Shown: positions 1 through 64,000 of the stretch, in pieces | Layout of the letters: each line of letters opens with the position of its first letter | How positions within the stretch are numbered: the stretch's first letter is position 1 | Origin: a phage | Sequence record: OZ346189.1 | DNA length: 64,000 bases | Strand: one strand, 5' to 3' | Notes under the pieces: model-generated | The model's input: only the letters and a program-made list of their open reading frames with translations | The model's database searches: none | Told to the model about the DNA's origin: nothing | Translations under genes and position numbers: made by a program

Positions 1-1
1 C

Positions 2-325
2 GGCGTTAGTTTCAAAAATGGGAAAAAACCAGAAGCGCTTTTGAAGCGAATTTTCGAAATGTGTACGCGAGAAGGCGATTTGGTATTGGATTCATTCGGT
101 GGTTCGGGAACTACTGCTGCTGTAGCTCACAAGATGAAAAGACGTTGGATCTCAATCGAGCTAGGTGATCATTGTCATACCCATATTATTCCGCGCTTGG
201 AAAAAGTGATCGATGGTGAAGATCAAGGTGGTATTTCTAAGTCTGTAAACTGGGAAGGTGGTGGTGGCTTCCGCTATTACAAACTTACCCCGACCTTAAT
301 TGCGAAAGATAAGTCTGACCAATAA
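2..325 (+). CDS. DNA methyltransferase, C-terminal part (5' end lies upstream of window)
   Basis: Frame open from window edge; ...KPEALLKRIFEMCTREGDLVLDSFGGSGTTAAVAHKMKRRWISIE carries the AdoMet-binding D-x-F-x-G-x-G-T-T motif of beta-class N6A/N4C DNA MTases; stop TAA 323-325. Confidence 0.6.
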   Translation, partial: GVSFKNGKKPEALLKRIFEMCTREGDLVLDSFGGSGTTAAVAHKMKRRWISIELGDHCHTHIIPRLEKVIDGEDQGGISKSVNWEGGGGFRYYKLTPTLIAKDKSDQ

Positions 326-338
326 AGAGTACAATCAA

Positions 339-644
339 ATGATGAAACGTTATAAACCATACACTTTTGAAATCGATTTCGAACTTGACGATATGTTCAC
401 TGTGGAAGCTCAGGCAGTTGTCCAGTTGCCAGACCCAGAGTGCCGTGATTCTGATGTTGACTATTACGGATTTAGACAAATTACCGATGTGCATGTTTAC
501 CACAACGGTGAAGAGGTGGACTTCCACCAACTGCCAAACGATTTGCGACACTCAATTTACAAACGTGCAGCCCGTGAACTAGAGTCCTATCTGGATGCAG
601 CGACGACAGCAGCTGCATTTGCTGAAGAAGTGGGAGGTTTCTGA
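339..644 (+). CDS. hypothetical protein
   Basis: ORF track 300-644; first ATG at 339 (MMKRYKPYTFEIDF...); acidic small protein; weak SD. Confidence 0.4.
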   Translation: MMKRYKPYTFEIDFELDDMFTVEAQAVVQLPDPECRDSDVDYYGFRQITDVHVYHNGEEVDFHQLPNDLRHSIYKRAARELESYLDAATTAAAFAEEVGGF

Positions 645-1039
645 TGATTACAGGTGTGAAGGTTATCCAATACCACTTAACCAAATTGGAAGATGCTGAA
701 AAAGAGCTTGCAGAAGTTCTGAATAGTGGATATACTTTGCTATCATGCGCCTGCTCAGACACCTACGCTGTGTGGACACTTATCCGGAAGGAGGAGCCTG
801 CAGGGATCTTGGTGCCAAACCCTAAGATTATCAGTGAAGTGGATGACTGCTCTCAGGACGGCCTGTCAGAAGGCTGGGAAGTATGGGAAGGTGGTGAAAA
901 CCCTGCACCAGGTAAGTGGGTAAAATACAAACTACGTAGCGGTGCACAGCACGCTGGATACTCTGATAACCTGGACTGGAGTCATTCTTCACCGGAATCA
1001 TTGGTAAGTGCATATGATATCGTTGCTTTTCAGGAATAA
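644..1039 (+). CDS. hypothetical protein
   Basis: 131-aa ORF, start overlaps previous stop (ATGA coupling); no recognisable motif. Confidence 0.45.
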   Translation: MITGVKVIQYHLTKLEDAEKELAEVLNSGYTLLSCACSDTYAVWTLIRKEEPAGILVPNPKIISEVDDCSQDGLSEGWEVWEGGENPAPGKWVKYKLRSGAQHAGYSDNLDWSHSSPESLVSAYDIVAFQE

Positions 1040-1051
1040 GGAGAGAGTGTT

Positions 1052-1534
1052 ATGTCAGATTTTATGTGGAAAGTAGGTTATGCCTCTCCTGAAATGTGCG
1101 AGGCTTGCTTTGTAAAAATAGGCCGCGAGGATATTGACAAAGTGATCTTTAAGTTTCGTGATGTATCTGTGATCGGCAACCGAGTGCTTAAGCACTTAAA
1201 GAATCTGAAGCTCACCAAAAAGAAGTTCTTCGGACTTTTCGAAGAGAAAGTTGATGCTTGGACCCATTGCATTCAGGAAGCTAAATCTCACTACAGTGCT
1301 ATCGTTACCCCAGAACGGGTAGCCAAGATGGAAGGATTCATCAACAGCACAGAGTTTGAGTGCCTAAAGGCTGCCCTTAATAGTTATCCAAAGTGCCTCA
1401 AACACCTTGACAAGTATGTAGAAAAGGATGGGGAAATGTACCTAACCCTGGACGCATATTATGAGATGCAAGAAATTTTAAATTTAGATTTGACATTGGT
1501 ATCCACCGAGTATACAATAGGTATCCGGGTTTAA
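1052..1534 (+). CDS. hypothetical protein
   Basis: 160-aa ORF preceded by AAGGAGAG SD; followed by terminator hairpin. Confidence 0.55.
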   Translation: MSDFMWKVGYASPEMCEACFVKIGREDIDKVIFKFRDVSVIGNRVLKHLKNLKLTKKKFFGLFEEKVDAWTHCIQEAKSHYSAIVTPERVAKMEGFINSTEFECLKAALNSYPKCLKHLDKYVEKDGEMYLTLDAYYEMQEILNLDLTLVSTEYTIGIRV

Positions 1535-1540
1535 CACTAG

Positions 1541-1567
1541 GCCCTGCCCGAAAGGGTGGGGCTTTTT
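1541..1567 (+). terminator. rho-independent terminator
   Basis: GCCCTGCCC-GAAA-GGGTGGGGC stem-loop (two G-U wobbles) followed by TTTTT; near-identical copy at 12924-12951. Confidence 0.6.
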
Positions 1568-1585
1568 GCATTAGGAGACAGCAAA

Positions 1586-2350
1586 TTGAAATTCATCTAC
1601 AAAGAACACTACCACAAAGGTGTTGTGTGGAGTCTATTTGACGGGTCTGGTGGTGCAGTTATTGACTGGGCAAAAGCTGGGTACCTGTGCCTGTGCTTTA
1701 ATGCAGAAGGTGCTGACCACGGCAGTTATGCAGAGGTGATAACCGATCATCCTAACATTCACTATGTGGATTATTGGATTGACCCATGGTTCCCTCAGGA
1801 AACTTTTTGCATGTATCCAGCTCCAGACTTTATTCTTGCATTTCCTCCGTGCACGCATTTAGCGGTATCAGGTGCTGCACATTTTAAGAAAAAGCTGGCT
1901 AAGGATCCTTTGATCCAAATTAATGCTGTAAAGGATGCTCGGGTTGCGGAAGAGTTGGGAGAGATTTACGATTGCCCGTGGCATGTAGAGAATCCTGTAG
2001 GGGTTATGTCCACACTGTGGCGAAAACCTGATTACCGTTTTCATCCTTCGGATTATGGTGGGTATTTACCGGAGGATGATGTAAACCCCTGGTTTCCTGA
2101 ATTTATAGCTCCACGTGATGCCTACCCAAAAATAACTTGCGGCTGGATAGGCAATGGATTTATAATCCCGGCCACAAAACCTGTCCCGCAAATAGTTGAC
2201 GCGGTTAGCGGGTATTCCATGCAACACGCCAAGCTGGGTGGAAAGAGTGCAAGAACGAAGATGATCCGAAGCCTCACGCCACGTGGCTGGGCAAAAGCCG
2301 TATTCTTAGCAAACGAGCCTGTAGTAAGGAGCAGAATTAATGGGAAGTAA
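1586..2350 (+). CDS. C5-cytosine DNA methyltransferase-like protein
   Basis: ORF track 1556-2350 but 5' end overlaps terminator; TTG 1586 with AGGAGA SD 1573-1578; motifs FDGSGG (motif I-like), PPCT..S.AG (PC motif, Q replaced by T) and VENPVG (ENV-like). Confidence 0.45.
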   Translation: MKFIYKEHYHKGVVWSLFDGSGGAVIDWAKAGYLCLCFNAEGADHGSYAEVITDHPNIHYVDYWIDPWFPQETFCMYPAPDFILAFPPCTHLAVSGAAHFKKKLAKDPLIQINAVKDARVAEELGEIYDCPWHVENPVGVMSTLWRKPDYRFHPSDYGGYLPEDDVNPWFPEFIAPRDAYPKITCGWIGNGFIIPATKPVPQIVDAVSGYSMQHAKLGGKSARTKMIRSLTPRGWAKAVFLANEPVVRSRINGK

Positions 2351-4418
2351 ATTTATGGCATCTGCATACAACCGTTTCGGTGAGCCAAACCCGAAAGCAA
2401 TTAAGTATAAAAGTGGGGGAAGTGTGAAACGAGACTATCGTGATGAAAAAGAGGTTGAAACTGTAGAGACTGTTTTAGAAAATACTAAAATCGTCCCTGT
2501 CCCACAACAAAATATCGGTCTGATGGCTGCACAATATTTTGGTGTGCGATCAGCATTGTCCCAAGAAGACGGTGTGACAGTCACTGCAACATATTTCCCA
2601 TATTACGACCGATACGGAAATCTGTCCGGTTTCAAAAAGCGTGACTGGACTATTCCTAAAGAACAAAGGGGCCACTTCTCCGTTGTTGGCATAGTAAAGG
2701 CCAACTCCCAGATGTTTGGTCAAAAGCTGTGTGCATCTTCCAACAACCGTAAGCAGATTAACGTTTGTGAGGGAGAAGGTGATGTTATTGCAGCATGGCA
2801 GGCTGCATATCAGATACAAGTAAAAGGGATTCTCACCAACGCTAAAGCCCCGGCAAAGGTGAAGCAGTGGGCTAAAGAGGTCCAGGACGGGATCGACGCA
2901 GTTATCAACGGTGGTGATCTGGCAGGAAAACCCTGCCTGCCTTTTGTTGGAATTAACTGTGGATGTGCAAACGCAGTAGATACTTTTGCAAACAATGAGA
3001 AGTTTATCCGTAGCTATGGAACAGTTGTGCTGGCAATGGATAACGATGCAGCTAACGAGGTAGAGAAGCAAAAACACGTCATTAAAGGTGTTGAGGCCAC
3101 GCACAATATCGCAGCATTTTTGATGGCTGATAACGTTTACCACGTAGAATACCCTGGTGAAGTAAATGACCCTGACGGGGTAAAAGATATCCGTGACATG
3201 CTGAAGGCTAAAAAGCTGGAAGATATTGTCAACATGTTCCGGCACCCTGTTAAATATGTGCCTGATGCTGTGTCGGATTTAGAAGACTTCTCTATCGAGT
3301 CTTTGCGGAAAAAGACTTCCAACGGGGTAGATATCAGCGCAGAGTTCCCAAAACTGCAAAAAATGCTAAAAGGCTTGCACAAAGGGACACTCGTAATGCT
3401 TACAGGGCCATCAGGGGGCGGTAAAACAACTGTAGCTAAAAAACTGGAACATTGTATTGCAAGATACCTAATGGACCCGACATGCCCGAAGGCTGATGAC
3501 TATGAAGAGGATGATCGTCTATGTATGATCCATCTTGAGGAGGACCCAGAGGAAGCAATTAACTCCTTGTATGCAAACCAGTTAGGGTTTGATGTTAAAG
3601 AGTTTGTTGAAGATCCTAGCCAGTTTTTAACTGATCAAGAACACGCAGAGATTCACCAATCATGGGCAAAAGCTGGAAAAATCAAAGTGTTCAAACATTT
3701 CGGATCTATTCCGGTGGACGAGTTGATTACCAAGCTTAAGCAAATGGTTTGCCTGTACCATTGCCGTTATATTGTGCTGGATCACCTATCCATGGTAATT
3801 TCAGGGCTTAATGTTAAGGATGAGCGAAAAGAACTGGACATGGCTATGACTCAGCTGGCTGCGTTTTGTAAGCAGTTTAACGTGTTTATCTTGGTGATCG
3901 CTCACCTCAAACGTACAGAGATTGTGCCTCCTAAGGACAAGGATGGTAACCCGTTACCTTTCTGGTATCCTGTGCGAAAAGAGAATTTGCGAGGATCGGC
4001 GGGGCTTGAACAGTTGAGTTGGGTAGTCATAGGTGTCGAGGCCGAAGAAATGGTGGATCGTTCTCGTGGACGTGTCCGTCTGGTAGGTCTTAAAAACCGT
4101 CCAGCAAAAACTCTAGGTATTGCTGACACTTTGGTTATGGACCCGCACACAGGTAAGTTCCATGATGCCAGTAATTGGTACTGGGACAAAGAAATGCAAA
4201 TGTTTACAGACGGAGAAGGTGGGGAGGTTGTTTGGAGACCTCAGGCTATGTTTGAGGATCAGGAGCATGCAGTTGTAGAAACACCTATGGGCAAGGTTGT
4301 GGCTGATAAGGTTGTAACTCCTACTGTTAAGCCTGTTGACACGCAGGAAGACCTCCAGTACGATGATCCATCCTCTGACCCGGTCCCTGGTTTTGAGGAT
4401 GATGAAACGCCTTTTTAA
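2340..4418 (+). CDS. bifunctional primase-helicase (toprim primase + DnaB-family helicase)
   Basis: 692 aa; toprim-like VCEGEGDVIAAW, Walker A GPSGGGKTT, RecA/DnaB-like C-terminal domain; acidic C-terminal tail ...GFEDDETPF. Confidence 0.8.
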   Translation: MGSKFMASAYNRFGEPNPKAIKYKSGGSVKRDYRDEKEVETVETVLENTKIVPVPQQNIGLMAAQYFGVRSALSQEDGVTVTATYFPYYDRYGNLSGFKKRDWTIPKEQRGHFSVVGIVKANSQMFGQKLCASSNNRKQINVCEGEGDVIAAWQAAYQIQVKGILTNAKAPAKVKQWAKEVQDGIDAVINGGDLAGKPCLPFVGINCGCANAVDTFANNEKFIRSYGTVVLAMDNDAANEVEKQKHVIKGVEATHNIAAFLMADNVYHVEYPGEVNDPDGVKDIRDMLKAKKLEDIVNMFRHPVKYVPDAVSDLEDFSIESLRKKTSNGVDISAEFPKLQKMLKGLHKGTLVMLTGPSGGGKTTVAKKLEHCIARYLMDPTCPKADDYEEDDRLCMIHLEEDPEEAINSLYANQLGFDVKEFVEDPSQFLTDQEHAEIHQSWAKAGKIKVFKHFGSIPVDELITKLKQMVCLYHCRYIVLDHLSMVISGLNVKDERKELDMAMTQLAAFCKQFNVFILVIAHLKRTEIVPPKDKDGNPLPFWYPVRKENLRGSAGLEQLSWVVIGVEAEEMVDRSRGRVRLVGLKNRPAKTLGIADTLVMDPHTGKFHDASNWYWDKEMQMFTDGEGGEVVWRPQAMFEDQEHAVVETPMGKVVADKVVTPTVKPVDTQEDLQYDDPSSDPVPGFEDDETPF

Positions 4419-4480
4419 TGTTTAACAAAGAGTGGGAGGGGTAGTACAACCGCCTCCCCTTTAAGGAGAACGTTTATACT

Positions 4481-7400
4481 ATGAGTATGTGGAATTTTGA
4501 CTTTGAGGCCTCAGGTCTTCTGGACGAGGAAGATCTTTACTACCATTGTGGCCTGTTTAAAGAGTTGAATAAAAATAATTTTATGTTGTTTTTGCCTATC
4601 AATGATAGATCTCATTACAGTGAAGAGGAGGTTGAAAAAGCAAAACAATTTATGCTGGCAAAGCAAGATATCTATCCTAGCTGCTCTGTCCGTATTGCGG
4701 ATTTCAGCCAGCTTGAATGGTGGTTAACCGGGAACTCCGATTGGTCACCCACATCATTAAGTTGTCACAACTGTTTTAGTTATGACTTTATCTTGATGGA
4801 GAAGCTGTCTGGTATTCATTTTGATATGTTCCGTGATCCCAAGTGTATGGGGACAATCAATAATCATCAGGTGAACCTGTTCGACACTCTGCCAATGAGT
4901 CGTATACTATGGCCCGACAGACCGTTACCTAAAGGATGCCCTGATTCTGTATACAATCCTGTTACAAAACGTATGCAGCAGGTAGGTCCTCATGGCCTAA
5001 TGGCGTGGGGGTACGCTTTAGGAAACCAGAAGGTTAAAATTGATGACTGGAGAAATTTACCTCTGTGGAAGTATGTTGATCGTGTATTCGAGGACGTTAT
5101 CATCCAGGAGCTGCTCTGGAAAGAGCTGGTAGCGGAATCAAAAGGTGTATTCTACGGCAAATCTGACATGCAGAACTTTATGTACGATCCAGCCAAAGAG
5201 AAGCCGAAAGGGTTCAAGAAGATTACCTGGAAGAATGCATTACGCCGAGGCATGCTGCAGCACTTCCTGATGGAGCTGCAGGCCCGTCAGGGTGTATACT
5301 TCGACATAGATGGAGCTATTGCTTTACGTGACCGTTGCGATGCGTGGATGAAAGAAATCGCTGATCGTGTTGAACCACAACTACCTTTAAAAGAGCTGTC
5401 AATGTCTCAGCGGCCCAAGTTCCCTGAAAAGCCGTTTAACCAAGACGGGACAATCTCTAATAATGGTTGGAAATGGTTAAAAGATAAGCTTGGCTATCCT
5501 GTAGACATGAGTGCTTTAGAGTTCAAAGCCCCGCCTAAGCGAGCATTTACCTCTACAGGAGATGTCAGCAAGATGGGGATAAAATGGTGTGAAGAGATGG
5601 GCTGCAAAGACCCCGATAAGATGGCTGATTTCTTGAGAGGCTATATTAAGGGCACCTCCACACCACAACCCTTACCTAAAGAGCTGATGGATCAGGCAAT
5701 AAGTGATCTGCAGCAGAAGCGAATGCCTGACTGCAAGATACCTATGAAAATCAGCAATCAGGACGACATCAAGCGATACCTAATCAGTGCTGGTTGGCTC
5801 CCAACAATGTGGAGAACTAAAGATGTAACTAAAGACAGCAAGAAGAAAGCTTTACCTGATGCAGATGTTGATGCACGAGTATATGCATATATGGACGAGC
5901 TTTTGGAGTCAGAGTATTGTGACCTAATTATCAACTTCTGGAACAAAACTGATGCTAAGTTCCAGACAACCGTGCACAAGTTCCGAAGCTTTCCTAACTC
6001 CGAAAGGATTAAAAAGGAAGTATTCGGGAAAATACGTAGAAAAGCCAGGGCACTTATTACTTCTCCGCAACTGAAAGATACGTTTGGACACCTATGCCCA
6101 AATCTTGAAAAATTGAACGGAGAGATGGCTAAAGATATCGTCTTGTGGTTATCATTGCGAAACCGCAGATCGGTCCTTGATCCAATCAAGGAGGATAAGG
6201 TTGATACTGGTCTTCTTAATCACCCACGTTTGAAGATTGACCATAAGCTTCCTGCTAAAAGCTCTGGATTAACAAACACTTCCAGACAGAAACACAGTAT
6301 TTGTGCAAACATGCCTAAACCATCTCCTAAAGTGGTTATGGGTAAAGAGATGCGTAGTCTGTGGGGTGTTCCTCCGGGATACTTTGAGATCGGTATTGAC
6401 GGGTCCAACTTAGAGCAGCTTATCGGGGCTTGGGGTGCCTTTGAGTTCGACAACGGCCTGTATTATGATGTTGTAAGTAATGGCGATGCACACTGTTATT
6501 CAGGAGATACACAAATTCTCACGGAGAAAGGGTGGGTGAGGTTTGAAGATCTTGATCCGGGAACACAAGTGTTCCAGTACGATCACAACACCTCGTCAAT
6601 GAACCTTGTTACTCCATTAAATTACGTTAAGCGTAGTTATTGTGGGGATATGTATCATTTCCACAACAGTAGTGTGGATTTTATGGTTACAGATCAACAC
6701 AGGATGCTGACTGTGGATCACAGAAGCAATAAATTGTTTGAAGATTTGGCAAAAGACCTGAAAGCAGGTAAAGGGTCTAATTCAGGAAGAAGGTTTATCC
6801 ATGCGGCAGAGTTTTATGGGAATACAACCTTATCTCCTGCCCAGGTTAATTTGCTTATTGCTATTCACGATGATGGGCACTTGCATACAAATAAGGACGG
6901 CAGCATCGTGTGCAGGATTCAGGTCGGAAAGGGAAGAAAAGTTGCAACGCTTTTAGATACTTTTTCTGCTCTAAGCCTTAGTTATGTAGAGCAGAGCGGG
7001 AAAACCACAAAAGGGGGCTTACTGGCGAGAAGGTTCCAATTCCACGTTCCGTCCTGGGTATTTGAGTTTTTGGACAACAATAAGGATTTCACCTATAACC
7101 TGATGAACCTTGATAAAGAATCTAAAAACCTGTTTATAGCTTCTTTATCTAACTGGGACGGGTGGGTATCTTCCGAAGGTGGAAAGGTTGCTTACTACTC
7201 CCAGGCCGAGTGCAGGAAGAAATCTGTAGAGGTGGTGTCTGCGCTGGCTACTCAGTGTGGTTTACGGAATAATACGGTGGCGATTCACAAAAAAGGTCGT
7301 GCCGTGCAGCACAGAATCACAATTGGTAGCAAACAGAGAGCAGGGTTGCTGACACTATCTAAAGAGTCTGTCGAGGTGAGCGGTTCTTTGGTTTATTGCG

Positions 7401-7879
7401 TTACCGTCCCTTCTGGAGCAATCATTGTGAGAAGGAATGGTAAAGTGGCAGTGTGCGGTAACTGTAATAACGCCAAAGCTTACTCTTCTGTAGCAGGCAA
7501 GGAGATTTCCCGTAACGATGGTAAACCTATCACGTATGGGGTTATGTATGGGGCACAAAAAGATAAAGTTGCAGATATGCTGGACATCTCCCCAGAGTTG
7601 GGACAAAGGGTAATCGATGCACTCTGGGATGCCAACCCAGGTCTTAAGGGGCGCAAAGAGGATCTGGAGAAATTCTGGGAAGCAACAGGTAAGAAGTTTA
7701 TCTACTCTTTTGATGGTCATGCTATCTGGACCCGATCTAAACACTCTTTACTTAATGCATACCAACAAAATGGCGGTGCATCGTTGTGTGACTTAGTTGG
7801 AATACTCATGCACCACCAGATGGTGAAGCGTGGGTGGTACGATGAAGGTGTTCGTCGTATTATTTATTACCATAAATAA
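4481..7879 (+). CDS. DNA polymerase, family A (Pol I/T7 gp5-like), N-terminal and catalytic part; contains an intein; interrupted before C-terminus
   Basis: SD AAGGAGAA; motif A IDGSNLEQL, Pol I-like DAH segment, motif B SRNDGKPITYGVMYG, Q..G.A.D segment QQNGGASLCD and HDE-like WYDE near end; stop TAA 7877-7879. Confidence 0.85.
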   Translation: MSMWNFDFEASGLLDEEDLYYHCGLFKELNKNNFMLFLPINDRSHYSEEEVEKAKQFMLAKQDIYPSCSVRIADFSQLEWWLTGNSDWSPTSLSCHNCFSYDFILMEKLSGIHFDMFRDPKCMGTINNHQVNLFDTLPMSRILWPDRPLPKGCPDSVYNPVTKRMQQVGPHGLMAWGYALGNQKVKIDDWRNLPLWKYVDRVFEDVIIQELLWKELVAESKGVFYGKSDMQNFMYDPAKEKPKGFKKITWKNALRRGMLQHFLMELQARQGVYFDIDGAIALRDRCDAWMKEIADRVEPQLPLKELSMSQRPKFPEKPFNQDGTISNNGWKWLKDKLGYPVDMSALEFKAPPKRAFTSTGDVSKMGIKWCEEMGCKDPDKMADFLRGYIKGTSTPQPLPKELMDQAISDLQQKRMPDCKIPMKISNQDDIKRYLISAGWLPTMWRTKDVTKDSKKKALPDADVDARVYAYMDELLESEYCDLIINFWNKTDAKFQTTVHKFRSFPNSERIKKEVFGKIRRKARALITSPQLKDTFGHLCPNLEKLNGEMAKDIVLWLSLRNRRSVLDPIKEDKVDTGLLNHPRLKIDHKLPAKSSGLTNTSRQKHSICANMPKPSPKVVMGKEMRSLWGVPPGYFEIGIDGSNLEQLIGAWGAFEFDNGLYYDVVSNGDAHCYSGDTQILTEKGWVRFEDLDPGTQVFQYDHNTSSMNLVTPLNYVKRSYCGDMYHFHNSSVDFMVTDQHRMLTVDHRSNKLFEDLAKDLKAGKGSNSGRRFIHAAEFYGNTTLSPAQVNLLIAIHDDGHLHTNKDGSIVCRIQVGKGRKVATLLDTFSALSLSYVEQSGKTTKGGLLARRFQFHVPSWVFEFLDNNKDFTYNLMNLDKESKNLFIASLSNWDGWVSSEGGKVAYYSQAECRKKSVEVVSALATQCGLRNNTVAIHKKGRAVQHRITIGSKQRAGLLTLSKESVEVSGSLVYCVTVPSGAIIVRRNGKVAVCGNCNNAKAYSSVAGKEISRNDGKPITYGVMYGAQKDKVADMLDISPELGQRVIDALWDANPGLKGRKEDLEKFWEATGKKFIYSFDGHAIWTRSKHSLLNAYQQNGGASLCDLVGILMHHQMVKRGWYDEGVRRIIYYHK
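6494..7462 (+). mobile_element. intein with LAGLIDADG-type homing endonuclease domain inside DNA polymerase
   Basis: 323 in-frame codons between Pol motifs A and B; starts CYSGDTQIL (block A), TDQH (block B), LLIAIHDDGH and LFIASLSNWDGW (LAGLIDADG-like), ends ...LVYCVTV...VAVCGN followed by Cys +1. Confidence 0.7.
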
Positions 7880-8377
7880 CATTGTGGCTTCATAGAGTAA
7901 TCTATGTCGAATAACCTCTTTAACTGCGGGAAGCCTAAACCTTATGGCAAGGTAATCCGCAACGAAGCGCTCAAAAGAGCGAACGCTCAGAGGCCATTCC
8001 GAAAGGAAGTAGACCAGCAAGTGCGGTCGAAATGGGAGGATTCCTGTGGTTGCTTATCATAGGAATATGAGATGGTCCGATCCTACGTGAAAACGTATGG
8101 CTATGCACGTAATGGTGCGGGGTAGCTTAACGACCTACCTGAACTATTGGATGAGTACCAACTTCAAGTGCCTGACACACCGAAGTATAAGACTGTGTAC
8201 ACCTTCGACACAATTGAAGAACTGGAAGCATTTAAGGCAGAGCAGGAAGCCAAACTTCATGTGTTCGACGGTCATAAGTACAAAAAGGCACGCAAGGATG
8301 AGGACGGAAACGAAGTGGTTGACAGAGACGGAAACACGGTGTACGATCCTATCCTGAACGATGACGGAAAGCTTGAA
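7847..8377 (+). other. intervening sequence in DNA polymerase gene (candidate group I intron; boundaries approximate)
   Basis: In-frame stops at 7877, 7898 and 8060 separate ...GWYDE from the polymerase C-terminus encoded in the same frame from about 8378; no large ORF inside. Confidence 0.4.
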
Positions 8378-8503
8378 CTTATCTGGAGCCCTGTGGGTGA
8401 AATGGTGGTACATTGCTTCTGGCAAGCTTCTAAAATGATGGGAGTCCCGTTCCAGATCACAGGTGAATACTTGTGTGGTCGTAATTGGGGTAATTGTCAC
8501 TAA
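8378..8503 (+). CDS. DNA polymerase C-terminal exon (ORF open from 8147)
   Basis: LIWSPVGEMVVHCFWQASKMMGVPFQITGEYLCGRNWGNCH matches the conserved ...VPL.V..G.NW..AH terminus of Pol I/T7 gp5; same reading frame as 4481-7879. Confidence 0.55.
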   Translation, partial: LIWSPVGEMVVHCFWQASKMMGVPFQITGEYLCGRNWGNCH

Positions 8504-8552
8504 TGTAAACTATCAACACATGGAAGTGTTGTTGAGCAAAGAGGAGACTTTT

Positions 8553-8837
8553 ATGGTAGTAGAACCAACAAAAACATTTACATCCATGACTATCCCTGTT
8601 ATTATGCAGGTGGAGTGTGTTCAGGTATCTCAAGTGTGGCCTGGCACCAAAATCCCAACAGGGCCTGATTTCTTTCAGGTTGGGAAAGTGTACAATGTCT
8701 GGAAGGCACCAGATTGTTACCCTTTCATTAAAGATGACCGTGGGATGCTGTGGTATCTTGGAAATGACTTGACACTGCACCTTGGGAATGCTATTATTGC
8801 AGTATTCAGACTTAACAAGAAGGAGACCGATCAATGA
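8553..8837 (+). CDS. hypothetical protein
   Basis: ORF track 8463-8837; ATG 8553 preceded by GAGGAG SD 8541-8546. Confidence 0.5.
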   Translation: MVVEPTKTFTSMTIPVIMQVECVQVSQVWPGTKIPTGPDFFQVGKVYNVWKAPDCYPFIKDDRGMLWYLGNDLTLHLGNAIIAVFRLNKKETDQ

Positions 8838-9061
8838 CGACTTTGGTTAAAGCCACCTTTGTAGAAGAAAAGATGACAGACATGTCATTCTTTAAAGAAG
8901 GAAAGACCTACGAGGTTTATTCCGATAAAGCTCGTGCAAACAAAATGATTAAAGACGAGGAAGGGGTTGACTGGTATATCTCTCACCTGGCAAACGGTGA
9001 GTATCATATCTACGGAACCACTTTGCTTGCCAAGTTTGTAGTTGTTGAAGAGGACCTATGA
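8834..9061 (+). CDS. hypothetical protein
   Basis: 75 aa; AAGGAG SD; start overlaps upstream stop. Confidence 0.5.
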   Translation: MTTLVKATFVEEKMTDMSFFKEGKTYEVYSDKARANKMIKDEEGVDWYISHLANGEYHIYGTTLLAKFVVVEEDL

Positions 9062-9252
9062 AAGTAAAGTATCTTGCTGAAGGTATGAATAGGTATTTTA
9101 CCCTTGGTGAAGAATATTGGCCCTTTACAAACAACGGCGATGTCTACGTGAAAGATAATTTCGGCACGCCGTGGTTTCTGCACTCTAATGGGCTGGGATA
9201 CTCCATTTACTGCGGTGCAGTGAACAACACAACTCTTGCAGAGTTCGTTTAG
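9058..9252 (+). CDS. hypothetical protein
   Basis: 64 aa; translationally coupled to upstream ORF. Confidence 0.45.
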   Translation: MKVKYLAEGMNRYFTLGEEYWPFTNNGDVYVKDNFGTPWFLHSNGLGYSIYCGAVNNTTLAEFV

Positions 9253-9262
9253 AGGAGGTAGG

Positions 9263-9634
9263 ATGTTAGTAAAAGGTACCCACACAGTCAAACAACGTAT
9301 TGAAGTTGAGATTGATGATTGTGAGCTGAAGCATATTTTACGGTCATGCTCCAACGTTTTGCTCCTTAGTATTCTTCAGGAGCGAGCGGAGAACGAGTTC
9401 TTAAATGCATTGGCAGGCCGTCCCGGTGACTTCTGTGTGCGTAAGCGTGGTGACAACAAGTCGTGGTTGTGGGAGATCGATGCCGACTGGGATTACCACA
9501 AAAATGAGGGTATAGATGAGCCTATTCGTGAACTGACGGACAAAGAGATTCAGATGTACAATGAAGTTTGTCATTGGGCAACACGCCAACAAATTTACCT
9601 AGACCCTGTGTGGCTGATTGAAAATAGTCGTTGA
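9263..9634 (+). CDS. hypothetical protein
   Basis: ORF track 9236-9634; ATG 9263 after GAGGAGG SD. Confidence 0.5.
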   Translation: MLVKGTHTVKQRIEVEIDDCELKHILRSCSNVLLLSILQERAENEFLNALAGRPGDFCVRKRGDNKSWLWEIDADWDYHKNEGIDEPIRELTDKEIQMYNEVCHWATRQQIYLDPVWLIENSR

Positions 9635-9659
9635 CAAGAAGTAAGGTTAGATGTAAGAT
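9631..9659 (+). promoter_or_regulatory. sigma70-like promoter
   Basis: TTGACA 9631-9636, 17-nt spacer, TAAGAT 9654-9659; upstream of CDS 9711. Confidence 0.5.
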
Positions 9660-9710
9660 ACTCCTCACAAACAGAGTATTGATTGTTAAATAATTAAGGA
9701 GACCTCTAAG

Positions 9711-9965
9711 ATGAAAATCATGTTGAAACCAGAATGCGTTGCAAACGACCGAGCTTTTAAAGATTGCACACTTGGCGCTACTTATGAAGCAGAGTTTTGT
9801 GAGAACCCTTTGGTAAAAGCCCTTTTGGAAGAAGGGGCCCCTCTATCACAAGAAGAGCTTGATGAGCTGGAAAACTCAGCACAGTGCCTTACCTTTAAAG
9901 ATGATGAAGGAGACTCTGTCTGGTGCACTGTTAACGAAGTAGTTTTTGTAAAAACTGAACATTAA
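9711..9965 (+). CDS. hypothetical protein (paralog of 10029-10289)
   Basis: 84 aa; AAGGAGA SD; shares AF(K/R)DCT and D..GD.V.CT motifs with the next gene. Confidence 0.55.
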   Translation: MKIMLKPECVANDRAFKDCTLGATYEAEFCENPLVKALLEEGAPLSQEELDELENSAQCLTFKDDEGDSVWCTVNEVVFVKTEH

Positions 9966-9968
9966 TAC

Positions 9969-9997
9969 TTGACAACAGCGATAGGACCTAATACAAT
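9969..9997 (+). promoter_or_regulatory. sigma70-like promoter
   Basis: TTGACA 9969-9974, 17-nt spacer, TACAAT 9992-9997. Confidence 0.55.
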
Positions 9998-10028
9998 GGT
10001 CCTATCAAAACGAAAGGGGACCACAGCA

Positions 10029-10289
10029 ATGACCAAACAATATCAACGAATTAAAGCCAAGGTTAAGCCAGACTATCTAGAGAAGGACTCTGCTTTTCGG
10101 GACTGCACAGCTGACAAAGTTTACACAGGGGCCGTCCTGTTGAACGATAAACTTGAAGTAGATGTGCTGGGTAAAGAGGCCGTTATCGAGGATGACAACG
10201 GTGACTGTGTTTTCTGCACCACACGAGAGCTAGAAGTCTTAGAATATTTCGGTGAAATCTTCAACTCCTTAGACGACGAGGAAGCGTGA
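10029..10289 (+). CDS. hypothetical protein (paralog of 9711-9965)
   Basis: ORF track 9969-10289 starts inside the promoter; ATG 10029 lies downstream of predicted TSS. Confidence 0.5.
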   Translation: MTKQYQRIKAKVKPDYLEKDSAFRDCTADKVYTGAVLLNDKLEVDVLGKEAVIEDDNGDCVFCTTRELEVLEYFGEIFNSLDDEEA

Positions 10290-10678
10290 TGAAAAATATT
10301 TGGGATATCGATATCTTTGAAGCCTCTAAGCTTGACGGTGCTGATGGAGTGATTATGGTGTCTGATGGCAAGGCAACACTAACTTCCGGAGATATCATCT
10401 ATGCCTTGGACGAGCTGGCGCTTCTGAAATCTACCGGTAACACTTTGGAGGAGCGTCTTCAAGGATTCGCTTTCAAAGAAGGTACAAATACAGCCATGAT
10501 GTGCACCACACGGACAGTTCAGGTTGGTAACGGTGTCTATATGATTATTGCTGTGTGTCCTAAATTCAGCAACGTCAACAAAGATGATGCTGACGCGGTC
10601 AACGATGTGGTTGTTCTCTTCGTGGGTGACGCTATGGCAGATCTGATGAATGCAGGAGAAGCAGCAAATGAAGACTGA
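10286..10678 (+). CDS. hypothetical protein
   Basis: 130 aa; overlapping start/stop with neighbours. Confidence 0.5.
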   Translation: MMKNIWDIDIFEASKLDGADGVIMVSDGKATLTSGDIIYALDELALLKSTGNTLEERLQGFAFKEGTNTAMMCTTRTVQVGNGVYMIIAVCPKFSNVNKDDADAVNDVVVLFVGDAMADLMNAGEAANED

Positions 10679-10970
10679 AAACATCACCCCAGCAGGGTTC
10701 TTAAAAGTATACCGTGAACTGCTATATACTACAGAGGACAGTGTTCTAGAGTATCCAGAATATCTTTTGCTGTATAAGTATCTGCAGGAGGCTGGTGAAA
10801 ATCTGCCAGTTAGTGCAGAAGGTGGTCCAAACTGGATATACAGCGCATGGAGAAAGGTTGACATTCTCCCAGACCCAGGTAAAGATATGGTAGTTTGGCA
10901 GCTTATCAACAACATCGGGATTCCAATCTTTGATGAAGCTGTTAAAATCTATTTTGAACTTGACGATTAA
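10668..10970 (+). CDS. hypothetical protein
   Basis: ORF track 10650-10970; ATG 10668 with AGGAGA SD 8 nt upstream. Confidence 0.5.
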   Translation: MKTENITPAGFLKVYRELLYTTEDSVLEYPEYLLLYKYLQEAGENLPVSAEGGPNWIYSAWRKVDILPDPGKDMVVWQLINNIGIPIFDEAVKIYFELDD

Positions 10971-10987
10971 TATCAGGAGACCTTAAG

Positions 10988-11233
10988 ATGACTGAAGCAG
11001 TTGCTCGCGCAGGACAGAAAGTACGTTGTGTTGAAGTAGGTTTTGGTGGCAAAGGGTGTCAAAACTTGACTCAAGGCAAGGAATATGCTGTTATCTCTGG
11101 TGGTGGCGACGAAAGTATTGTGTTCGAGGGCCACATCCTGGATGCTGAAAACTTTGAAATCTTTGACGACGATGGGGATCCGATCACCTGCCTGCTGGAC
11201 GGGAATTGGGGAACTTTCGAAGTGATTGGCTAA
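10988..11233 (+). CDS. hypothetical protein
   Basis: 81 aa; CAGGAGA SD. Confidence 0.5.
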   Translation: MTEAVARAGQKVRCVEVGFGGKGCQNLTQGKEYAVISGGGDESIVFEGHILDAENFEIFDDDGDPITCLLDGNWGTFEVIG

Positions 11234-11316
11234 CAAATACCTATTGTAATTTACAGAAGGGGATGCTAAAATAGTGTCTCCTTCTATGTTGTTCAAATAA
11301 AATCGGAGATTCCATA

Positions 11317-11685
11317 ATGGAACAAATGAACGATCAAGAGTCGGTTGCGATGAACGAGCAAGAACAACCTCAAGAATTTTTCTTAGGGTTAAGTAAAGAT
11401 CAAGTGTCTCTTTTGCTAGTGCTTTCTTCTTTCATGGGAAGACTTCAGGAGCTCACACAACAACCGGAGGCTGAACAATTATTTCAGGCTCTGCGTGAAG
11501 AAGAAAAATATCGTCGTTTGGACTATGCCTTAGGTTGGGTAGCTCAACAACGAGATATGCTGATGGCCCTCTCTGGGACCACAAGTTTTGCAATGGGCCT
11601 GTTGGCTCAAGTTCAGGACAAATTAATTCAAGCAGGGTTTGCACACACGGCAAACACTAACGAAGAACAAGGAGACAAAGAATGA
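11317..11685 (+). CDS. hypothetical protein
   Basis: 122 aa; Gln/Glu-rich N-terminus. Confidence 0.5.
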   Translation: MEQMNDQESVAMNEQEQPQEFFLGLSKDQVSLLLVLSSFMGRLQELTQQPEAEQLFQALREEEKYRRLDYALGWVAQQRDMLMALSGTTSFAMGLLAQVQDKLIQAGFAHTANTNEEQGDKE

Positions 11686-12908
11686 GCGTTATTCAACAAT
11701 TCGCTAACCCGATGAATCCGCGTGAAACTGTTTTACTGGCTCACGGCATGATTAAACGCGTCAGCATCAAGCCTATCAAAGGTGCTGATCCTACAACAGG
11801 TATTAAAACCACTGTGTGGCAAGGTAAGAAAATTGAATCCAGCCACACCATCTCTTTACTGATTTCTGAACTGGATTCCTCTGATAACCTACTTCAAGGT
11901 GGTGAAGAAGTTTGGATCAGTATGGGCGATAAGCTGCTTAAACCGGGTCATCAAGACTCTGTCTCTGTTAAAATTGATGACAAGTGGGAAACCGTAACGC
12001 CAGGATGGATCGTAAATATCCCTTTGAAGGCAAACGAGCATAACGGTAAGACCTACTACAAAGGCTCACTGGCTAAGATGGTTAAGCTGGGTGCAGGAGA
12101 GGCTCCAGCAGCGACTCAGCAGCAAAAACAGCAACAAGGTGCACAATCACAAGGCCAGAAGCAGAAACCTCAGCAGAATGCCAATCAGGACGTTTTACGC
12201 ATCTATGGTGATGTGACTCAGATTGTTGGCAACGTGGTTACTGTAAATGACCACAAGATTGGCGAAGGTGCTATGGTTGTAACTGATGAGCAGCTTAAAG
12301 ACCTGGTGGTAGGTGGTCGTGTTGCAGCCATTGTTGACAAAGACACTGGAAACATTATCAGTGGTTTCAAGGCCTATCCTCCTAAGGCAGAGAACGGCAC
12401 TCAAGGCTCCGGTGGCAAGCGTAAATCCTCTTACGACCCTATCGGTGTGGAAACGGGGCATAGCATCAATGCGTTGCAGATCATCCTGGATCGCGGGTTT
12501 AAGGTAGACGACCCACTGGGCGTGGCTAAAACACTGCACGTAGTCACCATTGAGCTTAAGAAAGAGTATGCTCAAGCCACCAACCGAACTGAAGATGAAG
12601 TAGGTGCCAGTGTCGGTAATGCGGTGTTGAACGCTTGTCGCCGTATTGACAAGAAAACGAAAGTTGATGATTTTGCAGCGGCAATTACTGCAGAAGCAAA
12701 AGATGTCTTGACTAATCTGGCTGAGCCGTTGTACGATTGGATCAAGAACGGTGCTGGGTCAACTGACCATCAAGAACCTCAGGCTGCCAAACAGGAAGCA
12801 GCTCCACAGCAAAACACTGTAGACGCTCCTCCTGTAAATGATGGGGAAGATGACCCGATGGATCAGAATCCAGCACAGTACGCCTTTGATGATGACATCC
12901 CTTTTTAA
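11682..12908 (+). CDS. SSB-like protein with acidic C-terminal tip
   Basis: 408 aa; Gln-rich linker (ATQQQKQQQGAQSQGQKQKPQQ) and C-terminus ...AFDDDIPF, identical in form to the SSB tip motif DDDIPF; AGGAGA SD. Confidence 0.45.
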   Translation: MSVIQQFANPMNPRETVLLAHGMIKRVSIKPIKGADPTTGIKTTVWQGKKIESSHTISLLISELDSSDNLLQGGEEVWISMGDKLLKPGHQDSVSVKIDDKWETVTPGWIVNIPLKANEHNGKTYYKGSLAKMVKLGAGEAPAATQQQKQQQGAQSQGQKQKPQQNANQDVLRIYGDVTQIVGNVVTVNDHKIGEGAMVVTDEQLKDLVVGGRVAAIVDKDTGNIISGFKAYPPKAENGTQGSGGKRKSSYDPIGVETGHSINALQIILDRGFKVDDPLGVAKTLHVVTIELKKEYAQATNRTEDEVGASVGNAVLNACRRIDKKTKVDDFAAAITAEAKDVLTNLAEPLYDWIKNGAGSTDHQEPQAAKQEAAPQQNTVDAPPVNDGEDDPMDQNPAQYAFDDDIPF

Positions 12909-12923
12909 CAATTAGTTAACATA

Positions 12924-12951
12924 GCCCTGCCCGAAAGGGTGGGGCATTTTT
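12924..12951 (+). terminator. rho-independent terminator
   Basis: GCCCTGCCC-GAAA-GGGTGGGGC + ATTTTT; second copy of the 1541 terminator. Confidence 0.6.
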
Positions 12952-12970
12952 GTATAAGGAGATCTGAAAA

Positions 12971-13387
12971 ATGACATTAGAAGATATCATTGTTAAACCT
13001 GAGAACTATGACCAATACAACCTGTCAACTCAATCTGTAGACCTTGGATGCGCCACAGTTAGTGCGTGGCTGGTTAATGGAAAAGAGCTGGACAAGTGCT
13101 TAGAAGCTCACATGTCTGTTAACAAGTTTCTGGATGAAAATACTCACTGGCTTGAGGGTGCTGGAGTATATGCTTCATGGTTGGAGAGCATGGGCTTTGA
13201 CTATCAATCTGATGAAGGGTGGTGGAGCTATCTGGCTATCTGTCCAGAAACACTGCAATGCTTCATGAAATACTCTGAAGATCTTGAGTACCGAGCGGTG
13301 GTTGATAGTGCTATTGCCCGTTATAGCCGTAAACCTTTTTCCCATGACATTAAAACTGTGGAAGAATTTGTTGAAGTTTTCTGTTGA
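12971..13387 (+). CDS. hypothetical protein
   Basis: 138 aa; AAGGAG SD. Confidence 0.55.
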   Translation: MTLEDIIVKPENYDQYNLSTQSVDLGCATVSAWLVNGKELDKCLEAHMSVNKFLDENTHWLEGAGVYASWLESMGFDYQSDEGWWSYLAICPETLQCFMKYSEDLEYRAVVDSAIARYSRKPFSHDIKTVEEFVEVFC

Positions 13388-13483
13388 CACAGGTTGAAAG
13401 GTGTGCAATTATAACTTCATAAAACGGGAGGACGCGATGAACGAAGAAAACTGGGATGTATAACTAACAGGAGACCACTGCCC

Positions 13484-13681
13484 ATGATTTATCGAATCCG
13501 TGTAAGAGAAGATGCACCAGGCTGTTACTTTGACTGGCGTGGGTGGTGGTTTCTCCACCCAATGGATGGACTCACAGATAGAATGCTGGATGCTGCCCTT
13601 TATACAGATACCGACATAGAATATAATCTCTATCTGAAGGACGGTATAGATAACGGTCTATTTGAAGCAATTCCTGTGTAA
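13484..13681 (+). CDS. hypothetical protein
   Basis: 65 aa; CAGGAGA SD. Confidence 0.45.
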   Translation: MIYRIRVREDAPGCYFDWRGWWFLHPMDGLTDRMLDAALYTDTDIEYNLYLKDGIDNGLFEAIPV

Positions 13682-13749
13682 GAGACTGTGATAGCCATGT
13701 TTTATGATCTTCCTGTAGCACCACCACCTGTTGAACCTGGAGAACTAAG

Positions 13750-14169
13750 ATGATCTATGAAATGCCAAAACTGATTCGTGACGATGCCCAAAACCACACC
13801 ATTATTATGGGTAAACGCATGAATATCCTTTGCCGTAACGATTTCTGTGGTGTAGAATACGTTGCAGACTACTTCGGTGAGAATGGTAAACACCCTGTTC
13901 AGTTCTTCCTTGACCATGAGGATAACATTATCTGGGAGTTTGAAACTGAAGATATCCGCAACCTCTTCATCTTCCTCGGTGTCAAGGTTAAGGCCAATTT
14001 CGCGGAAGGTGAGTGCGACGATTGTGGATTTTATGAGGTGACAGACTTCTATCTCCCGAGTGGCAAGAACATTTACTATGAGAGTCACTTCGGAAACACC
14101 AACATGCCTCAAAGCTGGGAAGAATTTTTCAGTATCGTAGAAGAGGAGCTGGCATACCGTGATTATTGA
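13750..14169 (+). CDS. hypothetical protein
   Basis: 139 aa; several Cys/His; SD present. Confidence 0.5.
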   Translation: MIYEMPKLIRDDAQNHTIIMGKRMNILCRNDFCGVEYVADYFGENGKHPVQFFLDHEDNIIWEFETEDIRNLFIFLGVKVKANFAEGECDDCGFYEVTDFYLPSGKNIYYESHFGNTNMPQSWEEFFSIVEEELAYRDY

Positions 14170-14617
14170 TACTGTAAAGGGAGATTTAATCTCCCTTTTT
14201 AAGAGCGGTGCTGGTCACCTAATCCACGGTTGTAACTGCTTCCACACAATGGGTAAGGGCATAGCAAAACAGATTGCCCGTGAGTTTCCTCAAGCATTGT
14301 CAGCCGACAAAGAGACCAGACACGGTTGCCTAAGTAAACTGGGTGCGTTCTCCCGATGGGAGCACTTATCTCCGAGAGGTATTGTCTACGGAATCAATCT
14401 GTATACTCAGTTCTACCCAGGGCCTAATGCTGAATATTTCTCAATCCTGAAAGGCTTTGAGCTAGTCAATGAGGTATTCGAGGGATCGACTTTACCATTC
14501 TACATCCCTAAGATCGGATGCGGCATAGGCGGTTTGAAGTGGGAGCACGTAGAGGACGTTATTAACCTCGCCACTTTTGATATAGATATTATCGTGGTGG
14601 AGTACAAAGAGTGTTGA
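14159..14617 (+). CDS. macro-domain protein (ADP-ribose binding/processing)
   Basis: 152 aa; N..(5)..G-x-G-[IV]-A..IA segment (HGCNCFHTMGKGIAKQIA) and IPKIGCGIGGL, matching the two macro-domain signature segments. Confidence 0.6.
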   Translation: MIIDTVKGDLISLFKSGAGHLIHGCNCFHTMGKGIAKQIAREFPQALSADKETRHGCLSKLGAFSRWEHLSPRGIVYGINLYTQFYPGPNAEYFSILKGFELVNEVFEGSTLPFYIPKIGCGIGGLKWEHVEDVINLATFDIDIIVVEYKEC

Positions 14618-14642
14618 CAGCTGACTTTTGAGATGGTATAGT
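14614..14642 (+). promoter_or_regulatory. sigma70-like promoter
   Basis: TTGACA 14614-14619 (overlaps upstream stop), 17-nt spacer, TATAGT 14637-14642. Confidence 0.55.
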
Positions 14643-14673
14643 CACCACAACGATTGAGAGAGGGAGCACCACT

Positions 14674-14874
14674 ATGGAGACTAAAATCTTAATTCTGGCT
14701 GTGATAGATACGACCGAAGGGGCCGTGTTCGAATCTGCAGGAGGGTATTTCTACCTGCCCTACGGAAAAATAACTTCCGAACCGAGTAAAGATTCAATCC
14801 TTAAAGTGTTCCCTTGTGCTTTCTGGCTGGAGATTCTGGTAGAAGATTGCAGAGGATTGGGGAGAGAATTATGA
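14674..14874 (+). CDS. hypothetical protein
   Basis: 66 aa; GAGAGGGAG SD. Confidence 0.45.
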   Translation: METKILILAVIDTTEGAVFESAGGYFYLPYGKITSEPSKDSILKVFPCAFWLEILVEDCRGLGREL

Positions 14875-15065
14875 GAAACAAGAAAGAGCTTTACTCTGGC
14901 GAGTGGATCAACGATCAACAGGTCGGAGAGGTAACCTGCTTCCGGTGTTTTACTCGGTACAATCTTAAAACTGCACCAAAAAGTGTTCCAAAGACTGACG
15001 GTTATTACATAAAAGAACCTCATTGCCCAAAATGTAAATGCCGATTGTACTGGAGCAATCTATAA
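14871..15065 (+). CDS. zinc-ribbon protein
   Basis: ORF track 14814-15065; ATG 14871 after GGGGAGAG; CxxC...CxxC (CFRC...CPKC). Confidence 0.5.
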   Translation: MRNKKELYSGEWINDQQVGEVTCFRCFTRYNLKTAPKSVPKTDGYYIKEPHCPKCKCRLYWSNL

Positions 15066-15069
15066 GAGG

Positions 15070-15097
15070 TTGACATCTGAAAACTGCAGTGTATAGT
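15070..15097 (+). promoter_or_regulatory. sigma70-like promoter
   Basis: TTGACA 15070-15075, 16-nt spacer, TATAGT 15092-15097. Confidence 0.55.
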
Positions 15098-15128
15098 ATA
15101 CACATAAACTAACAGAGAGCGATGTATT

Positions 15129-15320
15129 ATGGTAATTTTTAACCGGGATGGTATCATAGTTAGACAGCACCCGTTCCTTGAATACTATCAAATTGAGCAA
15201 TGGTGCTACGGGGATTGCAGTCACTCCTATGGGCAAAGTTGGGGATATCGTACAGTTTTTGAATCAACAGACCTTGACAAAGTAAGACAGAAAGTTTTAG
15301 AACTTATTAACAACAAGTGA
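15129..15320 (+). CDS. hypothetical protein
   Basis: 63 aa. Confidence 0.45.
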   Translation: MVIFNRDGIIVRQHPFLEYYQIEQWCYGDCSHSYGQSWGYRTVFESTDLDKVRQKVLELINNK

Positions 15321-15329
15321 GTATGATAT

Positions 15330-15662
15330 ATGGTAACATTAGAAAGACGTAAAGCTATCGCCGCCACACTGGCAGACATCTTTTGGGATTGCAACTTAAA
15401 AGATACCAGAAATTGTGGCGCATCTGTAGATGTATTATTCCCACGGCCCACCATTGTTGCAATGGGAAACCTGTTAAACGTAGTGTACGGAGCATGGGAC
15501 AAAGAAGGTGGATTCTATATCTGGCAACCTGACTACAGAGCCTGGAAAGAGGTAAGGGGTGCGGTTGACTTTGGGCCTGCAAGTGCTAAGATGGATGGCT
15601 GGGAAATTTATGTTGGAAACGACATGAAGCTGAAAGGCGAGATTGTTTACTGGTTACCTTAA
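15330..15662 (+). CDS. hypothetical protein
   Basis: 110 aa; weak SD. Confidence 0.45.
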   Translation: MVTLERRKAIAATLADIFWDCNLKDTRNCGASVDVLFPRPTIVAMGNLLNVVYGAWDKEGGFYIWQPDYRAWKEVRGAVDFGPASAKMDGWEIYVGNDMKLKGEIVYWLP

Positions 15663-15682
15663 GAGAATGCAGGAGATAAAGT

Positions 15683-15928
15683 ATGAACAAAGGGTGGACA
15701 TTTGTAGACGGCGTTGAAAACATGCCTCTAGGAAAGTATATTGTAGCCATGGCAGATGAGAATGGCAAGGTTGATTTCGGAGCTTGCGAGGTTGTTCTTG
15801 CAGGATCTGGTGACTATGCTCACAAAACTGGGATAATTAACGGTCATTTCTACTTTGATTACAACCCTGTTGTGGCGTATATGGCTATGCCAGAGTTCGA
15901 GCTCCCAAAGGAGGGTGCGGATGTTTAA
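15683..15928 (+). CDS. hypothetical protein
   Basis: 81 aa; CAGGAGA SD. Confidence 0.5.
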   Translation: MNKGWTFVDGVENMPLGKYIVAMADENGKVDFGACEVVLAGSGDYAHKTGIINGHFYFDYNPVVAYMAMPEFELPKEGADV

Positions 15929-16118
15929 GCTTAAATCTGCATGGAACATCGCTGTGGGGGACGAGATCCGCATCCCAGGTGGAAAGACCATTATGAAGAT
16001 ATCTCGTATCGAGTACGAAGGTGATCGTGTATTTCATATCTTTGCAGAAGATGGTCGAGAAATTTATATACAGGCAGGCTCTCACATCTATATTCGTAAG
16101 AAAGGGGACGACAAATGA
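15921..16118 (+). CDS. hypothetical protein
   Basis: ORF track 15855-16118; ATG 15921 after AAGGAGGG; coupled to upstream stop. Confidence 0.45.
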   Translation: MFKLKSAWNIAVGDEIRIPGGKTIMKISRIEYEGDRVFHIFAEDGREIYIQAGSHIYIRKKGDDK

Positions 16119-16444
16119 CAGAGATCATCATTTCAACTGCAGGGTATGTGTTCCTGACAATCATTGCACTGACCATTTTGGTGGTGGTATATGGAATTGT
16201 TATTCTCCCTATTCTTGAGACAATTAGTTTGTGTCGGTGTTGGAGAAAGGCTTACGGTCCACAGCCGTGGAAGGACTGGCCCCACCTGGTGCACATAGCG
16301 TTCTCTTATGCTTATGATCACGCCAGCAGTGCATGCATAACCGGGTATCACGCCCACAACTGGAGCTGGGAAGGGTTGAGGAAATGGAATGTTACAAAGA
16401 CCATACCTCTGCGCATGTACAAACCTAAAAACAAAGACAGCTGA
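16115..16444 (+). CDS. membrane protein
   Basis: 109 aa; N-terminal transmembrane segment YVFLTIIALTILVVVYGIVILPIL; last gene before the non-coding repeat region. Confidence 0.5.
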   Translation: MTEIIISTAGYVFLTIIALTILVVVYGIVILPILETISLCRCWRKAYGPQPWKDWPHLVHIAFSYAYDHASSACITGYHAHNWSWEGLRKWNVTKTIPLRMYKPKNKDS

Positions 16445-16519
16445 TACTTGAAAATCCCTGGCATATCAAGTGTAAGGAGGATTTCTAAAATGGATTTCCT
16501 CCTTTTGATATTTCACCGG

Positions 16520-17040
16520 GCCAGATATTTTAAAATTCTTAGAAAATCAGAAAATGGATCGAAAACTAAAATGGATTTTTCAAGACAGGCACGATAAGAT
16601 GTGCTGCTCATTCTATCGTTCGCACCGTACTTTAAGTCACTATTCCAGATTTTTCCGCACATACTCTCACCCTTCTACCAGAACTTTCCCAGCTTACCTC
16701 TGACCTTTTATAACAATAAGTCCATTATTATCAGAAAGTTTCGGCACATCTCTTTCGGTACTCGATCTGTTTTTCATTTCAAAGACCTGATTTTCTGAAA
16801 ATTTTTCTCGATAAATTTCTTAGTACTCGATCTGTTTTTCGTTTTCTGAATCGGATTTTCTGGAAATCGTTCCAGCCCTCGACCTGAAATTTTTGGGGAC
16901 GAAATCGATTTTTCGTTTTCAGAAATGGATTTTTAAAATTTCTATATGGGAATATTTTATGGGATACTGTTTTATAGGAAATTGTTACGGAGGGTAATTA
17001 GCATGCTAATTAAATTTATTAAATGCGAGGAGTTCTCATT
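16520..17040. repeat. AT-rich non-coding region with direct repeats and an 18-bp perfect palindrome
   Basis: GTACTCGATCTGTTTTTC at 16758-16775 and 16823-16840, related CTCGACCTGAAATTTTT at about 16876; repeated AAAATGGAT; palindrome TAATTAGCATGCTAATTA 16995-17012. Confidence 0.5.
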
Positions 17041-17049
17041 TAGAATTTT

Positions 17050-17066
17050 GAATGATAATCATTCTC
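17050..17066 (+). promoter_or_regulatory. Fur-box-like site 1
   Basis: GAATGATAATCATTCTC; 15/16 match to the 3' part of the Fur box consensus GATAATGATAATCATTATC. Confidence 0.35.
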
Positions 17067-17080
17067 GTTTGCAGAATAAC

Positions 17081-17104
17081 GGGCAGGCCCGGTGATTGTC
17101 TCCC
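17081..17104 (+). repeat. conserved motif copy 1 (GGGCAGGCCCGGTGATTGTCTCCC)
   Basis: 22/23 identical to the reverse complement of 26869-26891; diverged copy at 17221-17240. Confidence 0.5.
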
Positions 17105-17180
17105 GGCCCCTGTTGCCCCGGCTTGTTATTATAGTATCACACAGGACAAAGAAAGCAAGGATTTTTTGCATAAATTTTTA

Positions 17181-17202
17181 AATGATAATGATAACCGTTC
17201 TC
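17181..17202 (+). promoter_or_regulatory. Fur-box-like site 2
   Basis: AATGATAATGATAACCGTTCTC; core GATAATGATAACCGTTCTC is 16/19 to Fur box consensus. Confidence 0.35.
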
Positions 17203-17721
17203 ATTTTATGCAGCGCCCATCCCCGGTGGTTGTCTCCCCCGTCACCGGTGCCTGCCGTCCTTTCGATAGGTATATTGTGCCACCTGGCGGGGCCGCTGTC
17301 AACACTTCTTCAAAAATTTTTTCTAACATAATGCACCAACCGCTGCAACCTGGCGGGGCCAGCCTGGCAGGACCTGACTGACCAGGTAGGAGAGAGTGAA
17401 AACTTGCAAACCTGGTAGGCCTATGCTACAGGGCAGGTAACAATTGAAGAGGAGGTACAAAAATGAAAAGTAATATAATCCCCTGGAAAATGTAGCGATC
17501 AACGCCGCTGAAGTTATCACCCTGGTTGAAAAGGCTATGGCGGGAGCGTTGGAACATAAAGAAGAGTACGAAAAATGATGGTTAACCTGGCAGGGGCGGC
17601 GGCTGGAGAATTCTTCCCAAAAAATAATTCTAACTAATGGTTGACAGCTCGGAGAGTTCTGTTATTCTTATCCTCGCAAGGTGAACAACACCACACTAAT
17701 TAACAGAGAGGATAAAAAATC

Positions 17722-17919
17722 ATGAACGCCTACGGAATTAAAGTACGTCGCAACACTCACCAGGCCGTCACCGATCAAATGGTTTGCCAGGTGGACGTAA
17801 CCATCAACAACGGGCAAGGCCTTTATAAATTCCGTCGCGGTCAGAGCTATACCCGGCAACAGCTTAATCGTTGCGCCCTGACAAAAGGCCAGATCAACCA
17901 CTGGTTTAATAAAAAATAA
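17722..17919 (+). CDS. hypothetical basic protein
   Basis: 65 aa; AGAGAGGA SD; first gene after the non-coding locus. Confidence 0.5.
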   Translation: MNAYGIKVRRNTHQAVTDQMVCQVDVTINNGQGLYKFRRGQSYTRQQLNRCALTKGQINHWFNKK

Positions 17920-17922
17920 GTA

Positions 17923-17951
17923 TTGACATATAGTCTGACACCAAATACACT
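17923..17951 (+). promoter_or_regulatory. sigma70-like promoter
   Basis: TTGACA 17923-17928, 17-nt spacer, TACACT 17946-17951. Confidence 0.4.
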
Positions 17952-17983
17952 AAAAGCACAAAAGACACTAAGAGGATAAAATC

Positions 17984-18382
17984 ATGAAAACCACTACCTT
18001 TAATTTTGATAATGCGGACTTTTCTTTTTCTGATGTCAAGAACTGCCGCCGGGATCGTGGATTTTACAAGGCTTATAATCTGGTGGGCCTGGACGATGAC
18101 AATAATTTGCACGAAGTAGCTGAGATCCGGTATTATGCCGCCGCCAGCGGGAACACTCAATACTGCGTTTTTTGGATTCACGACAACAAGAACAATAAGT
18201 ACGGTTATACTGGCGGGAAGGCGAGCGGTCACGGTTACGATAAAGCTAATGCAGCACTTGAGAGCGCATTAAATGCTATGGGGATCACTGCCAACGGCTG
18301 GATCTATGAAGAAGAGTTTTTGTCGGCACTTGCTGACCACCTGGGCTATAAAAAGCACATTGTAACATGCGCCCACGAATAA
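17984..18382 (+). CDS. hypothetical protein
   Basis: 132 aa; AAGAGGA SD. Confidence 0.55.
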   Translation: MKTTTFNFDNADFSFSDVKNCRRDRGFYKAYNLVGLDDDNNLHEVAEIRYYAAASGNTQYCVFWIHDNKNNKYGYTGGKASGHGYDKANAALESALNAMGITANGWIYEEEFLSALADHLGYKKHIVTCAHE

Positions 18383-18388
18383 AAATTG

Positions 18389-18416
18389 TTGACACGCTGC
18401 AAAATTCAAGTAAACT
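18389..18416 (+). promoter_or_regulatory. sigma70-like promoter
   Basis: TTGACA 18389-18394, 16-nt spacer, TAAACT 18411-18416; followed by leader hairpin 18427-18445. Confidence 0.5.
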
Positions 18417-18464
18417 AGTCACAAAAGGCGGGAATGTTTCCCGCCAACACAAAGGAAAAAGATC

Positions 18465-18869
18465 ATGAATAAGAACGTACGCCGCATCATGAACGAACTG
18501 GCAAACGATGAAAAAATTATTGACATGCATTTGATCAACATTTGCCGCCGTTGTGTAACATATAACAACCGCGCCGCAAAAGCGCGTGAGATGAACGCAA
18601 AAGGCACCTTAAAGCCATTCCAGGTGGTGGTAAAGGCCATTAAAGATGTAGCTAATACGGCAAACCAGGTACAGGGGAACACCAACGAGAGTACCAATAT
18701 TGATCCGGCTTACATCATGAAACGGATCCGGACCTGCAAGAACAAAGAGCAAGTGTATAATGTCATAGACTGGTTGGATTCTATGGGCGATGTGGTGTAC
18801 AATAGATTCTCGGCAGCTATTGAGATCCAGCTTGACAGGTTAGACGGTAAAGTACTTAAAACTTACTAA
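18465..18869 (+). CDS. hypothetical protein
   Basis: 134 aa; AAAGGAAAAAG SD. Confidence 0.55.
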   Translation: MNKNVRRIMNELANDEKIIDMHLINICRRCVTYNNRAAKAREMNAKGTLKPFQVVVKAIKDVANTANQVQGNTNESTNIDPAYIMKRIRTCKNKEQVYNVIDWLDSMGDVVYNRFSAAIEIQLDRLDGKVLKTY

Positions 18870-18870
18870 A

Positions 18871-18915
18871 TTTATTTTTAGATGGCCTTGACTCCAGGGC
18901 CATCAATAAAGTAAA
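18871..18915 (+). repeat. 45-bp post-gene hairpin element, copy 1
   Basis: TTTATTTTTA-GATGGCC-TTGACTCCAG-GGCCATC-AATAAAGTAAA; stem 18881-18887/18898-18904; directly after stop codon. Confidence 0.6.
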
Positions 18916-18949
18916 TTAATCTCAGCTAAGCGAAAAAGGGGGCTTTAAG

Positions 18950-19069
18950 ATGAGCACTACACGCCAATACACAAAGGTAACTATTATCGCCTGCGTTGTC
19001 GGTTACATCCTGGCGCAAATGTTAATGAGTAGCGCTAACAGTTTTGCAAAATTTTTCTTAAATTTTTAA
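18950..19069 (+). CDS. small hydrophobic protein (39 aa)
   Basis: ATG 18950 after AAAGGGGG SD; MSTTRQYTKVTIIACVVGYILAQMLMSSANSFAKFFLNF; below ORF-track size cutoff. Confidence 0.4.
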   Translation: MSTTRQYTKVTIIACVVGYILAQMLMSSANSFAKFFLNF

Positions 19070-19097
19070 TTGACAAGCTAACTTAGATTGATATACT
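19070..19097 (+). promoter_or_regulatory. sigma70-like promoter
   Basis: TTGACA 19070-19075, 16-nt spacer, TATACT 19092-19097. Confidence 0.55.
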
Positions 19098-19148
19098 TAA
19101 ACACGTAAACGGGAAAACTTCCCAGAACACACAAAAGGAGAAAACACC

Positions 19149-19490
19149 ATGACTACTATGACCGCCGCAGAAAAAGCTATTCAGATCGCCGCACTGAAAA
19201 AACAGATCGCAGACCTTGAGAACAAGATCGATAACTTTGAAATCGACGAGGACAAGTACGACGAAAACTATGATGAATGGTTAGACGAGATCTACGGCGA
19301 AATTATGATCGGAAACATTTCTTTTCTTCCGTCGCGTATCCTCAAGGAGCTAGATCCTATCACTTACCGCTGCGGATTTAGCGACTACATCGACAGCCTG
19401 GATATTGAGGACGATGAAGAATACCAGGAATTACAGACAGAGTTAGAAGAAGCAAAAGAAGAGCTTGCAGAACTGGAAGAAAACGAGTAA
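19149..19490 (+). CDS. highly acidic protein (candidate DNA mimic)
   Basis: 113 aa, about one third Asp/Glu with predicted coiled-coil N-terminus; AAAAGGAGAA SD. Confidence 0.55.
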   Translation: MTTMTAAEKAIQIAALKKQIADLENKIDNFEIDEDKYDENYDEWLDEIYGEIMIGNISFLPSRILKELDPITYRCGFSDYIDSLDIEDDEEYQELQTELEEAKEELAELEENE

Positions 19491-19492
19491 GA

Positions 19493-19536
19493 TTATTTTT
19501 AGATGGCCTTGACTCCAGGGCCATCAATAAAGTAAA
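19493..19536 (+). repeat. 45-bp post-gene hairpin element, copy 2
   Basis: Identical core to copy 1; stem 19502-19508/19519-19525. Confidence 0.6.
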
Positions 19537-19579
19537 CTTTATACTGTTAACACTGAACTAATGCATAGGAGTTAAAACC

Positions 19580-19825
19580 ATGGCAGCACTAATCACCAAA
19601 TATTATGCCCCTACCAACACCAAAAGCGCCCGTATCATGGTAAAAGGCTTCGGACGTAAAAAGGTGTACACCTGGGATTATGCCTTAGACACGGAAGACA
19701 ACTACACCAACGCGATGACCGATTTTATTAATGATCTGAACACGCGGATCTTGACAAATTATAAAATTACCGATATTGCCTATATAGGGGAAGGCGGGAT
19801 CTGTTTTGTCGGTATCGTCAAATAA
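19580..19825 (+). CDS. hypothetical protein
   Basis: 81 aa; TAGGAG SD. Confidence 0.5.
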   Translation: MAALITKYYAPTNTKSARIMVKGFGRKKVYTWDYALDTEDNYTNAMTDFINDLNTRILTNYKITDIAYIGEGGICFVGIVK

Positions 19826-19900
19826 GCTGTTTTTTCGGTGGTCCTGGTAGCAGGGCCATCTATAAAGATAGTTTATCAATACAATGAAAGGAGAAAGTAC

Positions 19901-20254
19901 ATGATCAGCGGGGCAAGTTTTATTATTGGCGCTATTGCTACGGCTTTAATTGTAAACAAGATCCAATCTAAAAACGAAAAAGATAGCAACGCCCTTACAG
20001 AATACCCGTTTTGGGTATTCAACGACAATGAAGACTATATTATCAAGTACAAGAATGAGAAGGGCGACCAGGTAACACCGCGACCGATCCCGGCTTACAA
20101 GATGCAAGAAACACTATACCGCCTAAAGGCTGGAGGCGCAAAAATCGTAGACTTTTGGGGATACGATCACACAGATCAGGAAGTTATAAAGCGCCGTATC
20201 CGGGCTATTCAGGCCAATATTGAAGTTAGCAAGGGGGGAATATATGAAGATTAA
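19901..20254 (+). CDS. membrane-anchored protein
   Basis: ORF track 19838-20254; ATG 19901 after AAAGGAGAAAG; N-terminal TM helix ASFIIGAIATALIV. Confidence 0.5.
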   Translation: MISGASFIIGAIATALIVNKIQSKNEKDSNALTEYPFWVFNDNEDYIIKYKNEKGDQVTPRPIPAYKMQETLYRLKAGGAKIVDFWGYDHTDQEVIKRRIRAIQANIEVSKGGIYED

Positions 20255-20441
20255 TTTTGAGAAGATTGTAAAGCGATCTCATGCTTCCGAAGAGCTGCCG
20301 GAACGCCGCCAGCGCAACAATAAACTGAATAAGCCAAAAAGATTTGGGAAGATCTGGCGGAATCATTATGATCGCAAATTACCGGGCCTGCTTTTGGAAC
20401 GTGAACGACAGGCGGAACGATACCGCCACAAAGGCAAATAA
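20244..20441 (+). CDS. small basic protein
   Basis: ORF track 20220-20441; ATG 20244 after AAGGGGGG; Arg/Lys-rich. Confidence 0.45.
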   Translation: MKINFEKIVKRSHASEELPERRQRNNKLNKPKRFGKIWRNHYDRKLPGLLLERERQAERYRHKGK

Positions 20442-20449
20442 CAACCAAC

Positions 20450-20474
20450 GCCCCGCCATTGTGCGGGGCTTTTT
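20450..20474 (+). terminator. rho-independent terminator
   Basis: GCCCCGC-CATTGT-GCGGGGC followed by TTTTTATTT. Confidence 0.65.
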
Positions 20475-20622
20475 ATTTCTATCCTACGAATAGCGCCCCC
20501 GGTTGGCCCTGTAAGCGCCAAAAAGGCCCCACCTATGCAATCGCCCCCCTTTAACCTGAAAACATCGCTTAGGGCCGTTTTATGGCGTTAAAAATATCAT
20601 TGATAGTGATTTTATTTAAAGC

Positions 20623-20650
20623 TTGACATCTTAAACAGGTTAGCTATACT
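20623..20650 (+). promoter_or_regulatory. sigma70-like promoter
   Basis: TTGACA 20623-20628, 16-nt spacer, TATACT 20645-20650. Confidence 0.55.
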
Positions 20651-20682
20651 AACCACATCAAAGAGAGAAAGGAGTAAACGCC

Positions 20683-20943
20683 ATGCGTAAATTAAAAAAT
20701 TTTGATAAAGTTGATGTTGTCCTGAATAATTTTTACTACTGCAACAACAAGGCCATTTGGTGGCGTGATAGTTCCACCGATAAAGTCAAGGCGCGCTTTC
20801 TCCAGGGGCACTGGCAAGGCCGTCCAGTGATTAAAATCATGGGGCAATTGGTAGCGTTTAAAAATTGCCGCCGTGTTGATGACGTTGAGGAGATTTTAAA
20901 CATTTTGCGCCACAATAATTTAAAAAATAGTGTTGACAAGTAA
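20683..20943 (+). CDS. hypothetical protein
   Basis: 86 aa; AAAGGAG SD. Confidence 0.5.
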   Translation: MRKLKNFDKVDVVLNNFYYCNNKAIWWRDSSTDKVKARFLQGHWQGRPVIKIMGQLVAFKNCRRVDDVEEILNILRHNNLKNSVDK

Positions 20944-20960
20944 ATCTCAATAAGTATAAT
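20933..20960 (+). promoter_or_regulatory. sigma70-like promoter
   Basis: TTGACA 20933-20938 (overlaps upstream stop), 16-nt spacer, TATAAT 20955-20960; leader hairpin GGCGGGAAAACTTCCCGCC 20971-20989. Confidence 0.6.
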
Positions 20961-21017
20961 TAAACACACAGGCGGGAAAACTTCCCGCCACTAACAAAGA
21001 AAACAGGAGAAAATATC

Positions 21018-21641
21018 ATGACCACCGTTAACATTACCACAGGTTACAATTTAGCTTTCGACGTGCTGACCGACGAACAAAAAGAAAAAGCCGTTGAAAT
21101 GGTCCGCGAAAGAGAAGAACACAGCGGGGATAACTTTTTTGCAGAAAGTGTAATTGAAGACTATAAAGAATATATCTTTCCAGAGTATGGCCTTGAAGAT
21201 ACCGAAGTACATTGGTCCGGCTTTTGGTGCCAGGGCGACGGCGCATCAATCAGTGCGGAAAACGTGGATTTAGAAAAATTCTTGCGTAAAGTCAAGTCTC
21301 TGACTAAATTCCGCTCAATTCGTCACTTGTTCGGCACAATGCACGATGGCGAGCTATCCGCAAGTGTTGAGCGCGATCCATATAGCCGTTATAGTCACGA
21401 AAACACTGTAAGCGGGTACATCGATACTACATGGCTAGACCTGACCGCCAAACAAGAAAACAAAGTGGAAGACCTGGAAGAACTGATCACCGAGACGGTA
21501 CGGGAGCTATCCCGCAAGGTTTACGTAGACCTGGAGGAGGCCTATCTAGAACAGTTCACCGCAGAAAACCTGATCGGCCTTATCGAGGCCAATGATTGGC
21601 GGTTTGATGTCGATGAATATGGTGAGATGACTTTTTCATAA
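21018..21641 (+). CDS. acidic hypothetical protein
   Basis: 207 aa; ACAGGAGAA SD; Asp/Glu-rich. Confidence 0.55.
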   Translation: MTTVNITTGYNLAFDVLTDEQKEKAVEMVREREEHSGDNFFAESVIEDYKEYIFPEYGLEDTEVHWSGFWCQGDGASISAENVDLEKFLRKVKSLTKFRSIRHLFGTMHDGELSASVERDPYSRYSHENTVSGYIDTTWLDLTAKQENKVEDLEELITETVRELSRKVYVDLEEAYLEQFTAENLIGLIEANDWRFDVDEYGEMTFS

Positions 21642-21731
21642 ATAAAGTGTTGCAATAGCCTAAAAACCTGCTATATTAAAACTCAAGGGGGCAAGACGTT
21701 TGCCCCCACACAAAACAAAGAGGAAAACATC

Positions 21732-22112
21732 ATGAAAAACACTACTAAAGCTATTGACACTGTTATGTTTAACCTGGTTACATTCCGTGAAGATATGAAA
21801 GATCTTCCACGTGAAACAGTGTGCGATCACATTGAAAACTATCGCAAACTAATCAAAGAGTTGCCTTTAAAACGTGACCAGTATGCGGCTAACGCTATGC
21901 TTAACGCCATGATCAAAAAGATGATTCAGTGTGATTTAACTCTGGCCTATGATTATGCAGGTGGTCGTTTTGCAGTATACAATCAGCCCGTGCCTGGTAT
22001 GAGCACCACCGAAGAATTGCACGCGTTAAATCTGAAACAAGATGTATGGGATAACATGCCCCGCGTGGTGGTGTGGGCAGAAAGCGGAAAGATTTACGGC
22101 GATAATTTTTAA
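21732..22112 (+). CDS. hypothetical protein
   Basis: 126 aa; AAAGAGGAA SD. Confidence 0.55.
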   Translation: MKNTTKAIDTVMFNLVTFREDMKDLPRETVCDHIENYRKLIKELPLKRDQYAANAMLNAMIKKMIQCDLTLAYDYAGGRFAVYNQPVPGMSTTEELHALNLKQDVWDNMPRVVVWAESGKIYGDNF

Positions 22113-22122
22113 TCAGGTAACA

Positions 22123-22148
22123 GGCGGCATATTTGCCGCCTTATTGTT
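22123..22148 (+). terminator. rho-independent terminator
   Basis: GGCGGCA-TATT-TGCCGCC followed by TTATTGTT. Confidence 0.5.
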
Positions 22149-22176
22149 AAACAGAACTGCAAAAGAGGTACATAGA

Positions 22177-22548
22177 ATGGAATTTATTATTTTGGCTGTA
22201 GTAGTTGCCTTGTTCAACGCCTGGATCGCTGGCAAGATAGGTAGATCCGCTTTTCTATGGTTTGTTATATCTATTTTCCTGGGAGTGGTTGCAACTATTG
22301 TATTGGTTATCCTTGCAATTGTTGACAAGGGCGATAATAGAAAGGGTAAAGTGTTTTCCGACCTGTATGACGCACAAACGTTTGTCAACGCCTATTATAG
22401 TGATCTTCCAGTCTCCCTACGCTGCAGCCTGGCACAACAGGTTTTTGATGAGGCTAAAACCAGAGACCAAGCCCATGAGATATGTTTAACTGAAGCGGAT
22501 CGCCTATTTGAGAGGAATAGAAAATATGTGGACCAGCCGTTTAAATAA
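22177..22548 (+). CDS. membrane protein
   Basis: ORF track 22042-22548 spans the terminator; ATG 22177 after AAAGAGGTA; two TM helices (FIILAVVVALFNAWIA, FLWFVISIFLGVVATIVLVILAIV). Confidence 0.5.
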   Translation: MEFIILAVVVALFNAWIAGKIGRSAFLWFVISIFLGVVATIVLVILAIVDKGDNRKGKVFSDLYDAQTFVNAYYSDLPVSLRCSLAQQVFDEAKTRDQAHEICLTEADRLFERNRKYVDQPFK

Positions 22549-22658
22549 CGCCACGTTAATTAATCCCTTTAGTGAAGATTTGAAGCCAGCCGCCTGGCGT
22601 GACGGATTCAATAACGAACGCTTTATTTTCAGGCCTGATCTTGAGGAATTTTATAACA

Positions 22659-22784
22659 ATGGATCGAACAACAGCGGAGATAATTTTTCTTGTGGTGTGC
22701 GTGGTGATAGGACTCCTGGGGGCCATTGTAAACCACGTCACTACTAACAGGAGGGAAGGGGGAGACGATGACAACCAAGGATAA
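22659..22784 (+). CDS. small membrane protein (uncertain)
   Basis: ORF track 22599-22784; ATG 22659; TM segment IIFLVVCVVIGLLGAIV; competes with overlapping ORF 22508-22747. Confidence 0.3.
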   Translation: MDRTTAEIIFLVVCVVIGLLGAIVNHVTTNRREGGDDDNQG

Positions 22785-22891
22785 GCCATGCGCTGATAAG
22801 GTGCGCCGTGTTATGGTATGGCTTGAGATTATCGCCCTTGAAATATTGTTAGGCGTAGGGATGTACTTTATCGCTGTAAGTAACTAAGAGC

Positions 22892-22920
22892 GGCCCCCGA
22901 TCATGGGGGCCTATCTTTTT
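22892..22920 (+). terminator. rho-independent terminator
   Basis: GGCCCCC-GATCAT-GGGGGCC followed by TATCTTTTT. Confidence 0.65.
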
Positions 22921-22942
22921 AAAAAATTTTTCTTCCGGGGTG

Positions 22943-22970
22943 TTGCAATCCGGTCCGGAATGTGGATAAT
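22943..22970 (+). promoter_or_regulatory. sigma70-like promoter
   Basis: TTGCAA 22943-22948, 16-nt spacer, GATAAT 22965-22970; leader hairpin 22981-22995. Confidence 0.45.
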
Positions 22971-23026
22971 AACAATCAACGGGGAGCTAATCCCCACCAC
23001 CACAAAAACCAGAAAGGAGAAACAAA

Positions 23027-23227
23027 ATGAGCAACAATATCCGCGTTATTAACTTCAAAAAAGAAGAAAAAATTGCCGTGCTGATTGACGGTCAAGAAAT
23101 CTTCAAGGGCGACTATGAAGATCATCAAACGGCGATTAGTATCACTCGCGTGATTGGTTATCATAATTTCTACCCCCAAGGCGCTGAGGCAGCAGTTAAA
23201 CGAATCAAAGAGATTGTAGGCCTGTAA
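23027..23227 (+). CDS. hypothetical protein
   Basis: 66 aa; AAAGGAGAA SD. Confidence 0.5.
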   Translation: MSNNIRVINFKKEEKIAVLIDGQEIFKGDYEDHQTAISITRVIGYHNFYPQGAEAAVKRIKEIVGL

Positions 23228-23230
23228 AAT

Positions 23231-23274
23231 TTATTTTTAGATGGCCTTGACTTCAGGGCCATCGATAAAGTAAA
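23231..23274 (+). repeat. 45-bp post-gene hairpin element, copy 3
   Basis: TTATTTTTA-GATGGCC-TTGACTTCAG-GGCCATC-GATAAAGTAAA; two substitutions relative to copies 1-2. Confidence 0.6.
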
Positions 23275-23320
23275 TTTAAACCCTGTTAAAATACCACGCA
23301 GTTAACAAGGAGTGATAGAC

Positions 23321-23620
23321 ATGTTTATCCAGGCTAATAATCTTTATTTCTTTGATGGTCAGATCGTAGATGGTGTGGAAGTGGAGATCACCGGGTGCCC
23401 TGGCGGTCAGGCTATGACTTTTCGGAATAATGCCTTTGATGATTCTCATATCGTTATGAGAATGGAAGTTACGAAGCTGGACGACAAGAAAACACTTATT
23501 GACTATTCTGTGAAAGATCATCCAGACTACCGCATGATCCATGGTGATTTGTGCATTGTTGACCGTGACAAGGTGGGCGGCATTGTGATCGCTATTGTGA
23601 ACGATGTTTTCTCAAACTAA
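23321..23620 (+). CDS. hypothetical protein
   Basis: ORF track 23312-23620 (GTG); ATG 23321 after AAGGAG SD. Confidence 0.5.
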   Translation: MFIQANNLYFFDGQIVDGVEVEITGCPGGQAMTFRNNAFDDSHIVMRMEVTKLDDKKTLIDYSVKDHPDYRMIHGDLCIVDRDKVGGIVIAIVNDVFSN

Positions 23621-23637
23621 TTTCAGCAGGCGATTTT

Positions 23638-23988
23638 ATGAAAGTCAAACTATATTACCTTAATGAGCTTAACCCCCTTGCCCAGGTCCGCGCCCTAGCT
23701 AATACCTTGATTTGTGAGAAATCTGTATATTGTGTTGAGCTTAACGCCATGCGTGAACGTCTCAAAGGTGGTTACTTTGACATCCATGCTGCAATCAACG
23801 GCCTGAATATGGAATTTATACGCTTACGTAACAGCCGCCGGAATCTGGCAAGAATGGAACAAGATCCGGCCCACCTTCGTAAGCTGGTTATTGAAAATCA
23901 TCTGATGTTTAATGCCGAGGGTGATTATTACCATTTTCACCGCAAACGCTGGTACCGTGGCGGCAATACAGGCAAGAATGCAAAATAA
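23638..23988 (+). CDS. hypothetical protein
   Basis: 116 aa; weak SD. Confidence 0.45.
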   Translation: MKVKLYYLNELNPLAQVRALANTLICEKSVYCVELNAMRERLKGGYFDIHAAINGLNMEFIRLRNSRRNLARMEQDPAHLRKLVIENHLMFNAEGDYYHFHRKRWYRGGNTGKNAK

Positions 23989-24023
23989 GGCCCCTAGCAG
24001 GGCCTGCAGCAATATAATCACAT

Positions 24024-24057
24024 AAAGGCCATGCGGTTGCATGGCCTTTATTATTTT
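24024..24057 (+). terminator. rho-independent terminator
   Basis: Perfect 11-bp stem AAAGGCCATGC-GGTT-GCATGGCCTTT followed by ATTATTTT. Confidence 0.7.
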
Positions 24058-24190
24058 GGCGTTACAACGGCATACGGGGCGCTTAAAAAATTTTTAAAGA
24101 AGTACTTGCATCATTCCCGACAATATGGATAATAAGAGTTGTCGAGGGGGAGGCCCCCAATCGTTGACCAGATAGATAGGAGTTAAAATC

Positions 24191-24475
24191 ATGGCTATTG
24201 TTACCGCTGGCGATGTAGTAGAAATGGAAGCAAAATACTTAAAAGCGGGTATGCACATCCTACGGAATGATCAAGAGTTATTATTAACGATGGTTGACTA
24301 TAATCACGGCCAGGATTATCCAAGCATCGACTACTTTTTTGAGTATGTTGATGAAGAGTTGAAAGAGGATGAGGCCTATTGCGGTGAGTTCTGCAACTTC
24401 TTTTGTCCTGATGAGGTTGTAAAGGTTATTTATCAACCTGGCGTAGCTTTCCCGCTGCACGCTATCAATAAATAA
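24191..24475 (+). CDS. acidic hypothetical protein
   Basis: 94 aa; TAGGAG SD. Confidence 0.5.
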   Translation: MAIVTAGDVVEMEAKYLKAGMHILRNDQELLLTMVDYNHGQDYPSIDYFFEYVDEELKEDEAYCGEFCNFFCPDEVVKVIYQPGVAFPLHAINK

Positions 24476-24530
24476 ACCTGGCGGGGCCGAAAAGGCCCCC
24501 AATTATGAAAATAAAGAGAGGCAAATCATC

Positions 24531-24764
24531 ATGATGGAACAAATTAAACGCGCCGAGGCTATTAATGGCAACGTGATCTATTTTGTCAGCAAAAACGAAA
24601 AAGGCGTACCATATGCGGCAGTAATAGTACAACCTGACGGCGATTATTGGTTTACTGTGTACGGCGCTTATTCTTTTGGGCGTCCAGTGCATGATAAAAT
24701 TTTGAAAGTAGCGAACCCTACCGGGAAGAATATCACAGCAGAAAAATTTTTTGAAAATAGTTGA
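24531..24764 (+). CDS. hypothetical protein
   Basis: 77 aa; AAGAGAGG SD. Confidence 0.5.
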   Translation: MMEQIKRAEAINGNVIYFVSKNEKGVPYAAVIVQPDGDYWFTVYGAYSFGRPVHDKILKVANPTGKNITAEKFFENS

Positions 24765-24788
24765 CATGACCATATAAGACTGTAATAT
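24761..24788 (+). promoter_or_regulatory. sigma70-like promoter
   Basis: TTGACA 24761-24766, 16-nt spacer, TAATAT 24783-24788; leader hairpin about 24799-24814. Confidence 0.55.
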
Positions 24789-24839
24789 ATAAATCAAAGG
24801 GGGCAACTAACCCCACCAACTACAAAGAGGATAAAAATC

Positions 24840-25019
24840 ATGGCTATTATTGCAAAGACTGAGATCGTAGGCTTAGATTCTATTCTCCTCGCATATGAGG
24901 AAGCTATAGAAATGTATGTGGTTTCCTATGGTGAGTATATCCGTGAATATAAATCTATTGATCTGGCTTTTGAATGTTATATCCGCCAGGTTAATAAAGC
25001 GTACGATGATTATCGTTAA
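24840..25019 (+). CDS. hypothetical protein (59 aa)
   Basis: ATG 24840 after AAAGAGGA SD; 60 codons to TAA 25017-25019; below ORF-track cutoff. Confidence 0.45.
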   Translation: MAIIAKTEIVGLDSILLAYEEAIEMYVVSYGEYIREYKSIDLAFECYIRQVNKAYDDYR

Positions 25020-25025
25020 AATAGT

Positions 25026-25054
25026 TTGACAACAGCCATCTTACAAAGCATAAT
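25026..25054 (+). promoter_or_regulatory. sigma70-like promoter
   Basis: TTGACA 25026-25031, 17-nt spacer, CATAAT 25049-25054; leader hairpin GGCGG...CCGCC 25061-25079. Confidence 0.55.
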
Positions 25055-25106
25055 ACATAAGGCGGTGGAATGGTCCGCCACCTGGAACAAAGAAGAGGTA
25101 AACACC

Positions 25107-25352
25107 ATGAAAAGCAATAAAGGTTATAACGGTTACAAAAACAAAACTCATTGGAATGTAAGCCTTTGGATTAATAACGATGAGTCATTGTACCGGTTGG
25201 CCCAAGGCTTTATTAACGCCAATGCTAATCGTAATGATGCGGCGCGGGATATGATGCTTTTTCTGGAGCTAACCGGACAAGATAAGACCCCGGACGGCTT
25301 CAAGTACAGCACTACGGCGATCCGTGCCGCGATGGTTGGAATGAAACACTAA
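25107..25352 (+). CDS. hypothetical protein
   Basis: ORF track 25026-25352 starts in promoter; ATG 25107 after AAGAGGTAAA. Confidence 0.5.
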   Translation: MKSNKGYNGYKNKTHWNVSLWINNDESLYRLAQGFINANANRNDAARDMMLFLELTGQDKTPDGFKYSTTAIRAAMVGMKH

Positions 25353-25429
25353 AAGCACATAGCTGCCTTACCCTGGGGCTGTGGTAGCGGCCCCATGAAT
25401 AAGGTTACTAACAGAAGAGAATAAACACC

Positions 25430-25534
25430 ATGAAACAGAAATTAATCGATGCAGTGATCTTGGTTATTGCCCTGGGTATTGGCCTGATTGCAACCATGTC
25501 TAATATGATCTTGTCTTCCAACGGTATCGGGTGA
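25430..25534 (+). CDS. small hydrophobic protein (34 aa)
   Basis: ATG 25430 after AGAAGAGAA; MKQKLIDAVILVIALGIGLIATMSNMILSSNGIG. Confidence 0.35.
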   Translation: MKQKLIDAVILVIALGIGLIATMSNMILSSNGIG

Positions 25535-25543
25535 GGTTGGCAA

Positions 25544-25759
25544 ATGATCACTAACAAAACAGGCAAAACGGAATTTTTACGCAACTTACAGATCGGCAAG
25601 CCTGAGATCTGGTACTGCACTAAAACACCACGTGACGAAATGAAAGACTTCACCGCCACGCTGCAACGGGTAAAGATATCTATCACGCAGAAAAAGGCCT
25701 TACTAGTGGTGGAAGGGGAGATCCCCCAAACCGTTGTTATAGTTGAGCGTACAGCATAG
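25544..25759 (+). CDS. hypothetical protein
   Basis: 71 aa. Confidence 0.45.
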   Translation: MITNKTGKTEFLRNLQIGKPEIWYCTKTPRDEMKDFTATLQRVKISITQKKALLVVEGEIPQTVVIVERTA

Positions 25760-25850
25760 TTTAATTTATACAGATACCTGAAAATTAACCAACAAAGCAT
25801 AAACAGGCGGTTACCGCCGCCTTAAACGTAGCAGAAAGAGGATAGACACA

Positions 25851-26135
25851 ATGAAAAAGATGATCGCAGTGGTTACCCTGGTTGTTGGACTTAATGCGCC
25901 TGTAATGGCTAAAGAGCTGGCAAAAGAGGTTAATCTAACGGATATTCATGCCGTCAATCAAATCGGGGTTACTTATCGCTTATGCCTTGCCGCTAAAACT
26001 TTTAAGGACGGCACAACAGAGTACTACGGATTCGAGGGTATCCGGTGCGGTGAGCTTGCTCGCGACCTTAAGGAAGATCCAGACCTGGAGGATCTGCCCA
26101 TAACCGTGAACGGAAAAACTTACGTGAACCGTTAA
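25851..26135 (+). CDS. secreted/periplasmic protein
   Basis: 94 aa; signal-peptide-like N-terminus MKKMIAVVTLVVGLNAPVMA; AAGAGGA SD. Confidence 0.5.
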   Translation: MKKMIAVVTLVVGLNAPVMAKELAKEVNLTDIHAVNQIGVTYRLCLAAKTFKDGTTEYYGFEGIRCGELARDLKEDPDLEDLPITVNGKTYVNR

Positions 26136-26469
26136 CCATGAGAAAGATAATTATTACCATGGGGATCGTGGCGGCAATGTTGGCGATCTTTCCCTTTATG
26201 GTTAGGTATGTGCTGATTAATGTTGTCCTGGTAGTCAGCGATCTGGTGTTATATATTAACTCATTGTTTTAGGCGCGATAATGACAGCGGAAGAAGTTAA
26301 AAAAAGTACTGGCGGTACTGCGTTATCATAATCATTGCAAGGTGAAGAATGATCCTGATTATCTTGATTCATCCCTTGAAGAGGATACACTACAAGCCAT
26401 AAGCAACATGCAAGAATTGCTTAAGCGTATGACAGAGAAAAACCGACCGGACTACATAGGGGGTAAAAT

Positions 26470-26781
26470 ATGATCGCTATTACGCCAACCGTTTTAGATT
26501 GGTATCGGCAACGCATAGCGCCTCCGCTGGCTATCTTCAAAGATGCGGAAGCAAAACAACGCCGGATCTCAATACATGAGATCATCAACCTTAACGCTGG
26601 AGGCACACCATACCGCCCAGGACCTGGCCGTGAGATGGACAATACATTGGCGATCCTGAAGATACGCCGTAAACGGTCCTCCCTTACGCTGGATTCATTA
26701 CACACAATGCAGTCCCCGTTCCAGGTGACTGGGAAACGGATCGCCAGGTCCTGGACAAAGGCCAATGACCGGACCGTATAA
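26470..26781 (+). CDS. hypothetical basic protein
   Basis: 103 aa; GGGGG SD. Confidence 0.45.
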   Translation: MIAITPTVLDWYRQRIAPPLAIFKDAEAKQRRISIHEIINLNAGGTPYRPGPGREMDNTLAILKIRRKRSSLTLDSLHTMQSPFQVTGKRIARSWTKANDRTV

Positions 26782-26868
26782 ATAAAAAGTGTTTTGGTAC
26801 TGATTTTGGGGTTGACTTGTTCGGCCCCTTTTGCTATTCTTATTAAACGGGCGGCACTTGGGAACAGG

Positions 26869-26891
26869 GGGAGACAATCACCAGGCCTGCC
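26869..26891 (-). repeat. conserved motif copy 3 (inverted orientation)
   Basis: GGGAGACAATCACCAGGCCTGCC on + strand; reverse complement 22/23 identical to 17081-17104, flanking CCCCTGTT also conserved. Confidence 0.5.
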
Positions 26892-26916
26892 TGTCATATA
26901 AGAACTATAAAAACCG

Positions 26917-26945
26917 TTGACATCTGCCAGGGGGTGGGGTAACAT
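26917..26945 (+). promoter_or_regulatory. sigma70-like promoter
   Basis: TTGACA 26917-26922, 17-nt spacer, TAACAT 26940-26945; second candidate TTGACT 26812-26817 / TATTCT 26835-26840. Confidence 0.4.
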
Positions 26946-26999
26946 TTATCTTGAAGGGGCAAAGGTGCCCACACAACAACCAGAAGAGAGGAAAACACT

Positions 27000-27272
27000 A
27001 TGTCAAGCTGGATTAATCAAGAAGTCGAATCACGTTTTAATGCTATTTGGGATCTCATCGAAAAAGAAGACGGCACATCAAGCCCCTACCTCAACAATTT
27101 GGAATTCCATTTTGTGGAAGCGATGAACGCAGAACATGATCACGAAGGTGGTGCGGACGAGTTCGCTAAAGGGTATGGCTTCAACAATGCCAACGAAATG
27201 ATCGAGGCGGTTGTACTCCAGGCTGAGGAAGATTATCAATTAAAAACGCTTGAATTCTGCCGCCGTAAGTAA
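27000..27272 (+). CDS. acidic hypothetical protein
   Basis: 90 aa; AGAGAGGAAAA SD. Confidence 0.5.
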   Translation: MSSWINQEVESRFNAIWDLIEKEDGTSSPYLNNLEFHFVEAMNAEHDHEGGADEFAKGYGFNNANEMIEAVVLQAEEDYQLKTLEFCRRK

Positions 27273-27332
27273 TAAGATAATGACACGGGCCGGGAGGCCC
27301 ACTAATCAGAACCACACAAAGAGGTAAACATC

Positions 27333-27596
27333 ATGAAACGTCTTGATCAGCTTAAACTAGTTCAGTACATGGCCTACAAAGTTCTTGAAGTCCAAAAAGG
27401 TAGCAAAAAAGAGGTTTGCGAGAAAGCATATAAGATCTTTACCCGTAAAAAAGATGATTGGATGTTACGCCAGACCAAAAAAGCCGATATCCTGGGATAC
27501 CTGGAAGAAGAGATCCGACTTGAAGAACAAGAAGAGATCCGCCGTAGTGAGGCAGATTATCAGGCAGCTTGGGAAAACTGGATGAGCAACAAATAA
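27333..27596 (+). CDS. hypothetical protein
   Basis: 87 aa; AAGAGGTAAA SD; Lys/Glu-rich. Confidence 0.5.
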   Translation: MKRLDQLKLVQYMAYKVLEVQKGSKKEVCEKAYKIFTRKKDDWMLRQTKKADILGYLEEEIRLEEQEEIRRSEADYQAAWENWMSNK

Positions 27597-27662
27597 TACA
27601 ACAAGTTACATGGTCAGGGGCAATAAAGCCCCTTGATCACATAAAAATTATGCTATCCCTGG

Positions 27663-27691
27663 TTGACAGGGATCGGCAGTTTTGCTATATT
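27663..27691 (+). promoter_or_regulatory. sigma70-like promoter
   Basis: TTGACA 27663-27668, 17-nt spacer, TATATT 27686-27691. Confidence 0.55.
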
Positions 27692-27740
27692 CTTTTTTGA
27701 AGGGAAGTTGTAAGAAAATTAACTAAGAGGTAAAAACACC

Positions 27741-28160
27741 ATGAACATTAAATCTAATAATCCGGCATATAGCTTTGATAACGCTTTTTGTCACGGTCCG
27801 GCGGCGAAAGGATTCGAAATCGATGGTAAACTAATTATTGTCAATGTTGACGGGGAAGAGGTTGCAGTATATCCGGTGGCAGACGTAAAAAGCCGTTTAC
27901 AATGCCGCATGGATGTTACCGCCTATCAGCTTGATCCGGTCCGCATAGTTGCCCTGGTCCTGGAAGAAGAAATTAAAGCCATGCACCATAGCAACAGATT
28001 TATTGGTGACGCGCAGGATAATATGAAAGTATGCCGCCATAAAGTTAATGAAGTGCTTAAAGAGTACGGCTATAAAGATCTTATGATCAAACGTGAGGAA
28101 AAATTCCGCTACCGTAACGACCTGGCAAATCGGATTTTTGAAATATACGAATCATTATAA
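27741..28160 (+). CDS. hypothetical protein
   Basis: 139 aa; AAGAGGTAAAA SD; last gene of + block. Confidence 0.55.
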   Translation: MNIKSNNPAYSFDNAFCHGPAAKGFEIDGKLIIVNVDGEEVAVYPVADVKSRLQCRMDVTAYQLDPVRIVALVLEEEIKAMHHSNRFIGDAQDNMKVCRHKVNEVLKEYGYKDLMIKREEKFRYRNDLANRIFEIYESL

Positions 28161-28178
28161 TTTTTTAACTGAATTATC

Positions 28179-28203
28179 AAGGGGCTTAGGCCCCTTTCTT
28201 TTT
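28179..28203 (+). terminator. rho-independent terminator at end of + block
   Basis: AGGGGC-TTAG-GCCCCT followed by TTCTTTTT. Confidence 0.65.
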
Positions 28204-28589
28204 GTCTGCTCTTCCTCCTACCACAAACGGCCCAGCCTGGCAAGTGGAATAATTGACTAGCCATCAATCCCACACACTGTACAAATATACATGGAAAATA
28301 ACTATTGCATAATTTTTCATTGTGTGGTAGCAGGTCCATTTTTACCCGTTTTCTCTCTCAAAATTGCACGTAATGCCGCTATTGCACAAAATTTAACCTG
28401 ATGCACATCTTCAATATCTTGTCAACAACTAAAAATCTTTATAAGTCATACACTTACACACTCACAAAAGCGTGTTCTACGTGAAAAATCGAGTATAACT
28501 ATAGCCGCCAGATCTCAGAATTTACAAAGGCCATCATTAAAGCTTCAGTAAAATCAGTCATTCCTCACCTCTTGTTAGTCACTATACTA

Positions 28590-28853
28590 TCATTTATCCT
28601 TGTCGTCAAGAACTTTTTTAAATCTTTCAGGGATATCTCCCGTTCTTAGATAGTTCATGACCTCGCAAGGTTCCCACTTGAATTTCTTACAGAGCAGGGC
28701 GGCTGAGATTGTTTCATTGCGAAAAGAAAGGATATTAATATCCCACTCTGAGAACCCCAACTTCCGAAGGGTAGCTACAGAAATCCTCACCGCAACCCAG
28801 CAGCAAAAACATGCAACAAACGCCACTGCTACAACCCACATCAGGATGTTCAT
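28590..28853 (-). CDS. membrane protein
   Basis: 87 aa; N-terminal TM WVVAVAFVACFCCWVAV; last gene of - block. Confidence 0.45.
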   Translation of the reverse strand: MNILMWVVAVAFVACFCCWVAVRISVATLRKLGFSEWDINILSFRNETISAALLCKKFKWEPCEVMNYLRTGDIPERFKKVLDDKDK

Positions 28854-28862
28854 ATAAGCACC

Positions 28863-28946
28863 TTACTGAAATACAAGACACAGTGTTAAGGTTACTGACC
28901 AGCAAATAATTAACAGTGCCGTTGCAACCTTGGCAAGATTTATCAT
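28863..28946 (-). CDS. micro-ORF, hydrophobic (27 aa)
   Basis: ATG overlaps upstream stop (ATGA); MINLAKVATALLIICWSVTLTLCLVFQ; GAGG SD. Confidence 0.25.
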   Translation of the reverse strand: MINLAKVATALLIICWSVTLTLCLVFQ

Positions 28947-29230
28947 AGTGCCTCTAAGATTTCATATCCTTCGGGTCGGAATACAAGCCACTCCGTGGCT
29001 CCGTTTGGTCGATACGCTTTATACAGAACAACCTGGTCTCGGCACATGCACATGGCTACATAGTTTTCATCCACACCTGCAGCCTGCATTGCATCTTCTT
29101 CTCCGGCAACTGCTTTGCTTACAACTTCCTTGGTAGGCAGGTGTGCGATCAGCTCGTCACCATCATTAATTCCAAAATGGCTGAGTTCGCCGTTGGTATC
29201 TTTAATCTTAATCTTAACCAGATCTTTCAT
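28943..29230 (-). CDS. small acidic protein, paralog family member
   Basis: 95 aa; N-terminal KIKIK and C-terminal ...EGYEILEAL shared with family. Confidence 0.5.
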   Translation of the reverse strand: MKDLVKIKIKDTNGELSHFGINDGDELIAHLPTKEVVSKAVAGEEDAMQAAGVDENYVAMCMCRDQVVLYKAYRPNGATEWLVFRPEGYEILEAL

Positions 29231-29559
29231 TAGTCTTCCCCCAGGTTCAAAGGTCCTAAGATTTCATATGCCAGATTAGAAGTTACAAGAGGGTCTTCTG
29301 CGTCTTTAGTATTATACCACCCGTGAATAACCAGAGTCCCACTTTGTTTCATGTCCAACTGGAACTCTTCTGCCGTTTCCTCATCCAGCTCCAAGATTTC
29401 CATAAGGTATTTGATGTTAGGGAGGTATGCAGCTGTTACAGTCCCCTCTACCAGACCTTCAGGCCAACCTACATCTGGATGACAAGTAGGAACCAGATTG
29501 GTCAGCTTAATGGTGTACGCTTTTTCTGCACGAGCCTTCAGTAACGGGTCAATCTTCAT
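29230..29559 (-). CDS. hypothetical protein
   Basis: 109 aa; acidic. Confidence 0.5.
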   Translation of the reverse strand: MKIDPLLKARAEKAYTIKLTNLVPTCHPDVGWPEGLVEGTVTAAYLPNIKYLMEILELDEETAEEFQLDMKQSGTLVIHGWYNTKDAEDPLVTSNLAYEILGPLNLGED

Positions 29560-29909
29560 TATTCGTCCTCCTCTTCGGTACCTGCTTCCAGTAATAAGTT
29601 AAGAATATCTTCTGCACAAGGCTCATAGAACTCTTGGCCTTCATTATCGATGATTTTGTAGTCATCTCCGCGAATAATCAGAGGATCACTCTCAAAATTA
29701 TCGAGACCTTTAACAACGACAACACGATCGATTGCCATCATTGTAAGAACTTTATCGACATCTTCCTCTGCTACACCATACTGCAGCAGAATGTCTTTGG
29801 TAGGAGGAACAGCATCCACCACAACACCGTTACCAAAACCTTCCGGTAAGTTAGCTAAAATATCTTCCGGAACCACACTAACATCAAAACCAGTAATTTC
29901 TACTTTCAT
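29559..29909 (-). CDS. small acidic protein
   Basis: 116 aa; MKVEITG... start; poly-Glu C-terminus. Confidence 0.5.
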   Translation of the reverse strand: MKVEITGFDVSVVPEDILANLPEGFGNGVVVDAVPPTKDILLQYGVAEEDVDKVLTMMAIDRVVVVKGLDNFESDPLIIRGDDYKIIDNEGQEFYEPCAEDILNLLLEAGTEEEDE

Positions 29910-30170
29910 TTACAGCACCTCTTCGTCAACTACTTCATAAAAATGGCCTGGGATTGCAATAGCGTTCTCACCTTCACCTACAAACACAGTTCCGTCAAGA
30001 ATCAACATCATAAGAGTTTCTGGAATATCCTCTTCCTGAACGTTGCCAAAACCTTTAATCAGCTCGTAGGTTGGAAGATTTACCTCTAAGATGTCACCAT
30101 CTTTAGAGCGGAAATCAACACCATCCTGAATCTCTGCCATTTCAAGGTTTTTCAGTTTAATCTTCATCAA
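29910..30170 (-). CDS. small acidic protein, paralog family member
   Basis: 86 aa; MMKIKLKNLE...HFYEVVDEEVL. Confidence 0.5.
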   Translation of the reverse strand: MMKIKLKNLEMAEIQDGVDFRSKDGDILEVNLPTYELIKGFGNVQEEDIPETLMMLILDGTVFVGEGENAIAIPGHFYEVVDEEVL

Positions 30171-30246
30171 TCAGTCTCCCGTCTTGTTAAGATGAAGGTA
30201 TTATTTCACACAGGGTTGGCGTTGTCAACACCTGTGTGCAAGAAAA

Positions 30247-30642
30247 TTACTGAAACAGTGCGGATAAATTACCTTCTGGTGGGAACTTATCTGCCAAAAA
30301 CGGTGTTAGCACAGTAGCCTTCTGAAGATCTGGGGTCCACTCGTTGTTCAGAACATCCCAGTAGTACGCAATGTTGCTGTGTGGGTGCCGCATTACGAAC
30401 TTTTTCCCTTCGTAGTCATCTGAAACCTCTACAGAAGAAATAACAACAGAATCTTCAAGGGTTTCTTCATAGAAAGATCCACCTTCAAATTTCCAACGAG
30501 ATGCAAGAGCTCCTGCCTTGAACGCTGCAGATAACGGACTGTCTGCAAGAACATACATTTCTTGCACTCTGTCGCTGCGATCTTTGCTTCTTACGTTGTA
30601 TACAGTATCTGAGCTATACTCAACACGGTATAGGCTTACCAT
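30247..30642 (-). CDS. hypothetical protein (paralog of 32449-32847)
   Basis: 131 aa; shared segments ..A.KAG.A.RW..EG... and ..HP.S...YW.....WTP. Confidence 0.55.
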   Translation of the reverse strand: MVSLYRVEYSSDTVYNVRSKDRSDRVQEMYVLADSPLSAAFKAGALASRWKFEGGSFYEETLEDSVVISSVEVSDDYEGKKFVMRHPHSNIAYYWDVLNNEWTPDLQKATVLTPFLADKFPPEGNLSALFQ

Positions 30643-30974
30643 TACCGCACCTCCTCAATAACTTCCACATCTGAGCCCACCACAAATGCAAAAGGACAGG
30701 TTTCATGAAAGACATCCGGATCGCCGCCAAGCTTGCTAACAATCTCTCCACCACTAATAAACACAAGCTCACCGATATTCATCAGATTGCTGAAATAGTA
30801 CCCATAATGATTAAAGAATGCAGCAGGGTCAGGTAGACTAGTAGCCTCAAGCACTACATCAGTTGAGGTTACTTTCTTATCATAACCTCTCGCCTTTTGA
30901 GATGCAAGATCTGCAGAATCCTCAGGCGACCGGAGATGCACAGGAATTGTTTCACCAATAAAGCGTACTTTCAT
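30642..30974 (-). CDS. small acidic protein, paralog family member
   Basis: ORF track 30642-31001; family-type start MKVRFIGE at 30974; C-terminus ...DVEVIEEVR. Confidence 0.5.
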   Translation of the reverse strand: MKVRFIGETIPVHLRSPEDSADLASQKARGYDKKVTSTDVVLEATSLPDPAAFFNHYGYYFSNLMNIGELVFISGGEIVSKLGGDPDVFHETCPFAFVVGSDVEVIEEVR

Positions 30975-30978
30975 ATTA

Positions 30979-31242
30979 TCACCCAACAACCATAGCTTCA
31001 AAAGGGGTCATGAACGAATAAACGGCATCATCATCTGCTTCAGGGAATGCTCCCAAAGACTTCATGTCTGAGCCCTTGACAAATACAAGGTTTTGATCAA
31101 AAGCTTCTTGAGGATCAATCCGATACATATTTCGTAGAATATCGCCTACCTCCTCATCAAGAGGTGAGTATGCTGTGCACGTTTTTCCGATCAAGCTTTG
31201 AGAATCAGGGTATCCACCTGAAGTTTTAAAATAAACAATCAT
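30979..31242 (-). CDS. hypothetical protein
   Basis: 87 aa. Confidence 0.45.
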   Translation of the reverse strand: MIVYFKTSGGYPDSQSLIGKTCTAYSPLDEEVGDILRNMYRIDPQEAFDQNLVFVKGSDMKSLGAFPEADDDAVYSFMTPFEAMVVG

Positions 31243-31333
31243 ATAGTATCACCTCTGGTAAGAGATTGGGATTCCTTTCCCACAAATAATTACAAACCTT
31301 CCTTATCGAGGAAGTATGCTAATCCAAGCAGGA

Positions 31334-31603
31334 TTATTCCTCTACAATCTCATACACATCCGGAGTTACAATCAACTCTTCTCCGTTACCCGGTGCAACA
31401 AACACCACCATGCCTTCAGGTGTGTGCTTTTTAGCCATCTCGATAACATCTTCTCGCAGAGCTGGCTCCATCAGATCAAAACCTTCACCCAGGGCATCAC
31501 GAACCACCTTCATATAGTCAACTGGTTGTGCTTCGACAATCATACCTTCAACCAGTCCACAGTTTTTGTCTGCCAGCTCAGTTTTGAATAATTTAATTTT
31601 CAT
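31334..31603 (-). CDS. small acidic protein, paralog family member
   Basis: 89 aa; MKIKLFKTEL...DVYEIVEE. Confidence 0.5.
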   Translation of the reverse strand: MKIKLFKTELADKNCGLVEGMIVEAQPVDYMKVVRDALGEGFDLMEPALREDVIEMAKKHTPEGMVVFVAPGNGEELIVTPDVYEIVEE

Positions 31604-31629
31604 TTAGAGGTCTCCTCAATTATTTGATA

Positions 31630-31731
31630 TTAATAGCCGTAACCTAACACATTAACTACAACTGCGATTGCAAACATAATTTCAAAGCATGCAATCTCTA
31701 CATTTGGAACTAATTTCTTGATCACACCCAT
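31630..31731 (-). CDS. micro-ORF, hydrophobic (33 aa)
   Basis: MGVIKKLVPNVEIACFEIMFAIAVVVNVLGYGY; GAGGTG SD 7 nt upstream. Confidence 0.25.
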   Translation of the reverse strand: MGVIKKLVPNVEIACFEIMFAIAVVVNVLGYGY

Positions 31732-31740
31732 TGTAGCACC

Positions 31741-32058
31741 TCATTCTCTAAAGTCAATCTTTACTTTGCCTTTCCCCTTACCTTTCTTTCCACCGCATTT
31801 AGCCAGTTGACGTGCTGCAACATCTACCATACGGTCAGTTGCCTCGTAAGCATCACTGCCTTTAGCTTTGGCAATAACTTCTTTTCCAGAATTGTCAAAA
31901 ATGAACGCCATAACTTCCTGGTGATCATTTTCAACTTTTACACTCACACGTGCATAGTTGGCAGAGGGATGCAAACGCTCCAGCTTAGACATTTTGTGGG
32001 AAATGAAAGACACCATACCTTCAGTGATTTCTACGTTGCCAGTGATTTCAATTTGCAT
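31741..32058 (-). CDS. hpf: ribosome hibernation promoting factor / RaiA family protein
   Basis: 105 aa; MQIEITGNVEITEGMVSFISHKMSKLERL...ARVSVKVE...AKAKGSDAYEATDRMVDVAARQLAK parallels bacterial HPF/YfiA (MQLNITG..VEIT.AL...KL......V.LKVEK......A.G.D.Y.AID...DKL.RQL) over its full length. Confidence 0.7.
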   Translation of the reverse strand: MQIEITGNVEITEGMVSFISHKMSKLERLHPSANYARVSVKVENDHQEVMAFIFDNSGKEVIAKAKGSDAYEATDRMVDVAARQLAKCGGKKGKGKGKVKIDFRE

Positions 32059-32140
32059 AACGTGTTCCTTTTAAAGAAGAGGGAACCAAACCCTCTTTGA
32101 AAACAATGATACTAAATCTGAAGCGTTGTGTCAACAGTTT

Positions 32141-32431
32141 TTACAGATTGTTGTCGATAGTTTTTAAAATATCCACAGCAAGATCTGCCATTTTTCGAAC
32201 ATACTCTGCAAACTCAACAGGATCCTTGATCAAAGAATTCACAGGGTCGTACCCTAGAGCGTTCAAAATGGCTGCAGCATCTACAACCTTCTCATCATTT
32301 GCGAAGATCTCTCCATCAAACTTGTAGGTCCATTTTGAGTCAATCTTGGCAGGGAATGATTGGTCAACGCTTGTTACACCATCCTTTTTAAACGCTCCGG
32401 TGTTATCAGTGTCTAGAACTAAATCCATCAT
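32141..32431 (-). CDS. hypothetical protein
   Basis: 96 aa; acidic. Confidence 0.45.
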   Translation of the reverse strand: MMDLVLDTDNTGAFKKDGVTSVDQSFPAKIDSKWTYKFDGEIFANDEKVVDAAAILNALGYDPVNSLIKDPVEFAEYVRKMADLAVDILKTIDNNL

Positions 32432-32448
32432 GTTAGTACCTCACCGTT

Positions 32449-32847
32449 TCAGTTTAGCTTTTCTTCAACAACCCCATAGCTCGGGACAGAGTCAAGAGCT
32501 TTCTGGTTTAAAAGTGGTGTAGCAGAATCTGCAAACGGTGTCCAAGTTTTTGTTCTGGCATTCCAGTAATGCTTCACTCTGGAATCTGGATGCACTATAA
32601 CAAAAACTTTTTCACTTGTCAACACATTAATTTCTTCTACACCCTTGCTGATAATTTCTCCGTCATAGCCACCAGTCTGGTATCCTTCGTACCAGGTTCT
32701 TGCATATGCATAGCCAGCCTGCCAGCATGCAGCCTCCTCCGAGGTGGAGACTACGTAGAAGTCTTTCTCAAATTCTGGGATACGCCCTTGCTTTACGCTC
32801 CAAGCTCCGCGAATTTTCATTGTAACTTTGAACAGTTTATTTTTCAC
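32449..32847 (-). CDS. hypothetical protein (paralog of 30247-30642)
   Basis: 132 aa. Confidence 0.55.
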   Translation of the reverse strand: MKNKLFKVTMKIRGAWSVKQGRIPEFEKDFYVVSTSEEAACWQAGYAYARTWYEGYQTGGYDGEIISKGVEEINVLTSEKVFVIVHPDSRVKHYWNARTKTWTPFADSATPLLNQKALDSVPSYGVVEEKLN

Positions 32848-32859
32848 AACGGTTACCCA

Positions 32860-33114
32860 TCACAGCTCTACAATCTCTGCATCTGACCCTGCCCCAAAGG
32901 CATAATAGGATTCTTCCCCGAAATAATATTCCGGTGCACCAGCAGCGATCAGGTCTGATCCCAAGATAAACACCACGTTGTGGCCTACATAACTGTGATG
33001 TTGCCGCACAGGATCATCCCACGGCAACCCTTCAAAGTATACCGCAGGAACGACCTTTCCCTTCAGGAAGGATTGTCCCAAGTAGACGTTAGAATCAAGA
33101 ATTTTAACCTTCAT
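32860..33114 (-). CDS. small acidic protein, paralog family member
   Basis: 84 aa; MKVKILDSNVYLGQ...DLIAAGA...DAEIVEL. Confidence 0.5.
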   Translation of the reverse strand: MKVKILDSNVYLGQSFLKGKVVPAVYFEGLPWDDPVRQHHSYVGHNVVFILGSDLIAAGAPEYYFGEESYYAFGAGSDAEIVEL

Positions 33115-33331
33115 TCTCGTCCTCCACTATCTCTACATCCTCACCAAGGGCAAAGTTGTAGGTCCACTGGCTGTCAAAGCAGTCCTGAGATGCACCAGCG
33201 GAAATAAGATCTGCACCTTTTATTTTTAAAAGGTCAGGATAATCTTCGTTAGGGATAGCGGTAAACACTTTCCCCACTAAGGGCTCCTGACCAATATAGA
33301 AGCTTGAATCTAAAACTTTAACTTTCATCAA
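33104..33331 (-). CDS. small acidic protein, paralog family member
   Basis: 75 aa; MMKVKVLDSSFYIGQ...DLISAGA...DVEIVEDENEG. Confidence 0.5.
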   Translation of the reverse strand: MMKVKVLDSSFYIGQEPLVGKVFTAIPNEDYPDLLKIKGADLISAGASQDCFDSQWTYNFALGEDVEIVEDENEG

Positions 33332-33615
33332 CGGTCTCCCTCAGGCGGTTGTGGGACGTAAACACTGTTACGAATATCGTCAGCAGTGTAGTAATAAGTG
33401 GTTCCAACCCTATCTCGGGCTGCAATGTACTCTGCTATACCAATAAGTGCCATTGATTTGGTGGCGTATCTTCCCCACTCGTTAGCTCCCCAGTAGAATT
33501 TAGACCAGTAGGGAATAATACCGAACAAATATACCTTTTGACGAACTTCCCAGTAAGTGCCTTTTCCGACAAGTTTAAACTCTACTTCACTACTGTTAAT
33601 CTTTTTCATTATCAA
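33328..33615 (-). CDS. hypothetical protein
   Basis: 95 aa; Trp/Tyr-rich. Confidence 0.45.
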   Translation of the reverse strand: MIMKKINSSEVEFKLVGKGTYWEVRQKVYLFGIIPYWSKFYWGANEWGRYATKSMALIGIAEYIAARDRVGTTYYYTADDIRNSVYVPQPPEGDR

Positions 33616-33908
33616 TCTCCCTCTACCGTGGTCGGATTGTCAGTAAGAAATTGAGCATTGGCTGGAGGCACGCCTGACATTTTCCACACAACCATAAGTT
33701 TGTAACCAGGAACTCTATTAAGTGCAGATCGAGTAGAGTTTGTGCACGTATACTTTCGCTTTCCAAACCCGTTCTCCATCATAATCCAGTACCCAGTATC
33801 TTTGTCACCAGGTATCGGTAGACCACCTTCATCAACCCACTGAATGGACCACGGCACGATGGCTACAGCTTTATATTTAAACTTTTTAAACCACTCAAAA
33901 AGTTTCAT
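33612..33908 (-). CDS. hypothetical protein
   Basis: 98 aa. Confidence 0.45.
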   Translation of the reverse strand: MKLFEWFKKFKYKAVAIVPWSIQWVDEGGLPIPGDKDTGYWIMMENGFGKRKYTCTNSTRSALNRVPGYKLMVVWKMSGVPPANAQFLTDNPTTVEGD

Positions 33909-34003
33909 AATTCAGCCTCGCATAGACATAATCACTATAAACAGGCAAACAATGAATCCGAATGCCACGCCACCCATAAACGTTAATATTGATGCAATCA
34001 TAG

Positions 34004-34189
34004 TCAATCAGCCTCGCTTGGCAACTCTTCTACCTTAACATGCCGAAAAGTGTTACCGTAATGGTTGATCCATGACATCAGCTCGCTTTCTTGCTCTTCC
34101 TCTGGGATGAACTCTCGAATGCTGACAAGTTTTAAGAAAACCCAATCACAATCTGCACCCATTCTACCAGACAGGCAATAGTGCTTCAT
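34004..34189 (-). CDS. hypothetical protein
   Basis: 61 aa. Confidence 0.35.
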   Translation of the reverse strand: MKHYCLSGRMGADCDWVFLKLVSIREFIPEEEQESELMSWINHYGNTFRHVKVEELPSEAD

Positions 34190-34207
34190 AAAACCCCCCC
34201 ACCTGGT

Positions 34208-34402
34208 TTAGAATATTGCTTCTTCCATTGCACCTGAGAGCAACAAAGAGGTGATCTGGCTAACATTCATCTCAGACTCTACTTCCTCCCCTTTGAAAGG
34301 TTCGCGGCAGAATAGGACTGTTTCAGGACTTTTACTTCGAACAATATAATACAAATCATTCAATGTGTTGTAGTAATAAGTGTTAAAACGTAAGTTTTTC
34401 AT
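34208..34402 (-). CDS. hypothetical protein
   Basis: 64 aa. Confidence 0.35.
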   Translation of the reverse strand: MKNLRFNTYYYNTLNDLYYIVRSKSPETVLFCREPFKGEEVESEMNVSQITSLLLSGAMEEAIF

Positions 34403-34686
34403 TTTCTAGTCCCCTTCTTAGATTTTTGTGTAGAAACGCTTTCTGCAATACGAGACAAACGTTCTTCTGAAGCCTTGCCTATTCCAGGTTTTTTGAGTGG
34501 GTTATCTTTATGACCACAATCCAATTGGATATTGGATACCTCTCCAACCTTGTAAGTCAATTCTAGCAAAAGGTTGTCGTCCTTGTCAAATGTTCTTACG
34601 ATAAATTTTTTATCGTTCTCCTGAACTTCGTATCGGGTACCCGCAGTATACAACATGGTGCCATCCGCATAGGATATCCAGATCAT
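34399..34686 (-). CDS. hypothetical protein
   Basis: 95 aa; basic C-terminus. Confidence 0.45.
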   Translation of the reverse strand: MIWISYADGTMLYTAGTRYEVQENDKKFIVRTFDKDDNLLLELTYKVGEVSNIQLDCGHKDNPLKKPGIGKASEERLSRIAESVSTQKSKKGTRK

Positions 34687-35030
34687 TGAACCTCCTTCTG
34701 CTGCAACAGCATTAACTCTTTGTTGGAGATTTTTACTGCTGTTTTTATTGTTCCATCTTCACGAAACCACGACCAGAACTCTACAGTGTCCCCACTGTCA
34801 AGCAAAGCATACCCGTGGTAGAAGTCTTTGTCCTTAGACAGTTTCTCATCTATGTCTGCATCGACACATTCGTGATCCATAGCATTTTGCCTGAATGCAT
34901 CGGTTATACCAATGCACGCCTTGCTCTCAAGACTGGTATATCCGATATCTTTTAATTCAGTTTCCCAAGTCCAGTACCCTATAAAAGCTAAAACAGCTAC
35001 CCACATTAATAACGTTTTAATCTTTGGCAT
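34683..35030 (-). CDS. secreted or membrane-anchored protein
   Basis: 115 aa; N-terminal hydrophobic segment LLMWVAVLAFIGYW. Confidence 0.45.
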   Translation of the reverse strand: MPKIKTLLMWVAVLAFIGYWTWETELKDIGYTSLESKACIGITDAFRQNAMDHECVDADIDEKLSKDKDFYHGYALLDSGDTVEFWSWFREDGTIKTAVKISNKELMLLQQKEVQ

Positions 35031-35092
35031 TCTCTCTACCTCTTTCTTAGTTTATTTCACTATGGCACATCCTTTGTGCCATATCTCAACCA

Positions 35093-35554
35093 CTACTTAA
35101 ATAGTAGTCCAAAATAGTGCAAAATTAACAGAAGTTGAACTACACCTAGTGCAACGGCGAGTATGTTAATCTTAGAATCGAAAAACTTCTTAACTTTTAC
35201 TCTAAAAGGTTCCTTAATGTCCTTTACGATCCTATTTATAGATGATTTCATATCCCTGATTACCATCCTAAACATTAGAGACGGATCTTCCTTCTCTGTA
35301 ATAGAATCGAAAACATACTCTCTTCGGTCATAAGGACCTCCAGATCTGCGTATTAACCTCTCCACAGAGACCTCGTACGACACACCTGTAACGTAATCAT
35401 CTATGATAAGTAGTGACGGGTCTTTATCGTCCAAGGGTATTAAAGTTATCTTTCCAGATTTTGTTAAAATTTCTCCTTTTTCAAGCAAGGTGTACCAATG
35501 CTCTCTACCAAGATTGTTGAGGCACGTTTTTACATATTTAACAAACATCGTCAC
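35093..35554 (-). CDS. C-terminally membrane-anchored protein
   Basis: 153 aa; C-terminal TM ILAVALGVVQLLLILHYFGLLF. Confidence 0.5.
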   Translation of the reverse strand: MTMFVKYVKTCLNNLGREHWYTLLEKGEILTKSGKITLIPLDDKDPSLLIIDDYVTGVSYEVSVERLIRRSGGPYDRREYVFDSITEKEDPSLMFRMVIRDMKSSINRIVKDIKEPFRVKVKKFFDSKINILAVALGVVQLLLILHYFGLLFK

Positions 35555-35736
35555 CCCTCATAGCACGTCTGATATAACCACTCTATGAAATCTTGATACC
35601 ATTCGCCCTCTGAGCGCTCCGTAGGCCAATAATCTTCACCCTCTCGTGCATTAAAATCTGAGTATTCAACTTTCCACTCCTTTACCAGCTCGTGGAGAAG
35701 GTTTTCAGCCTGCTCTAAAGATTTATTTTTTGCCAT
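35551..35736 (-). CDS. hypothetical protein
   Basis: ORF track 35551-35754 (TTG); likely start ATG at 35736 (MAKNKSLEQ...) after AAGGAGA SD. Confidence 0.4.
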   Translation of the reverse strand: MAKNKSLEQAENLLHELVKEWKVEYSDFNAREGEDYWPTERSEGEWYQDFIEWLYQTCYEG

Positions 35737-35955
35737 TGCTGTCTCCTTTTTCAAGATAGTTATACATCAGAACTGCACCACCTAAGATGGCTACCAGTAA
35801 CAATATCCCAGATAGCATCTCAATAAACATGGCTTGAAACACTGGAAGGTCTCCCTAAATTAACGCACCATTTTAAATACATGCTCTTTTCCCATAAAGG
35901 TGCCTGGCTAAGATCTGCGTAGAACGCAATCTCTTTAAGAACAGTATAGATAGTT

Positions 35956-36183
35956 TTAGGTGCGGTCTCCATCCCTACTCTCCTTCCTGATATTCTTGTA
36001 GTAATCAACTAGGCACATTATTACGATGAAGATAACAACAGGCCAAAAAGGTGCAGCAGTGATGATGGTGATAAAATCATCAAACTTCACCCTTCGTCTG
36101 GACACGATGCATACACCTGTCAAGAATACCGCTGTTATAACGGACATTACCAGGTAACCTATTAGCACAACATTTATACTCAT
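35956..36183 (-). CDS. membrane protein
   Basis: ORF track 35956-36273 overlaps upstream gene; internal start MSINVVLIGYLVMSV at 36183; two TM segments. Confidence 0.4.
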   Translation of the reverse strand: MSINVVLIGYLVMSVITAVFLTGVCIVSRRRVKFDDFITIITAAPFWPVVIFIVIMCLVDYYKNIRKESRDGDRT

Positions 36184-36214
36184 TGGTCCTCCCCTTTGTA
36201 GGTTAAATTGTATA

Positions 36215-36748
36215 CTACAAATGGTCGCTGAGGGTGTCAAGAAAATTATCCCGTTCTTTCTCAGAGTTTTCATGTGTGTAGCTGAAAAACATATCGAGAA
36301 TAACCTTATTGATATATTCCAGCTCCTCTGTGTTCAGATGCTTAGCAGGATCTACAATGACATCCCAAATATCATACAGACCACACTCATGATACCCATA
36401 ACGCCACTCAATTGTCAAGCTGAGCGGCAAATCTTTACCGTCACAAACAACCTTCCATCTACATATGTTGGTATCTGGTCGTACCTGTGCACGGTACACC
36501 TGTACAAAATCCAATTTGAATTTGAGGTACTCGTCATACAATTTAAGCACAAAGCTCTCGATTTGTGGAGACACTTTTGCAGCAAACTGTGCGTATTTGT
36601 ACTTGCACTGGATGATCTTTCTGCGTTTTGCAGTTAAATTTTTTGCCGCCAGTTGTTCTTCAGTGTATCTCCACCTACGATCAACAAACGCAACAGGGTC
36701 TTTGTCCCCATAGAGGTCTTCCCAGTTAATCAGAAGCATACCTGTCAC
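36215..36748 (-). CDS. hypothetical protein
   Basis: 177 aa. Confidence 0.5.
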   Translation of the reverse strand: MTGMLLINWEDLYGDKDPVAFVDRRWRYTEEQLAAKNLTAKRRKIIQCKYKYAQFAAKVSPQIESFVLKLYDEYLKFKLDFVQVYRAQVRPDTNICRWKVVCDGKDLPLSLTIEWRYGYHECGLYDIWDVIVDPAKHLNTEELEYINKVILDMFFSYTHENSEKERDNFLDTLSDHL

Positions 36749-36978
36749 TCCTCCACAACTTCAAGGCCTTTACCGCCTCGCTCTGGCAGATTACTTAAAG
36801 ATAGGTAATACATATAATCAGGAGAGATCCTGCCAGACTCTGCACCTGCAGCTAGTAAATCCTTCCCTTTAACCAGGACAACATTCTCGTTTGCAGATAG
36901 CCGTTTTGCTTCCACAATTTTACCAACACAGTCAACCAAGGAAGGGTACCCTAAATCTGTAAGAAATTTAACTTTCAT
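36745..36978 (-). CDS. small acidic protein, paralog family member
   Basis: 77 aa; MKVKFLTDLGY...DLLAAGA...GLEVVEE. Confidence 0.5.
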   Translation of the reverse strand: MKVKFLTDLGYPSLVDCVGKIVEAKRLSANENVVLVKGKDLLAAGAESGRISPDYMYYLSLSNLPERGGKGLEVVEE

Positions 36979-37015
36979 GCTACCTCCTACCTACCATCCC
37001 TGGTAAGATAAATTA

Positions 37016-37414
37016 TTACTGAACAGAGCGCGGTGCTGGGAAGGATAACTCTTCTAAAGAGAAGATTTCATTTCCTACCACCCAAGTTGCTGGGTCATCT
37101 GGATCAACAGGTTGGATAATCATTACCTCATCAGCCTCGCACACACGTTTCCCACCCATAGTAGCGTCAGCCACTAACATACGCGGCTCTTCAGAAATGC
37201 ACAGGTAGCCACCTCGGCCCACTGTTCCTTCCACGGGATCCTGCCCTTTGACCACAATGAATACCTTCTCTCCTGTGGCGATATTACTTTTCACACTAAC
37301 AGTTTGACCAACTTTAGATGTACCGATCTTGGTGGCTTCAAACATTAAATCCCGAATTACTGTTGCATAGTTGCCGGACACTTTCTTACCTTCTTTAGTA
37401 ATCTCAATCTTCAT
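37016..37414 (-). CDS. hypothetical protein
   Basis: 132 aa. Confidence 0.5.
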   Translation of the reverse strand: MKIEITKEGKKVSGNYATVIRDLMFEATKIGTSKVGQTVSVKSNIATGEKVFIVVKGQDPVEGTVGRGGYLCISEEPRMLVADATMGGKRVCEADEVMIIQPVDPDDPATWVVGNEIFSLEELSFPAPRSVQ

Positions 37415-37686
37415 AATCTAGGCTCCTTAAATGAATCTATGTAATCAATTAAATCCCAAGCATCGCGATGGGCTGTCAGAGGGTATACTTCTCCGAGAGG
37501 GATCATAGCAATAAGTCTATCAAAAACCCAGTCTGGACGCAACATTTTATGGTGATATTCCCACTCACCTTCCACAGATTTTTTCTGAGTTATCAGGATC
37601 TCTGTGTAGTGTTTCTCCTGTCTTGAGTAGATTGAAAATGACTTGTACATAAATGACCCCCTCTTGTTGAAAACAACAATACACAA
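37411..37686 (-). CDS. hypothetical protein
   Basis: 91 aa. Confidence 0.45.
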   Translation of the reverse strand: MCIVVFNKRGSFMYKSFSIYSRQEKHYTEILITQKKSVEGEWEYHHKMLRPDWVFDRLIAMIPLGEVYPLTAHRDAWDLIDYIDSFKEPRL

Positions 37687-38001
37687 CTACCAGGTTACTG
37701 TCAAGTAGGCAACCGTATTATTTTTCTCTGGGGAGATGCCAACAACATCTACCTGCAGACCTCCTGCCCTTAAATCTCCAACAATGTGAGGGAAGTAATC
37801 TGAGAGATGCGAGGGTAGATTTATCGAAAATCCGCACCCCAGAAAGCCTGCTAACGCTTTATTTTGTATCTCCCCCACAATCGCATCATAAATGGAGTTA
37901 AGCTCGTCAGGGAGCGTTACAGGACGTTTTAGCGCTAACTGGTGTAATTTGTCCTTAGCACTCATTTTCATTTCAGGTCTACCTCTGGAGGTGCCAACCA
38001 C
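37687..38001 (-). CDS. hypothetical protein
   Basis: 104 aa. Confidence 0.45.
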   Translation of the reverse strand: MVGTSRGRPEMKMSAKDKLHQLALKRPVTLPDELNSIYDAIVGEIQNKALAGFLGCGFSINLPSHLSDYFPHIVGDLRAGGLQVDVVGISPEKNNTVAYLTVTW

Positions 38002-38501
38002 ATAAACGGCGGCAAGTCTAAACGGTTTTTCTTATCCCACACAAAATATGCATATGCTTGCCCGTCAGTTCTGCCGTTTGATTGAAATGATGGACGCTTA
38101 GATATTGTGATCACAGTAGTAGGTGCATTATCAAGCCACCATTCAAATCTGGCTTTGCTTTCCAGAAAATTAAGACGCAAAAGCATAATAACTACGTCAG
38201 CATCTTTCAACGCCTTGTCTACAAACTCACGAGCCAGGCTGTATGGTGGGTTGGTGATAATACAGTCAACATGGTTGTATTCTGTATTCAGATAGTCAAC
38301 ACCTTCTTGTATTTCTCCCCATGCAGATCCTAACGGCATACGGGAGTAGAACACACCTGAGGCACTATTCCTGCAAGGCTCTAAGTAGGTCCAGTCTTCT
38401 GGGAACGGAATAAGGTCATACAGCCCTTCTGCACACCACTCCGGTGTCACATACTCATCGTAGGCGTTACGTTGTTCATCAGGTTTTCGAGCACAAGTCA
38501 T
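37968..38501 (-). CDS. DNA N6-adenine methyltransferase (small Dam-like)
   Basis: 177 aa; catalytic motif ITNPPYS (motif IV, NPPY type). Confidence 0.6.
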   Translation of the reverse strand: MTCARKPDEQRNAYDEYVTPEWCAEGLYDLIPFPEDWTYLEPCRNSASGVFYSRMPLGSAWGEIQEGVDYLNTEYNHVDCIITNPPYSLAREFVDKALKDADVVIMLLRLNFLESKARFEWWLDNAPTTVITISKRPSFQSNGRTDGQAYAYFVWDKKNRLDLPPFMWLAPPEVDLK

Positions 38502-38552
38502 GCAAATCTCCAGATCATAAAAGCCCTCCGAAGAGGGCTTTAGAATTAATGT

Positions 38553-39602
38553 TTAAGCTTCTTCGACAATTCCTGCACCCAGGATTTTTTCATTGAGCTC
38601 TTTTGCTGTTTTAATAATATTGTCCACCAGACGCTTGCGAGTCTTATCTTTTACCTTAACCTCTTCACCGCCGTTTAGGGTTGTCTTCAATTGGGACAAA
38701 ATGTCTTGAAGTTCAACGACAGAGAATCGCTGCAGATCTTCTGAGGTAATCTCACCTAAGGCAATCTTAACGGTCTCACCACTTTCCATCTGCAGGTTCA
38801 GGAACACAGTGTGAACATCACCTTTCGAACCACCAGCTTTTGCAGATTCAACAGCATGAACTAACTCATCTAAAGAGGTACACTGGTGAATCTCCGGGAG
38901 ACCTGCTTCACCTAACACACCTTCTTCATCACCTTTTGCCAGAAGCTTTTTCGGTTTTTGTCCGTTCTGGATGCGTTGTATGTTACCTTCATCCAGAATG
39001 ATAGCTCCAGTTCGAGCTGCCAGCTCCTCTCCGTCCAACCACACTTCACCACCAGCTGTGATGGATGCGATCTCATCTTCTGTCAGCACCCAACCGTAGT
39101 ATTTTTCGATCAGGCGTTCGAAACGCTTTTTCCAGTAGCTGACCTGAGTATTCATGTTCACACCGTTACCATAAGTGCCACCTTGATAGTAGTGGAACAT
39201 AAATTCTGTGTCCGGAGCCACAGTACGTTCTTTGCAACCCAGCCATAAGATTGTTCCCGCAGAGCAGCACATCCCTTCCGCATGTGCAACAACGCTTGCC
39301 TGAGACTCGCGGAATGCCTGCAGATAAGCCATCGCAATGTGCACGCAACCACCAGGGCTGTTAATGATCACTCGAATGCTTTCTTCAGGCTGAGCCATAC
39401 GGATCGTCTGCAGGCGAGACATATGATCCTGCAGGTCTTCCAAATCGTCGATATAAAGAACGTGGTCAACAACAGGTGTTGGGTAGCTGTATGTCTCCAT
39501 AATACCACCCGGCATACCGAACATTTTATTACTCATAGGTTCGAAACCGTTCTGTTTTTCTTTCATGCCGTGTACCATGGTGCTGCGAGGTGTTAAATTC
39601 AT
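38553..39602 (-). CDS. ClpP-family serine protease with C-terminal extension
   Basis: 349 aa; INSPGG, active-site region MCCSAGTIL and His motif FMFHYYQGG (ClpP IHQP-type); about 150-aa Glu/Lys-rich C-terminal tail. Confidence 0.65.
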   Translation of the reverse strand: MNLTPRSTMVHGMKEKQNGFEPMSNKMFGMPGGIMETYSYPTPVVDHVLYIDDLEDLQDHMSRLQTIRMAQPEESIRVIINSPGGCVHIAMAYLQAFRESQASVVAHAEGMCCSAGTILWLGCKERTVAPDTEFMFHYYQGGTYGNGVNMNTQVSYWKKRFERLIEKYYGWVLTEDEIASITAGGEVWLDGEELAARTGAIILDEGNIQRIQNGQKPKKLLAKGDEEGVLGEAGLPEIHQCTSLDELVHAVESAKAGGSKGDVHTVFLNLQMESGETVKIALGEITSEDLQRFSVVELQDILSQLKTTLNGGEEVKVKDKTRKRLVDNIIKTAKELNEKILGAGIVEEA

Positions 39603-39662
39603 GAGAAATCCTTAATATTGGAAGTTGAAAGCTATTTATTTAAACCTGATTCACATTTACCT

Positions 39663-39974
39663 TTATTTAGCAATCACTAGTGAATACTTACGATTGTCAG
39701 AAGCATCACAGCTCAATGATTGCCAGTCTACCACATACCACGTATCATTGTCAACAATTACTTTATCGCCTGTTCTGTAGCAGGTACTGCTTTCAATAAT
39801 CCGAGACTCGATAAAGAATCTGTGTCGGCGCTCACGTAGCAACGCTAAGTTGATTATATTACCACCGCTGTCCTTGATCCACACATTCTTGGATCCTTTA
39901 TTTGCCAAAATTGTCTCGCCGTTGTAGACAAACAGGCAGTATATTTTATTCAGTTTCTCTTGTATTGTAGCCAT
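39663..39974 (-). CDS. hypothetical protein
   Basis: 103 aa. Confidence 0.45.
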   Translation of the reverse strand: MATIQEKLNKIYCLFVYNGETILANKGSKNVWIKDSGGNIINLALLRERRHRFFIESRIIESSTCYRTGDKVIVDNDTWYVVDWQSLSCDASDNRKYSLVIAK

Positions 39975-40075
39975 ACTGTCCTTCTCTCTGTTTTGTCCGA
40001 TAATAATATCTAAAGCTTACCTATTTGTCAACAACTGTTTTAGATATTTAAGGGTGGAATAACCACCCTTCTGTA

Positions 40076-40864
40076 TTACTCGGAAACAGGGGTCCAAATA
40101 TGGTTTGCACGATCCTCAATAAGATTGAGTGCGATCTGACGACCCAACCCGGAACGAACGACATCGTCTGGACTATCAAAGCTGATCATTCCAACCTCAG
40201 GATCTGGATGACGAGTAAAGAAATCCGTCACCCATGCAAGGCCAGATTTACCAGGGATGTCACGTTGGCTATTATCACCCATAATTACAAGGGTGGCCTG
40301 ATCAGAGATCCTTGTGATAATTGACAACATTTCTTCAGGGTTAGTTTGCTGTGCCTCGTCAATCAGGACAAAGCATCGCTCATCGAAACTACGACCACGA
40401 ATGCTTTCAACTTCACAAATCTCGATACGACTGTTCTGACCGTCTCCCAGCATTGCGGCAAAAGCACCTTTGCCAACACGACGACAAATCGTGTCCATCA
40501 TGCTTCGAAGATAGGGCCACAGTTTCTGCATTGCATTTCCGGGTTTAAATCCTGAAGTCTTTCCTGTCTGGACGTAAGGACGTGCAACAATGATCTTATC
40601 AATCTCGTTCTTACGCAGAAGATCACCTGCATATGCAGATGCCATAAATGTCTTACCGGATCCAAACACACCGTTTACAATAATAATCTTACGTGACCCC
40701 AGATAATCAAGATACTTTTGCTGCTTCTTATTCATTGGTCGGAGAGCTGGAGCGGTGTGCTCTCTTTCGTCAGCAAATTTCTCAGCAGCCTTACGCAGGC
40801 GATCAGATTTGCGAGCCTCTCTAGCTTCATCACGCATGCGTTTTGTTTCTTTAGCTCGACCCAT
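40076..40864 (-). CDS. phoH: PhoH-family ATPase
   Basis: 262 aa; Walker A GVFGSGKTF, Walker B VLIDEAQ, typical PhoH spacing. Confidence 0.8.
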   Translation of the reverse strand: MGRAKETKRMRDEAREARKSDRLRKAAEKFADEREHTAPALRPMNKKQQKYLDYLGSRKIIIVNGVFGSGKTFMASAYAGDLLRKNEIDKIIVARPYVQTGKTSGFKPGNAMQKLWPYLRSMMDTICRRVGKGAFAAMLGDGQNSRIEICEVESIRGRSFDERCFVLIDEAQQTNPEEMLSIITRISDQATLVIMGDNSQRDIPGKSGLAWVTDFFTRHPDPEVGMISFDSPDDVVRSGLGRQIALNLIEDRANHIWTPVSE

Positions 40865-40902
40865 GTTGGGACTCCTTTCAGATTGAGATGTGCCAAGTAC
40901 TT

Positions 40903-41253
40903 TTACTGCAACAGTTTTTCAATAGCCGCTTCCATGCTGCTTGCAACAGCCTGAACTCGGATATTCATCTCTTCTTGGTGGATCAGCTCCTTAAGCTCTT
41001 TAATGGTAAATTCTTTAGAGAAACCTTCCACCATAATCTTGTGCAAGGCTTCTTGCGTGTCTACTTGCAAGAACTTTTCCAGTTTGTTGGCAGAGGCTTC
41101 TAAATCAGCCCGAATACGAGGGTCATCTGTGCGATTCAGCATTAGGCGTAAGCCATCAAGATTAGTAGAAATAGCATCTGCATGTTGAGTAACTAACCGT
41201 GGCAAAATGAGGTCTACAAACTTATTAGCCAAATCGATACGTTCTTGTGTCAC
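40903..41253 (-). CDS. hypothetical protein
   Basis: 116 aa; GTG start. Confidence 0.45.
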   Translation of the reverse strand: MTQERIDLANKFVDLILPRLVTQHADAISTNLDGLRLMLNRTDDPRIRADLEASANKLEKFLQVDTQEALHKIMVEGFSKEFTIKELKELIHQEEMNIRVQAVASSMEAAIEKLLQ

Positions 41254-41363
41254 TGTTGCACCCCCTCTTCATCTTCATGATGTTTCTTTTCACGCTTGTG
41301 TTTTTTCTTAAGCTCAAGCGCAATCTCTTTCTTGTACGCCTTCTTCAAGGCTTTTTTAGCCAT
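41250..41363 (-). CDS. small highly basic protein (37 aa)
   Basis: MAKKALKKAYKKEIALELKKKHKREKKHHEDEEGVQQ; strong SD GAGGAGGTG; stop overlaps next start. Confidence 0.35.
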   Translation of the reverse strand: MAKKALKKAYKKEIALELKKKHKREKKHHEDEEGVQQ

Positions 41364-41425
41364 TTGGCACCTCCTCTGCTTTCATTACGCTAATTATAAC
41401 CAACTTAACAAAACTTTGTCAACAA

Positions 41426-41899
41426 TTAGTCAACCTGAACCCAACCACCTGCTGCCTTTTTAAACATTCTTTGGTTATCACTACCTCTGAAGGGTTTTTT
41501 GGTTGGGTTATCTTTTTCGTACTTACCATCCATAATGTAATCGACACTATCTTTAATGTAATCGGGAACCTCTTCAAACAAATACCCTGTGTACACCCAG
41601 ATAGTTTTTGTGTTGCCGAAGTGTTCACGGATAGCGCTAATGATCGAGTACATACCCTCAATATTGTAAGGCGCTAAAGGTTCGCCACCGCATAATGTAA
41701 CGCCAGTAATGTGTTTCGGCTCTATAGAGTGAAGTATACTCTCAATAGTGTCATTTGTTAACGGTTCCCCTTTAGCTGGTGACCAAACACTTTTGTTTTG
41801 GCAACCGACGCAGTGATGTGGGCAACCAGAACAGAACACCGTTGTCCTAATGCCTGGGCCGTCAACCATGCTACACTCTATAATATTAACAACATTCAT
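41426..41899 (-). CDS. nrdG: anaerobic ribonucleotide reductase activating protein
   Basis: 157 aa; radical-SAM-type Cys cluster CSGCPHHCVGCQN near N-terminus; adjacent to nrdD. Confidence 0.75.
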   Translation of the reverse strand: MNVVNIIECSMVDGPGIRTTVFCSGCPHHCVGCQNKSVWSPAKGEPLTNDTIESILHSIEPKHITGVTLCGGEPLAPYNIEGMYSIISAIREHFGNTKTIWVYTGYLFEEVPDYIKDSVDYIMDGKYEKDNPTKKPFRGSDNQRMFKKAAGGWVQVD

Positions 41900-42132
41900 T
41901 CCTTATCCTCTTTTAGGTAAGGATATTCAGGCCCACAATAAGCTCTATCCAAGAAAACAGCTTCTTCCCCTCTGGAATCAGTAGATCTATAATACCCATC
42001 ACCATGGTAACTAACGAACCAGTGGCACCCATCATCGCTTTCTACTGTTGTGGCTCTGTCCGAATGAAAGATAATTTCGTAATCCTTACCGAATGTAAAC
42101 CATCTGTTAGCTTTTACACAGACACCTATCAT
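41896..42132 (-). CDS. hypothetical protein
   Basis: 78 aa. Confidence 0.4.
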   Translation of the reverse strand: MIGVCVKANRWFTFGKDYEIIFHSDRATTVESDDGCHWFVSYHGDGYYRSTDSRGEEAVFLDRAYCGPEYPYLKEDKE

Positions 42133-42463
42133 AAGGAACCTCTCTTCTGTGGTGTGCTTCTATTCAAGATAAACCTATAAAAGTCCATTTGATGAAGCCG
42201 TATAACTTTTTATACTTACGCTTCAGTGCTAACAATTTTATCTTGATTTTCTTGATAGATTCCCGCATTTCGACCCCTTATGCTTATAAGTACTCCGCAT
42301 CGCATTCAGGGCAATGCCAAATAAAATCGTCCAGTGCCTTGCACCAACGAAGATTGCAACGACAACCACACTTGCAAATTTTATAAATACCTTTAGACAT
42401 ACTGTACCCCCCAGCTCACTGTGTGTCAATAATATGCCACATCCTTGTGGCTTTTGTCAAGTA

Positions 42464-43726
42464 TCAGCAACTACAACTTCCATAGTGCTTAACTCGCTCG
42501 ATAACTTCCGCTTGCTTACCTTTATTGTAAGGACGGGAGTTAGGACTGGAAAGGTATCCAGACACACGTCGAATTACACTGATCGTTCCCTCTTCATGGT
42601 TTCCACACTCTGGGCATACAAAGCCTTTAGCTGTTGCACTGAACTCACCAGAGAAACCACACTTGAGACATTTATCCACAGGTTGGTTAATACCAAAATA
42701 CATAATATGTTTATACCCGAAGTCAACAAGAGCCTCTAAAGCATCCAGGTTGTTTTTCAGGTTAGGTGTCTCTACGTATCCAATGTTGCCACCAGAGGAG
42801 ATCATAGCAAAACCTTCCTCATACTCCCACTTATCAAAAGGAGAGCTATTTATCCACACTGGCTGATGGAAACTGTTGGTGAGATATTCATGCTCGTGCT
42901 TTAACACTTCTGGATATTCACGATCCAGACAGGTTGCAGCTTTATAGCATAGACTCTCAGAAGGAGTGCCGTACAAGCTAAATGCTAGTCTACTTTCCTT
43001 CTTGTATCGCTCACAAGCATCTCTCATGTGCTGAAGGATTCCAAGAGCTAAAGCCTTGTCACCTTCTCTGCCCAAAATCTGACAGGTTTCATACACACCA
43101 ATATACCCAATACTGATGGAAGCGTACCCGTCATAGAAGAGTTTATCAATACTTTCTTCGGGATCCAGGCGAGCAAGAGCGCCTTCACACCACATGATGG
43201 GGTTCTGCCCTGCCTTTGTTCCTTTTAGACGGTTAACCCTTACAAGGTGAGCCTCGTATGCAAGATCCAAGTATTCGTCAAGAACTGCAAAGAAATCAAC
43301 ACATTCCGTCTTAGCTTTTGCCGCAATCATTGGCAGGTTAAGGCTAACAACACCCAAGTTGAATCTGCCGAGGTATTTCTCCTCACCTGTTTCCAAGTCA
43401 TTGTATTTGCTAAGAAAACTCCGGCAACCCATACTCGTTACTTTGCCATCTGTCGAGCCTGTCACTTTACGATTTAGTGGAACAGAAACAAAGTCAGGAT
43501 AAATCCGCTCTGCAGAGCATTCCAGAGCTAATCGTTTCAAATCATAGTTAGGATCTCCGGGGTTCATGTTGACACCCTCTTCTAGGAAGAACAGCACTTT
43601 AGGGAACACAGGTGTGATACGTTCTTCACCAAGACCCATTTTGTGGACTTTCAAGTAATTTTTGGTAATCATTCTACCAAAGACCGAGGTATCCAGTCCT
43701 AAACTTAATGTGATGAATGGAGTCTG
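42464..43726 (-). CDS. nrdD: anaerobic ribonucleoside-triphosphate reductase, exon 2
   Basis: ORF open upstream of first Met to 43762; QTPFITLSLGLDTSVFG...ITPVFPKVLFFLEEG...GDPNYDLKRLALECS matches NrdD core; C-terminal glycyl-radical motif RRVSGY and Zn site CLKCG...CPECG. Confidence 0.8.
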   Translation of the reverse strand, partial: QTPFITLSLGLDTSVFGRMITKNYLKVHKMGLGEERITPVFPKVLFFLEEGVNMNPGDPNYDLKRLALECSAERIYPDFVSVPLNRKVTGSTDGKVTSMGCRSFLSKYNDLETGEEKYLGRFNLGVVSLNLPMIAAKAKTECVDFFAVLDEYLDLAYEAHLVRVNRLKGTKAGQNPIMWCEGALARLDPEESIDKLFYDGYASISIGYIGVYETCQILGREGDKALALGILQHMRDACERYKKESRLAFSLYGTPSESLCYKAATCLDREYPEVLKHEHEYLTNSFHQPVWINSSPFDKWEYEEGFAMISSGGNIGYVETPNLKNNLDALEALVDFGYKHIMYFGINQPVDKCLKCGFSGEFSATAKGFVCPECGNHEEGTISVIRRVSGYLSSPNSRPYNKGKQAEVIERVKHYGSCSC

Positions 43727-44523
43727 CTGTCTCCTCCCTGTGTTTCCACAGGGCCAGACTATCTATTACTCTACTTCAATAAGATAATAACCCTTTATTG
43801 TGAGATGCTTACCTTCGGCATTTCCTTCGATAGCCCTGTGAACGTTACCTACGTTCAAATTTAAGGCTTTTGCACAGGCGTAGAGTGAAGGATATTCACC
43901 CACCAAGATTTTCCCTTTGTATGCCTGCACTTTCCTATAGCACTTACCTGGACAAAGTCCTGTTCGGAAAGCATGTCTCTTATTATCTTCCGGCAAAACC
44001 CACTCTAGGTTAGACGGATGATCATTCAATGTATTGCCATCTTTATGATTCACTTCCCAGTTTTCAGGGTCTTCTGGGACATCTGGCAAACAATACAAGG
44101 CAACAACCCTTGAGGTTTGGATTCGAATCTTTTTACCTTTGTGGTTGAAAGAGTACATATAACGGCGTTTAACATGCTTATTACCTTTTCCATAACCTCC
44201 CCACAATATTGGGTGCAGCATTCCACGTTTTCCGTATACGTTTCCAACTTCATCAATCACATAGTTTGATTCTTCACCATTAAGAATGATCTTTTTCATA
44301 GAGCCTCTCCATTTCGAAGTTAGTATTTCAACTAACCCCTACACTACTTGGTTCAGAAATGTTTGTCAAGCATCTCTGCCTTTCGTTAGTCGTTACAACC
44401 GTTCCAACTCCTGTAAGAACTAGTCACGGGATTGGCATAGCTTTCGCCTTAGCGTTCCCCGTTAGCCGGATTTACCGACCCCTCTTATGAGGTTAGGAGA
44501 GTTTTACAACGGCCAGTTTGTTA
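43727..44523 (-). mobile_element. group I-type intron in nrdD carrying an HNH homing endonuclease gene
   Basis: 797 nt between NrdD-homologous segments; 5' exon ends ...AACGGU (U at -1), intron begins with in-frame UAA, ends ...CAG (G at 3' end); joins ...NTLTSVNG to QTPF... exactly as in uninterrupted NrdD. Confidence 0.65.
43766..44299 (-). CDS. HNH homing endonuclease (intron-encoded)
   Basis: 177 aa; HNH motif NHKDGNTLNDHPSNLEWVLPEDNKRH. Confidence 0.75.
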   Translation of the reverse strand: MKKIILNGEESNYVIDEVGNVYGKRGMLHPILWGGYGKGNKHVKRRYMYSFNHKGKKIRIQTSRVVALYCLPDVPEDPENWEVNHKDGNTLNDHPSNLEWVLPEDNKRHAFRTGLCPGKCYRKVQAYKGKILVGEYPSLYACAKALNLNVGNVHRAIEGNAEGKHLTIKGYYLIEVE

Positions 44524-45384
44524 ACCGTTGACAGAAGTTAACGTATTGATTTGATAGAGCAAAGTCTGCATGCTGTCAAATACGTCTTTATCTGTCATTT
44601 GCATTGCAACAGTCTCAGCATCTGGCAACCAATGTTCCTGGCAAAATTTAAGGTTCTTCTCATAAGTCGCCTCAGCATACTGTGCCAAATAATGGTCAAT
44701 ATGGCTCATAGTCTGACCCCCATATTGAGCACTAGCTACTGCACTAGAGATTTGGCTAAGGATTGTTGTTGCAACCCCTATTGACTTCGGCTTACTGACA
44801 TGGGCGTTACCAATGTTGAATCCGTTTTCCAACATATCTGGATAATTTACCAAACAACAGTTTGTTAACGGACTGATCAAGTAGTCAAGATCATGCACAT
44901 GGATGAAGCCTTTATTGTGCTCTTCTGAGACACGGTCTGGCAGGATCTGTGTTGATGCAAGGTGTTTGCTAAGGATGCCTGCAAGCAGGTCACGATGAGT
45001 GTGTACATGATTGGTAGGCTTATTTGCGTTTTCTTTTGTAAATTCATCACAAGTTCGATCCAAGAAGCCACTAATATCTGCAAGCAGTTTTCCACCTGCC
45101 TCTCTGTTATTATCTCTTGTCTGTCTATACTGGATGTATTCTCTGGCTGCACATTTTAAACCCATATCCATAAGAGCATCTTCAACAAGGATATGGATAT
45201 TTTTTACAGAGATCGTGCACTGGTCGGTTGGTAGATTGTTAGCAACAACTTCATTAACCGCACAAGCGATCCGGTAAGCTTCTTCTTCAGTATGTCCAGA
45301 CTCAAGTAAGGCGGACTCTGCCGCCTTGATCACCTTAATTCCGTTATAGACCTCTTCTCTACCGTCCCGTTTTACAACTTTCAC
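44524..45384 (-). CDS. nrdD: anaerobic ribonucleoside-triphosphate reductase, exon 1
   Basis: 287 codons; ATP-cone MKVVKRDGREEVYNGIKVIKA, conserved DLLAGILSKHLA and HVHDLDY segments; stop codon lies in intron. Confidence 0.8.
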
Positions 45385-45659
45385 TTTTTCTCTCCAAAAC
45401 CATTCTTAACAAAAGAGATGAAATCGTCGGCACCGCCTATATGGACACTTTCAAGATTGCTTTCTAAGAAGATCTGCGGCAACGTTCTGGGGACAATTGG
45501 ACTACACTTCTCAATAAGCTCTTCTTTTGTGTAGCCCTCGCCAAGTGTCTTATATACAAAAGGCAGACCTTTGCTGATTGCAAATTCTTTTGCTCTGACA
45601 CAGTGTGGGCAGTTATCCTTACCGTAAATGATGATGAAAAAAGATTTTTCGCAGCTCAT
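45381..45659 (-). CDS. glutaredoxin/NrdH-like redoxin
   Basis: 92 aa; active site CPHC in YGKDNCPHCVRAKEF. Confidence 0.65.
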   Translation of the reverse strand: MSCEKSFFIIIYGKDNCPHCVRAKEFAISKGLPFVYKTLGEGYTKEELIEKCSPIVPRTLPQIFLESNLESVHIGGADDFISFVKNGFGEKK

Positions 45660-45662
45660 ATA

Positions 45663-46751
45663 TTAAAACTCCCAAATTTCTTCTTCAGCGTCGTTAACAG
45701 TTGTGTTGACGCGGTAGTCAGTGTTCGACATTTCTTGGTTCGCCGTCTGTTGCAATGAAGGTTTCATCCACACCTGCATAAACGGTAGCGGGTCCTTTGT
45801 TGGCGGCACAAAGTCTTTGTCGATGTCGTAGTAATCATAAATCGGTGAGCAGTTATAGTCAACCCATTCTTTAAGCAACGGTGAGTTAAGACCTATAATC
45901 GCTCTTCCTTCGCTGAAAATATAGTCACTCCAACCGTACTCTTTGGTTCGCACTTCATCAAGAATCTCTTTTAACTCCCCTTTTATCTCAAGGAAGCTTT
46001 TCTCCCATGCGGGATCATTAAGCAGGATATCAATGATGGCAAAATCACCTTTCGAATGTAGCATTTCGTCAAGCATGATTTTTTGAACAAGCTGCGCCAC
46101 CTGAACAAAGATACCCTGTTCAGCTACTGCGAAAGTGCATGCAAAACTTGCAATAAACTCAATACTTTCCAGAGCTAAAAGTGCAAAAAGCGCTCTAAGA
46201 ATGCATTTCCGCACAACATCTTCTTCAACACTAGAAGGATCCAGTCGGTATTTTGCACCAATAACCTCAAGCTCTTGCATGTATTTGACAATAACGCCGG
46301 ATCTGCTCAGAACGTTTTGGTTTTCCTGAATCTCTTCTATAATCTCACGGGCATTGGGGAGGCATTGTCTAACAATCTCTGAGTAAGTTAGTGCGTGAAG
46401 AACTTCAATCTCCGACTGTTTCATCAATAGAGTGAAAAGCTCACTATTAGTGATGAATGGTGAAAAGAGGCAGATGATCGATCTTGCCGCAACGCTATCA
46501 GCCTCCCATTGCCACATCAAGGTCTGAACCATCACATCATAAGTTGACTTTGAGCATGTTACAAAATCTGAAATAGATTGCGACAAATCCACTTCATCCT
46601 CTGCCCAGTCTTGTTCTTTTTGTTTTTTGTACAGTTCGAACAGTTGTGGATATTTTTTGTTGATAGAGTCGTACATACCCATTTGCTGTCCCAGAAACAG
46701 CGGATAGTCACCAGTTTTATGAGCGGTGTTCTCAGCATTAAATACAGCCAT
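45663..46751 (-). CDS. nrdB: ribonucleotide reductase small subunit
   Basis: ORF track 45663-46811 runs through an intercistronic hairpin; likely start MAVFNAENTAH at 46751 after AGAGGTAGAA; ferritin-like RNR beta. Confidence 0.85.
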   Translation of the reverse strand: MAVFNAENTAHKTGDYPLFLGQQMGMYDSINKKYPQLFELYKKQKEQDWAEDEVDLSQSISDFVTCSKSTYDVMVQTLMWQWEADSVAARSIICLFSPFITNSELFTLLMKQSEIEVLHALTYSEIVRQCLPNAREIIEEIQENQNVLSRSGVIVKYMQELEVIGAKYRLDPSSVEEDVVRKCILRALFALLALESIEFIASFACTFAVAEQGIFVQVAQLVQKIMLDEMLHSKGDFAIIDILLNDPAWEKSFLEIKGELKEILDEVRTKEYGWSDYIFSEGRAIIGLNSPLLKEWVDYNCSPIYDYYDIDKDFVPPTKDPLPFMQVWMKPSLQQTANQEMSNTDYRVNTTVNDAEEEIWEF

Positions 46752-46768
46752 TATTCTACCTCTAAAAT

Positions 46769-46782
46769 GGGGCCGAAGCCCC
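46769..46782 (-). terminator. intercistronic hairpin between nrdA and nrdB (attenuator/processing site candidate)
   Basis: Transcript-sense GGGGC-UUCG-GCCCC followed by AUUUUA, 13 nt before the nrdB SD. Confidence 0.35.
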
Positions 46783-46789
46783 TTTAAAA

Positions 46790-49105
46790 TTATAGTGCAC
46801 AGCTTTCGCAATACGGATCTTCAACTGAACTATCTGCAATCAAAGGATAGTTCTTTCTGGTTTCATCTTCAGCCTGTTTCTTGGCATGAAGTTCCTCTGC
46901 CAAGGAGTCACCCGCACCAACCCTAGAGTTTAAATAATACCATGTCTTCATTCCGAATTTAGTGGCACGGATAAGGTACCCTAGCTGCTCCTTCATTGAA
47001 ATTTTACCATCTTTCAACTTGGTGTAGTCTATGTATAAATCCGCGCTGATTGCCTGACCTGTGAATTTTTGAATCACAGCATACATATCGATCATGTCGT
47101 TAGTATCAACGTCCCAAGCCGAAGTGTAATACTCTTTCAACTCATCATAGTCAGGAACGATAAACAGCACCTGCCCTTGTGGCGACTTTTTAAAGATAAT
47201 GTGCTCACGGACAGGATAAACCCCGTTAGTGGTGTTTGTTGCCAGCGAAGAGCTTTCATTAGGCATATATGCTTCAAGAACGCTATTACGTAGCCCACCA
47301 TTTTCAACGATTTCTTTACGTAACCCTTCCCAATCCTGTTTAAGAGAAGGATCTTTCACCACGCTATCGACCTCTTTGTTATAGGTGTCGATTGGTAACC
47401 AACCTTCTGGATATTTTGTTTTATGCATCCACTCGCAGACACCACGCTCTTTTGCCAACCGTAAACTTGCCTTATGCAAGCTGTAGCTGTGAAGTTCTGC
47501 AAGATCGTGAACGAGCTGTTTACTTTCAGGAGACCCGTAAGTAACCTTGTGGCTGGCAATAAAATGTGCAACATTGGTAAGGCCAACCCCGATGGATCTG
47601 CGTTTTTTAACTGTGCTTTCCATATTTTCATACGGATATGTCATGATTTCCATAACATTGTCAATCATAAGCACCGTATAGTATGCAACATCCTCATACT
47701 CCTCTGGAGTAACCCTCCCAGCTACAAGAGATGACAGGAAGCACAATGCAACCTCTCCATCATCAGCATCGTACTTGAAGATATTACGCATATCTGAATA
47801 GCCTTTTGTCGGGAGGGCTATTTCTGCACACAGGTTGCTTGAATAGATCACATCTTTAAAAGGTGTATGTCTATTCATCTCATCTGTCCAGTATACGTAC
47901 AGCCTTCCCACCTCAGTGCGCTGCGTGATCAGTTCAACAGCAAGATCTCTAGCTCGGATCCATGTTTTAGGAATACTGTCATCTTTAGCAATACGATCAA
48001 CCTCTGCATCAAACTCCTCTATAGACATGGTGAAGATACCCTCATGCAGTTGAGGCGCGTGCTTATAAGAAACAAGCATCCAATCTAAATTCTTAGCCAC
48101 ACGGTTGATAAACGACCTATTAATACCGATGGAGTAGTCCATGGTGTTGATTCTTTTTGAAGCAACAGTCATAGGGTTTCTCAAACGGATTAGCTCATCA
48201 ATCTGCGGGTCCAGTGCAAGGAATGATACTGTTGCAGAACCACCACGTGATTGTTGTCTGTTCTCCTTAACCCCAGCATCAATACCTCGATAATATGGAA
48301 TCTTACCCATATGTTTAATAGTGTTACCACGAACACCATCGCCTGCAGATCTTGAGGATAAGTAGTAGCCGATACCTGCTTGGTTAACCGTCATTGTGTA
48401 CGCAACTTCACGTGCCACACCAATAGATTTTGCTGTATCGTCAGCTTTTATTACACAACAAGATGCATACCCTGTCTTACCTGTGCGCAGCCCGTTTAAG
48501 TACGGTGTCGGGGCATTGATCTTTAAGTCGGACAGGTAAGTGTATAATTTTACAACATCGTTGATACGACGTTCTTTCGGCATATTCTTCATGACAGCCA
48601 TTGCTATCCCCATAAACATCATCTGGGGAGATTCAAACAAGGTGTCTTTAAGAGTATCCTTGATCCCGTATTTGTCGCGAAACTGTTTAAGGACTGCATA
48701 GCCATAACCGAGATCTTTACTGTGATCAATAACAGTGCCTAAAGTGTTTAACTCGGTAAAGCTATAACCCATATCCTCCCAATACCCTTTCTCAACCATG
48801 TCGTTGTAAAATGATGGTAAGGAAGGGATCTTTGTAAACCCTCCAAAAGCCTCTTTATAAATCTGACCAATAAGAACACGACCAGCCATACGGGAATGTG
48901 CTTCGTCTTTACGGCTAACACAGGAGTCTATGATAGCTTGGTTAACTTCTTTGGTTGTACATCCATCATACAGTCGTTTGTATGCATCCAGTGCAATGTG
49001 TGACCAATTGCCGTTACCGTCGTCACCGAAAATAGCTGCCTTATTTAAACGTTCTGGATCGAATGCCACTTCACATCCGTTGCTTTTAATTACCTTGGTG
49101 ATCAA
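46790..49105 (-). CDS. nrdA: ribonucleotide reductase large subunit
   Basis: 771 aa; N-terminal ATP-cone, catalytic SSNLCAEIALPT, C-terminal redox pair ...CESCAL. Confidence 0.9.
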   Translation of the reverse strand: MITKVIKSNGCEVAFDPERLNKAAIFGDDGNGNWSHIALDAYKRLYDGCTTKEVNQAIIDSCVSRKDEAHSRMAGRVLIGQIYKEAFGGFTKIPSLPSFYNDMVEKGYWEDMGYSFTELNTLGTVIDHSKDLGYGYAVLKQFRDKYGIKDTLKDTLFESPQMMFMGIAMAVMKNMPKERRINDVVKLYTYLSDLKINAPTPYLNGLRTGKTGYASCCVIKADDTAKSIGVAREVAYTMTVNQAGIGYYLSSRSAGDGVRGNTIKHMGKIPYYRGIDAGVKENRQQSRGGSATVSFLALDPQIDELIRLRNPMTVASKRINTMDYSIGINRSFINRVAKNLDWMLVSYKHAPQLHEGIFTMSIEEFDAEVDRIAKDDSIPKTWIRARDLAVELITQRTEVGRLYVYWTDEMNRHTPFKDVIYSSNLCAEIALPTKGYSDMRNIFKYDADDGEVALCFLSSLVAGRVTPEEYEDVAYYTVLMIDNVMEIMTYPYENMESTVKKRRSIGVGLTNVAHFIASHKVTYGSPESKQLVHDLAELHSYSLHKASLRLAKERGVCEWMHKTKYPEGWLPIDTYNKEVDSVVKDPSLKQDWEGLRKEIVENGGLRNSVLEAYMPNESSSLATNTTNGVYPVREHIIFKKSPQGQVLFIVPDYDELKEYYTSAWDVDTNDMIDMYAVIQKFTGQAISADLYIDYTKLKDGKISMKEQLGYLIRATKFGMKTWYYLNSRVGAGDSLAEELHAKKQAEDETRKNYPLIADSSVEDPYCESCAL

Positions 49106-49332
49106 TTTGCTTCCTCCACTTCATTAACGTATTTATCAAGGCAGGTATCAGTATCTTGCTGGATAAAGGTATCCTCTTCTACAGAGATATTTATAATTTT
49201 ACCTGTATACTCGTCATAATAAACATCATCATACATTTTAATATCGTTTGTCAGGCCGTTGAACCAAAGCCAACCAACATACTCTGCCCGACTTGCAAAA
49301 CCAAGATCCTTCCACTTGGAGTTATGACTCAT
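49102..49332 (-). CDS. hypothetical protein
   Basis: ORF track 49102-49410 overlaps upstream gene; internal start MSHNSKWKDLG at 49332 after AAGGTGG SD. Confidence 0.35.
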   Translation of the reverse strand: MSHNSKWKDLGFASRAEYVGWLWFNGLTNDIKMYDDVYYDEYTGKIINISVEEDTFIQQDTDTCLDKYVNEVEEAN

Positions 49333-49342
49333 CTTCACCACC

Positions 49343-49843
49343 TTAGCTTTCAATACCGAATAATTTTTCCAGGCGATGCAGATCTTCAAAATTAAAAGGT
49401 TCATCAACAATATGAATATCTTCAGCCTTTTCAGATTGTTTTGTATACTTTCTTACATTAACACGATCCTCTACAGGGATATCATACGGAAGATCTTGAA
49501 CAAGCATTGCCTCACCGGGTGCTTTATCTACATCTAAAATATCTACACCGTTATACATTTGCGGGTATCTAAAGTCTGCACGCATGACACCAGCAAATAC
49601 ATCTGCCTTTCGATAATGTGTTGGCTTATTTTTGCATCGAACGTTTTTTCCACGAAGAACATCAATACTTTTTAAATCAAACCCTACGGCAAAGAGTGCA
49701 GCTCGGAGACCGTTTCGTGTGCGAACGTTAAACCCGGGAACGGTAGATAGGAAATCCAAAGTAACTGAAATAAATGTCTTTTTAGGAATCATAACATTAC
49801 TCATATCTGTCTCCATTTCTGGCCCACTAACAAAGTGAGCCAT
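49343..49843 (-). CDS. hypothetical protein
   Basis: 166 aa. Confidence 0.45.
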   Translation of the reverse strand: MAHFVSGPEMETDMSNVMIPKKTFISVTLDFLSTVPGFNVRTRNGLRAALFAVGFDLKSIDVLRGKNVRCKNKPTHYRKADVFAGVMRADFRYPQMYNGVDILDVDKAPGEAMLVQDLPYDIPVEDRVNVRKYTKQSEKAEDIHIVDEPFNFEDLHRLEKLFGIES

Positions 49844-49902
49844 TATTATAGATTATCTAATACTATTAGTCAACACAAAAATTACCTATCGCTGTGATAG
49901 GA

Positions 49903-50886
49903 TTAACCTTTCACGAAGTGGTTATTAAGCAGTTGTCTGTGCTGAACCCACCCACAAAAGTTGGCAGACCAGAATTTACCATCACGATCTTGATGGGTTA
50001 CACCTTCCTGCCAAGTACTGATGTCTTGTGTGATTTCACATGAAGACAGGTAGTAGTTTAAACGTTCCATTGCGTTATCGTGATCCATAGGTGTCGCCTG
50101 GTGCTCGTAAGGGCTTGCATGAATACGATCCCCACCAATCAATTTTTTAGCCACACTGTCTGCCTTTTCAAACGTGCTGTCAATATTTCGATAAGATACT
50201 TGTGCACAGCAACTAGCACTGATAGACAGAGCTTCTTTAGTATCGAGAATGCAAAGCTTTCCTTCTGTGTCACGTACAGCGTAGTTAAACTCTCCGTCCA
50301 AATAAACGTGCTCTACATATGGGGTGTGCCATTGACCCGGTTTAAGGATTTCAGGAGTGCTATTCCCAAGAGCCTCCCACATACAATTAGCCAACATCTG
50401 AATCGTAGGATCCGCATCGTGCCAGCAACGGAGGTGGAAAAAATTATTCCACTCGGTGCTTGTTACAACTGTTTTCATGCGCTGGAATGGCTCCACTAAG
50501 CGGTTACATACTTGCTTATGGTAACCAGCAAGGGCGAACTTCTCTGCATGCCAAGCGGCGTTTTTTGCAGCTTCTTTCCAAAACTCTTCAGGAGTTAGCT
50601 CCATGTCAGTGTACTCTACACGGATCTTTTGATCGTGTTCCCCACCATCTTCCATTCCTCGCTTATTTACACCGAAGCGAACTGGCATTGCCGGATTCTC
50701 CACAATCTGTTGCAGCATCTTGCCGACAGGTACTGCACGGGAAGACATGGCGTTTCGGCTGAACACTCGGTGCGTCATAAGCTCTGAGTGAATAATTCGA
50801 GGATACTCTAGTTCAAAAGTGGTGATACGCTTACCTTTCTCGGAAATGCTGTCAGCAATAATCTTTGCAGTGCACAGTTTTAGCAT
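49903..50886 (-). CDS. thyX: flavin-dependent thymidylate synthase-like protein
   Basis: 327 aa; ThyX-type motif THRVFSRNAMSSR (RHR..S....S.R pattern) in N-terminal domain; longer than typical ThyX. Confidence 0.5.
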   Translation of the reverse strand: MLKLCTAKIIADSISEKGKRITTFELEYPRIIHSELMTHRVFSRNAMSSRAVPVGKMLQQIVENPAMPVRFGVNKRGMEDGGEHDQKIRVEYTDMELTPEEFWKEAAKNAAWHAEKFALAGYHKQVCNRLVEPFQRMKTVVTSTEWNNFFHLRCWHDADPTIQMLANCMWEALGNSTPEILKPGQWHTPYVEHVYLDGEFNYAVRDTEGKLCILDTKEALSISASCCAQVSYRNIDSTFEKADSVAKKLIGGDRIHASPYEHQATPMDHDNAMERLNYYLSSCEITQDISTWQEGVTHQDRDGKFWSANFCGWVQHRQLLNNHFVKG

Positions 50887-51086
50887 TATTTAGCTCTCCT
50901 TGTTTTAATTTTGGAAATTTCGTCTGGGTTTATGTTGGCCTTAAATGCAAGGTATCTGTTGAACATGTCAGAGCACATATCTTGGGTGATCCTAGAGGCA
51001 TACACTAGCTTACCTCCTAGATCATACACCTCTAGCCAGTCACCGTATCTGACTACAGGATCGCCACCTTTAGAACATCTGCCCAT
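50886..51086 (-). CDS. hypothetical protein
   Basis: 66 aa. Confidence 0.4.
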   Translation of the reverse strand: MGRCSKGGDPVVRYGDWLEVYDLGGKLVYASRITQDMCSDMFNRYLAFKANINPDEISKIKTRRAK

Positions 51087-51087
51087 T

Positions 51088-51681
51088 TCAAATACCTTCT
51101 AAAAATTTTCCTATTTTATACCAGCTATTAGCGGTATAGTCAACACTGACCTTTAACTCCTCGAATTGCTCATAAGGCGTATCTTTTAGGATTTTAATAA
51201 CTTCAGGTCGTGAAGCGAATTGGTTCAGGTATTCATGCCTGTCGTCAATTATAACATCTACAGCCACATTCCCTTTGAAATGTGTGGCGTAGAAGCCGTG
51301 GCCCTGGGTGTGATCGTCCAGATCCATAAAATCACTGGTCCAACGCTTTAAGAACCTTGATTTAGATGCAAGGTGACCTTTCTTGCATACCGAGATAAAT
51401 GCAAGCTTGTGACCACGAGCCACCAAATCTTTCATAACCTCAATAGCCCCCTCTTCAGGCTTAAGGAAGTCGTAGAGGAACGGATCACTCCAGAAATCAA
51501 AAGGTCCTATGATGTTTTCTTTGGGACGATCAGGCCAATACTTTGACAGATCGTAGTACATTAGCCCATTAGAAGGTTTAGCTACTGTCTTACTGGCTGG
51601 ACCATACAAACGCTCCAACCACTCCCACCATGCTGTTCCTGAATCTACCAGTGTCAGATCTACATCAATTCCGATTAACAT
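51088..51681 (-). CDS. HAD-family 5'(3')-deoxyribonucleotidase
   Basis: 197 aa; HAD motif I GIDVDLTLVD (D-x-D-x-T). Confidence 0.5.
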   Translation of the reverse strand: MLIGIDVDLTLVDSGTAWWEWLERLYGPASKTVAKPSNGLMYYDLSKYWPDRPKENIIGPFDFWSDPFLYDFLKPEEGAIEVMKDLVARGHKLAFISVCKKGHLASKSRFLKRWTSDFMDLDDHTQGHGFYATHFKGNVAVDVIIDDRHEYLNQFASRPEVIKILKDTPYEQFEELKVSVDYTANSWYKIGKFLEGI

Positions 51682-52289
51682 TCTTCTTGGGCCTCTTTAG
51701 CATCAATATACTTGCACACAATCTCCGATGCACACTCCCAAGGTGCACCTTCAGGGTTTACAACATCAAACTCAACCCCTTTTATTCCGTTCTTTTCCAG
51801 ACTTAGATAGGTTCTGGAATCATTTCCCCAGTCATATCCTACACGGTGAATACGGAACAACAACAGATCTCCACCTGTGCTGTATGCGTACTCGCTAAGG
51901 CATGCCAGCTCCTCTTTGAATCCCCCATCGGAGTAAACAATAACCCCTTTACCTTCAGGGAAATCTTTCTTCAAAGATGCGACTGAGGCTTTACCGAAAG
52001 CATCTTCACCAAAGATAGGTTTAATCAGATTTTCACTACAATGGATCATCCATTCTCGCGGAGAAACATGCTTGCCGTCTATCATTAAGAAAGGGCAAGG
52101 CTCTTCTTTGTAGTGGCGGTCATAAAGTGCATTCCAGAGTTGAGGAGTTACACCAGCTGCCTTAATTGCCACACTGAAGAGCATTTCCTTAACCTCACGG
52201 TGGTGTGAGTTAGGAATAGCTTCCAACAAGAGATCTGCAATGTGATCCTTACCACTGCTGGGTGGGGCGTTAAGAACAATAATATCCAT
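51675..52289 (-). CDS. deoxynucleoside monophosphate kinase
   Basis: 204 aa; P-loop NAPPSSGKDHIADLL as in phage dNMP kinases. Confidence 0.5.
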   Translation of the reverse strand: MDIIVLNAPPSSGKDHIADLLLEAIPNSHHREVKEMLFSVAIKAAGVTPQLWNALYDRHYKEEPCPFLMIDGKHVSPREWMIHCSENLIKPIFGEDAFGKASVASLKKDFPEGKGVIVYSDGGFKEELACLSEYAYSTGGDLLLFRIHRVGYDWGNDSRTYLSLEKNGIKGVEFDVVNPEGAPWECASEIVCKYIDAKEAQEEC

Positions 52290-52492
52290 TAAAAACCTCC
52301 GTGGTATTCTTCAACTGCATCAATAATACTTTTACACTTATCTACCAGCTCGTTAGCCACTACAGCATCGTCTTCCCAAACAGCCTCCTCAATCTGATCA
52401 AGCAATGATCGCATCTTACTCATCATTTCTGGGATAAAGTTTTCTGAAAAGCTGTCTGGAATTGTTAACTCTAGTGTCATTTCGGTCTCCAA
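52289..52492 (-). CDS. acidic hypothetical protein
   Basis: 67 aa; about 30% Asp/Glu. Confidence 0.4.
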   Translation of the reverse strand: METEMTLELTIPDSFSENFIPEMMSKMRSLLDQIEEAVWEDDAVVANELVDKCKSIIDAVEEYHGGF

Positions 52493-52507
52493 TCATACTA
52501 TGCGTTA

Positions 52508-52966
52508 TTAGAAGTTTGTTTTTACACGTCCCTTCTCATCAACCTCGTTGTTAGCTAAAAGCGTTACAAAGTCTGTGAAACGAACATGAAGAACCCTTTT
52601 CTTATCAAGGTATCCTAAAGCCACCCCTGAGAAATTTAGCATCAAAGGGGCTAAAGAAGCTCTGGCACTGAAATGCTGTTGTTCTACCCTTCCAACACCC
52701 TTAGTGTAGGATGGGTTAAGATTGTAAGTTCTGAATCCCAGTTTTGTTGGAGCTTTAGAATTAAAAACGACTTTATAGCGTTTCTTACTCAACTTATGCT
52801 CCAGGATAAGCATTCCCTTATCACCTTTGATAAGTTGAAAATCTGTAAAGTGCTCTTTTAAGACGAAAGGTAGTGCCAGTCCCATCGCCTGTCCTCTTTG
52901 TACCGCTGTCTCACCAAAAGCTTTTGCATCAGTAAGTTCTTTGGTCAAGTCTATGCTTTTGATCAT
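52508..52966 (-). CDS. hypothetical protein
   Basis: 152 aa. Confidence 0.4.
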   Translation of the reverse strand: MIKSIDLTKELTDAKAFGETAVQRGQAMGLALPFVLKEHFTDFQLIKGDKGMLILEHKLSKKRYKVVFNSKAPTKLGFRTYNLNPSYTKGVGRVEQQHFSARASLAPLMLNFSGVALGYLDKKRVLHVRFTDFVTLLANNEVDEKGRVKTNF

Positions 52967-53777
52967 ACCTGGTCTCCAAAATGTATTGTAGTTCTTTCTT
53001 ACCTATACTCTTCATTCCAGCAGTCTTACCTGCTTCTTCTTGAAAAGAAGAATAGCATTCAGCAAACACTCTGTCAACACCGTTAACTAAAGATTTTATG
53101 AAATATGTTGATTCTTCAGATTTTGGGTCATCATCCCCCAATACTTTTCCAGCATTATACCCAACACGTCTTACACAGAAGTCGTAGTCATCTGGTGTGC
53201 TAAAAGAAAATAACTTATTCTCTCCAATCTCTACAGGATCCCTATTGCACGCCTTTTTCTCCCAAATTTGGAAAACACATGGCACGTCATAAGGTTTGCC
53301 ATTAAGTAAAAACGAATTCTTAGGGCACCTTTCGCTGTAGACAAGGTGCATCGACATGTCCAGTTTGTTTGCAAAAAATATTTTTTCAAATGTCCGTGGC
53401 AAGATGAAGGCTATAGCCCCTCCAAGCTCTAGCAATGATGCACAATGGTTAAAGAATTTGCAAGCTAAGGATGAATTCTTGCCAAATGGTGGGTTACCTA
53501 TGAAGACATCTGCCTTGGGATGCACCTCCAAGAAGTTTGCCTGAATGCACGGTGTTGGTCCTTCAAATTCAGGATCTGGTACTAAATCGTACGACAGTAT
53601 CTCTGAAAATAGTTTTGAAAAAGAACCCCTTCCAGCAGAAGGCTCAACGTATGCACAATTCCCATACTTATCTTTTACTTTACCAACAAGATATTCTGCA
53701 TACTCAGGGTTTGTGTAGTATTTGTCGTTGGACTCTTTCTTGCTCAAAGTGCCTCCAAAAGGAAAAGGGAGGCGCAA
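52929..53777 (-). CDS. DNA N6-adenine methyltransferase
   Basis: 282 aa; motif I VEPSAGRGSF and motif IV FIGNPPFG. Confidence 0.7.
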   Translation of the reverse strand: MRLPFPFGGTLSKKESNDKYYTNPEYAEYLVGKVKDKYGNCAYVEPSAGRGSFSKLFSEILSYDLVPDPEFEGPTPCIQANFLEVHPKADVFIGNPPFGKNSSLACKFFNHCASLLELGGAIAFILPRTFEKIFFANKLDMSMHLVYSERCPKNSFLLNGKPYDVPCVFQIWEKKACNRDPVEIGENKLFSFSTPDDYDFCVRRVGYNAGKVLGDDDPKSEESTYFIKSLVNGVDRVFAECYSSFQEEAGKTAGMKSIGKKELQYILETRYDQKHRLDQRTY

Positions 53778-53792
53778 GCCTCCCTATAATTG

Positions 53793-54776
53793 TTAGATTA
53801 TCTGAATCAGGGTATTTTTCATTTCTTCTCTGGTGCGGATGTTGTTACGGTCACGAACAACAGATCCACAACCTTCGCAGCGGTATGTTTTAAATGCACT
53901 CAGTTGAGTATACGCCAAAGCTTCTTCCTCGTGAAGGTGTTCTCCACCACAGCGTGGGCAACGAACTTTTGGCTCCTCATCCTGGTAGTACAATGACATG
54001 TTGGGGTGCTGCTTAGCAAACGGGCGAGCCAGCAAATACAGGCCTTCCAGAGATAGGATATCGCCAACATTGTACTCCCGCATCTGTTTAAACGCCTCAA
54101 GATCACCGTGAACACACTTGATCCACATTTCAAATGTGTGGTCAATCAGTTTCTGTCGGGCAAGTTGGAAGTATTTGCATGCATACTCCAAAGTGTTTGC
54201 ATTCAAACGGAATGCCTTCTTGATCATTTTAAGGGTGTCAACCTCTTTGTAGGGGCTTGTTGGAGGCAATCCGTGAAATGCAAATCGTTGGTTGGCCCAC
54301 CCACAGTCAAAACCTGAATTGTGGGCTACTGCGACATCACATTTATCCAGATAATACCACAAATCCTGAATCAATTCGAGATCATTGTGAATATCCTCAT
54401 CCCACATTTTGTAATCAGGAAGAGCGCAGTCAACCACACTAGGACTGTCTAACCACTTACCTGCGAAAGTTAGCATGTAGGGCATAATTTCAATACCGCA
54501 GGTTTGAATGTTGGTCTTATAGTGCCCAAAGAACCAGCCGTTTGTTGGAGATGTCTCTGTATCATACACCCAAACTTTAGCACCTTTGTGCTCTTCAAGG
54601 AAGCGCTCCGTTGCTTCTCCTACAATCTCTGACATATTCTCTTGTGCACGTTTAAGCTGTAGTCGGATCCAGCTCTCACGTGACTCACGGCCTAAAAATT
54701 CACGAGCAATTTGTCTATTAGTGTATCCCTGTTGCTTTAGTGTTAAAATTTGCTCAAGAGTTAACTTTGTCATCAT
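53793..54776 (-). CDS. DnaQ-like 3'-5' exonuclease with C-terminal zinc ribbon
   Basis: 327 aa; Exo I VWVYDTETSP, Exo III-like AVAHNSGFD; CPRCGG...CEGCG. Confidence 0.5.
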   Translation of the reverse strand: MMTKLTLEQILTLKQQGYTNRQIAREFLGRESRESWIRLQLKRAQENMSEIVGEATERFLEEHKGAKVWVYDTETSPTNGWFFGHYKTNIQTCGIEIMPYMLTFAGKWLDSPSVVDCALPDYKMWDEDIHNDLELIQDLWYYLDKCDVAVAHNSGFDCGWANQRFAFHGLPPTSPYKEVDTLKMIKKAFRLNANTLEYACKYFQLARQKLIDHTFEMWIKCVHGDLEAFKQMREYNVGDILSLEGLYLLARPFAKQHPNMSLYYQDEEPKVRCPRCGGEHLHEEEALAYTQLSAFKTYRCEGCGSVVRDRNNIRTREEMKNTLIQII

Positions 54777-54788
54777 CGTTAAGATTCC

Positions 54789-55010
54789 TTAGTAAAACTG
54801 AAGAATGTCTTTTAAAGCGAAGTCACGATATTCGCCCTTGTCTACATCGAAGGCACGCATCAACCACTGCTCTTCTTTATGATACTCTGTAGAGCCAAAC
54901 CATAAATTAGGCTCAGTAACGCAGCGATCTGCAACAACACCTTTCCAGTTACGGTATTTCATCCTGATCAGGACTGAGTCGCAAGGATTGAATACCTTTT
55001 TCATCCCCAT
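54789..55010 (-). CDS. hypothetical protein
   Basis: 73 aa; 5' end overlaps Endo VII-like gene, true start uncertain. Confidence 0.3.
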   Translation of the reverse strand: MGMKKVFNPCDSVLIRMKYRNWKGVVADRCVTEPNLWFGSTEYHKEEQWLMRAFDVDKGEYRDFALKDILQFY

Positions 55011-55554
55011 AGAAATCTCTCTCCTCAGTTTTCTTTATAAACTCCTGCATGTAGGACTCAATAGCCTCATGCTTGGTGCACTCTGGATTAATGACAAGAT
55101 TGAGATCTGATTCTGCTCGTGCAATGATCGTAGCTTTAGAGCATCTCCTCAAGAACTTTGTCATATCATCTCTGTAGTTTTTGTGGAGCGGGAAGTCGCT
55201 GTAGTCTTTCTCCAAATAGTCAGCCATCCGGCGCAACGCCTCTGATAAACTGCAATCTGTATACTCGTTACAGTATTTCATCCAGTATTTAAGCACATAC
55301 CCCTCAAAGGTATTAGTGCATTGTGACAAAACACCCCTGCAACGACCAGTCAGATGGTCATGATCCAAACAAGGCTTACGAAGTGGCTCGCACAAGATCG
55401 GATCAAGACCATCCTGCTCCTCTGACAATTCTTTTCGAAAGTTGGCTATGTCCTTAGAATCTTTTAGCCACCCGCTATGAACGGGGGCTTTGACAGCTTT
55501 CTTTCTTATTTTACGCTTTGCGATAACCCCTCCAGATGCGCCCTGCCTATCCAA
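54949..55554 (-). CDS. endonuclease VII-like junction-resolving nuclease
   Basis: 201 aa; CLDHDHLTGRCRGVLSQCTNTFEG resembles the T4 endo VII catalytic/Zn region (..DHDH..G..RG.LC..CN...G). Confidence 0.55.
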   Translation of the reverse strand: MDRQGASGGVIAKRKIRKKAVKAPVHSGWLKDSKDIANFRKELSEEQDGLDPILCEPLRKPCLDHDHLTGRCRGVLSQCTNTFEGYVLKYWMKYCNEYTDCSLSEALRRMADYLEKDYSDFPLHKNYRDDMTKFLRRCSKATIIARAESDLNLVINPECTKHEAIESYMQEFIKKTEERDFYGDEKGIQSLRLSPDQDEIP

Positions 55555-56135
55555 TAAGCATCGGCGAGATCGGCCTTACCTTGTACCAAATTGATCCCAT
55601 CTAGGAACCCAGGTTCAGATACTTCGCAGGCCTTAACCATCAACTTTTTATCCATCGTAACAGGTTTCTTCACAGTATGCTCTTTACCTGTCTTTTTGTC
55701 AAGCTTTTTCTTCTCCTCAAAAGCAAGTTCCTCAGGAAGATGACTACGAGCAAACTTTTTGGCAGTTGTTGGTGTCACGGTGTGGACCTTAAACAGGCCG
55801 TCATTTTCACAATCAGCTAAAGCATCCCAAAGCATAACTTCAAGACCGTAAAACAACCCAGCCAGTTCGCGTGTGGCATCCCCGCGTGATCCAAAGGAAA
55901 GCCCTTCCATAACCACGGTGTCAACGCCGTGCGTGTGGATGTAATATCTGACCTGTTTGCAGATCCAGTCAATACGCTCAGCAGCTGTTGCAAAAGAAAC
56001 CGTCCCTGGTTTCTTCTCTTTTGCAGATGAGCTTTGAGTTCGTAACACAACCTTATGAACAGGCTTTCCATCGTCCCATACAACGCAAGCTGTGTGTGTC
56101 AACGACTGGTCTATGGATAATAGACGCTCTCTCAT
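55506..56135 (-). CDS. RuvC-like Holliday junction resolvase
   Basis: 209 aa; LSIDQS (Asp in strand 1), VVMEGLSFGS (Glu), DAYWIGRAHL (Asp), RNase-H-fold resolvase pattern. Confidence 0.5.
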   Translation of the reverse strand: MRERLLSIDQSLTHTACVVWDDGKPVHKVVLRTQSSSAKEKKPGTVSFATAAERIDWICKQVRYYIHTHGVDTVVMEGLSFGSRGDATRELAGLFYGLEVMLWDALADCENDGLFKVHTVTPTTAKKFARSHLPEELAFEEKKKLDKKTGKEHTVKKPVTMDKKLMVKACEVSEPGFLDGINLVQGKADLADAYWIGRAHLEGLSQSVK

Positions 56136-56464
56136 GCTTCCTCGTCCTCCTCTCCTTCATCAGGAGCATAAGCCTTATCTTTGAACAAGACGAGAGAGCA
56201 AAGCTTAACATCTGTTTCCACACTGGTGAACATGCATAACCGCTCGCCCTCAATCAGCTCACAATCCTCTTTTAAAACAGCAGACCATACACGGTCATCT
56301 GCGTAATCATCCGTGTACAGGATGTATGAAATGGTGTCATCTTCATACAACCGCCACATACCTGTGGCAACAACGAATGTATTTTTTGTTTTAAGTGTCC
56401 CTGTTGTGTGATCATCCTCAAAAACAGCTTCCATAATTGCGTTATCTACAGCATTTTTAGTCAT
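56132..56464 (-). CDS. acidic hypothetical protein
   Basis: 110 aa; poly-Glu C-terminus. Confidence 0.4.
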   Translation of the reverse strand: MTKNAVDNAIMEAVFEDDHTTGTLKTKNTFVVATGMWRLYEDDTISYILYTDDYADDRVWSAVLKEDCELIEGERLCMFTSVETDVKLCSLVLFKDKAYAPDEGEEDEEA

Positions 56465-57603
56465 CAGATTGCTCCAACATTTCTAAGAACGTTAACAAGT
56501 TTTGTCTGGTCATTAAATGTCCGCTTCATATACAAACAGTCAAAAATTATACTCATCCATTGACCTACGGAAATTCTACGATCAATACCATTGAAGTCAG
56601 TATACTTAACAACACCTTTCGGGAACCACTTCTTGTACTGATCAATAATAGCCACCCACATCTCCTTTGGAGTGCTGCACTGAGACAGTAGGTAGAATGC
56701 TGAGGCATCCCCGAACTTACCCTTACCGATAAGTCCTTGATACGGCTTGATGTTGTCAGCAGAGTCACCACACAGCATTTGGTATCCGAAGAACAGCATC
56801 CCGTAACCGCCAACCTCTCCATTAGGCTTCATGAAGATGTTCCCCATACCGTTATCGATCAGCATAGGGGTTTCCCTTACAAAATCTCCCTTATCGTTTC
56901 GCATGGGATCGAACACAAGCCCCGGTAGTGTTCTTTGGTCCTTATCAATAGAGATAATAAACTTGTTGAACTTACCTGTTTTTTGGTAGTGGTTCCAACC
57001 TTCAAATTGCTGGATAGCTAACCAGTCGTCAGCCTCGATACCGTTGATCACTTGAGCATTATACTGCTTTTGGAGATACTGTCTTGCATCTCCAAGCAGC
57101 AGTGGTCTAAGAGTATTGTTACGGTTGGCTTTATATCTTTCCGGCATGGGAAGATCTAGTCTGAAATTACCTGTGCCTCCAAGTACCCCCACGCACCGAT
57201 CTTCCGGAATACCGAGATAATTAAGGACTGCATTAGCTTTACACTTAATTGTGTGCAAGCAGTTCTCTACAGGATCAGGGGTTTGGATATCCAAGACATC
57301 GAAATCTTCTCGTGTCCACGGAATAAACTCCTTGCCAGCCTTTTTACATGCAGCTTCACGGTTGGTATTCTCAGCTTTTAACCAACCACCAACGGTGTTC
57401 TTCTGCCGCCCCCAGAACTCTGTTCGTGTTTTAAACATCTTCTTACGTCCGGAGGCTTTGTGTGTTACCTCAATTGTCCTTTTTTCACAACTTGCTGCAG
57501 CTTGATATGCAACCTGATCGAAGTCATAATAAACTATAGCGTCAGGTTCAAGAAGATCAGCTAGACAATCTATGGACTCAATAAGTGGATATTCTCTACT
57601 CAA
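56464..57603 (-). CDS. FEN-like 5'-3' exonuclease (tentative)
   Basis: 379 aa; NGIEADDWLA and CGDSADNIKPYQGLIGKG resemble the acidic metal-binding segments of flap endonucleases. Confidence 0.4.
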   Translation of the reverse strand: MSREYPLIESIDCLADLLEPDAIVYYDFDQVAYQAAASCEKRTIEVTHKASGRKKMFKTRTEFWGRQKNTVGGWLKAENTNREAACKKAGKEFIPWTREDFDVLDIQTPDPVENCLHTIKCKANAVLNYLGIPEDRCVGVLGGTGNFRLDLPMPERYKANRNNTLRPLLLGDARQYLQKQYNAQVINGIEADDWLAIQQFEGWNHYQKTGKFNKFIISIDKDQRTLPGLVFDPMRNDKGDFVRETPMLIDNGMGNIFMKPNGEVGGYGMLFFGYQMLCGDSADNIKPYQGLIGKGKFGDASAFYLLSQCSTPKEMWVAIIDQYKKWFPKGVVKYTDFNGIDRRISVGQWMSIIFDCLYMKRTFNDQTKLVNVLRNVGAI

Positions 57604-57904
57604 AGACCCTCCTGTTAGTTATTCTGCAAGATGGTTGGATGCTGTAATGAAATGCATCATCACTCTCTGCAATAAGTGACTCAACATCCCAATACTTTTC
57701 AAAAAGGAACGGATTAGACCCCCAGTGGTGGGTTATTTTCATCAATGAGTCTGGTAGCAGATAGCCACAGATCTTAATTACATCACCAGGTTGAATTGTG
57801 TTTTCATAGAGGTTGCTTTCCTTCTTCAGAATAATACCTTTATGATTCTCGTTTGCATACAACTGGACAATATCTTTATCTTCAACAATAAAAATTTTAA
57901 GCAT
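57596..57904 (-). CDS. hypothetical protein
   Basis: 102 aa. Confidence 0.4.
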   Translation of the reverse strand: MLKIFIVEDKDIVQLYANENHKGIILKKESNLYENTIQPGDVIKICGYLLPDSLMKITHHWGSNPFLFEKYWDVESLIAESDDAFHYSIQPSCRITNRRVFE

Positions 57905-57963
57905 GTCTAGTTCTCCTAGTTTATAAATATCTGACTGATAATATCAGATTAATAACACTTTTG

Positions 57964-58260
57964 TCAAGACTTTTTAGTCTTTCTTGGAGAGCTTTTTGTT
58001 GATCTTTTCCTTTTGTGGTAGATTCCAAGTGCAGCGTTTTCTTGGGCGCACGTTTTAACAGTTCTCAGAGAAGAACTTTCAGCTTTAGGCAGGTTTAACT
58101 CCCACCAACCGAGCCAGTAAAGTTCTGATTCCGACAGCTGCTCAGATTCAGCCTTCCGATACAATGATTGCATACCTCTAATGATGTCGTCCAGAGGTGT
58201 ATCGAATACAAAAGCTGTCTTATCAAATTTCTCTTTTACAGGTTTCTTAGCCATGCTCAC
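57964..58260 (-). CDS. hypothetical protein with basic C-terminus
   Basis: 98 aa; C-terminal KRKRSTKSSPRKTKKS. Confidence 0.4.
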   Translation of the reverse strand: MSMAKKPVKEKFDKTAFVFDTPLDDIIRGMQSLYRKAESEQLSESELYWLGWWELNLPKAESSSLRTVKTCAQENAALGIYHKRKRSTKSSPRKTKKS

Positions 58261-59131
58261 CTCTCACACAATCATCCACTGACTTCATAAACTCTTGCAC
58301 CCAAAGTGCCCCTATTTGAGGAACTATGGCGTTACCGAAGCCTTTGTGGCGAGACAATCCCATTGGGGTGGATAGCCCATCAACCAACAAGGGAATGCCG
58401 GGTTCAGGAAGTTTACGCCATTTTCCGTCTCGGCATAGATACTGTCTTGTATGCTCCCACACCCGTAATACATCCTCACCTGCTCCCACAGATTCCCAGG
58501 ACTTAATGACTTCCTGCCAGTTGCTAAGCGTTGTTGCTTGCGCCTTTCCATCGCTTCCTGAGATCTGCACCCTACCTGAGTTACCGTAGGGGTTAACCAC
58601 GTTGCTAACTGCCCCGAAGTAAAGTCGTTCGCGGCGGTGCGGGGCGTTGAGGATTGCAGCATTAAGTATGGAAGCCCCGAAGCTGTAACCAGCGTTTTCC
58701 ATTTCATTCTGCATATCGTCGAGCCATCCGGATTCAATCGCTTTTGCAACCTGCTCTCCAAACATGAACTCAGGTTTAAGCTGTTTAACGAGCCGGAGGT
58801 ATGTTGGTGCAAGATGTCTTGGGTCAAATTTTCCACGTTGCTTACCTGCTTGAGAGAAAGGTTGGCAGCACGGAGATCCTGTGCATACCGACCAAGTTTC
58901 TGGAATGCCAGCAAGTTTCAAGGCCAAAGGCCATCCACCTATACCAGCGAAGAAGTGCCACTGTGTGAAACCTCTAAGATCTTCTACAGTAACCTCTGTA
59001 ATAGAACGATCATCCACCTCGCCTTGAGGAAGTAGTCCTAAAGATATTAGATTCTTCAACCAAGCAACTGCATCTTTATCATTGTCATTGTAGTATACCA
59101 CACTTAATTCTCCAAATACTGATGTATCCAA
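58247..59131 (-). CDS. DNA C5-cytosine methyltransferase
   Basis: 294 aa; motif I FFAGIGGW, motif IV GSPCCQPFSQAGK (PCQ), RRERLYFGAV, motif X GNAIVPQ. Confidence 0.7.
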   Translation of the reverse strand: MDTSVFGELSVVYYNDNDKDAVAWLKNLISLGLLPQGEVDDRSITEVTVEDLRGFTQWHFFAGIGGWPLALKLAGIPETWSVCTGSPCCQPFSQAGKQRGKFDPRHLAPTYLRLVKQLKPEFMFGEQVAKAIESGWLDDMQNEMENAGYSFGASILNAAILNAPHRRERLYFGAVSNVVNPYGNSGRVQISGSDGKAQATTLSNWQEVIKSWESVGAGEDVLRVWEHTRQYLCRDGKWRKLPEPGIPLLVDGLSTPMGLSRHKGFGNAIVPQIGALWVQEFMKSVDDCVRGEHG

Positions 59132-59619
59132 GAAAAGTCAGTCTTCCATTCCGGAACCTTGCTAAGCTCCCGCCACTCTGCAAAGCAGTCTCGATAATAA
59201 GCCTCTGCCATGCCCTTGGTGATCTTATTCACCTTAGCCAACTGATTAACTGCCTGAGCATACTTTCCACGGATATTTGCTAACCCAGGGTGCACCGATG
59301 TGTGACAATCCGGGCACAACGCTATCAGTCCGACAAGACGGATCACTCCATCTTCGAAAGTGTAAAGTTCATGACACTCCACTGGGTGTTTGCTGCCCTT
59401 ACCGCCGCACACCTCACAAGTGTAGTTGGCTTCTCTGTAGCACTTCTTACGGATCTTATCCCACTCACTCTTCTTCACAGCGTTTCGGAGGTTATTATAC
59501 CAAGCTGTTTCTGGGATCAGTTGCACAATAAGCCTGCGTTCAGACTTCATTAAACGTCCGTCTTCCACGTGTTCTCCCTCATTCAAAGAAATGGGTGCGA
59601 GGGCAGGAACCTGCCTCAC
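59104..59619 (-). CDS. HNH-like zinc-binding nuclease (tentative)
   Basis: 171 aa; CEVCGG...HPVECHE...LCPDCHTSVH. Confidence 0.35.
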   Translation of the reverse strand: MRQVPALAPISLNEGEHVEDGRLMKSERRLIVQLIPETAWYNNLRNAVKKSEWDKIRKKCYREANYTCEVCGGKGSKHPVECHELYTFEDGVIRLVGLIALCPDCHTSVHPGLANIRGKYAQAVNQLAKVNKITKGMAEAYYRDCFAEWRELSKVPEWKTDFSWIHQYLEN

Positions 59620-59785
59620 CTTGTTTCACAAGCTCGTAGAGCTCACCTTGGCCTGTCTCATAAAGGCAAATACGTTTACCATTGTCCCGATATACATCGA
59701 CAAGATACGCTGTTTCACCTGCAAACACGACACCACAGGCCAGACATGCTGTCATGAACAAAATTGCCAACAGAAAATCTTTCAT
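59579..59785 (-). CDS. small signal-peptide/lipoprotein-like protein
   Basis: 68 aa; hydrophobic N-terminus LLAILFMTACLACG with Cys at 14/17; overlaps 59104-59619 in another frame. Confidence 0.35.
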   Translation of the reverse strand: MKDFLLAILFMTACLACGVVFAGETAYLVDVYRDNGKRICLYETGQGELYELVKQGEAGSCPRTHFFE

Positions 59786-59848
59786 GGTTAAACCCTCCTA
59801 AACATTTTATGAGGTAACAATACCACGTCCGTGTGGTTATGTCAATGA

Positions 59849-60319
59849 TCAATCCAGGACAACGCCACCTGCTTTTTTAAACACATCGATCAACTTCTCG
59901 ATCTTCTGTTCATGCTGACCATATCCAGCACCAGGTAGCGAAGCCCAGCGGGAACGGCATTTGTGGATAGCTTCGTGGATACGCCCTTCGTCAATGTCAG
60001 CGAGAGCCTTGCACTCACGGATCAGTTGCAACGCAATCTTGTCCTGACTGGCAGGGCCAAAATCTGGTAATCCTAGCTGCTTCATATAGTGTTTAGCGAA
60101 CTTCTCCAAAACCTGGTAACGCCCAGCAGCGGAGGAGGTAAGTTTAGCATTTAGCTTAACGTAAACACCGGGATGCTTGCTGTAATCGCTGAACAGCTTG
60201 CCACCGACTATGACATCGTATCCACGATCCTTGGTAGGTTGTCTACCATTATCTGTGCCTTCCGAATATGCGATCATATCCAAGAAAGCTTTTCGTTGAA
60301 CATTTTTATCAAGTTTCAT
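59849..60319 (-). CDS. endolysin, lambda R-type lytic transglycosylase
   Basis: 156 aa; QRKAFLDMIAYSEGTDNGRQ...GYDVIVGG.LF.DYS.HP...AGRYQ....W.SLPGAGYGQ.E matches lambda R almost throughout. Confidence 0.85.
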   Translation of the reverse strand: MKLDKNVQRKAFLDMIAYSEGTDNGRQPTKDRGYDVIVGGKLFSDYSKHPGVYVKLNAKLTSSAAGRYQVLEKFAKHYMKQLGLPDFGPASQDKIALQLIRECKALADIDEGRIHEAIHKCRSRWASLPGAGYGQHEQKIEKLIDVFKKAGGVVLD

Positions 60320-60443
60320 TTTTCATACTCTCCAGTTTACTCATAACTAACCCGATCAACAACACTGCATAGTGTGGTTATGTAGGTGCCAATTGAAAAA
60401 CCATCATTCAATTGACTACCGTTGCCTACTAAACCTTCCTACA

Positions 60444-61727
60444 TCATTCCAGCACCTCCCAAGTGTCTGGGTTAACATTCCGGACGCAGATACCGACAGG
60501 GAATTGGTAGTTGTTGTCTTCTGTCCTTGCTTGATATTTGAAGGTGACAAACTTGCCGATCATTTCCTGCATTCTGTCATAGCTACGCTCCTCGTGCGTA
60601 CCTTTCATCTTCATTTTAACAACAACACCTTCCTTGTCAACACAGATAAGAACACCTTCATCATTCTTATCTTTCTCAACGTCAATAACTTTCACCTCTG
60701 CGTCGTTGAACTTTTTCCATTTCAATGCTTCAGATGTTCGCTGACCATACTCATATTTACCGCAGAAATTACGCATGATAGTACCTTCATATCCTTCGGA
60801 CATGAATATACCAACAGATTCTTCGCAATGATCAACTGTGTACGCAAGCTCTGCGTCAACAACCTTGATATGATCAAGCATCAGAGTGGTAACGGTATCC
60901 TCTGCATCCATAAGATCCTTGCAGCGTCCAGACTCTGTTTCTGGATCCCACCACACCTTGTCGCTAGGAATATCAAAAATGTGATACTCCAGATCGTAGC
61001 TACAGTATCCACCGTAACGCAAATCATCACGAACAGGCTCAACATCGACAGGAATATCTACCTTGTTGAAGTTTTTGTATGTTGATAAGCCTGCCTTAAT
61101 TGCTGCATGACGGCGTTTTTTATCTGCCTCATAGTCTTTATCGATCTCGGCCTGAATCTCTTCCTGTGTGCGCCACCGTTTAGCAAGAGACACTATTTTC
61201 TGCAAAGGAAGACCATGAATGTATAGTTCCCCATCAAGTTGTTTAATCCCAGTGGTAGAATGGAAAGAACGAAGTTGCTCTAAAAGCTTTCCTTGAATAG
61301 GGTAGGACTTATTACCACGGGAAATAAATTTAGGCTCACCATTTTGGAAAACAACAAGCAGACGAAGGCCATCTAACTTACGCAAGATCCAGCAAGGTAA
61401 TTTAAGTGCCTTGCCACGCTTCAGGTAGTCATGCACCAGCATAGGTAAAAGATCAACACCCTGCTCGCAATCTTCCATGTTTTCAACATACCCCAGACGG
61501 ACTTGTTTTTCCCACTTGCTGATAGCCTCAAGCTCGGCCTGTTGCTCAGCTGTAGTCTCGTTGGCACGACCTACGTTTTTAGGTGTGCATACCGTCTCTT
61601 TGTACTGCAATTTACCGTCAAGCTTGCCAAACTCTACGATAACCTTTTCGCCATCAGTGAATACTTTCCACTGTTGGTAGCTGCCATCTTTGTTCAGTGC
61701 GTACAGTGTTGTTTTGATTTGATGCAT
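60444..61727 (-). CDS. ATP-dependent DNA ligase
   Basis: 427 aa; adenylation motif I K-x-D-G-x-R (ILRKLDGLRLL). Confidence 0.6.
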   Translation of the reverse strand: MHQIKTTLYALNKDGSYQQWKVFTDGEKVIVEFGKLDGKLQYKETVCTPKNVGRANETTAEQQAELEAISKWEKQVRLGYVENMEDCEQGVDLLPMLVHDYLKRGKALKLPCWILRKLDGLRLLVVFQNGEPKFISRGNKSYPIQGKLLEQLRSFHSTTGIKQLDGELYIHGLPLQKIVSLAKRWRTQEEIQAEIDKDYEADKKRRHAAIKAGLSTYKNFNKVDIPVDVEPVRDDLRYGGYCSYDLEYHIFDIPSDKVWWDPETESGRCKDLMDAEDTVTTLMLDHIKVVDAELAYTVDHCEESVGIFMSEGYEGTIMRNFCGKYEYGQRTSEALKWKKFNDAEVKVIDVEKDKNDEGVLICVDKEGVVVKMKMKGTHEERSYDRMQEMIGKFVTFKYQARTEDNNYQFPVGICVRNVNPDTWEVLE

Positions 61728-61996
61728 TACTCGGCCTCTTCCTTAAAAATTTTAAACATCTCTTCTTTACTCATTACCAACCAGTCTCCCATAAAGTCAA
61801 CTAACCAATCTCCCTGGTACAAAACCAAGTTGCCAAACGGCTCAACAAGCTCACACATGCGACGAATATCTCTGGTCCGAACAGGTGACGATGTAAACAC
61901 ACCTGTATCAATCCACCGTTGCAGATCAGATACTGATGAAGAGCTTCCATCAAACTGGTGTGCTTCTACAGGTTTAGCAAGATTAAATAACGGCAT
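61727..61996 (-). CDS. hypothetical protein
   Basis: 89 aa. Confidence 0.4.
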   Translation of the reverse strand: MPLFNLAKPVEAHQFDGSSSSVSDLQRWIDTGVFTSSPVRTRDIRRMCELVEPFGNLVLYQGDWLVDFMGDWLVMSKEEMFKIFKEEAE

Positions 61997-62291
61997 TGCA
62001 GTCCTCCTTCTGTAGTAGGTCTTTTATAGGATAAACAAGTAAGTGTGGATCGGAATAACGTATAGTCCTATTCTGCCATACTATGAACTTTATTACAACC
62101 AAATTTACAATATCTTTATCACCATGTAGCCCAACACACACATTTGTCCATATTTTGTGGTTGAAGATCTTGCTATCGATGTAGATTTTAGTGTCAAACT
62201 TATCTTCCATTCTACCTATAAGTTTGATCAGCTCCTTCATCTGGTCGCCAAACACAGCATCTTTTTCAAGATCTCTGGAATGCTTGTACAT
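61983..62291 (-). CDS. hypothetical protein
   Basis: 102 aa. Confidence 0.4.
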   Translation of the reverse strand: MYKHSRDLEKDAVFGDQMKELIKLIGRMEDKFDTKIYIDSKIFNHKIWTNVCVGLHGDKDIVNLVVIKFIVWQNRTIRYSDPHLLVYPIKDLLQKEDCNAVI

Positions 62292-62353
62292 AACTAACTA
62301 CCTCACTGCATACTTTCCATAATAAGTAAAGCCGGGTAATCCCGGCTATGTTG

Positions 62354-63067
62354 TTAAATATACTCTGTTACATCCTTGAAGCTCGAAGGCTTCATAATCT
62401 TACCTTTACTGTCAAGGAATATAATAGCTTTATTACCGTTGTAGAACTCCTCTTTAGCAACGAAACCTTCGTAGCGACCACCAAAACGACGCTCAAGATC
62501 TTCAATCTCTAACTCTATGAGCAATTCAGTAGACATATCTGCACTGGCACCGTGAGAATATCGTAGATGGTTGATCCGTGCAAACTTGCTGTCATTAGAT
62601 TTGAGAACCTTCCGCATCATCCCACACACATCGCCGCGAAGCTGGAACAGCAAAGCTGTTGACAACTCCGCTAAGCGGTAAGCTGACGCTCTTTGCTTGG
62701 ATGTGTTTTTCGCAGCGATCAGTGTATCATAGAACTCACCGATCTTGAACTTAAGACCTCGTGGATTATCAAACAGGTTTGACCACTTTTCGTGATTATC
62801 ATTAACAAGATAAGCGGCATAACTTGTGACAACGTGAAGATCGCAGGCCTCTTTTAGCAGGTGATCTCCACCATCACCTTTCTCCAGCTCTTCCAAAACC
62901 TCATTGAACTCTTCCTCAATGAAGCTAAGCTGTAATTCGAATGGTGTGTATGATTTTTTCACTTTAGCTGCCACACGGTTCCAGTTTTCCACCCAGTTGG
63001 CAGACCAAAGGTAGTTTTCAGGCTGAGACAGTTTTTCCAGGTTGTCGATCAGTTTAGTATTCAGCAT
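62354..63067 (-). CDS. MazG-like nucleotide pyrophosphohydrolase (tentative)
   Basis: 237 aa; EE..E..E...D helix pair FIEEEFNEVLEELEKGDGGDHLLKEACDL typical of all-alpha NTP-PPases. Confidence 0.4.
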   Translation of the reverse strand: MLNTKLIDNLEKLSQPENYLWSANWVENWNRVAAKVKKSYTPFELQLSFIEEEFNEVLEELEKGDGGDHLLKEACDLHVVTSYAAYLVNDNHEKWSNLFDNPRGLKFKIGEFYDTLIAAKNTSKQRASAYRLAELSTALLFQLRGDVCGMMRKVLKSNDSKFARINHLRYSHGASADMSTELLIELEIEDLERRFGGRYEGFVAKEEFYNGNKAIIFLDSKGKIMKPSSFKDVTEYI

Positions 63068-63080
63068 TGAAGGTCTCCTT

Positions 63081-63842
63081 TTAAAGTTCCATAAAGTTTT
63101 CTACAGTTTCAATAAATGCTTTATCAGAGAAAGCGTCAACAGCACCGTTAAACCATACAGGGATCCCGCGATCCTCATATTGATAAAGGTCGCTACGTGA
63201 AATGCCACTTCCATCTGCACTCTGCGAGTCATACTTGTTTACAATCAGCAGTTTTGTGCCTTTACAAGTAGCAGGAAACAATTCCCAGTTAAAATTAATA
63301 ACTGTGTTAGAACAACCTACTAGGATCACCATATCATTGCTTGTGAGAGATGTCAACAGGTCATACATGTCTGTATACTTAGGAGCAACCTCACCGAAGA
63401 ACACTACATTGGGCTTAACCCAGGTATACTTGCCTGTATCTACCTCCGTGTATCCGATATTTTTAATTACATCATTACCTTCAGCATCTTCGTAGGTGAT
63501 TTCAGGCAAATACCCGTGGACATGTAAAATATCTTCATGTTTTACACCAGCACGCTCCAGCAAATCATCTACATTGGTGGTAAGGTTGATCACACGACCA
63601 GACCAGCGGGAATACCACTCAGCGATCCGAAGATGTGCAAGGTTAGGATCAACACTGCCCAGAGCTACACGACGTGCATTGTAAAAGTCATGCACCTTAT
63701 AGTAATTCTTGGCAAAGGTGTGAATGTTGCACACCTCATCGATGCTGAAATTCTCCCACATTGCAGTGCTACCAGATCGGAAAGTGGGAATACCAGATTC
63801 AGCGCTCAAACCAGCACCGGAGATAATAATCAGTCGTCGCAT
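63081..63842 (-). CDS. Sir2-family (sirtuin-like) NAD-dependent enzyme
   Basis: 253 aa; NAD-binding signature ISGAGLSAESGIPTFR and TTNVDDL...HVHG. Confidence 0.7.
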   Translation of the reverse strand: MRRLIIISGAGLSAESGIPTFRSGSTAMWENFSIDEVCNIHTFAKNYYKVHDFYNARRVALGSVDPNLAHLRIAEWYSRWSGRVINLTTNVDDLLERAGVKHEDILHVHGYLPEITYEDAEGNDVIKNIGYTEVDTGKYTWVKPNVVFFGEVAPKYTDMYDLLTSLTSNDMVILVGCSNTVINFNWELFPATCKGTKLLIVNKYDSQSADGSGISRSDLYQYEDRGIPVWFNGAVDAFSDKAFIETVENFMEL

Positions 63843-63850
63843 AAGTGTCC

Positions 63851-64000
63851 TCAGTAGATGTTTTGTTTAATCTCTATTCCAAACTTCTTGAATGAGTCAG
63901 CAGCAAGCATAAATTTACGAGCTGCCGATGGATTAGAAGTATGCACGAAAATAATCACGTTGTCAATAAGTGGTGGCTTTCCGAATACAAGTTTCTCCTC
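63851..64000 (-). CDS. hypothetical protein, C-terminal 49 codons (5' end beyond window)
   Basis: Frame open to window edge, ...KFMLAADSFKKFGIEIKQNIY then TGA 63851-63853. Confidence 0.4.
   Translation of the reverse strand, partial: EEKLVFGKPPLIDNVIIFVHTSNPSAARKFMLAADSFKKFGIEIKQNIY

Follow-up and report, generated by a model that had tools for sequence, protein, structure and literature searches.

Methyltransferase genes of the window and their neighbours

The window, i.e. the whole stretch of 64,000 nucleotides analysed here from sequence record OZ346189.1, carries five methyltransferase (MTase) genes, designated M1 to M5 (Table 1). Translation confirmed the five open reading frames (ORFs) and the motifs quoted for them in a sequence-only reading of this DNA, with one amendment (M5 has PCCQ, not PCQ). 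The count of five was right, as a motif scan of all ORFs of at least 70 aa on both strands of the window yielded no further MTase candidates, and the proposal of at least three types also stands (beta amino-MTase, gamma amino-MTase and C5). The DNA, correctly taken to be that of a phage, was 95–99% identical to the BASEL phage Bas48 and its relatives. By this comparison its source is assigned to Vequintavirus (rV5-like E. coli myoviruses), with the window representing a stretch of the early/replication region.

Table 1. Positions of the methyltransferase genes and associated features in the window.
Feature	Position	Strand	Description
M1	2–325	+	C-terminal 107 aa of a 441-aa beta-class N6/N4 amino-methyltransferase (predicted), cut by the window edge
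M2	1586–2350	+	254-aa minimal C5-cytosine-methyltransferase-like protein; its gene immediately precedes, and overlaps, that of the primase/helicase
M3	37968–38501	-	177-aa NPPY adenine methyltransferase; orthologue of the Bas51 GATC (Dam-like) enzyme
M4	52929–53747	-	272-aa gamma-class adenine methyltransferase with a C-terminal target-recognition-like domain; ORF runs to 53777
M5	58247–59101	-	284-aa C5-cytosine methyltransferase (predicted) of a phage/prophage family, non-canonical N-terminal layout; rare accessory gene
M5-bearing insertion	58255–59124		Gene-sized, 870 bp, in comparison with relatives without M5 such as Bas49 and Bas51
HNH gene	59104–59550	-	Homing-endonuclease gene adjoining M5; phrog_5200 HNH endonuclease (1e-71)

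The start positions given for M4 and M5 are the probable ones, based on the annotation of relatives and on homologue alignments. M2, M3 and M4 belong to the core of the genus, with M3 found at ≥90% identity in 119 records. At the same threshold M1 was found in 87 phage records and in ∼73% of relatives, and is therefore a common accessory gene. M5 is rare: at ≥99% identity it occurred in 4 phage records of ∼120 relatives (99.6% identity to Bas48), and the next best match, at 58%, was in unrelated Salmonella phages.

The neighbours of the MTase genes encode proteins of unknown function, a primase/helicase, ClpP, a DnaQ-like exonuclease and the HNH protein, and the earlier statement that no partner restriction endonuclease is evident was upheld, in that no recognisable cognate enzyme was found for any of the five MTases. 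The HNH gene (here taken as 59104–59619) was rejected as the cognate restriction enzyme of M5 because it is present in Bas49 and Bas51, both of which lack M5. A 152-aa gene downstream of M4 (52508–52966) gave an E-value of 0.002 against the Poseidonibacter partner in a local BLASTP search (one comparison), but was rejected as a partner endonuclease because multiple alignment and tblastn gave no support. In bacteria, M4 homologues are paired with a conserved candidate endonuclease as two-gene cassettes, some of which neighbour type I RM genes; this partner protein had no Pfam, NCBIfam or PDB match, and tblastn detected no homologue of it in the window.

Class assignments and the M5 insertion

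All five genes are of MTase type. Family classification, one of the checks that had been proposed, gave Pfam matches for M1 and M5 and phrog matches, but no Pfam matches over cut-off, for M2, M3 and M4. The M1 fragment retains DSFGGSGTT (motif I, FGGSGT) plus the C-terminal tail and matched PF01555 (N6_N4_Mtase) with an E-value of 5.5e-18 (66.2 bits; cut-off 26.7). It is 92% identical to residues 335–441 of Bas48 gene 0070, and this full-length orthologue scored 146.5 bits against PF01555. The beta-class motif order (IV, target-recognition region, I) is present in the Bas48 orthologue (YIDPPF at about residue 72, DSFGGSGTT at about residue 364), of which the window itself holds only the motif I part. 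Family membership thus classifies M1 as a predicted beta-class N6/N4 DNA amino-MTase.

No Pfam or NCBIfam match over cut-off was obtained for M3 or M4 (Eco57I, N6_Mtase, EcoRI_methylase and Dam). The gamma-type motif order is present in both, as YVTPEW (X), LEPCRNSASG (I) and ITNPPY (IV) in M3 and as YYTNPE (X), VEPSAGRGSF (I) and IGNPPFG (IV) in M4, which confirms the EPSAGRG and NPPF motifs of the latter. M3 matched phrog_799 (8e-67), and M4 matched phrog_5172 (4e-129; function unknown). Predicted structures were made for M2 and M4. M4 has a two-domain fold akin to DNA enzymes and resembling the gamma-class M.TaqI/M.BseCI. The catalytic domain alone was structurally nearest METTL5-type rRNA m6A enzymes, whereas the full-length protein including the C-terminal domain aligned best with the DNA enzymes M.BseCI, MmeI, CamA and M.TaqI (228–251 residues).

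M2 contains the motifs FDGSGG, PPCT and VENP and matched phrog_757 ‘DNA methyltransferase’ (5e-87). It had no Pfam or NCBIfam match itself and did not reach the PF00145 gathering score, but two homologues (∼55% identity) exceeded the cut-off of 22 with 24.7 and 28.5 bits over motifs I–IV. The protein adopts a C5-MTase fold in which both catalytic residues, Cys and Glu, are correctly positioned; on these grounds, and by its family, it is predicted to be a C5-cytosine enzyme. Some 1,500 phage genomes carry members of the M2 family, which Pfam does not detect.

It could be argued that not all five genes encode DNA MTases, i.e. that M4 is a METTL5/PH1948-type RNA m6A enzyme, or that M2 is inactive or uses another cofactor, like the carboxymethyltransferase CmoX. 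We find this improbable. For M4, it is opposed by the full-length alignments, by the pairing of bacterial homologues with a candidate endonuclease, and by the family common to M4 and the DNA enzyme M3; for M2, the similarity to CmoX was no higher than that to ordinary C5-MTases, and neither CmoA nor a ligase is encoded in the window. Dense hypermodification, in turn, is disfavoured by the RM sensitivity of the group (see below).

M5 contains FAGIGG, PCCQ and GNAIVPQ and matched PF00145 (3e-20; 73.3 bits, cut-off 22) over motifs IV–VIII only. Cys89 of SPCCQ, Glu126 of GEQV and GNAIVPQ were invariant across 14 homologues, and M5, like M2, is predicted to be a C5-cytosine enzyme on the grounds of its fold, its family and these catalytic residues. 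The description of M5 as a canonical C5-MTase, however, fails. The BLASTP alignment with M.HhaI (E 4e-13) contains a 36-residue gap between motifs I and IV, at HhaI residues 34–69, which bear motifs II and III, so that the order I-II-III-IV is absent. Many phage groups commonly carry enzymes related to M5.

The gene lies on a gene-sized insertion for which EmilHeitz has 13 bp in place of 870 bp between flanks of 96–99% identity (blastn). Its junctions preserve the stop/start overlap ATGGCTAA, and the insertion replaced the last five codons of the HNH gene. Mobile elements abound in the same genome region, with an intein-like insert and a group I intron in the polymerase gene. The exactness of the insertion abutting the HNH gene, the restriction of M5 to 4 of ∼120 relatives with its next relatives (58%) in unrelated Salmonella phages, the absence of M1 from about a quarter of relatives and the abundance of mobile elements would all suit the view that M5, and perhaps M1, is of little adaptive value to this phage, being in essence cargo, selfish or neutral, that recombination around homing-endonuclease genes has spread. 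Set against this are the retention in M5 of all catalytic residues and of translational coupling with its neighbours, as for an expressed functional gene, and the wide distribution of its relatives, which suggests a selectable function. On balance the cargo view is less likely than not.

Methylation marks and their likely role

Bas51 has orthologues of M1, M2, M3 and M4, and no M5. Its published GATC enzyme corresponds to bas51_0176, because this is the sole Bas51 N6-MTase with D69, D79 and T83 together; M3 is identical to it at 176/177 positions (single substitution V174A), and the three loss-of-function positions are conserved in M3. Mutants D69G, D79G and T83P of the Bas51 gene lost both GATC m6A and retron triggering (PMC12548924). 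The numbers of m6A sites in Bas51 at GATC, GTAC and other sequences were 1405, 509 and 576 in the wild type and 35, 511 and 349 in T83P (PMC12548924). Judging from this orthologue, in which the activity is demonstrated, M3 very probably writes Gm6ATC. The near loss of GATC m6A in T83P also means that host Dam cannot stand in for the M3 enzyme on phage DNA. With 366 sites in the window and an observed/expected ratio of 1.07, GATC is frequent there and shows no avoidance.

GTAC m6A persists in Bas51 lacking a functional M3 (509 vs 511 sites; PMC12548924). Since Bas51 carries both M1 and M4 and its GTAC m6A is independent of M3, we infer that the writer of GTm6AC is M1 or M4, and hence that one of these is active. 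GTAC is thus a candidate specificity for M4. No discriminator assigning GTAC to M1 or to M4 was found in the sequence or in a literature search; the rV5 genome paper holds nothing on methylation, and the Druantia and ARMADA papers added nothing on phage MTases.

Methylation of virion DNA, proposed earlier as a check, is therefore documented at GATC and GTAC in the near-identical phage Bas51 (PMC12548924), and of the “several methylation marks” that the sequence-only reading had envisaged, at least two are real in that phage. The further step taken there, that five orphan MTases jointly protect the phage genome broadly against host restriction, is contradicted. While several MTases of three classes without partner endonucleases and two or more real marks would be expected of such a shield, any one enzyme masks just its own short site, and unprotected GAATTC, GATATC and AGACC sites occur in the window. 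Moreover, the BASEL study found Vequintavirinae to be exceptionally susceptible to RM systems, with no protection against the RM systems tested, and these efficiency-of-plating data largely refute broad protection. We consider it very improbable, and protection is at most site-specific. The correction gained is that the number of MTase genes does not predict restriction resistance; the Vequintavirus group ranks among the most RM-sensitive coliphages.

The explanation we favour, and hold to be quite probable, is that the five solitary MTases modify phage DNA just after its replication, at particular short sequences, with a narrow benefit rather than as a general shield. The enzymes would be made together with those of replication and nucleotide metabolism, with M3 producing Gm6ATC, M1 or M4 producing GTm6AC, and M2 and M5 modifying cytosine at C5; M5 would have arrived recently, as a gene-sized cassette that went in next to the HNH homing endonuclease. 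The likely benefit would be site-specific, blocking enzymes of natural hosts that cut unmethylated GATC, GTAC or C5 sites, and MutH-type nicking as well. Retron triggering and toxicity would be the costs. Evidence against this explanation includes the normal plaquing of the Bas51 T83P mutant on a retron-less host, the lack of protection in the BASEL tests, the reduced architecture of M2 and the METTL5-like catalytic domain of M4. The Bas51 N6-MTase triggers two type II-A retrons, retron-Asa1/Squ1, and its expression poisons E. coli (PMC12548924), so that M3, as its orthologue, may be regarded as a liability of the kind demonstrated there.

A different emphasis would be that the core enzymes M2, M3 and M4 mainly serve the DNA metabolism of the phage itself and not defence against restriction; possible roles include marking of replicated DNA, escape from MutHLS processing where GATC is unmethylated, control of when packaging or recombination occurs, and discrimination of phage from host DNA by phage nucleases. 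All of the MTase genes lie within replication, recombination and nucleotide-metabolism modules (primase/helicase, DnaQ-like exonuclease, EndoVII and 5' exonuclease nearby), M2, M3 and M4 are strictly conserved across ∼120 genomes despite the RM sensitivity of the family, and host Dam methylates little of the phage DNA (35 vs 1405 sites). Yet M3 is dispensable for laboratory growth, as T83P and other mutants of its orthologue plaque like the wild type on a retron-less host (PMC12548924), and the proposal is itself compatible with site-specific anti-restriction. As the main function of the core enzymes, DNA metabolism seems unlikely.

Comparison with known phages and methyltransferases

The MTase genes are known biology, already annotated as such in more than 100 deposited Vequintavirus genomes. 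In Bas48 (CarlMeissner, MZ501054), Bas51 (WalterGehring, MZ501111) and rV5, the MTase genes, their order and their context are those of the window, and the BASEL Vequintavirus orthologues are annotated as putative N6-adenine or Dcm-like/C5 methyltransferases. Identities of the window proteins to those of Bas51, apart from M3, were 270/272 for M4, 253/254 for M2 and 103/107 for the M1 fragment. The window carries M1 and M5 together, like Bas48, while M5 is missing from Bas51 and M1 from some relatives, MaxTheCat among them; there are no essential differences between its MTase set and those of the BASEL Vequintavirus phages and rV5. Little is therefore new at the level of gene content: the genes were already annotated, and experiments on the M3 orthologue had shown it to be a GATC enzyme that triggers retrons.

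In comparison with M.HhaI/DNMT3-type C5-MTases (PF00145), M2 is just 254 aa long and has neither a clear motif X nor a Pfam match; only ∼45 residues separate the RDAY region (motif VIII) from the motif IX-like RSLTPRG, where the target-recognition domain would be expected, and the protein ends soon after. M.HhaI-type enzymes have motifs II–III between I and IV, whereas M5 lacks them there and has instead a conserved 45-aa N-terminal extension. One hypothesis is that motifs II–III have been relocated to the N-terminus of M5 (permutation). A profile of the M5 N-terminus (46 columns) aligned with only 9 residues of M.HhaI (YSNEWDKYA), and its score of 3 bits came 7th of 2001 in a comparison with shuffles; N-terminal fragments alone had no PF00145 match, and hhalign of M5 against the M2 family was uninformative. 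It is a tentative suggestion, more doubtful than not, that M5 (a segment-swapped Rossmann core with motifs II–III before I) and M2 (a minimal enzyme) represent undescribed C5-MTase architectures. If so, M5 and thousands of phage/prophage relatives would have motifs II–III ahead of motif I, and M2 would define an enzyme of ∼230–255 aa that does without motif X and nearly lacks a target-recognition domain.

M4 shares 15–18% identity with M.TaqI, M.BseCI and CamA, is far shorter (272 aa vs 382–547) and falls below all Pfam thresholds. Finally, E. coli Dam and T4 Dam (alpha-class, PF02086) and the small phage Dam (PF05869) are, like M3, solitary enzymes with GATC m6A as the product. M3 is unlike Dam in its length of 177 aa and its gamma-type order X-I-NPPY; it did not match PF02086 at E-values up to 0.1, which places it outside the alpha-class Dam family, and its score against PF05869 was sub-threshold (19 bits, cut-off 28). 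M3 would thus be Dam-like in action and a member of another family.

Phage identity and the five methyltransferase genes

More than 100 Vequintavirus phages of Escherichia, a genus of rV5-like myoviruses, match the window at 95–99% nucleotide identity (blocks 1–12000, 30000–50000 and 50000–62000), the closest being BASEL phage Bas48 CarlMeissner, pangalan, Alma and HdK5. Genes in the window follow the order seen in the replication and nucleotide-metabolism half of Vequintavirus genomes, lying on the plus strand to about 28 kb and on the minus strand beyond. No tRNA genes were found by ARAGORN in the window; rV5 reportedly carries several. Many database entries in the MG0656xx series carry the name ‘Campylobacter phage’ (host C. 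jejuni) and share 95–100% identity with this E. coli Vequintavirus along extended stretches, pointing to mislabelling or contamination in that submission. Compared with its Bas48 counterpart (925 aa), the DNA polymerase gene has two interruptions. An in-frame insert of ∼324 aa after residue 671, which opens with a weak, sub-threshold Hint-domain match (PF13403, E 5.5e-5), is probably an intein; the second interruption is a group I intron, after which coding resumes for the last 117 codons.

The motifs quoted in the sequence-only reading for all five methyltransferase genes (M1–M5) were present exactly as stated in translations of the five stretches, and the family assignments were upheld. No sixth candidate emerged when all ORFs of at least 70 aa on both strands of the window were scanned for motifs. 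M2, M3 and M4 had no Pfam or NCBIfam match above threshold; their PHROG matches were strong (table). The starts of M4 and M5 are likely at 53747 and 59101. The five-gene set is a feature already known and annotated. At ≥90% protein identity, M2, M3 and M4 occurred in 117, 119 and 121 records and are therefore core genes, while the counts for M1 (87) and M5 (4) make M1 a common accessory gene and M5 a recent acquisition.

Coordinates of the methyltransferase genes and associated features
Feature	Position (nt)	Strand	Assignment
M1 (fragment)	2–325	+	beta-class amino-methyltransferase
ORF 3' of M1	300–644	+	phrog_4240 (function unknown)
M2	1586–2350	+	C5-methyltransferase-like; phrog_757, ‘DNA methyltransferase’
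DNA polymerase	4481–8503	+	
Polymerase insert	about 6494–7465	+	probable intein
Polymerase intron	7864–8099		group I; Rfam RF00028, 64.7 bits (gathering score 50)
Polymerase, resumed coding	8150–8503		
‘Putative glycosidase’	36215–36739	-	phrog_13467 (function unknown)
M3	37968–38501	-	NPPY adenine methyltransferase; phrog_799, ‘DNA methyltransferase’
M4	52929–53747	-	gamma-class adenine methyltransferase; phrog_5172, ‘unknown’
102-aa ORF	57596–57904	-	phrog_14449, ‘transposase’ (5e-69)
M5	58247–59101	-	C5-methyltransferase
M5 insertion	58255–59124		
HNH homing-endonuclease gene	59104–59619	-	phrog_5200 (1e-71); conserved in relatives
Partner gene, bacterial locus L012	4805–5404		
Partner gene, bacterial locus L015	3788–4438		
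Partner gene, bacterial locus L016	1951–2577		
Partner gene, bacterial locus L017	1848–2498		
Partner gene, bacterial locus L018	3788–4471		

Adenine methyltransferases and their marks

In a 2025 study, native nanopore sequencing of Bas51 (phage WalterGehring) revealed m6A at GATC, and the substitutions D69G, D79G and T83P in the phage's N6 adenine methyltransferase abolished retron Asa1 and Squ1 defence; expression of the enzyme in E. coli was toxic (PMC12548924). Bas51 has three annotated N6-adenine methyltransferases; D69, D79 and T83 occur together only in bas51_0176, to which M3 is identical at 176/177 residues, identifying M3, by sequence, as the GATC adenine methyltransferase. In the T83P phage the GATC mark is almost gone: m6A sites at GATC, GTAC and other sequences numbered 1405, 509 and 576 in the wild type and 35, 511 and 349 in the mutant (PMC12548924, supplement), so host Dam does not keep pace with phage DNA. 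M3 functions like Dam without being a Dam-family member, as it has no match to PF02086. The ‘putative glycosidase’, without a Pfam match, is 173/174 identical to its Bas51 counterpart, in which R87* likewise relieves retron-Asa1 defence (PMC12548924). GATC is not avoided in the window (366 sites, observed/expected 1.07); over the same stretch, CTAG is strongly (0.51) and GTAC mildly (0.70) depleted.

The unchanged GTAC mark in the M3 mutant must therefore be written by another enzyme, best supported as M1 or M4, both of which have Bas51 orthologues (103/107 over the M1 fragment; 270/272 for M4). The M1 fragment, the final 107 residues of a 441-aa protein, matched PF01555 (N6_N4_Mtase) at 66 bits (cut-off 26.7) and Bas48 gene 0070 at 92% identity; the full-length orthologue scored 146 bits, with DPPF preceding FGGSGT in the beta-class order. 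The ORF directly 3' of M1 also has a weak match (4e-5) to phrog_1573, annotated ‘DNA methyltransferase’.

The AlphaFold model of M4, built from 27 homologues, was confident (pLDDT 92). Directly 3' of its bacterial homologues, and often overlapping them, lies a conserved 199–227-aa gene (HGxxFE...DI...SIK) that has no Pfam match and may encode an uncharacterised type II restriction endonuclease. An IS1595-family transposase neighbours this cassette in three related loci, type I RM genes and an IS1595 gene in another, and neither in one. This arrangement resembles a mobile type II R-M pair, which supports a DNA substrate for M4; no homologue of the partner was found in the window, and phage M4 is therefore solitary.

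Role of methylation

All five enzymes were rightly described as orphans; the genes around them encode primase/helicase, ClpP, a DnaQ-like exonuclease, an HNH protein and products without an assigned function. The HNH gene, beside M5, is present also in genomes lacking M5. The proposed broad anti-restriction protection is contradicted by published phenotypes: the BASEL study tested Vequintavirus phages including Bas48, which carries all five genes, and reported Vequintavirinae to be unusually sensitive to RM systems; in Drexlerviridae it found no simple link between restriction resistance and methyltransferase genes. The best-supported picture is that replicating phage DNA would be methylated site-specifically, at GATC by M3, at GTAC by M1 or M4, and at predicted cytosine sites by M2 and M5. 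Such methylation would have narrow protective value at best, and its costs, retron triggering and toxicity, are real (PMC12548924). The methyltransferases could conceivably act in phage DNA metabolism; M3, however, is not required for plaques to form under laboratory conditions (PMC12548924).

Putative cytosine methyltransferases M2 and M5

M2 belongs to a very large family (3,317 proteins in a metagenome search) and has matches in 1,481 records of phages, among them Drexlerviridae and Klebsiella siphoviruses. Two homologues passed the PF00145 threshold, over motifs I–IV, and Cys89 (PPC) and Glu135 (ENP) were invariant in 28 sequences. The protein is unusually small, with ∼45 residues from motif VIII to a motif IX-like RSLTPRG and no clear motif X.

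M5 is rare: at ≥99% identity it was found in four phage records, and the next best match reached 58%. Relative to Bas49 it is an exact 870-bp insertion that separates the HNH homing-endonuclease gene from the one following it and keeps the overlapping stop/start intact; the last five HNH codons are not the same in genomes that carry the insertion as in those that lack it. The ‘transposase’ ORF lies two genes from the insertion. M5 matched PF00145 (73 bits, cut-off 22) and M.HhaI (E 4e-13), and its catalytic residues are kept across the whole family. Every member carries a conserved N-terminal block of ∼45 residues (YYNEWDKxAAxWL...VDERSITEV), and alignment to the NCBIfam dcm model starts at M5 residue 8, model position 20. 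Sequence comparison allows that M5 may have a rearranged catalytic core: its N-terminal block resembles M.HhaI motif II (YSNEWDKYA), a similarity not significant alone, whereas the 36 residues that in M.HhaI carry motifs II and III between motifs I and IV are absent from M5.

Follow-up and report, generated by a model that had tools for sequence, protein, structure and literature searches.

DNA polymerase gene interrupted by an intein and a group I intron in a Vequintavirus coliphage

In the rV5-like coliphage of sequence record OZ346189.1, a Vequintavirus, an essential DNA polymerase gene of family A (T7-type) is interrupted twice, once by an intein and once by a group I intron, and very probably combines RNA-level splicing of the one with protein-level splicing of the other. 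The window analysed is the whole 64,000-nt stretch. That the gene is broken twice, and by which kinds of element, had already been recognised in the initial annotation, although the placement and size of the intron and the choice of motif C given there were wrong. The gene is laid out as follows.

4481..6493, + strand: exon 1, N-extein part, with the exonuclease domain and motif A, ending ...SNGDAH (ORF list, nimi collinearity, T7 gp5 alignment)
6494..7462, + strand: intein with embedded LAGLIDADG domain, 323 codons, 969 nt (intein-less alleles, homologues, AF2 model)
7463..7873, + strand: exon 1, C-extein part, with motif B, ending ...RRIIYYH at the His of motif C (nimi collinearity, T7 gp5 alignment)
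7463..7507, + strand: C-extein tract linked to the intein, CNNAKAYSSVAGKEI in intein-plus versus QNNAEAYTKVAGREV in intein-minus alleles (linkage complete, 9 alleles)
7874..8149, + strand: group I intron without ORF, 276 nt (Rfam RF00028, intron-less alleles, covariation, MFE fold)
8150..8503, + strand: exon 2, starting with the Asp-Glu of motif C (DEYQLQV...) and ending ...GRNWGNCH plus stop codon

The ORF list contains the polymerase ORF at 4481-7879 (1132 aa) from which the initial annotation had started, and the motifs A and B named there align as expected with T7 gp5, motif A (IDGSNLEQL) with D475 and motif B (RNDGKPITYGVMYG) with the O-helix. The last His of ...SNGDAH, at the end of the N-extein, is the equivalent of T7 H506. 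The genuine motif C is YYH/DEYQLQV (the slash marks the intron), its Asp-Glu being encoded by GAT GAG at 8150. In-frame stops are present at 7877, 7898 and 8060, as reported initially, and also at 8123, which had been missed; in the unspliced reading the first of them is the second codon of the intron (AAA TAA). The C-terminus had been placed in the correct frame and with the correct end at 8503, but exon 2 begins at 8150 and not at about 8378. When intein and intron were cut out in silico, the resulting 2778-nt gene equalled the nimi polymerase gene in length and was collinear with it throughout. The alignment of the conceptual mature polymerase to T7 gp5, a check proposed in the initial annotation, was unbroken over both junctions.

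The intron separates the His codon of motif C from the Asp codon that follows it (T7 H653/D654; E. coli Pol I position 881). A covariance-model search, likewise proposed initially, returned a group I match to the full Rfam model RF00028 (positions 1-253) with 64.7 bits and E 1.6e-15, the curated gathering threshold being 50 bits; the matched core is 7864-8099. At the 5' splice site U7873 pairs with G7884 inside a 6-bp P1, and at the 3' end the terminal G is G8149, just before exon 2, both being invariant in five homologues. Splice sites that satisfy the U(-1) and terminal-G rules, which the initial annotation had failed to place, do therefore exist. In the intron-less alleles of nimi, rV5_ev147, slur12 and other Vequintavirus phages the predicted junction peptide is contiguous and 100% identical. 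Introns of 254-843 nt with the same P1 (CCAU/AA..UUGUGG) occupy this H/DE site in Vequintavirus, Avunavirus, Certrevirus and a Vibrio phage. The intron RNA forms the following helices.

7870-7875 with 7882-7887, + strand: P1, containing U7873·G7884
7891-7895 with 7902-7906, + strand: intron helix P2
7915-7920 with 8034-8039, + strand: intron helix P3
7925-7930 with 7956-7961, + strand: intron helix P4
7933-7935 with 7951-7953, + strand: intron helix P5
7968-7972 with 7977-7981, + strand: intron helix P6
7992-7996 with 8073-8077, + strand: intron helix P7
7997-8000 with 8005-8008, + strand: intron helix P7.1, followed by the GUA linker and P7.2
8012-8015 with 8025-8028, + strand: intron helix P7.2
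8041-8048 with 8058-8065, + strand: intron helix P8
8082-8088 with 8093-8100, + strand: intron helix P9
8105-8108 with 8115-8118, + strand: intron helix P9.1
8120-8125 with 8135-8140, + strand: intron helix P9.2
8150-8153 with 7880-7883, + strand: P10, in which the start of exon 2 pairs with the intron

The interrupting RNA makes up a group I ribozyme that is complete and backed by covariation. Across five ORF-less homologous introns, paired cells amounted to 98.7% and both sides had changed in 25 of the 64 base pairs, as against 1-5 in slid controls; none of 500 shuffles was as good as the observed values. This supports the conserved core from P3 to P8 together with its P3/P7 pseudoknot, and the MFE fold of the intron gives the same helices independently. 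Subgroup IA2 is recognised by P7.1 and P7.2 between P7 and P3', linked by G-U-A (PMC3428280). The stretch 7997-8028 reads UUCC-GAAA-GGAA, then GUA, then GACC...GGUC. The intron, whose class had been left open, is assigned to group I with an IA2-like architecture, the P7.1/P7.2 extension being typical of this subgroup. The element is expected to self-splice in the OZ346189.1 phage.

The limits of the intein were drawn correctly from the start, since the polymerase genes of MaxTheCat, rV5, nimi and AlexBoehm lack exactly these 969 nt; the 323-codon insert at 6494-7462 with CYSGDTQIL, TDQH, two LAGLIDADG-like motifs and VAVCGN before a Cys is thereby confirmed. It is inserted directly after the conserved GDxH (T7 H506) in the fingers domain, and its key residues are these.

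6494-6496, + strand: Cys1, at the start CYSGDTQIL
6689-6700, + strand: block B Thr66/His69 (T66-D-Q-H69), a TxxH motif
6872-6874, + strand: LAGLIDADG Asp127, motif LLIAIHDDG
7157-7159, + strand: LAGLIDADG Asp222, motif LFIASLSNWDG
7397-7399, + strand: block F Cys302, the clade-invariant Cys at F:4
7457-7462, + strand: Gly322-Asn323, at the end VAVCGN, followed by Cys
7463-7465, + strand: nucleophile C+1, the first C-extein residue

C1, T66-D-Q-H69, N323 and C+1 are all conserved in the clade. Among 143 full-length relatives, Cys1, the block F Cys and a terminal Asn or Gln are found without exception (143/143 each), the block B His in 141/143, the penultimate Gly in 133/143 and the LAGLIDADG aspartates in 136/143 (D127) and 138/143 (D222), while G:5 is Thr, Ser or Cys. 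At E<=1e-3 the intein has 8167 representative relatives, and end-to-end homologues sit in genes for unrelated proteins (NAMPT, NrdA, NrdB, PhoH, ThyA and PolA). The insert is an intein with a predicted Hint fold: the AF2 model, built with an MSA, reached a pLDDT of 82.7, and its top Foldseek matches were the TliVMA and PI-SceI inteins (E 6e-14 to 1e-12), with further matches to the I-DmoI fold (E about 1e-6) and to AceL NrdHF (TM 0.73-0.75, normalised to the target). Single-sequence searches of Pfam and NCBIfam gave scores under the curated cut-offs; members of the clade match Pfam LAGLIDADG_3 and LAGLIDADG_1. The embedded homing-endonuclease domain has two LAGLIDADG helices, each with an acidic residue at its end, in an alpha-beta-beta-alpha-beta-beta-alpha fold. 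It may cleave intein-less alleles site-specifically, to which the patchy distribution of the intein and the linked 45-nt flank point indirectly.

A penultimate His is common in inteins but is not a defining feature; together with the block F His it usually assists Asn cyclisation. In the present intein the penultimate His (block G:6) is absent, Gly322 standing in its place as noted initially, and so is the block F His (F:13), the position of the block F aspartate being occupied by Cys. Judged from the alignment of relatives, a Gly in this position characterises a large clade of phage inteins. The concern that it raises dissolves, since most of the clade ends in Gly-Asn and one such member, the intein in the RDF (phosphoesterase) of mycobacteriophage Bethlehem, splices completely and is slowed by the mutation G316H (PMC5050341). 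Excision in the OZ346189.1 phage is likewise to be expected, because the residues concerned are conserved and the seven carrier phage isolates are viable.

Both elements have known relatives. rV5 and MaxTheCat (MZ501094, BASEL collection) contain the same 276-nt intron, 100% identical and at the identical site, and unlike the OZ346189.1 phage they have no intein. The polymerase CDS of MaxTheCat is recorded as a two-piece join, as is that of AlexBoehm, and the boundaries of the BASEL introns were set by comparative genomics (PMC8594841); neither the rV5 paper nor its RefSeq record recognised the polymerase intron. The polymerase intron of Pectobacterium phage CB7 (Certrevirus, Vequintavirinae), which agrees with the OZ346189.1 intron in the H/DE site, the exon strand of P1 and the guide (CCAU/AAGUAACAUUGUGG ... 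UUUUG/GAUGAA), splices in vivo, as demonstrated by RT-PCR and Sanger sequencing (PMC7344957); it is 687 nt long with an HNH homing-endonuclease ORF (gene CB7_50), whereas the OZ346189.1 copy is ORF-less. The T7-like phages ΦI and W31 also have an intron in motif C, at position 881 of E. coli Pol I; it is likewise IA2 with P7.1/P7.2 linked by G-U-A, and has an HNH ORF in P6a, as in the intron variants of AlexBoehm, WM and Mangalyan; the likeness is one of position and architecture, its hosts being T7-group podoviruses unlike the phage studied here. The Bethlehem RDF intein belongs to the same clade and can be aligned over its whole length (E 1e-10), the two having Cys1, block F VWC, the terminal Gly-Asn (followed there by Ser) and the LAGLIDADG domain in common, but at only 21% identity and in another extein and another host phylum. 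Among solved structures, the splicing domain is matched best by the atypical class 3 split intein AceL NrdHF (PDB 6ZGQ), which shares Met at B:12, Cys at F:4 and the lack of C-terminal histidines (PMC7891396); it is naturally split and has neither an endonuclease nor an N-terminal Cys nucleophile, whereas the OZ346189.1 intein is contiguous and possesses Cys1 and the LAGLIDADG domain. An intein shares its gene with a group I intron in CB7 nrdA (Table 3, PMC7344957) and, as far as the citing paper relates, in Bacillus prophage RNR genes (Lazarevic 2001, cited in PMC4760082); here the doubly invaded gene is a DNA polymerase.

The intron of about 531 nt (7847-8377) proposed initially, joining YDE to LIWSPV, would keep the frame, and GWYDE looks superficially like HDE. 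It is nevertheless ruled out: the 76 codons of 8150-8377 and the codons of 7847-7873 that it would remove are all present in uninterrupted homologues, T7 gp5 pairs GWYDE with GWDGD, upstream of motif C, and YYHDE with WVHDE, and both the Rfam core and the intron-less alleles point to the 276 nt of 7874-8149. Production of the polymerase as two polypeptides, 4481-7879 (...YYHK) and a separate product from about 8147 that associates with it without RNA splicing, was the alternative offered initially; rV5 RefSeq has separate CDSs, and phage enzymes split by non-splicing insertions are known, Aeh1 NrdA being an example mentioned in PMC7344957. For the present gene it is very unlikely indeed, as a complete, covariation-supported ribozyme lies in between, exon 2 could start in frame only at a TTG made up of the final three intron bases, with no Shine-Dalgarno-like sequence upstream, promoter-like sites occur at no more than chance frequency, His would be cut off from Asp-Glu inside the catalytic motif, and the homologous CB7 intron splices (PMC7344957).

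The loss of both histidines and the sub-threshold HMM scores might suggest that the 323-aa insert has decayed, no longer splices and is tolerated by the polymerase, or that it marks a non-functional allele, but this is very doubtful. Every clade-invariant residue is intact, the insert is present in the polymerase gene of seven plaque-forming phages of independent isolation at 92-99% amino-acid identity, and a 323-aa insertion is unlikely to be tolerated beside the T7 H506 equivalent, which, going by the T7 structure, presumably contacts the incoming dNTP. Moreover, the Gly-Asn of the Bethlehem intein splices better than its own G-to-H mutant (PMC5050341). Splicing by a class-3-like or redox-gated route via Cys302, instead of the plain class 1 pathway, is unlikely. 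Class 3 inteins have no N-terminal nucleophile and carry the triplet Trp(B:12)-Cys(F:4)-Thr(G:5); here Cys1 is present and invariant, B:12 is Met, G:5 is Cys, and only the F:4 Cys fits. The F:4 Cys of all 143 relatives speaks for such a route, as do the Met at B:12 and the missing F:13 and G:6 histidines, all as in AceL NrdHF, the closest solved splicing domain (PMC7891396), whereas the related Bethlehem intein was handled as class 1 (PMC5050341). Given the invariant Cys1 alongside an invariant class-3-type block F Cys, the loss of both histidines and a class 3 intein as closest solved relative, it is conceivable, though improbable, that splicing in the clade takes a hybrid or otherwise different route in which Cys302 carries a branched thioester, or is redox-gated by a Cys1-Cys302 disulphide.

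With both elements in place, expression of the gene would proceed in two stages. The intron would be removed from the primary transcript by guanosine-initiated two-step transesterification, P1 offering U7873·G7884, P10 lining up exon 2 and G8149 closing the intron, and ...TATTACCAT would be joined to GATGAGTAC... Unspliced mRNA would yield a protein without the motif C carboxylates, spliced mRNA a 1248-aa precursor. From this the 323-aa intein would leave via Cys1, Asn323 and Cys+1, joining ...GDAH to CNNAK... in a 925-aa polymerase. Intein and intron are two independent homing-type selfish elements, both ordinary and of known kinds. The intein occurs in 7 of about 134 related genomes, and among near-identical phages its presence or absence is found in all combinations examined with the three states of the intron site: empty, occupied by an ORF-less intron or occupied by one that carries HNH. 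This patchy, independent distribution fits elements that spread by homing, for which the LAGLIDADG domain of the intein and the HNH gene in P6a of sister introns would provide the route. Intein-less alleles have Gln at +1, so homing would need co-conversion of the flank. The 100-nt bin after the intein site holds 25 nt mismatches, compared with 0-7 in the other bins of the 3' 2,100 nt; in the intein-plus phage WM, Ala replaces the second Ser of the CNNAKAYSSVAGKEI tract.

The novelty of the finding is low, the intron being already annotated in sister phages, and current understanding is not overturned. Its value lies mainly in annotation and method: many Vequintavirus records, the rV5 reference included, show the polymerase either as an 1132-aa protein without explanation or in fragments accompanied by small ORFs that are spurious, and exact coordinates of intron and intein allow correct gene models. 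The natural allele series is well suited to the study of homing, co-conversion and the loss of endonuclease genes. The intein samples a clade with Gly-Asn and a block F Cys that is very large and carried mostly by phages, and whose splicing chemistry has been little studied experimentally; if redox gating were true, maturation of the polymerase would be conditional during infection.

The polymerase gene of the window, broken by an intein and a group I intron, lies downstream of a primase-helicase gene and is followed, over 8553–10289, by small tandem ORFs in apparently paralogous pairs:

2340–4418, primase-helicase gene, upstream of the polymerase gene
4481–7873, polymerase exon 1
6494–7462, intein within exon 1
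7874–8149, group I intron
8150–8503, polymerase exon 2
8553–8837 with 8834–9061, apparently paralogous ORF pair (E 3e-7)
9711–9965 with 9969–10289, apparently paralogous ORF pair (E 3e-8)

A nucleotide search with 4481–8503 returned Vequintavirus (rV5-like) coliphages at 90–99% identity; query coverage was about 75% in most relatives and nearly complete in seven, the missing 24% being the 969-nt insert noticed in the initial annotation. That the gene is interrupted twice had been largely correctly observed there, and the insert at 6494–7462, 3' of ...NGDAH, matches the alignment with the BASEL-collection sister phage MaxTheCat. The interpretation as an intein plus an intron was also right in kind, whereas the size and boundaries of the intron and the position of motif C have to be revised.

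Group I intron RF00028 is the single Rfam match in 7000–9500 and the only one within the whole window. The match, obtained by the covariance-model search that had been proposed for the intron core, covers 7864–8099 and spans the whole model with 64.7 bits (E 1.6e-15; gathering score 50). In the first helix of the model alignment, CCAUAA (7870–7875) pairs with UUGUGG (7882–7887), and the U·G wobble is formed by U7873 and G7884, so that exon 1 ends with ...TAT TAC CAT (..IIYYH) and AAA TAA is already intron. The same frame reopens 3' of the TAG at 8123, reading L-DEYQLQV..., with GAT GAG immediately preceded by G8149. Joining 7873 to 8150 would yield YYH/DEYQLQV, the canonical family A motif C, the predicted exon junction being ...ATTTATTACCAT/GATGAGTACCAA....

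At the sequence level, these predicted boundaries are confirmed by three independent tests, namely tblastn with the junction peptide, collinearity with the nimi gene and alignment with T7 gp5. The 84-aa predicted junction peptide is 100% identical, in one unbroken 252-nt piece, in several Vequintaviruses, including nimi, rV5_ev147, rV5_ev168, slur12, naswa and O157 typing phage 4. In nimi, a single ORF of 2778 nt encodes the polymerase; the window gene minus 6494–7462 and 7874–8149 is exactly 2778 nt long and collinear with it, 42 of 925 residues being different. The conceptual mature polymerase, spliced and intein-free as the initial annotation had suggested for this comparison, aligns continuously with T7 gp5 across both junctions (E 1.7e-13), with 'riiyyhdeyql' opposite T7 'YMAWVHDEIQV' (H653-D654-E655). 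The 'GWYDE' formerly taken for motif C aligns with T7 'GWDGD', upstream of the true motif, and the intron of about 531 nt (7847–8377) formerly proposed would remove 76 codons (8150–8377) that are kept in uninterrupted homologues. Promoter and terminator sites in a scan of 4300–8700 were not above chance and do not speak for a separately expressed exon 2. The ORFs 7904–8062 and 8097–8357 have no Pfam matches, fall within the intron or overlap exon 2 in another frame, and were rejected as genes.

The intron comprises helices P1, P2, P3, P4, P5, P6, P7, P7.1, P7.2, P8, P9, P9.1 and P9.2, with P7 pseudoknotted with P3, and all nested helices were recovered by an unconstrained MFE fold (z = -2.6). 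P7.1 (UUCC-GAAA-GGAA) and P7.2 (GACC...GGUC) are linked by GUA, an arrangement used as the criterion for placing phage polymerase introns in subgroup IA2 (PMC3428280). P10 consists of 4 bp between GAUG of exon 2 and CAUU at 7880–7883; intron-less nimi reads GACGAA at the start of exon 2, which would break one of these pairs. In an alignment of five ORF-less introns, standard pairs occupy 98.7% of cells, two unpaired cells being artefacts of the misalignment of Vibrio K470 P6 by MAFFT. Changes on both sides were seen for 25 of 64 pairs, versus 1–5 with slid partners, and the observed values were reached by none of 500 shuffles. For the outer helix of P9.1 an alternative (8101–8103 with 8123–8125) was rejected, the P9.2 hairpin with its three compensatory pairs being preferred.

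The intron is already known. Its sequence of 276 nt is 100% identical in rV5, LL12, MaxTheCat, YP-6 and others, and the exact H/DE site with the same P1 is also found in introns of further phages.

Table. Other introns at the H/DE site (phage; group; length; HNH homing-endonuclease ORF)
JEP1; Vequintavirus; 328 nt; none, same backbone as the HNH-carrying version
JLBYU08; Vequintavirus; 329 nt; none
19-1-2; Avunavirus; 317 nt; none
K470; Vibrio phage; 254 nt; none
CR9; Certrevirus; 772 nt; present
CB7; Certrevirus; 687 nt; present
AlexBoehm, WM; Vequintavirus; 842 nt; present
Mangalyan; Vequintavirus; 843 nt; present

The polymerase is annotated in GenBank as a two-piece join in MZ501094 (MaxTheCat) and MZ501048 (AlexBoehm), phages credited with one and two introns in the BASEL paper (PMC8594841). 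The original rV5 paper mentions terminase introns only and a '775-aa' polymerase, and in the rV5 RefSeq NC_011041 (L004 1501–4555) the gene is split into CDSs gp224, gp223 and gp220, and two hypothetical ORFs, gp222 and gp221, fall within the intron or in another frame of exon 2; a further split, at the 5' end, suggests a frameshift or an error of sequencing in that part. In CB7 the intron lies at the same site, between CB7_51 and CB7_49, and its splicing has been demonstrated by RT-PCR and sequencing (PMC7344957). The introns of the T7-like phages ΦI (AY769989) and W31 (AY769990) are described as lying at Pol I position 881, belonging to subgroup IA2 and carrying HNH in P6a (PMC3428280). The HNH ORF of the long variants fills the P6a loop, with its ribosome-binding site in the stem, while the window copy has a simple P6 hairpin. 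The sister introns of 842–843 nt (L006 3025–3866; L002 4894–5736; L008 3994–4835) carry a 168-aa HNH gene in that loop, and, with the ORF-less JEP1 intron, they make up a natural series in which the endonuclease gene was gained or lost. The terminase large-subunit gene of Av-05, an rV5-like Escherichia phage, contains a 73%-identity match to the 5' half of the polymerase intron, suggesting that related introns may reside in both genes.

The intein site is equivalent to T7 H506/T507 in the gp5 alignment, and H506 of T7 touches the incoming dNTP. A word-indexed protein search with the intein sequence alone gave no matches, this type of search finding relatives only with a family alignment, and Pfam and NCBIfam, again with the intein alone, gave only sub-threshold Hint_2 and intein_Nterm matches. 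By tblastn, end-to-end homologues at 25–30% identity were found in nicotinamide phosphoribosyltransferase, NrdA, NrdB, PhoH, thymidylate synthase and PolA genes of unrelated phages, and also in 228 mycobacteriophage records. Residues C1, H69, D127, D222, C302, R313, G322 and N323 (intein numbering) are invariant in a ten-member alignment. A full HMMER scan of 1.84 billion representatives yielded 8167 relatives at E<=1e-3.

Table. Residue counts in 143 full-length matches among the best 150 of the 8167 relatives
Cys1; 143/143
Block B Thr or Ser; 142/143
Block B His; 141/143
Block F Cys; 143/143
Penultimate Gly; 133/143
Terminal Asn; 129/143 (Gln in the remaining 14)
LAGLIDADG Asp, motif 1; 136/143
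LAGLIDADG Asp, motif 2; 138/143

With this frequency, the penultimate Gly is characteristic of the clade rather than defective. The Bethlehem RDF intein, which aligns end to end with that of the window and itself ends in ..TGN/S, splices to completion, and its G316H mutant is slower (Kelley et al., PMC5050341). The single-sequence AlphaFold model was unusable (pLDDT 35); the model based on an alignment of 13 sequences, the window intein and 12 relatives, reached pLDDT 82.7, with the homing-endonuclease inteins TliVMA and PI-SceI as best PDB matches (E 6e-14 to 1e-12), followed by I-DmoI and the AceL NrdHF intein. The last provides the closest solved splicing domain and shares with the clade a Cys in place of the usual class 1 block F Asp, a hydrophobic residue at B:12 (Met, Cys, Val, Leu or Ile in the clade) and the absence of both C-terminal histidines; experimentally it is class 3 (PMC7891396). 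Unlike in class 3 inteins, Cys1 is always present in the clade of the window intein, which is therefore filed, by sequence, as class-1-type; Cys302 may possibly act in a class-3-like manner or in redox control. In several other representative proteins, clade members sit at the same GDxH/ site of PolA-like exteins, the +1 residue being Thr, Ser or Cys; those in divergent PolA genes have Thr or Ser there. Further members use another site of family A polymerases, ...R..VN/intein ending GN/SP.Q..A.D. P0003, P0005, P0009 and L020 1501–2526 are members at one or other of these two sites. The window intein has not been described before, but it is an ordinary representative of a large clade that is already known, and the PolA site it occupies is a recurrent one.

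The intein-less insertion site reads ...GGGGACGCACAC/CAAAACAATGCTGAGGCATATACA...; intein-less alleles have DAH-QNNAEAYTKVAGREV and intein-plus alleles DAH-[intein]-CNNAKAYSSVAGKEI, WM with Ala at the second Ser. The 45-nt C-extein tract 7463–7507 differs by six amino acids, including +1 Gln to Cys, and is fully linked to the intein in nine alleles, so that some 45 nt of C-extein, with the +1 Cys, move together with the intein. Such a tract would be a signature of co-conversion or target immunity, and the linkage would be expected if homing involved co-conversion or if the segment was acquired from a foreign polymerase allele. At the 5' end of the gene, 163 of 600 positions (4481–5080) differ from nimi, versus mostly 0–7 per 100 nt in the rest and 25 in the bin directly after the intein site. 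The allele of these first ~600 nt is common to the window and MaxTheCat, and the pattern indicates a putative mosaic or recombinant exonuclease-domain segment among Vequintaviruses. Intein-plus 241Ecol014PP has a free-standing HNH/NUMOD4 endonuclease gene (L003 5544–6191) directly 3' of the polymerase gene, absent from the window.

Table. Intein and intron in Vequintavirus polymerase genes
nimi; intein absent; no intron
rV5, MaxTheCat; intein absent; intron 276 nt
AlexBoehm; intein absent; intron 842 nt with HNH
Window, 241Ecol014PP, YP-6, EPFV3; intein present; intron 276 nt
JEP1; intein present; intron 328 nt
Mangalyan, WM; intein present; intron 843/842 nt with HNH

An intron and an intein in one gene have a precedent in CB7 nrdA (PMC7344957). 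Judged from the alleles compared here, the intein and the intron assort independently, as is usual for homing elements that reside in the replication genes of phages.

Follow-up and report, generated by a model that had tools for sequence, protein, structure and literature searches.

A phage protein of predicted OB fold carries the C-terminal tip of host SSB and is a candidate SSB of rV5-like phages

The 408-aa protein encoded at positions 11,682-12,908 (forward strand) of the 64,000-nucleotide stretch of phage DNA analysed here (OZ346189.1, hereafter the window) is probably the phage's own SSB, in which a novel scaffold of predicted OB fold is joined to a host-type interaction tip. This work demonstrates, through comparison of sequences and predicted structures, that the OB domain is coupled to the tip across the protein family, and that the position of the gene near those for the primase-helicase and family-A DNA polymerase (PolA) is conserved. 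Both the SSB-like identity, and its reading as mimicry of host SSB, are already published at the level of prediction. Hence the finding itself is already known, because a near-identical ortholog, Bas52_0087, has been described with the same interpretation (bioRxiv 10.64898/2026.04.29.721553, 30 Apr 2026). The additions made here are a family-wide census, an argument from the missing SSB, the limited conservation of the helicase tail, and the masking of the tip by a homing endonuclease.

The tip is a character of the family

The protein ends ...NPAQYAFDDDIPF, its final residues AFDDDIPF being followed by a TAA stop codon, and its C-terminal peptide is PAQYAFDDDIPF. The original prediction had read this end as the bacterial SSB form, which the translation of the ORF bears out. 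The tip DDDIPF (12,888-12,905, forward strand) is the E. coli SSB-Ct hexapeptide, and forms a free C-terminus in this phage. An alignment of 24 members, reaching down to 30% identity, shows P407 and F408 without variation and D403 with a conservation of at least 90%. The similarity extends further in phAPEC8-type relatives, which end ...PEEPPMDFDDDIPF; their last 12 residues are identical to those of E. coli SSB (PDB 1eqq_A), which ends ...SNEPPMDFDDDIPF. Such ends are rare in the genome. Of 344 mechanically-defined ORFs in the window (50 aa or longer), only three end in PF, one of which is a 55-aa ORF ending HLLPF; the two with an acidic tail are the 408-aa protein and the primase-helicase, and the same two proteins are the only acidic-PF ORFs among the 654 of the nearest complete genome.

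The tip had also been described as following a Gln-rich linker, which proved to be misplaced. The Gln-rich segment is at aa 141-170, between the first and second beta domains, while the segment directly before the tip (aa 359-402; 12,756-12,887, forward strand) is an acidic, P/Q/D/E-rich linker, rather than a Gln-rich one, and is predicted to be disordered (pLDDT below 50 over 359-403). The last 50 residues have a net charge of -11.

The extent of the family was assessed with a profile restricted to the first 140 residues, searched against 1.84 billion representatives. This retrieved 122 cluster representatives, in 80 of which an acidic run preceded a terminal [IVLM]PF. A further 11 had this motif followed by an extension, and 14 had a close variant (SPF, APF or IPW), such that about 105 of the 122 carried the tip or a close variant, counting the extended forms; the remaining 17 were mostly fragments or unrelated giant proteins. 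As the tail was left out of a profile that nevertheless retrieved mostly tip-bearing members, the tip belongs to the family, and on these sequence comparisons its match to SSB-Ct is not a chance resemblance.

The bodies to which the tip is attached are diverse. Among 162 full-length members, 61 combined the N-terminal, middle and helical domains, 61 the N-terminal and helical domains, and 14 the N-terminal and middle domains, with 15 having the N-terminal domain only. All these classes carry the tip, so that the N-terminal domain and the tip are constant, whereas the middle and helical domains vary. The 56 clusters found by a word-indexed search were all on phage contigs, the largest of about 135-146 kb, and tblastn yielded 334 phage records with a family member, from rV5-, phi92-, phAPEC8-, CR3-, CB7- and PVP-SE1/SSE121-like phages. 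All 60 rows sampled from this result were labelled 'hypothetical protein', and Pfam returned no match for the window protein or 34 family members (24, then 10) at E-values up to 10 or 0.1.

A divergent OB fold with a conserved helical bundle

The original prediction had judged the N-terminal region not to be obviously a canonical SSB OB fold, and had proposed structure prediction as the check. A single-chain AlphaFold2 model was therefore generated with the family alignment (mean pLDDT 74.8). It divides the protein, all on the forward strand, into an all-beta OB-fold domain that is putatively ssDNA-binding (aa 1-140; 11,682-12,101); the Gln-rich linker (13 of 30 residues Gln, 12,102-12,191), with pLDDT below 50 over aa 141-169; a second small beta domain (aa 171-236; 12,192-12,389), with strands at 171-232 of pLDDT 79-87; and a four-helix bundle (aa 251-358; 12,432-12,755), modelled over aa 253-356. 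The segments modelled as disordered are 141-169, 237-250 and 359-408. The Gln-rich linker varies in length between isolates (variants P0002 and P0005), and the second beta domain, named OB-fold-2 in Fig. S6 of the preprint (10.64898/2026.04.29.721553), is missing from short members of about 270-310 aa, such as P0052-P0056.

The N-terminal domain is an OB fold in this model. Its best structural matches are ssDNA binders, with true SSBs among the top matches and enriched in two independent libraries. The domain has a pI of 8.8, and conserves both aromatic and basic residues (H55, W78, W102, Y125, Y126, K25, K30, K49, K97 and K123). Hence the doubt over the canonical fold held for the sequence, which shows no detectable relation to E. 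coli SSB or T7 gp2.5, but not for the predicted fold. In hhalign comparisons, the N-domain profile matched E. coli SSB residues 1-117 with a probability of 0.08%, and T7 gp2.5 with one of 0.19%, each template being a single sequence, which limits sensitivity. The same profile found no SSB among PDB sequences, and when the tail was included, the PDB profile search matched only the E. coli SSB tail. Outside the tail, neither the window protein nor the family members matched an SSB in PHROG or Pfam. A sequence-level assignment to a known SSB family was therefore rejected, as Pfam, PHROG, PDB profile and hhalign searches were all negative for the body. Instead, the protein matches phrog_4477, of 'unknown function', over residues 1-408 and profile positions 1-393 of 393 (E = 2.9e-173), and distant family members likewise match only this PHROG.

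Most invariant residues lie in the four-helix bundle (G255, G259, H260, N263, G312 and L316), as do both positions at which mutations escape the defence system DRT10 (D252 and Y351). Modelled alone, the helical domain reached a pLDDT of 95.3, and a structure search found no informative neighbour for it. We infer that the bundle is an oligomerisation module.

The gene lies in a replication module with no other SSB candidate

The window belongs to a Vequintavirus, an rV5-like myovirus of E. coli. Over bases 11,000-13,500 it shares 99.1% identity with Escherichia phage AlexBoehm (Bas56), and 117 phage records match this region with an identity of at least 90%. The gene for the 408-aa protein, an ortholog of rV5 gp209 as well as of Bas52_0087, has a strong Shine-Dalgarno sequence (AAGGAG, 11,669-11,674) 7 nt before its ATG. 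Its start overlaps, as ATGA, the stop codon of an upstream 122-aa gene (11,317-11,685; phrog_7310, unknown function), with which it is probably co-transcribed as a two-gene unit. Upstream of this unit is a promoter-like site (TTGTAA-17-TAAAAT with TG, 11,244-11,272), found by a consensus scan only, in which the number of sites did not exceed that in shuffled sequences. Directly 3' of the gene is a terminator-like intrinsic hairpin of 9 bp, 7 of them GC, followed by a T-run (12,924-12,955); this carries a terminator annotation in HdK5. All these features are on the forward strand.

The gene is approximately 7 kb downstream of that for a gp4-like DNA primase-helicase of 692 aa (2,340-4,418, forward strand; phrog_239 'DNA primase/helicase', E = 8e-160; DnaB_C at 332-589, and AAA_25), which combines a DnaB-type helicase domain with a primase region. 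The gene for the 408-aa protein is approximately 4 kb downstream of that for a family-A DNA polymerase of 1132 aa with an intein-like insert (4,481-7,879, forward strand), which matches phrog_17 and phrog_8888 (DNA polymerase), and weakly DNA_pol_A and Hint_2. This polymerase is presumed to be the partner in a T7-like replisome. The same gene neighbourhood is found in IMG/VR relatives down to approximately 30% identity.

The hand-curated annotation of AlexBoehm lists a polymerase, primase-helicase, further helicase, 5'-exonuclease, DnaQ-like exonuclease, ligase and EndoVII, and contains no SSB, clamp or clamp loader. A phmmer --max search of the AlexBoehm ORFs found none that resembled E. coli SSB; the last 26 residues of the E. 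coli SSB query were verified against PDB 1eqq_A. The search for a canonical SSB elsewhere in the phage was thus negative in the nearest complete genome, for its annotated genes and the phmmer comparison alike. The rV5 genome paper likewise names a ligase, a polymerase and two helicases, and never mentions an SSB (PMC3606486). On the available sequences, the 408-aa protein is the only candidate SSB of rV5-like E. coli phages.

The published ortholog triggers a bacterial defence system

Bas52_0087, from Escherichia phage RudolfGeigy (Bas52), is identical to the window ORF at 405 of 408 residues, and has the same length and the same neighbours. The preprint (10.64898/2026.04.29.721553) identifies it as the trigger of DRT10, a reverse-transcriptase defence, and as an SSB-like protein encoded by the phage, with a Phold call of 'SSB-like'. 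The ortholog is genetically required for DRT10 activation, and both Bas52 escape mutants mapped to this gene (D252V and Y351C). Supplying the wild-type protein in trans resulted in stronger restriction; expression of Bas52_0087 alone was neither toxic to E. coli, nor sufficient to trigger DRT10. The AlphaFold2 model in the same preprint contains two OB folds, a four-helix bundle and a disordered region, with which our independent model of the window protein agrees. The authors describe the C-terminal tip FDDDIPF as 'closely resembling' its E. coli SSB counterpart, to which ExoI/SbcB and other proteins bind; overexpression of SbcB weakened DRT10 defence, and competition of Bas52_0087 with SbcB was proposed (10.64898/2026.04.29.721553).

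A homing endonuclease extends the tip in about a third of isolates

The homing-endonuclease extension past the tip in about a third of isolates is a new observation. In 38 of the 117 Vequintavirus records, including those of SophiaRose and rV5, an inserted cassette of 640 bp directly follows the Phe codon and takes the place of the stop; comparison of the junctions places it between this codon and the terminator-like hairpin. EmilHeitz, DrSchubert and MaxBurger have the extended allele, RudolfGeigy and AlexBoehm the free tip. The insert carries the gene for an EndoVII/HNH-type homing endonuclease (phrog_1035), and the ATG of this gene sits within the resulting 15-codon extension of the SSB-like ORF. 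Hence rV5 gp209 ends ...DFCDDIPFAPVGLQYGKSRIHAL, and the extended SSB-like protein ends ...DDIPFAPVGLQYGKSRIHAL. The possibility that these 15 aa arise by read-through, or act as a further functional motif, was rejected, as they are the 5' end of the inserted cassette. The same type of extension (APIGLQY...) recurs in family members at 35-42% identity, and therefore this lineage of endonuclease homes to the tip site.

In the known pockets for SSB-Ct, a 'basic lip' holds the alpha-carboxylate of the terminal Phe, this being among the most important contacts (PMC10164576). The canonical tip should therefore be impaired in the extended phages, which are nevertheless viable, meaning that a free end is dispensable, that the added residues are removed, or that the relevant partner recognises the motif in an internal position. 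The extended alleles are the main evidence against a simple model in which the tip is required. More speculatively, and with a low probability in our estimation, the cassette might be a natural switch. The 15 added residues would bury the alpha-carboxylate of the tip, altering which host SSB partners (ExoI, for one) are engaged, and hence whether defences sensing this protein (DRT10) fire, such that the selfish element would also serve as an anti-defence allele. In a wider sense, phrog_4477 would then constitute a new and widespread class of viral SSBs in which mimicry of the host tip, rather than the scaffold, is invariant.

Discussion

The original prediction, that a phage protein with an SSB-type tip might act as an SSB or a mimic of host SSB, has gained in substance. 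The predicted OB fold, the family-wide tip, the lack of another SSB candidate, the 12-residue identity in some relatives, and the agreement of the preprint, with its genetic link to ExoI/SbcB and DRT10, all point the same way. If the protein acts as an SSB, its basic, aromatic-rich N-terminal OB domain would bind ssDNA at the phage replication fork, assisted in the long forms by the second small beta domain, and the highly-conserved four-helix bundle may mediate self-association or cooperativity. The disordered acidic tail of approximately 50 residues would then present the host SSB tip, DDDIPF, for docking into the sites, each a hydrophobic pocket with a basic lip, of SSB-interacting proteins. 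In this way, phage-coated ssDNA could attract host enzymes (ExoI/SbcB, for example) or compete for them, and might do the same with proteins of the phage replisome.

A different main purpose for the tip, albeit one compatible with an SSB role, would be coupling in the style of T7, in which the acidic, Phe-ending tails of gp2.5 and gp4 dock on the polymerase gp5. Here, the tails of both the 408-aa protein and the primase-helicase would dock on basic patches of the family-A polymerase. The primase-helicase ends ...PVPGFEDDETPF, and the final residues GFEDDETPF, noted in the original prediction, are seen in its translation, with the acidic tip EDDETPF at 4,395-4,415 (forward strand). The genome has a T7-like set of PolA and gp4-like primase-helicase, with no clamp or loader, and these two proteins are the only ones in the genome to end with an acidic run and PF, sharing the form [DE]3-x-P-F. 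However, this form is that of bacterial tips, unlike the DF ends of T7 gp2.5 (...EEADEDGDF) and gp4 (...STDWSNDTDF; NC_001604), and the match of the 408-aa protein's tip to bacterial SSB-Ct over up to 12 residues suggests host-type pockets. Furthermore, in Vequintavirus the helicase tail reads EDDETPF, and a sister group of 72% identity has EDEDCPF, but in more distant relatives, at 20-35% identity, the SSB-like protein keeps DFDDDIPF while the helicases end PEGSY, AEGAY or DSNY, preserving an aromatic end (Tyr) with little acidity, and losing the acidic PF form. Hence shared docking on the polymerase does not account for a tip that is conserved throughout the family, as the helicase tail form is limited to Vequintavirus and close relatives. 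The genetic link so far is to the host ExoI/SbcB. T7-style coupling as the tip's main purpose appears rather unlikely, the analogy of two tails docking on one polymerase being only a resemblance, although a docking site shared in this way is possible within Vequintavirus.

The other alternatives would dispense with the coating of ssDNA for replication as the main function, and are less likely than the SSB role. The protein could be an anti-host hub, with many copies of the host tip acting as decoys that titrate or redirect SSB-interacting enzymes, perhaps holding ExoI, RecQ, RecJ or PriA off the DNA of host or phage, and DRT10 sensing the perturbation. A tip identical to that of host SSB, and invariant in a family with a variable body, would suit such a role, as would the proposed competition with SbcB, the dosage of which counteracts the defence. 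Yet a strong titrator might be expected to be toxic, or to trigger DRT10, when expressed alone; the N-terminal OB domain, with its conserved aromatic and basic residues, is kept in every member found (partly by construction, as it was the search query); the gene sits in a replication module in which no other SSB was found; and extended alleles are common, though they would disable a pure decoy. We regard this role as improbable. Alternatively, the protein may not be an SSB at all. Its OB-like domains might bind protein, RNA or oligosaccharide instead, and its acidic PF end might be a generic docking peptide for a phage partner, much as the tail of NrdB docks on NrdA. Against this are the 12 residues that some relatives have in common with the end of E. 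coli SSB, the enrichment of true SSBs among the top structural matches in both libraries, the replication-module synteny combined with the missing SSB, and the connection to the ssDNA exonuclease ExoI and a cDNA-based defence, which together make it very improbable.

The rV5-, phi92- and phAPEC8-like phages are in wide use as candidates for therapy and biocontrol, and no SSB had been recognised in their replication module before 2026. Were phrog_4477 an SSB, it would fill a gap in several hundred genome annotations, and add a further divergent OB-fold family to the viral SSB repertoire. That the host tip is copied exactly suggests that the coat these phages place on their own ssDNA connects to the host SSB interaction network, and the SSB-like protein is in turn exploited by a bacterial defence system (10.64898/2026.04.29.721553). 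In about a third of isolates a mobile endonuclease masks the tip, amounting to a natural experiment on the importance of the tip's free end.

The closest known system is Bas52_0087, being the same gene, with the same predicted architecture, and the same proposed interplay with host SSB partners (ExoI/SbcB); ssDNA binding, a role in replication, the extent of the family, the primase-helicase tail and the homing-endonuclease extension are outside the scope of that preprint (10.64898/2026.04.29.721553). The logic of identification is that applied to DUF669/N4-SSB-type proteins, proposed to be SSBs by Kazlauskas et al. 2016 (PMC4889955) on the grounds that their OB fold is diverged, their tail acidic, and their genome devoid of another SSB, and to the Enc34-type DUF2815 proteins (PMC4889955; Cernooka et al. 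2017, PMC5686142). The 408-aa protein has weak Foldseek matches to DUF2815 proteins (E = 1.9e-3), and its family has no Pfam match to DUF669/N4-SSB or DUF2815; the four-helix bundle, and exact host-type SSB-Ct tip, are not among the features reported for either in the available text of these papers (PMC4889955, PMC5686142). T7 gp2.5 is likewise an OB-fold SSB of a phage; its acidic tail terminates in Phe, and the genome that encodes it also has PolA and a gp4-like helicase. The model and gene content suggest these features here too, with a PF end in place of the DF of T7. The comparison with E. coli SSB (PF00436) is of bodies that differ and an end that is shared. The phage protein is 408 aa in length, with a second beta domain and a four-helix bundle, whereas E. 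coli SSB is 178 aa, with a single tetramerising OB domain, and has a free tip, which in many isolates' phage homologs is not the C-terminus. Although homology between the bodies is undetectable in sequence, both are OB folds, by prediction in the case of the phage protein, and both continue through a disordered linker to a free DDDIPF end.

Homing endonuclease cassette and tip variation

In 38 of the 117 Vequintavirus records, including the type phage rV5 (gp208/gp209), an EndoVII/HNH-type homing endonuclease cassette (phrog_1035) is inserted directly behind the final codon of the gene for the SSB-like protein. The cassette, which is seen at 3405-4052 in the related locus L002 and at 1622-2245 in L030, replaces the stop codon, thereby adding APVGLQYGKSRIHAL to the protein. 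The same type of extension is also found in family members at 35-42% identity, meaning the element homes to the end of the SSB-like gene. It is missing from the window, where its expected site lies between 12905 and 12913. Some alleles, such as that of AlexBoehm, the nearest complete genome, have a DFCDDIPF tip without the cassette, and may represent footprints of co-conversion.

Several distant members of the family (P0094, P0110, P0131, P0154, P0155, P0168, and L023 at 1065-1898) end in IPFN or IPFS, extending one residue past the phenylalanine. Hence a strictly terminal phenylalanine is not universal, even where the endonuclease cassette is lacking.

Mosaicism within the family

Variation also affects the body of the protein. 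The alignment of family members (A1) exhibited domain-level mosaicism, with P0040-P0042, P0033 and P0034 differing in this way from the P0010 group: in some members, the N-terminal domain is divergent, yet the middle domain and linker are identical to those of another lineage, while in others the helical domain alone has been swapped. These sequence patterns suggest recombination at the disordered linkers. The Gln-rich linker itself (QQQKQQQGAQSQGQKQKPQQNANQ; 12102-12191, + strand) is longer or shorter in isolates that are nearly identical elsewhere, giving proteins of 404 aa in P0002 and 395 aa in P0005; low-complexity DNA that is prone to slippage would be expected to vary in this way.

The replication module and its neighbours

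The family-A DNA polymerase (4481-7879, + strand) is a single continuous frame of 1132 aa, containing an insert of approximately 335 aa (residues ~664-1000). This is probably an intein, based on a weak Hint_2 match and matches to PHROGs that themselves probably contain inteins. The locus varies among relatives, with the polymerase being 925 aa in HdK5, and annotated in AlexBoehm as a CDS in two pieces that flank a homing endonuclease.

Immediately upstream of the SSB-like gene, and translationally coupled to it through an ATGA overlap, is a gene encoding a 122-aa acidic, Gln/Glu-rich protein of unknown function (phrog_7310; 11317-11685, + strand). This adjacency is conserved in Vequintavirus, and the product is a possible partner of the SSB-like protein. 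Bordering the replication module are a gene at 1556-2350 (+ strand) for a Dcm-like cytosine methyltransferase (phrog_757) and one at 14159-14617 (+ strand) for a macro-domain protein, which matches Macro weakly and phrog_335 ("phosphatase").

Other proteins with similar tails

In the PHROG search, phrog_2544, a phage family of "unknown function" (~362 aa), matched P0052, L018 and L020 only through the C-terminal tail, and may therefore be a second unannotated family with an SSB-Ct-like tip. Within the window, the small subunit of the class I ribonucleotide reductase (45663-46811, - strand) has another acidic tail with an aromatic terminus, AEEEIWEF; on NrdB proteins, such tails serve for docking to NrdA.
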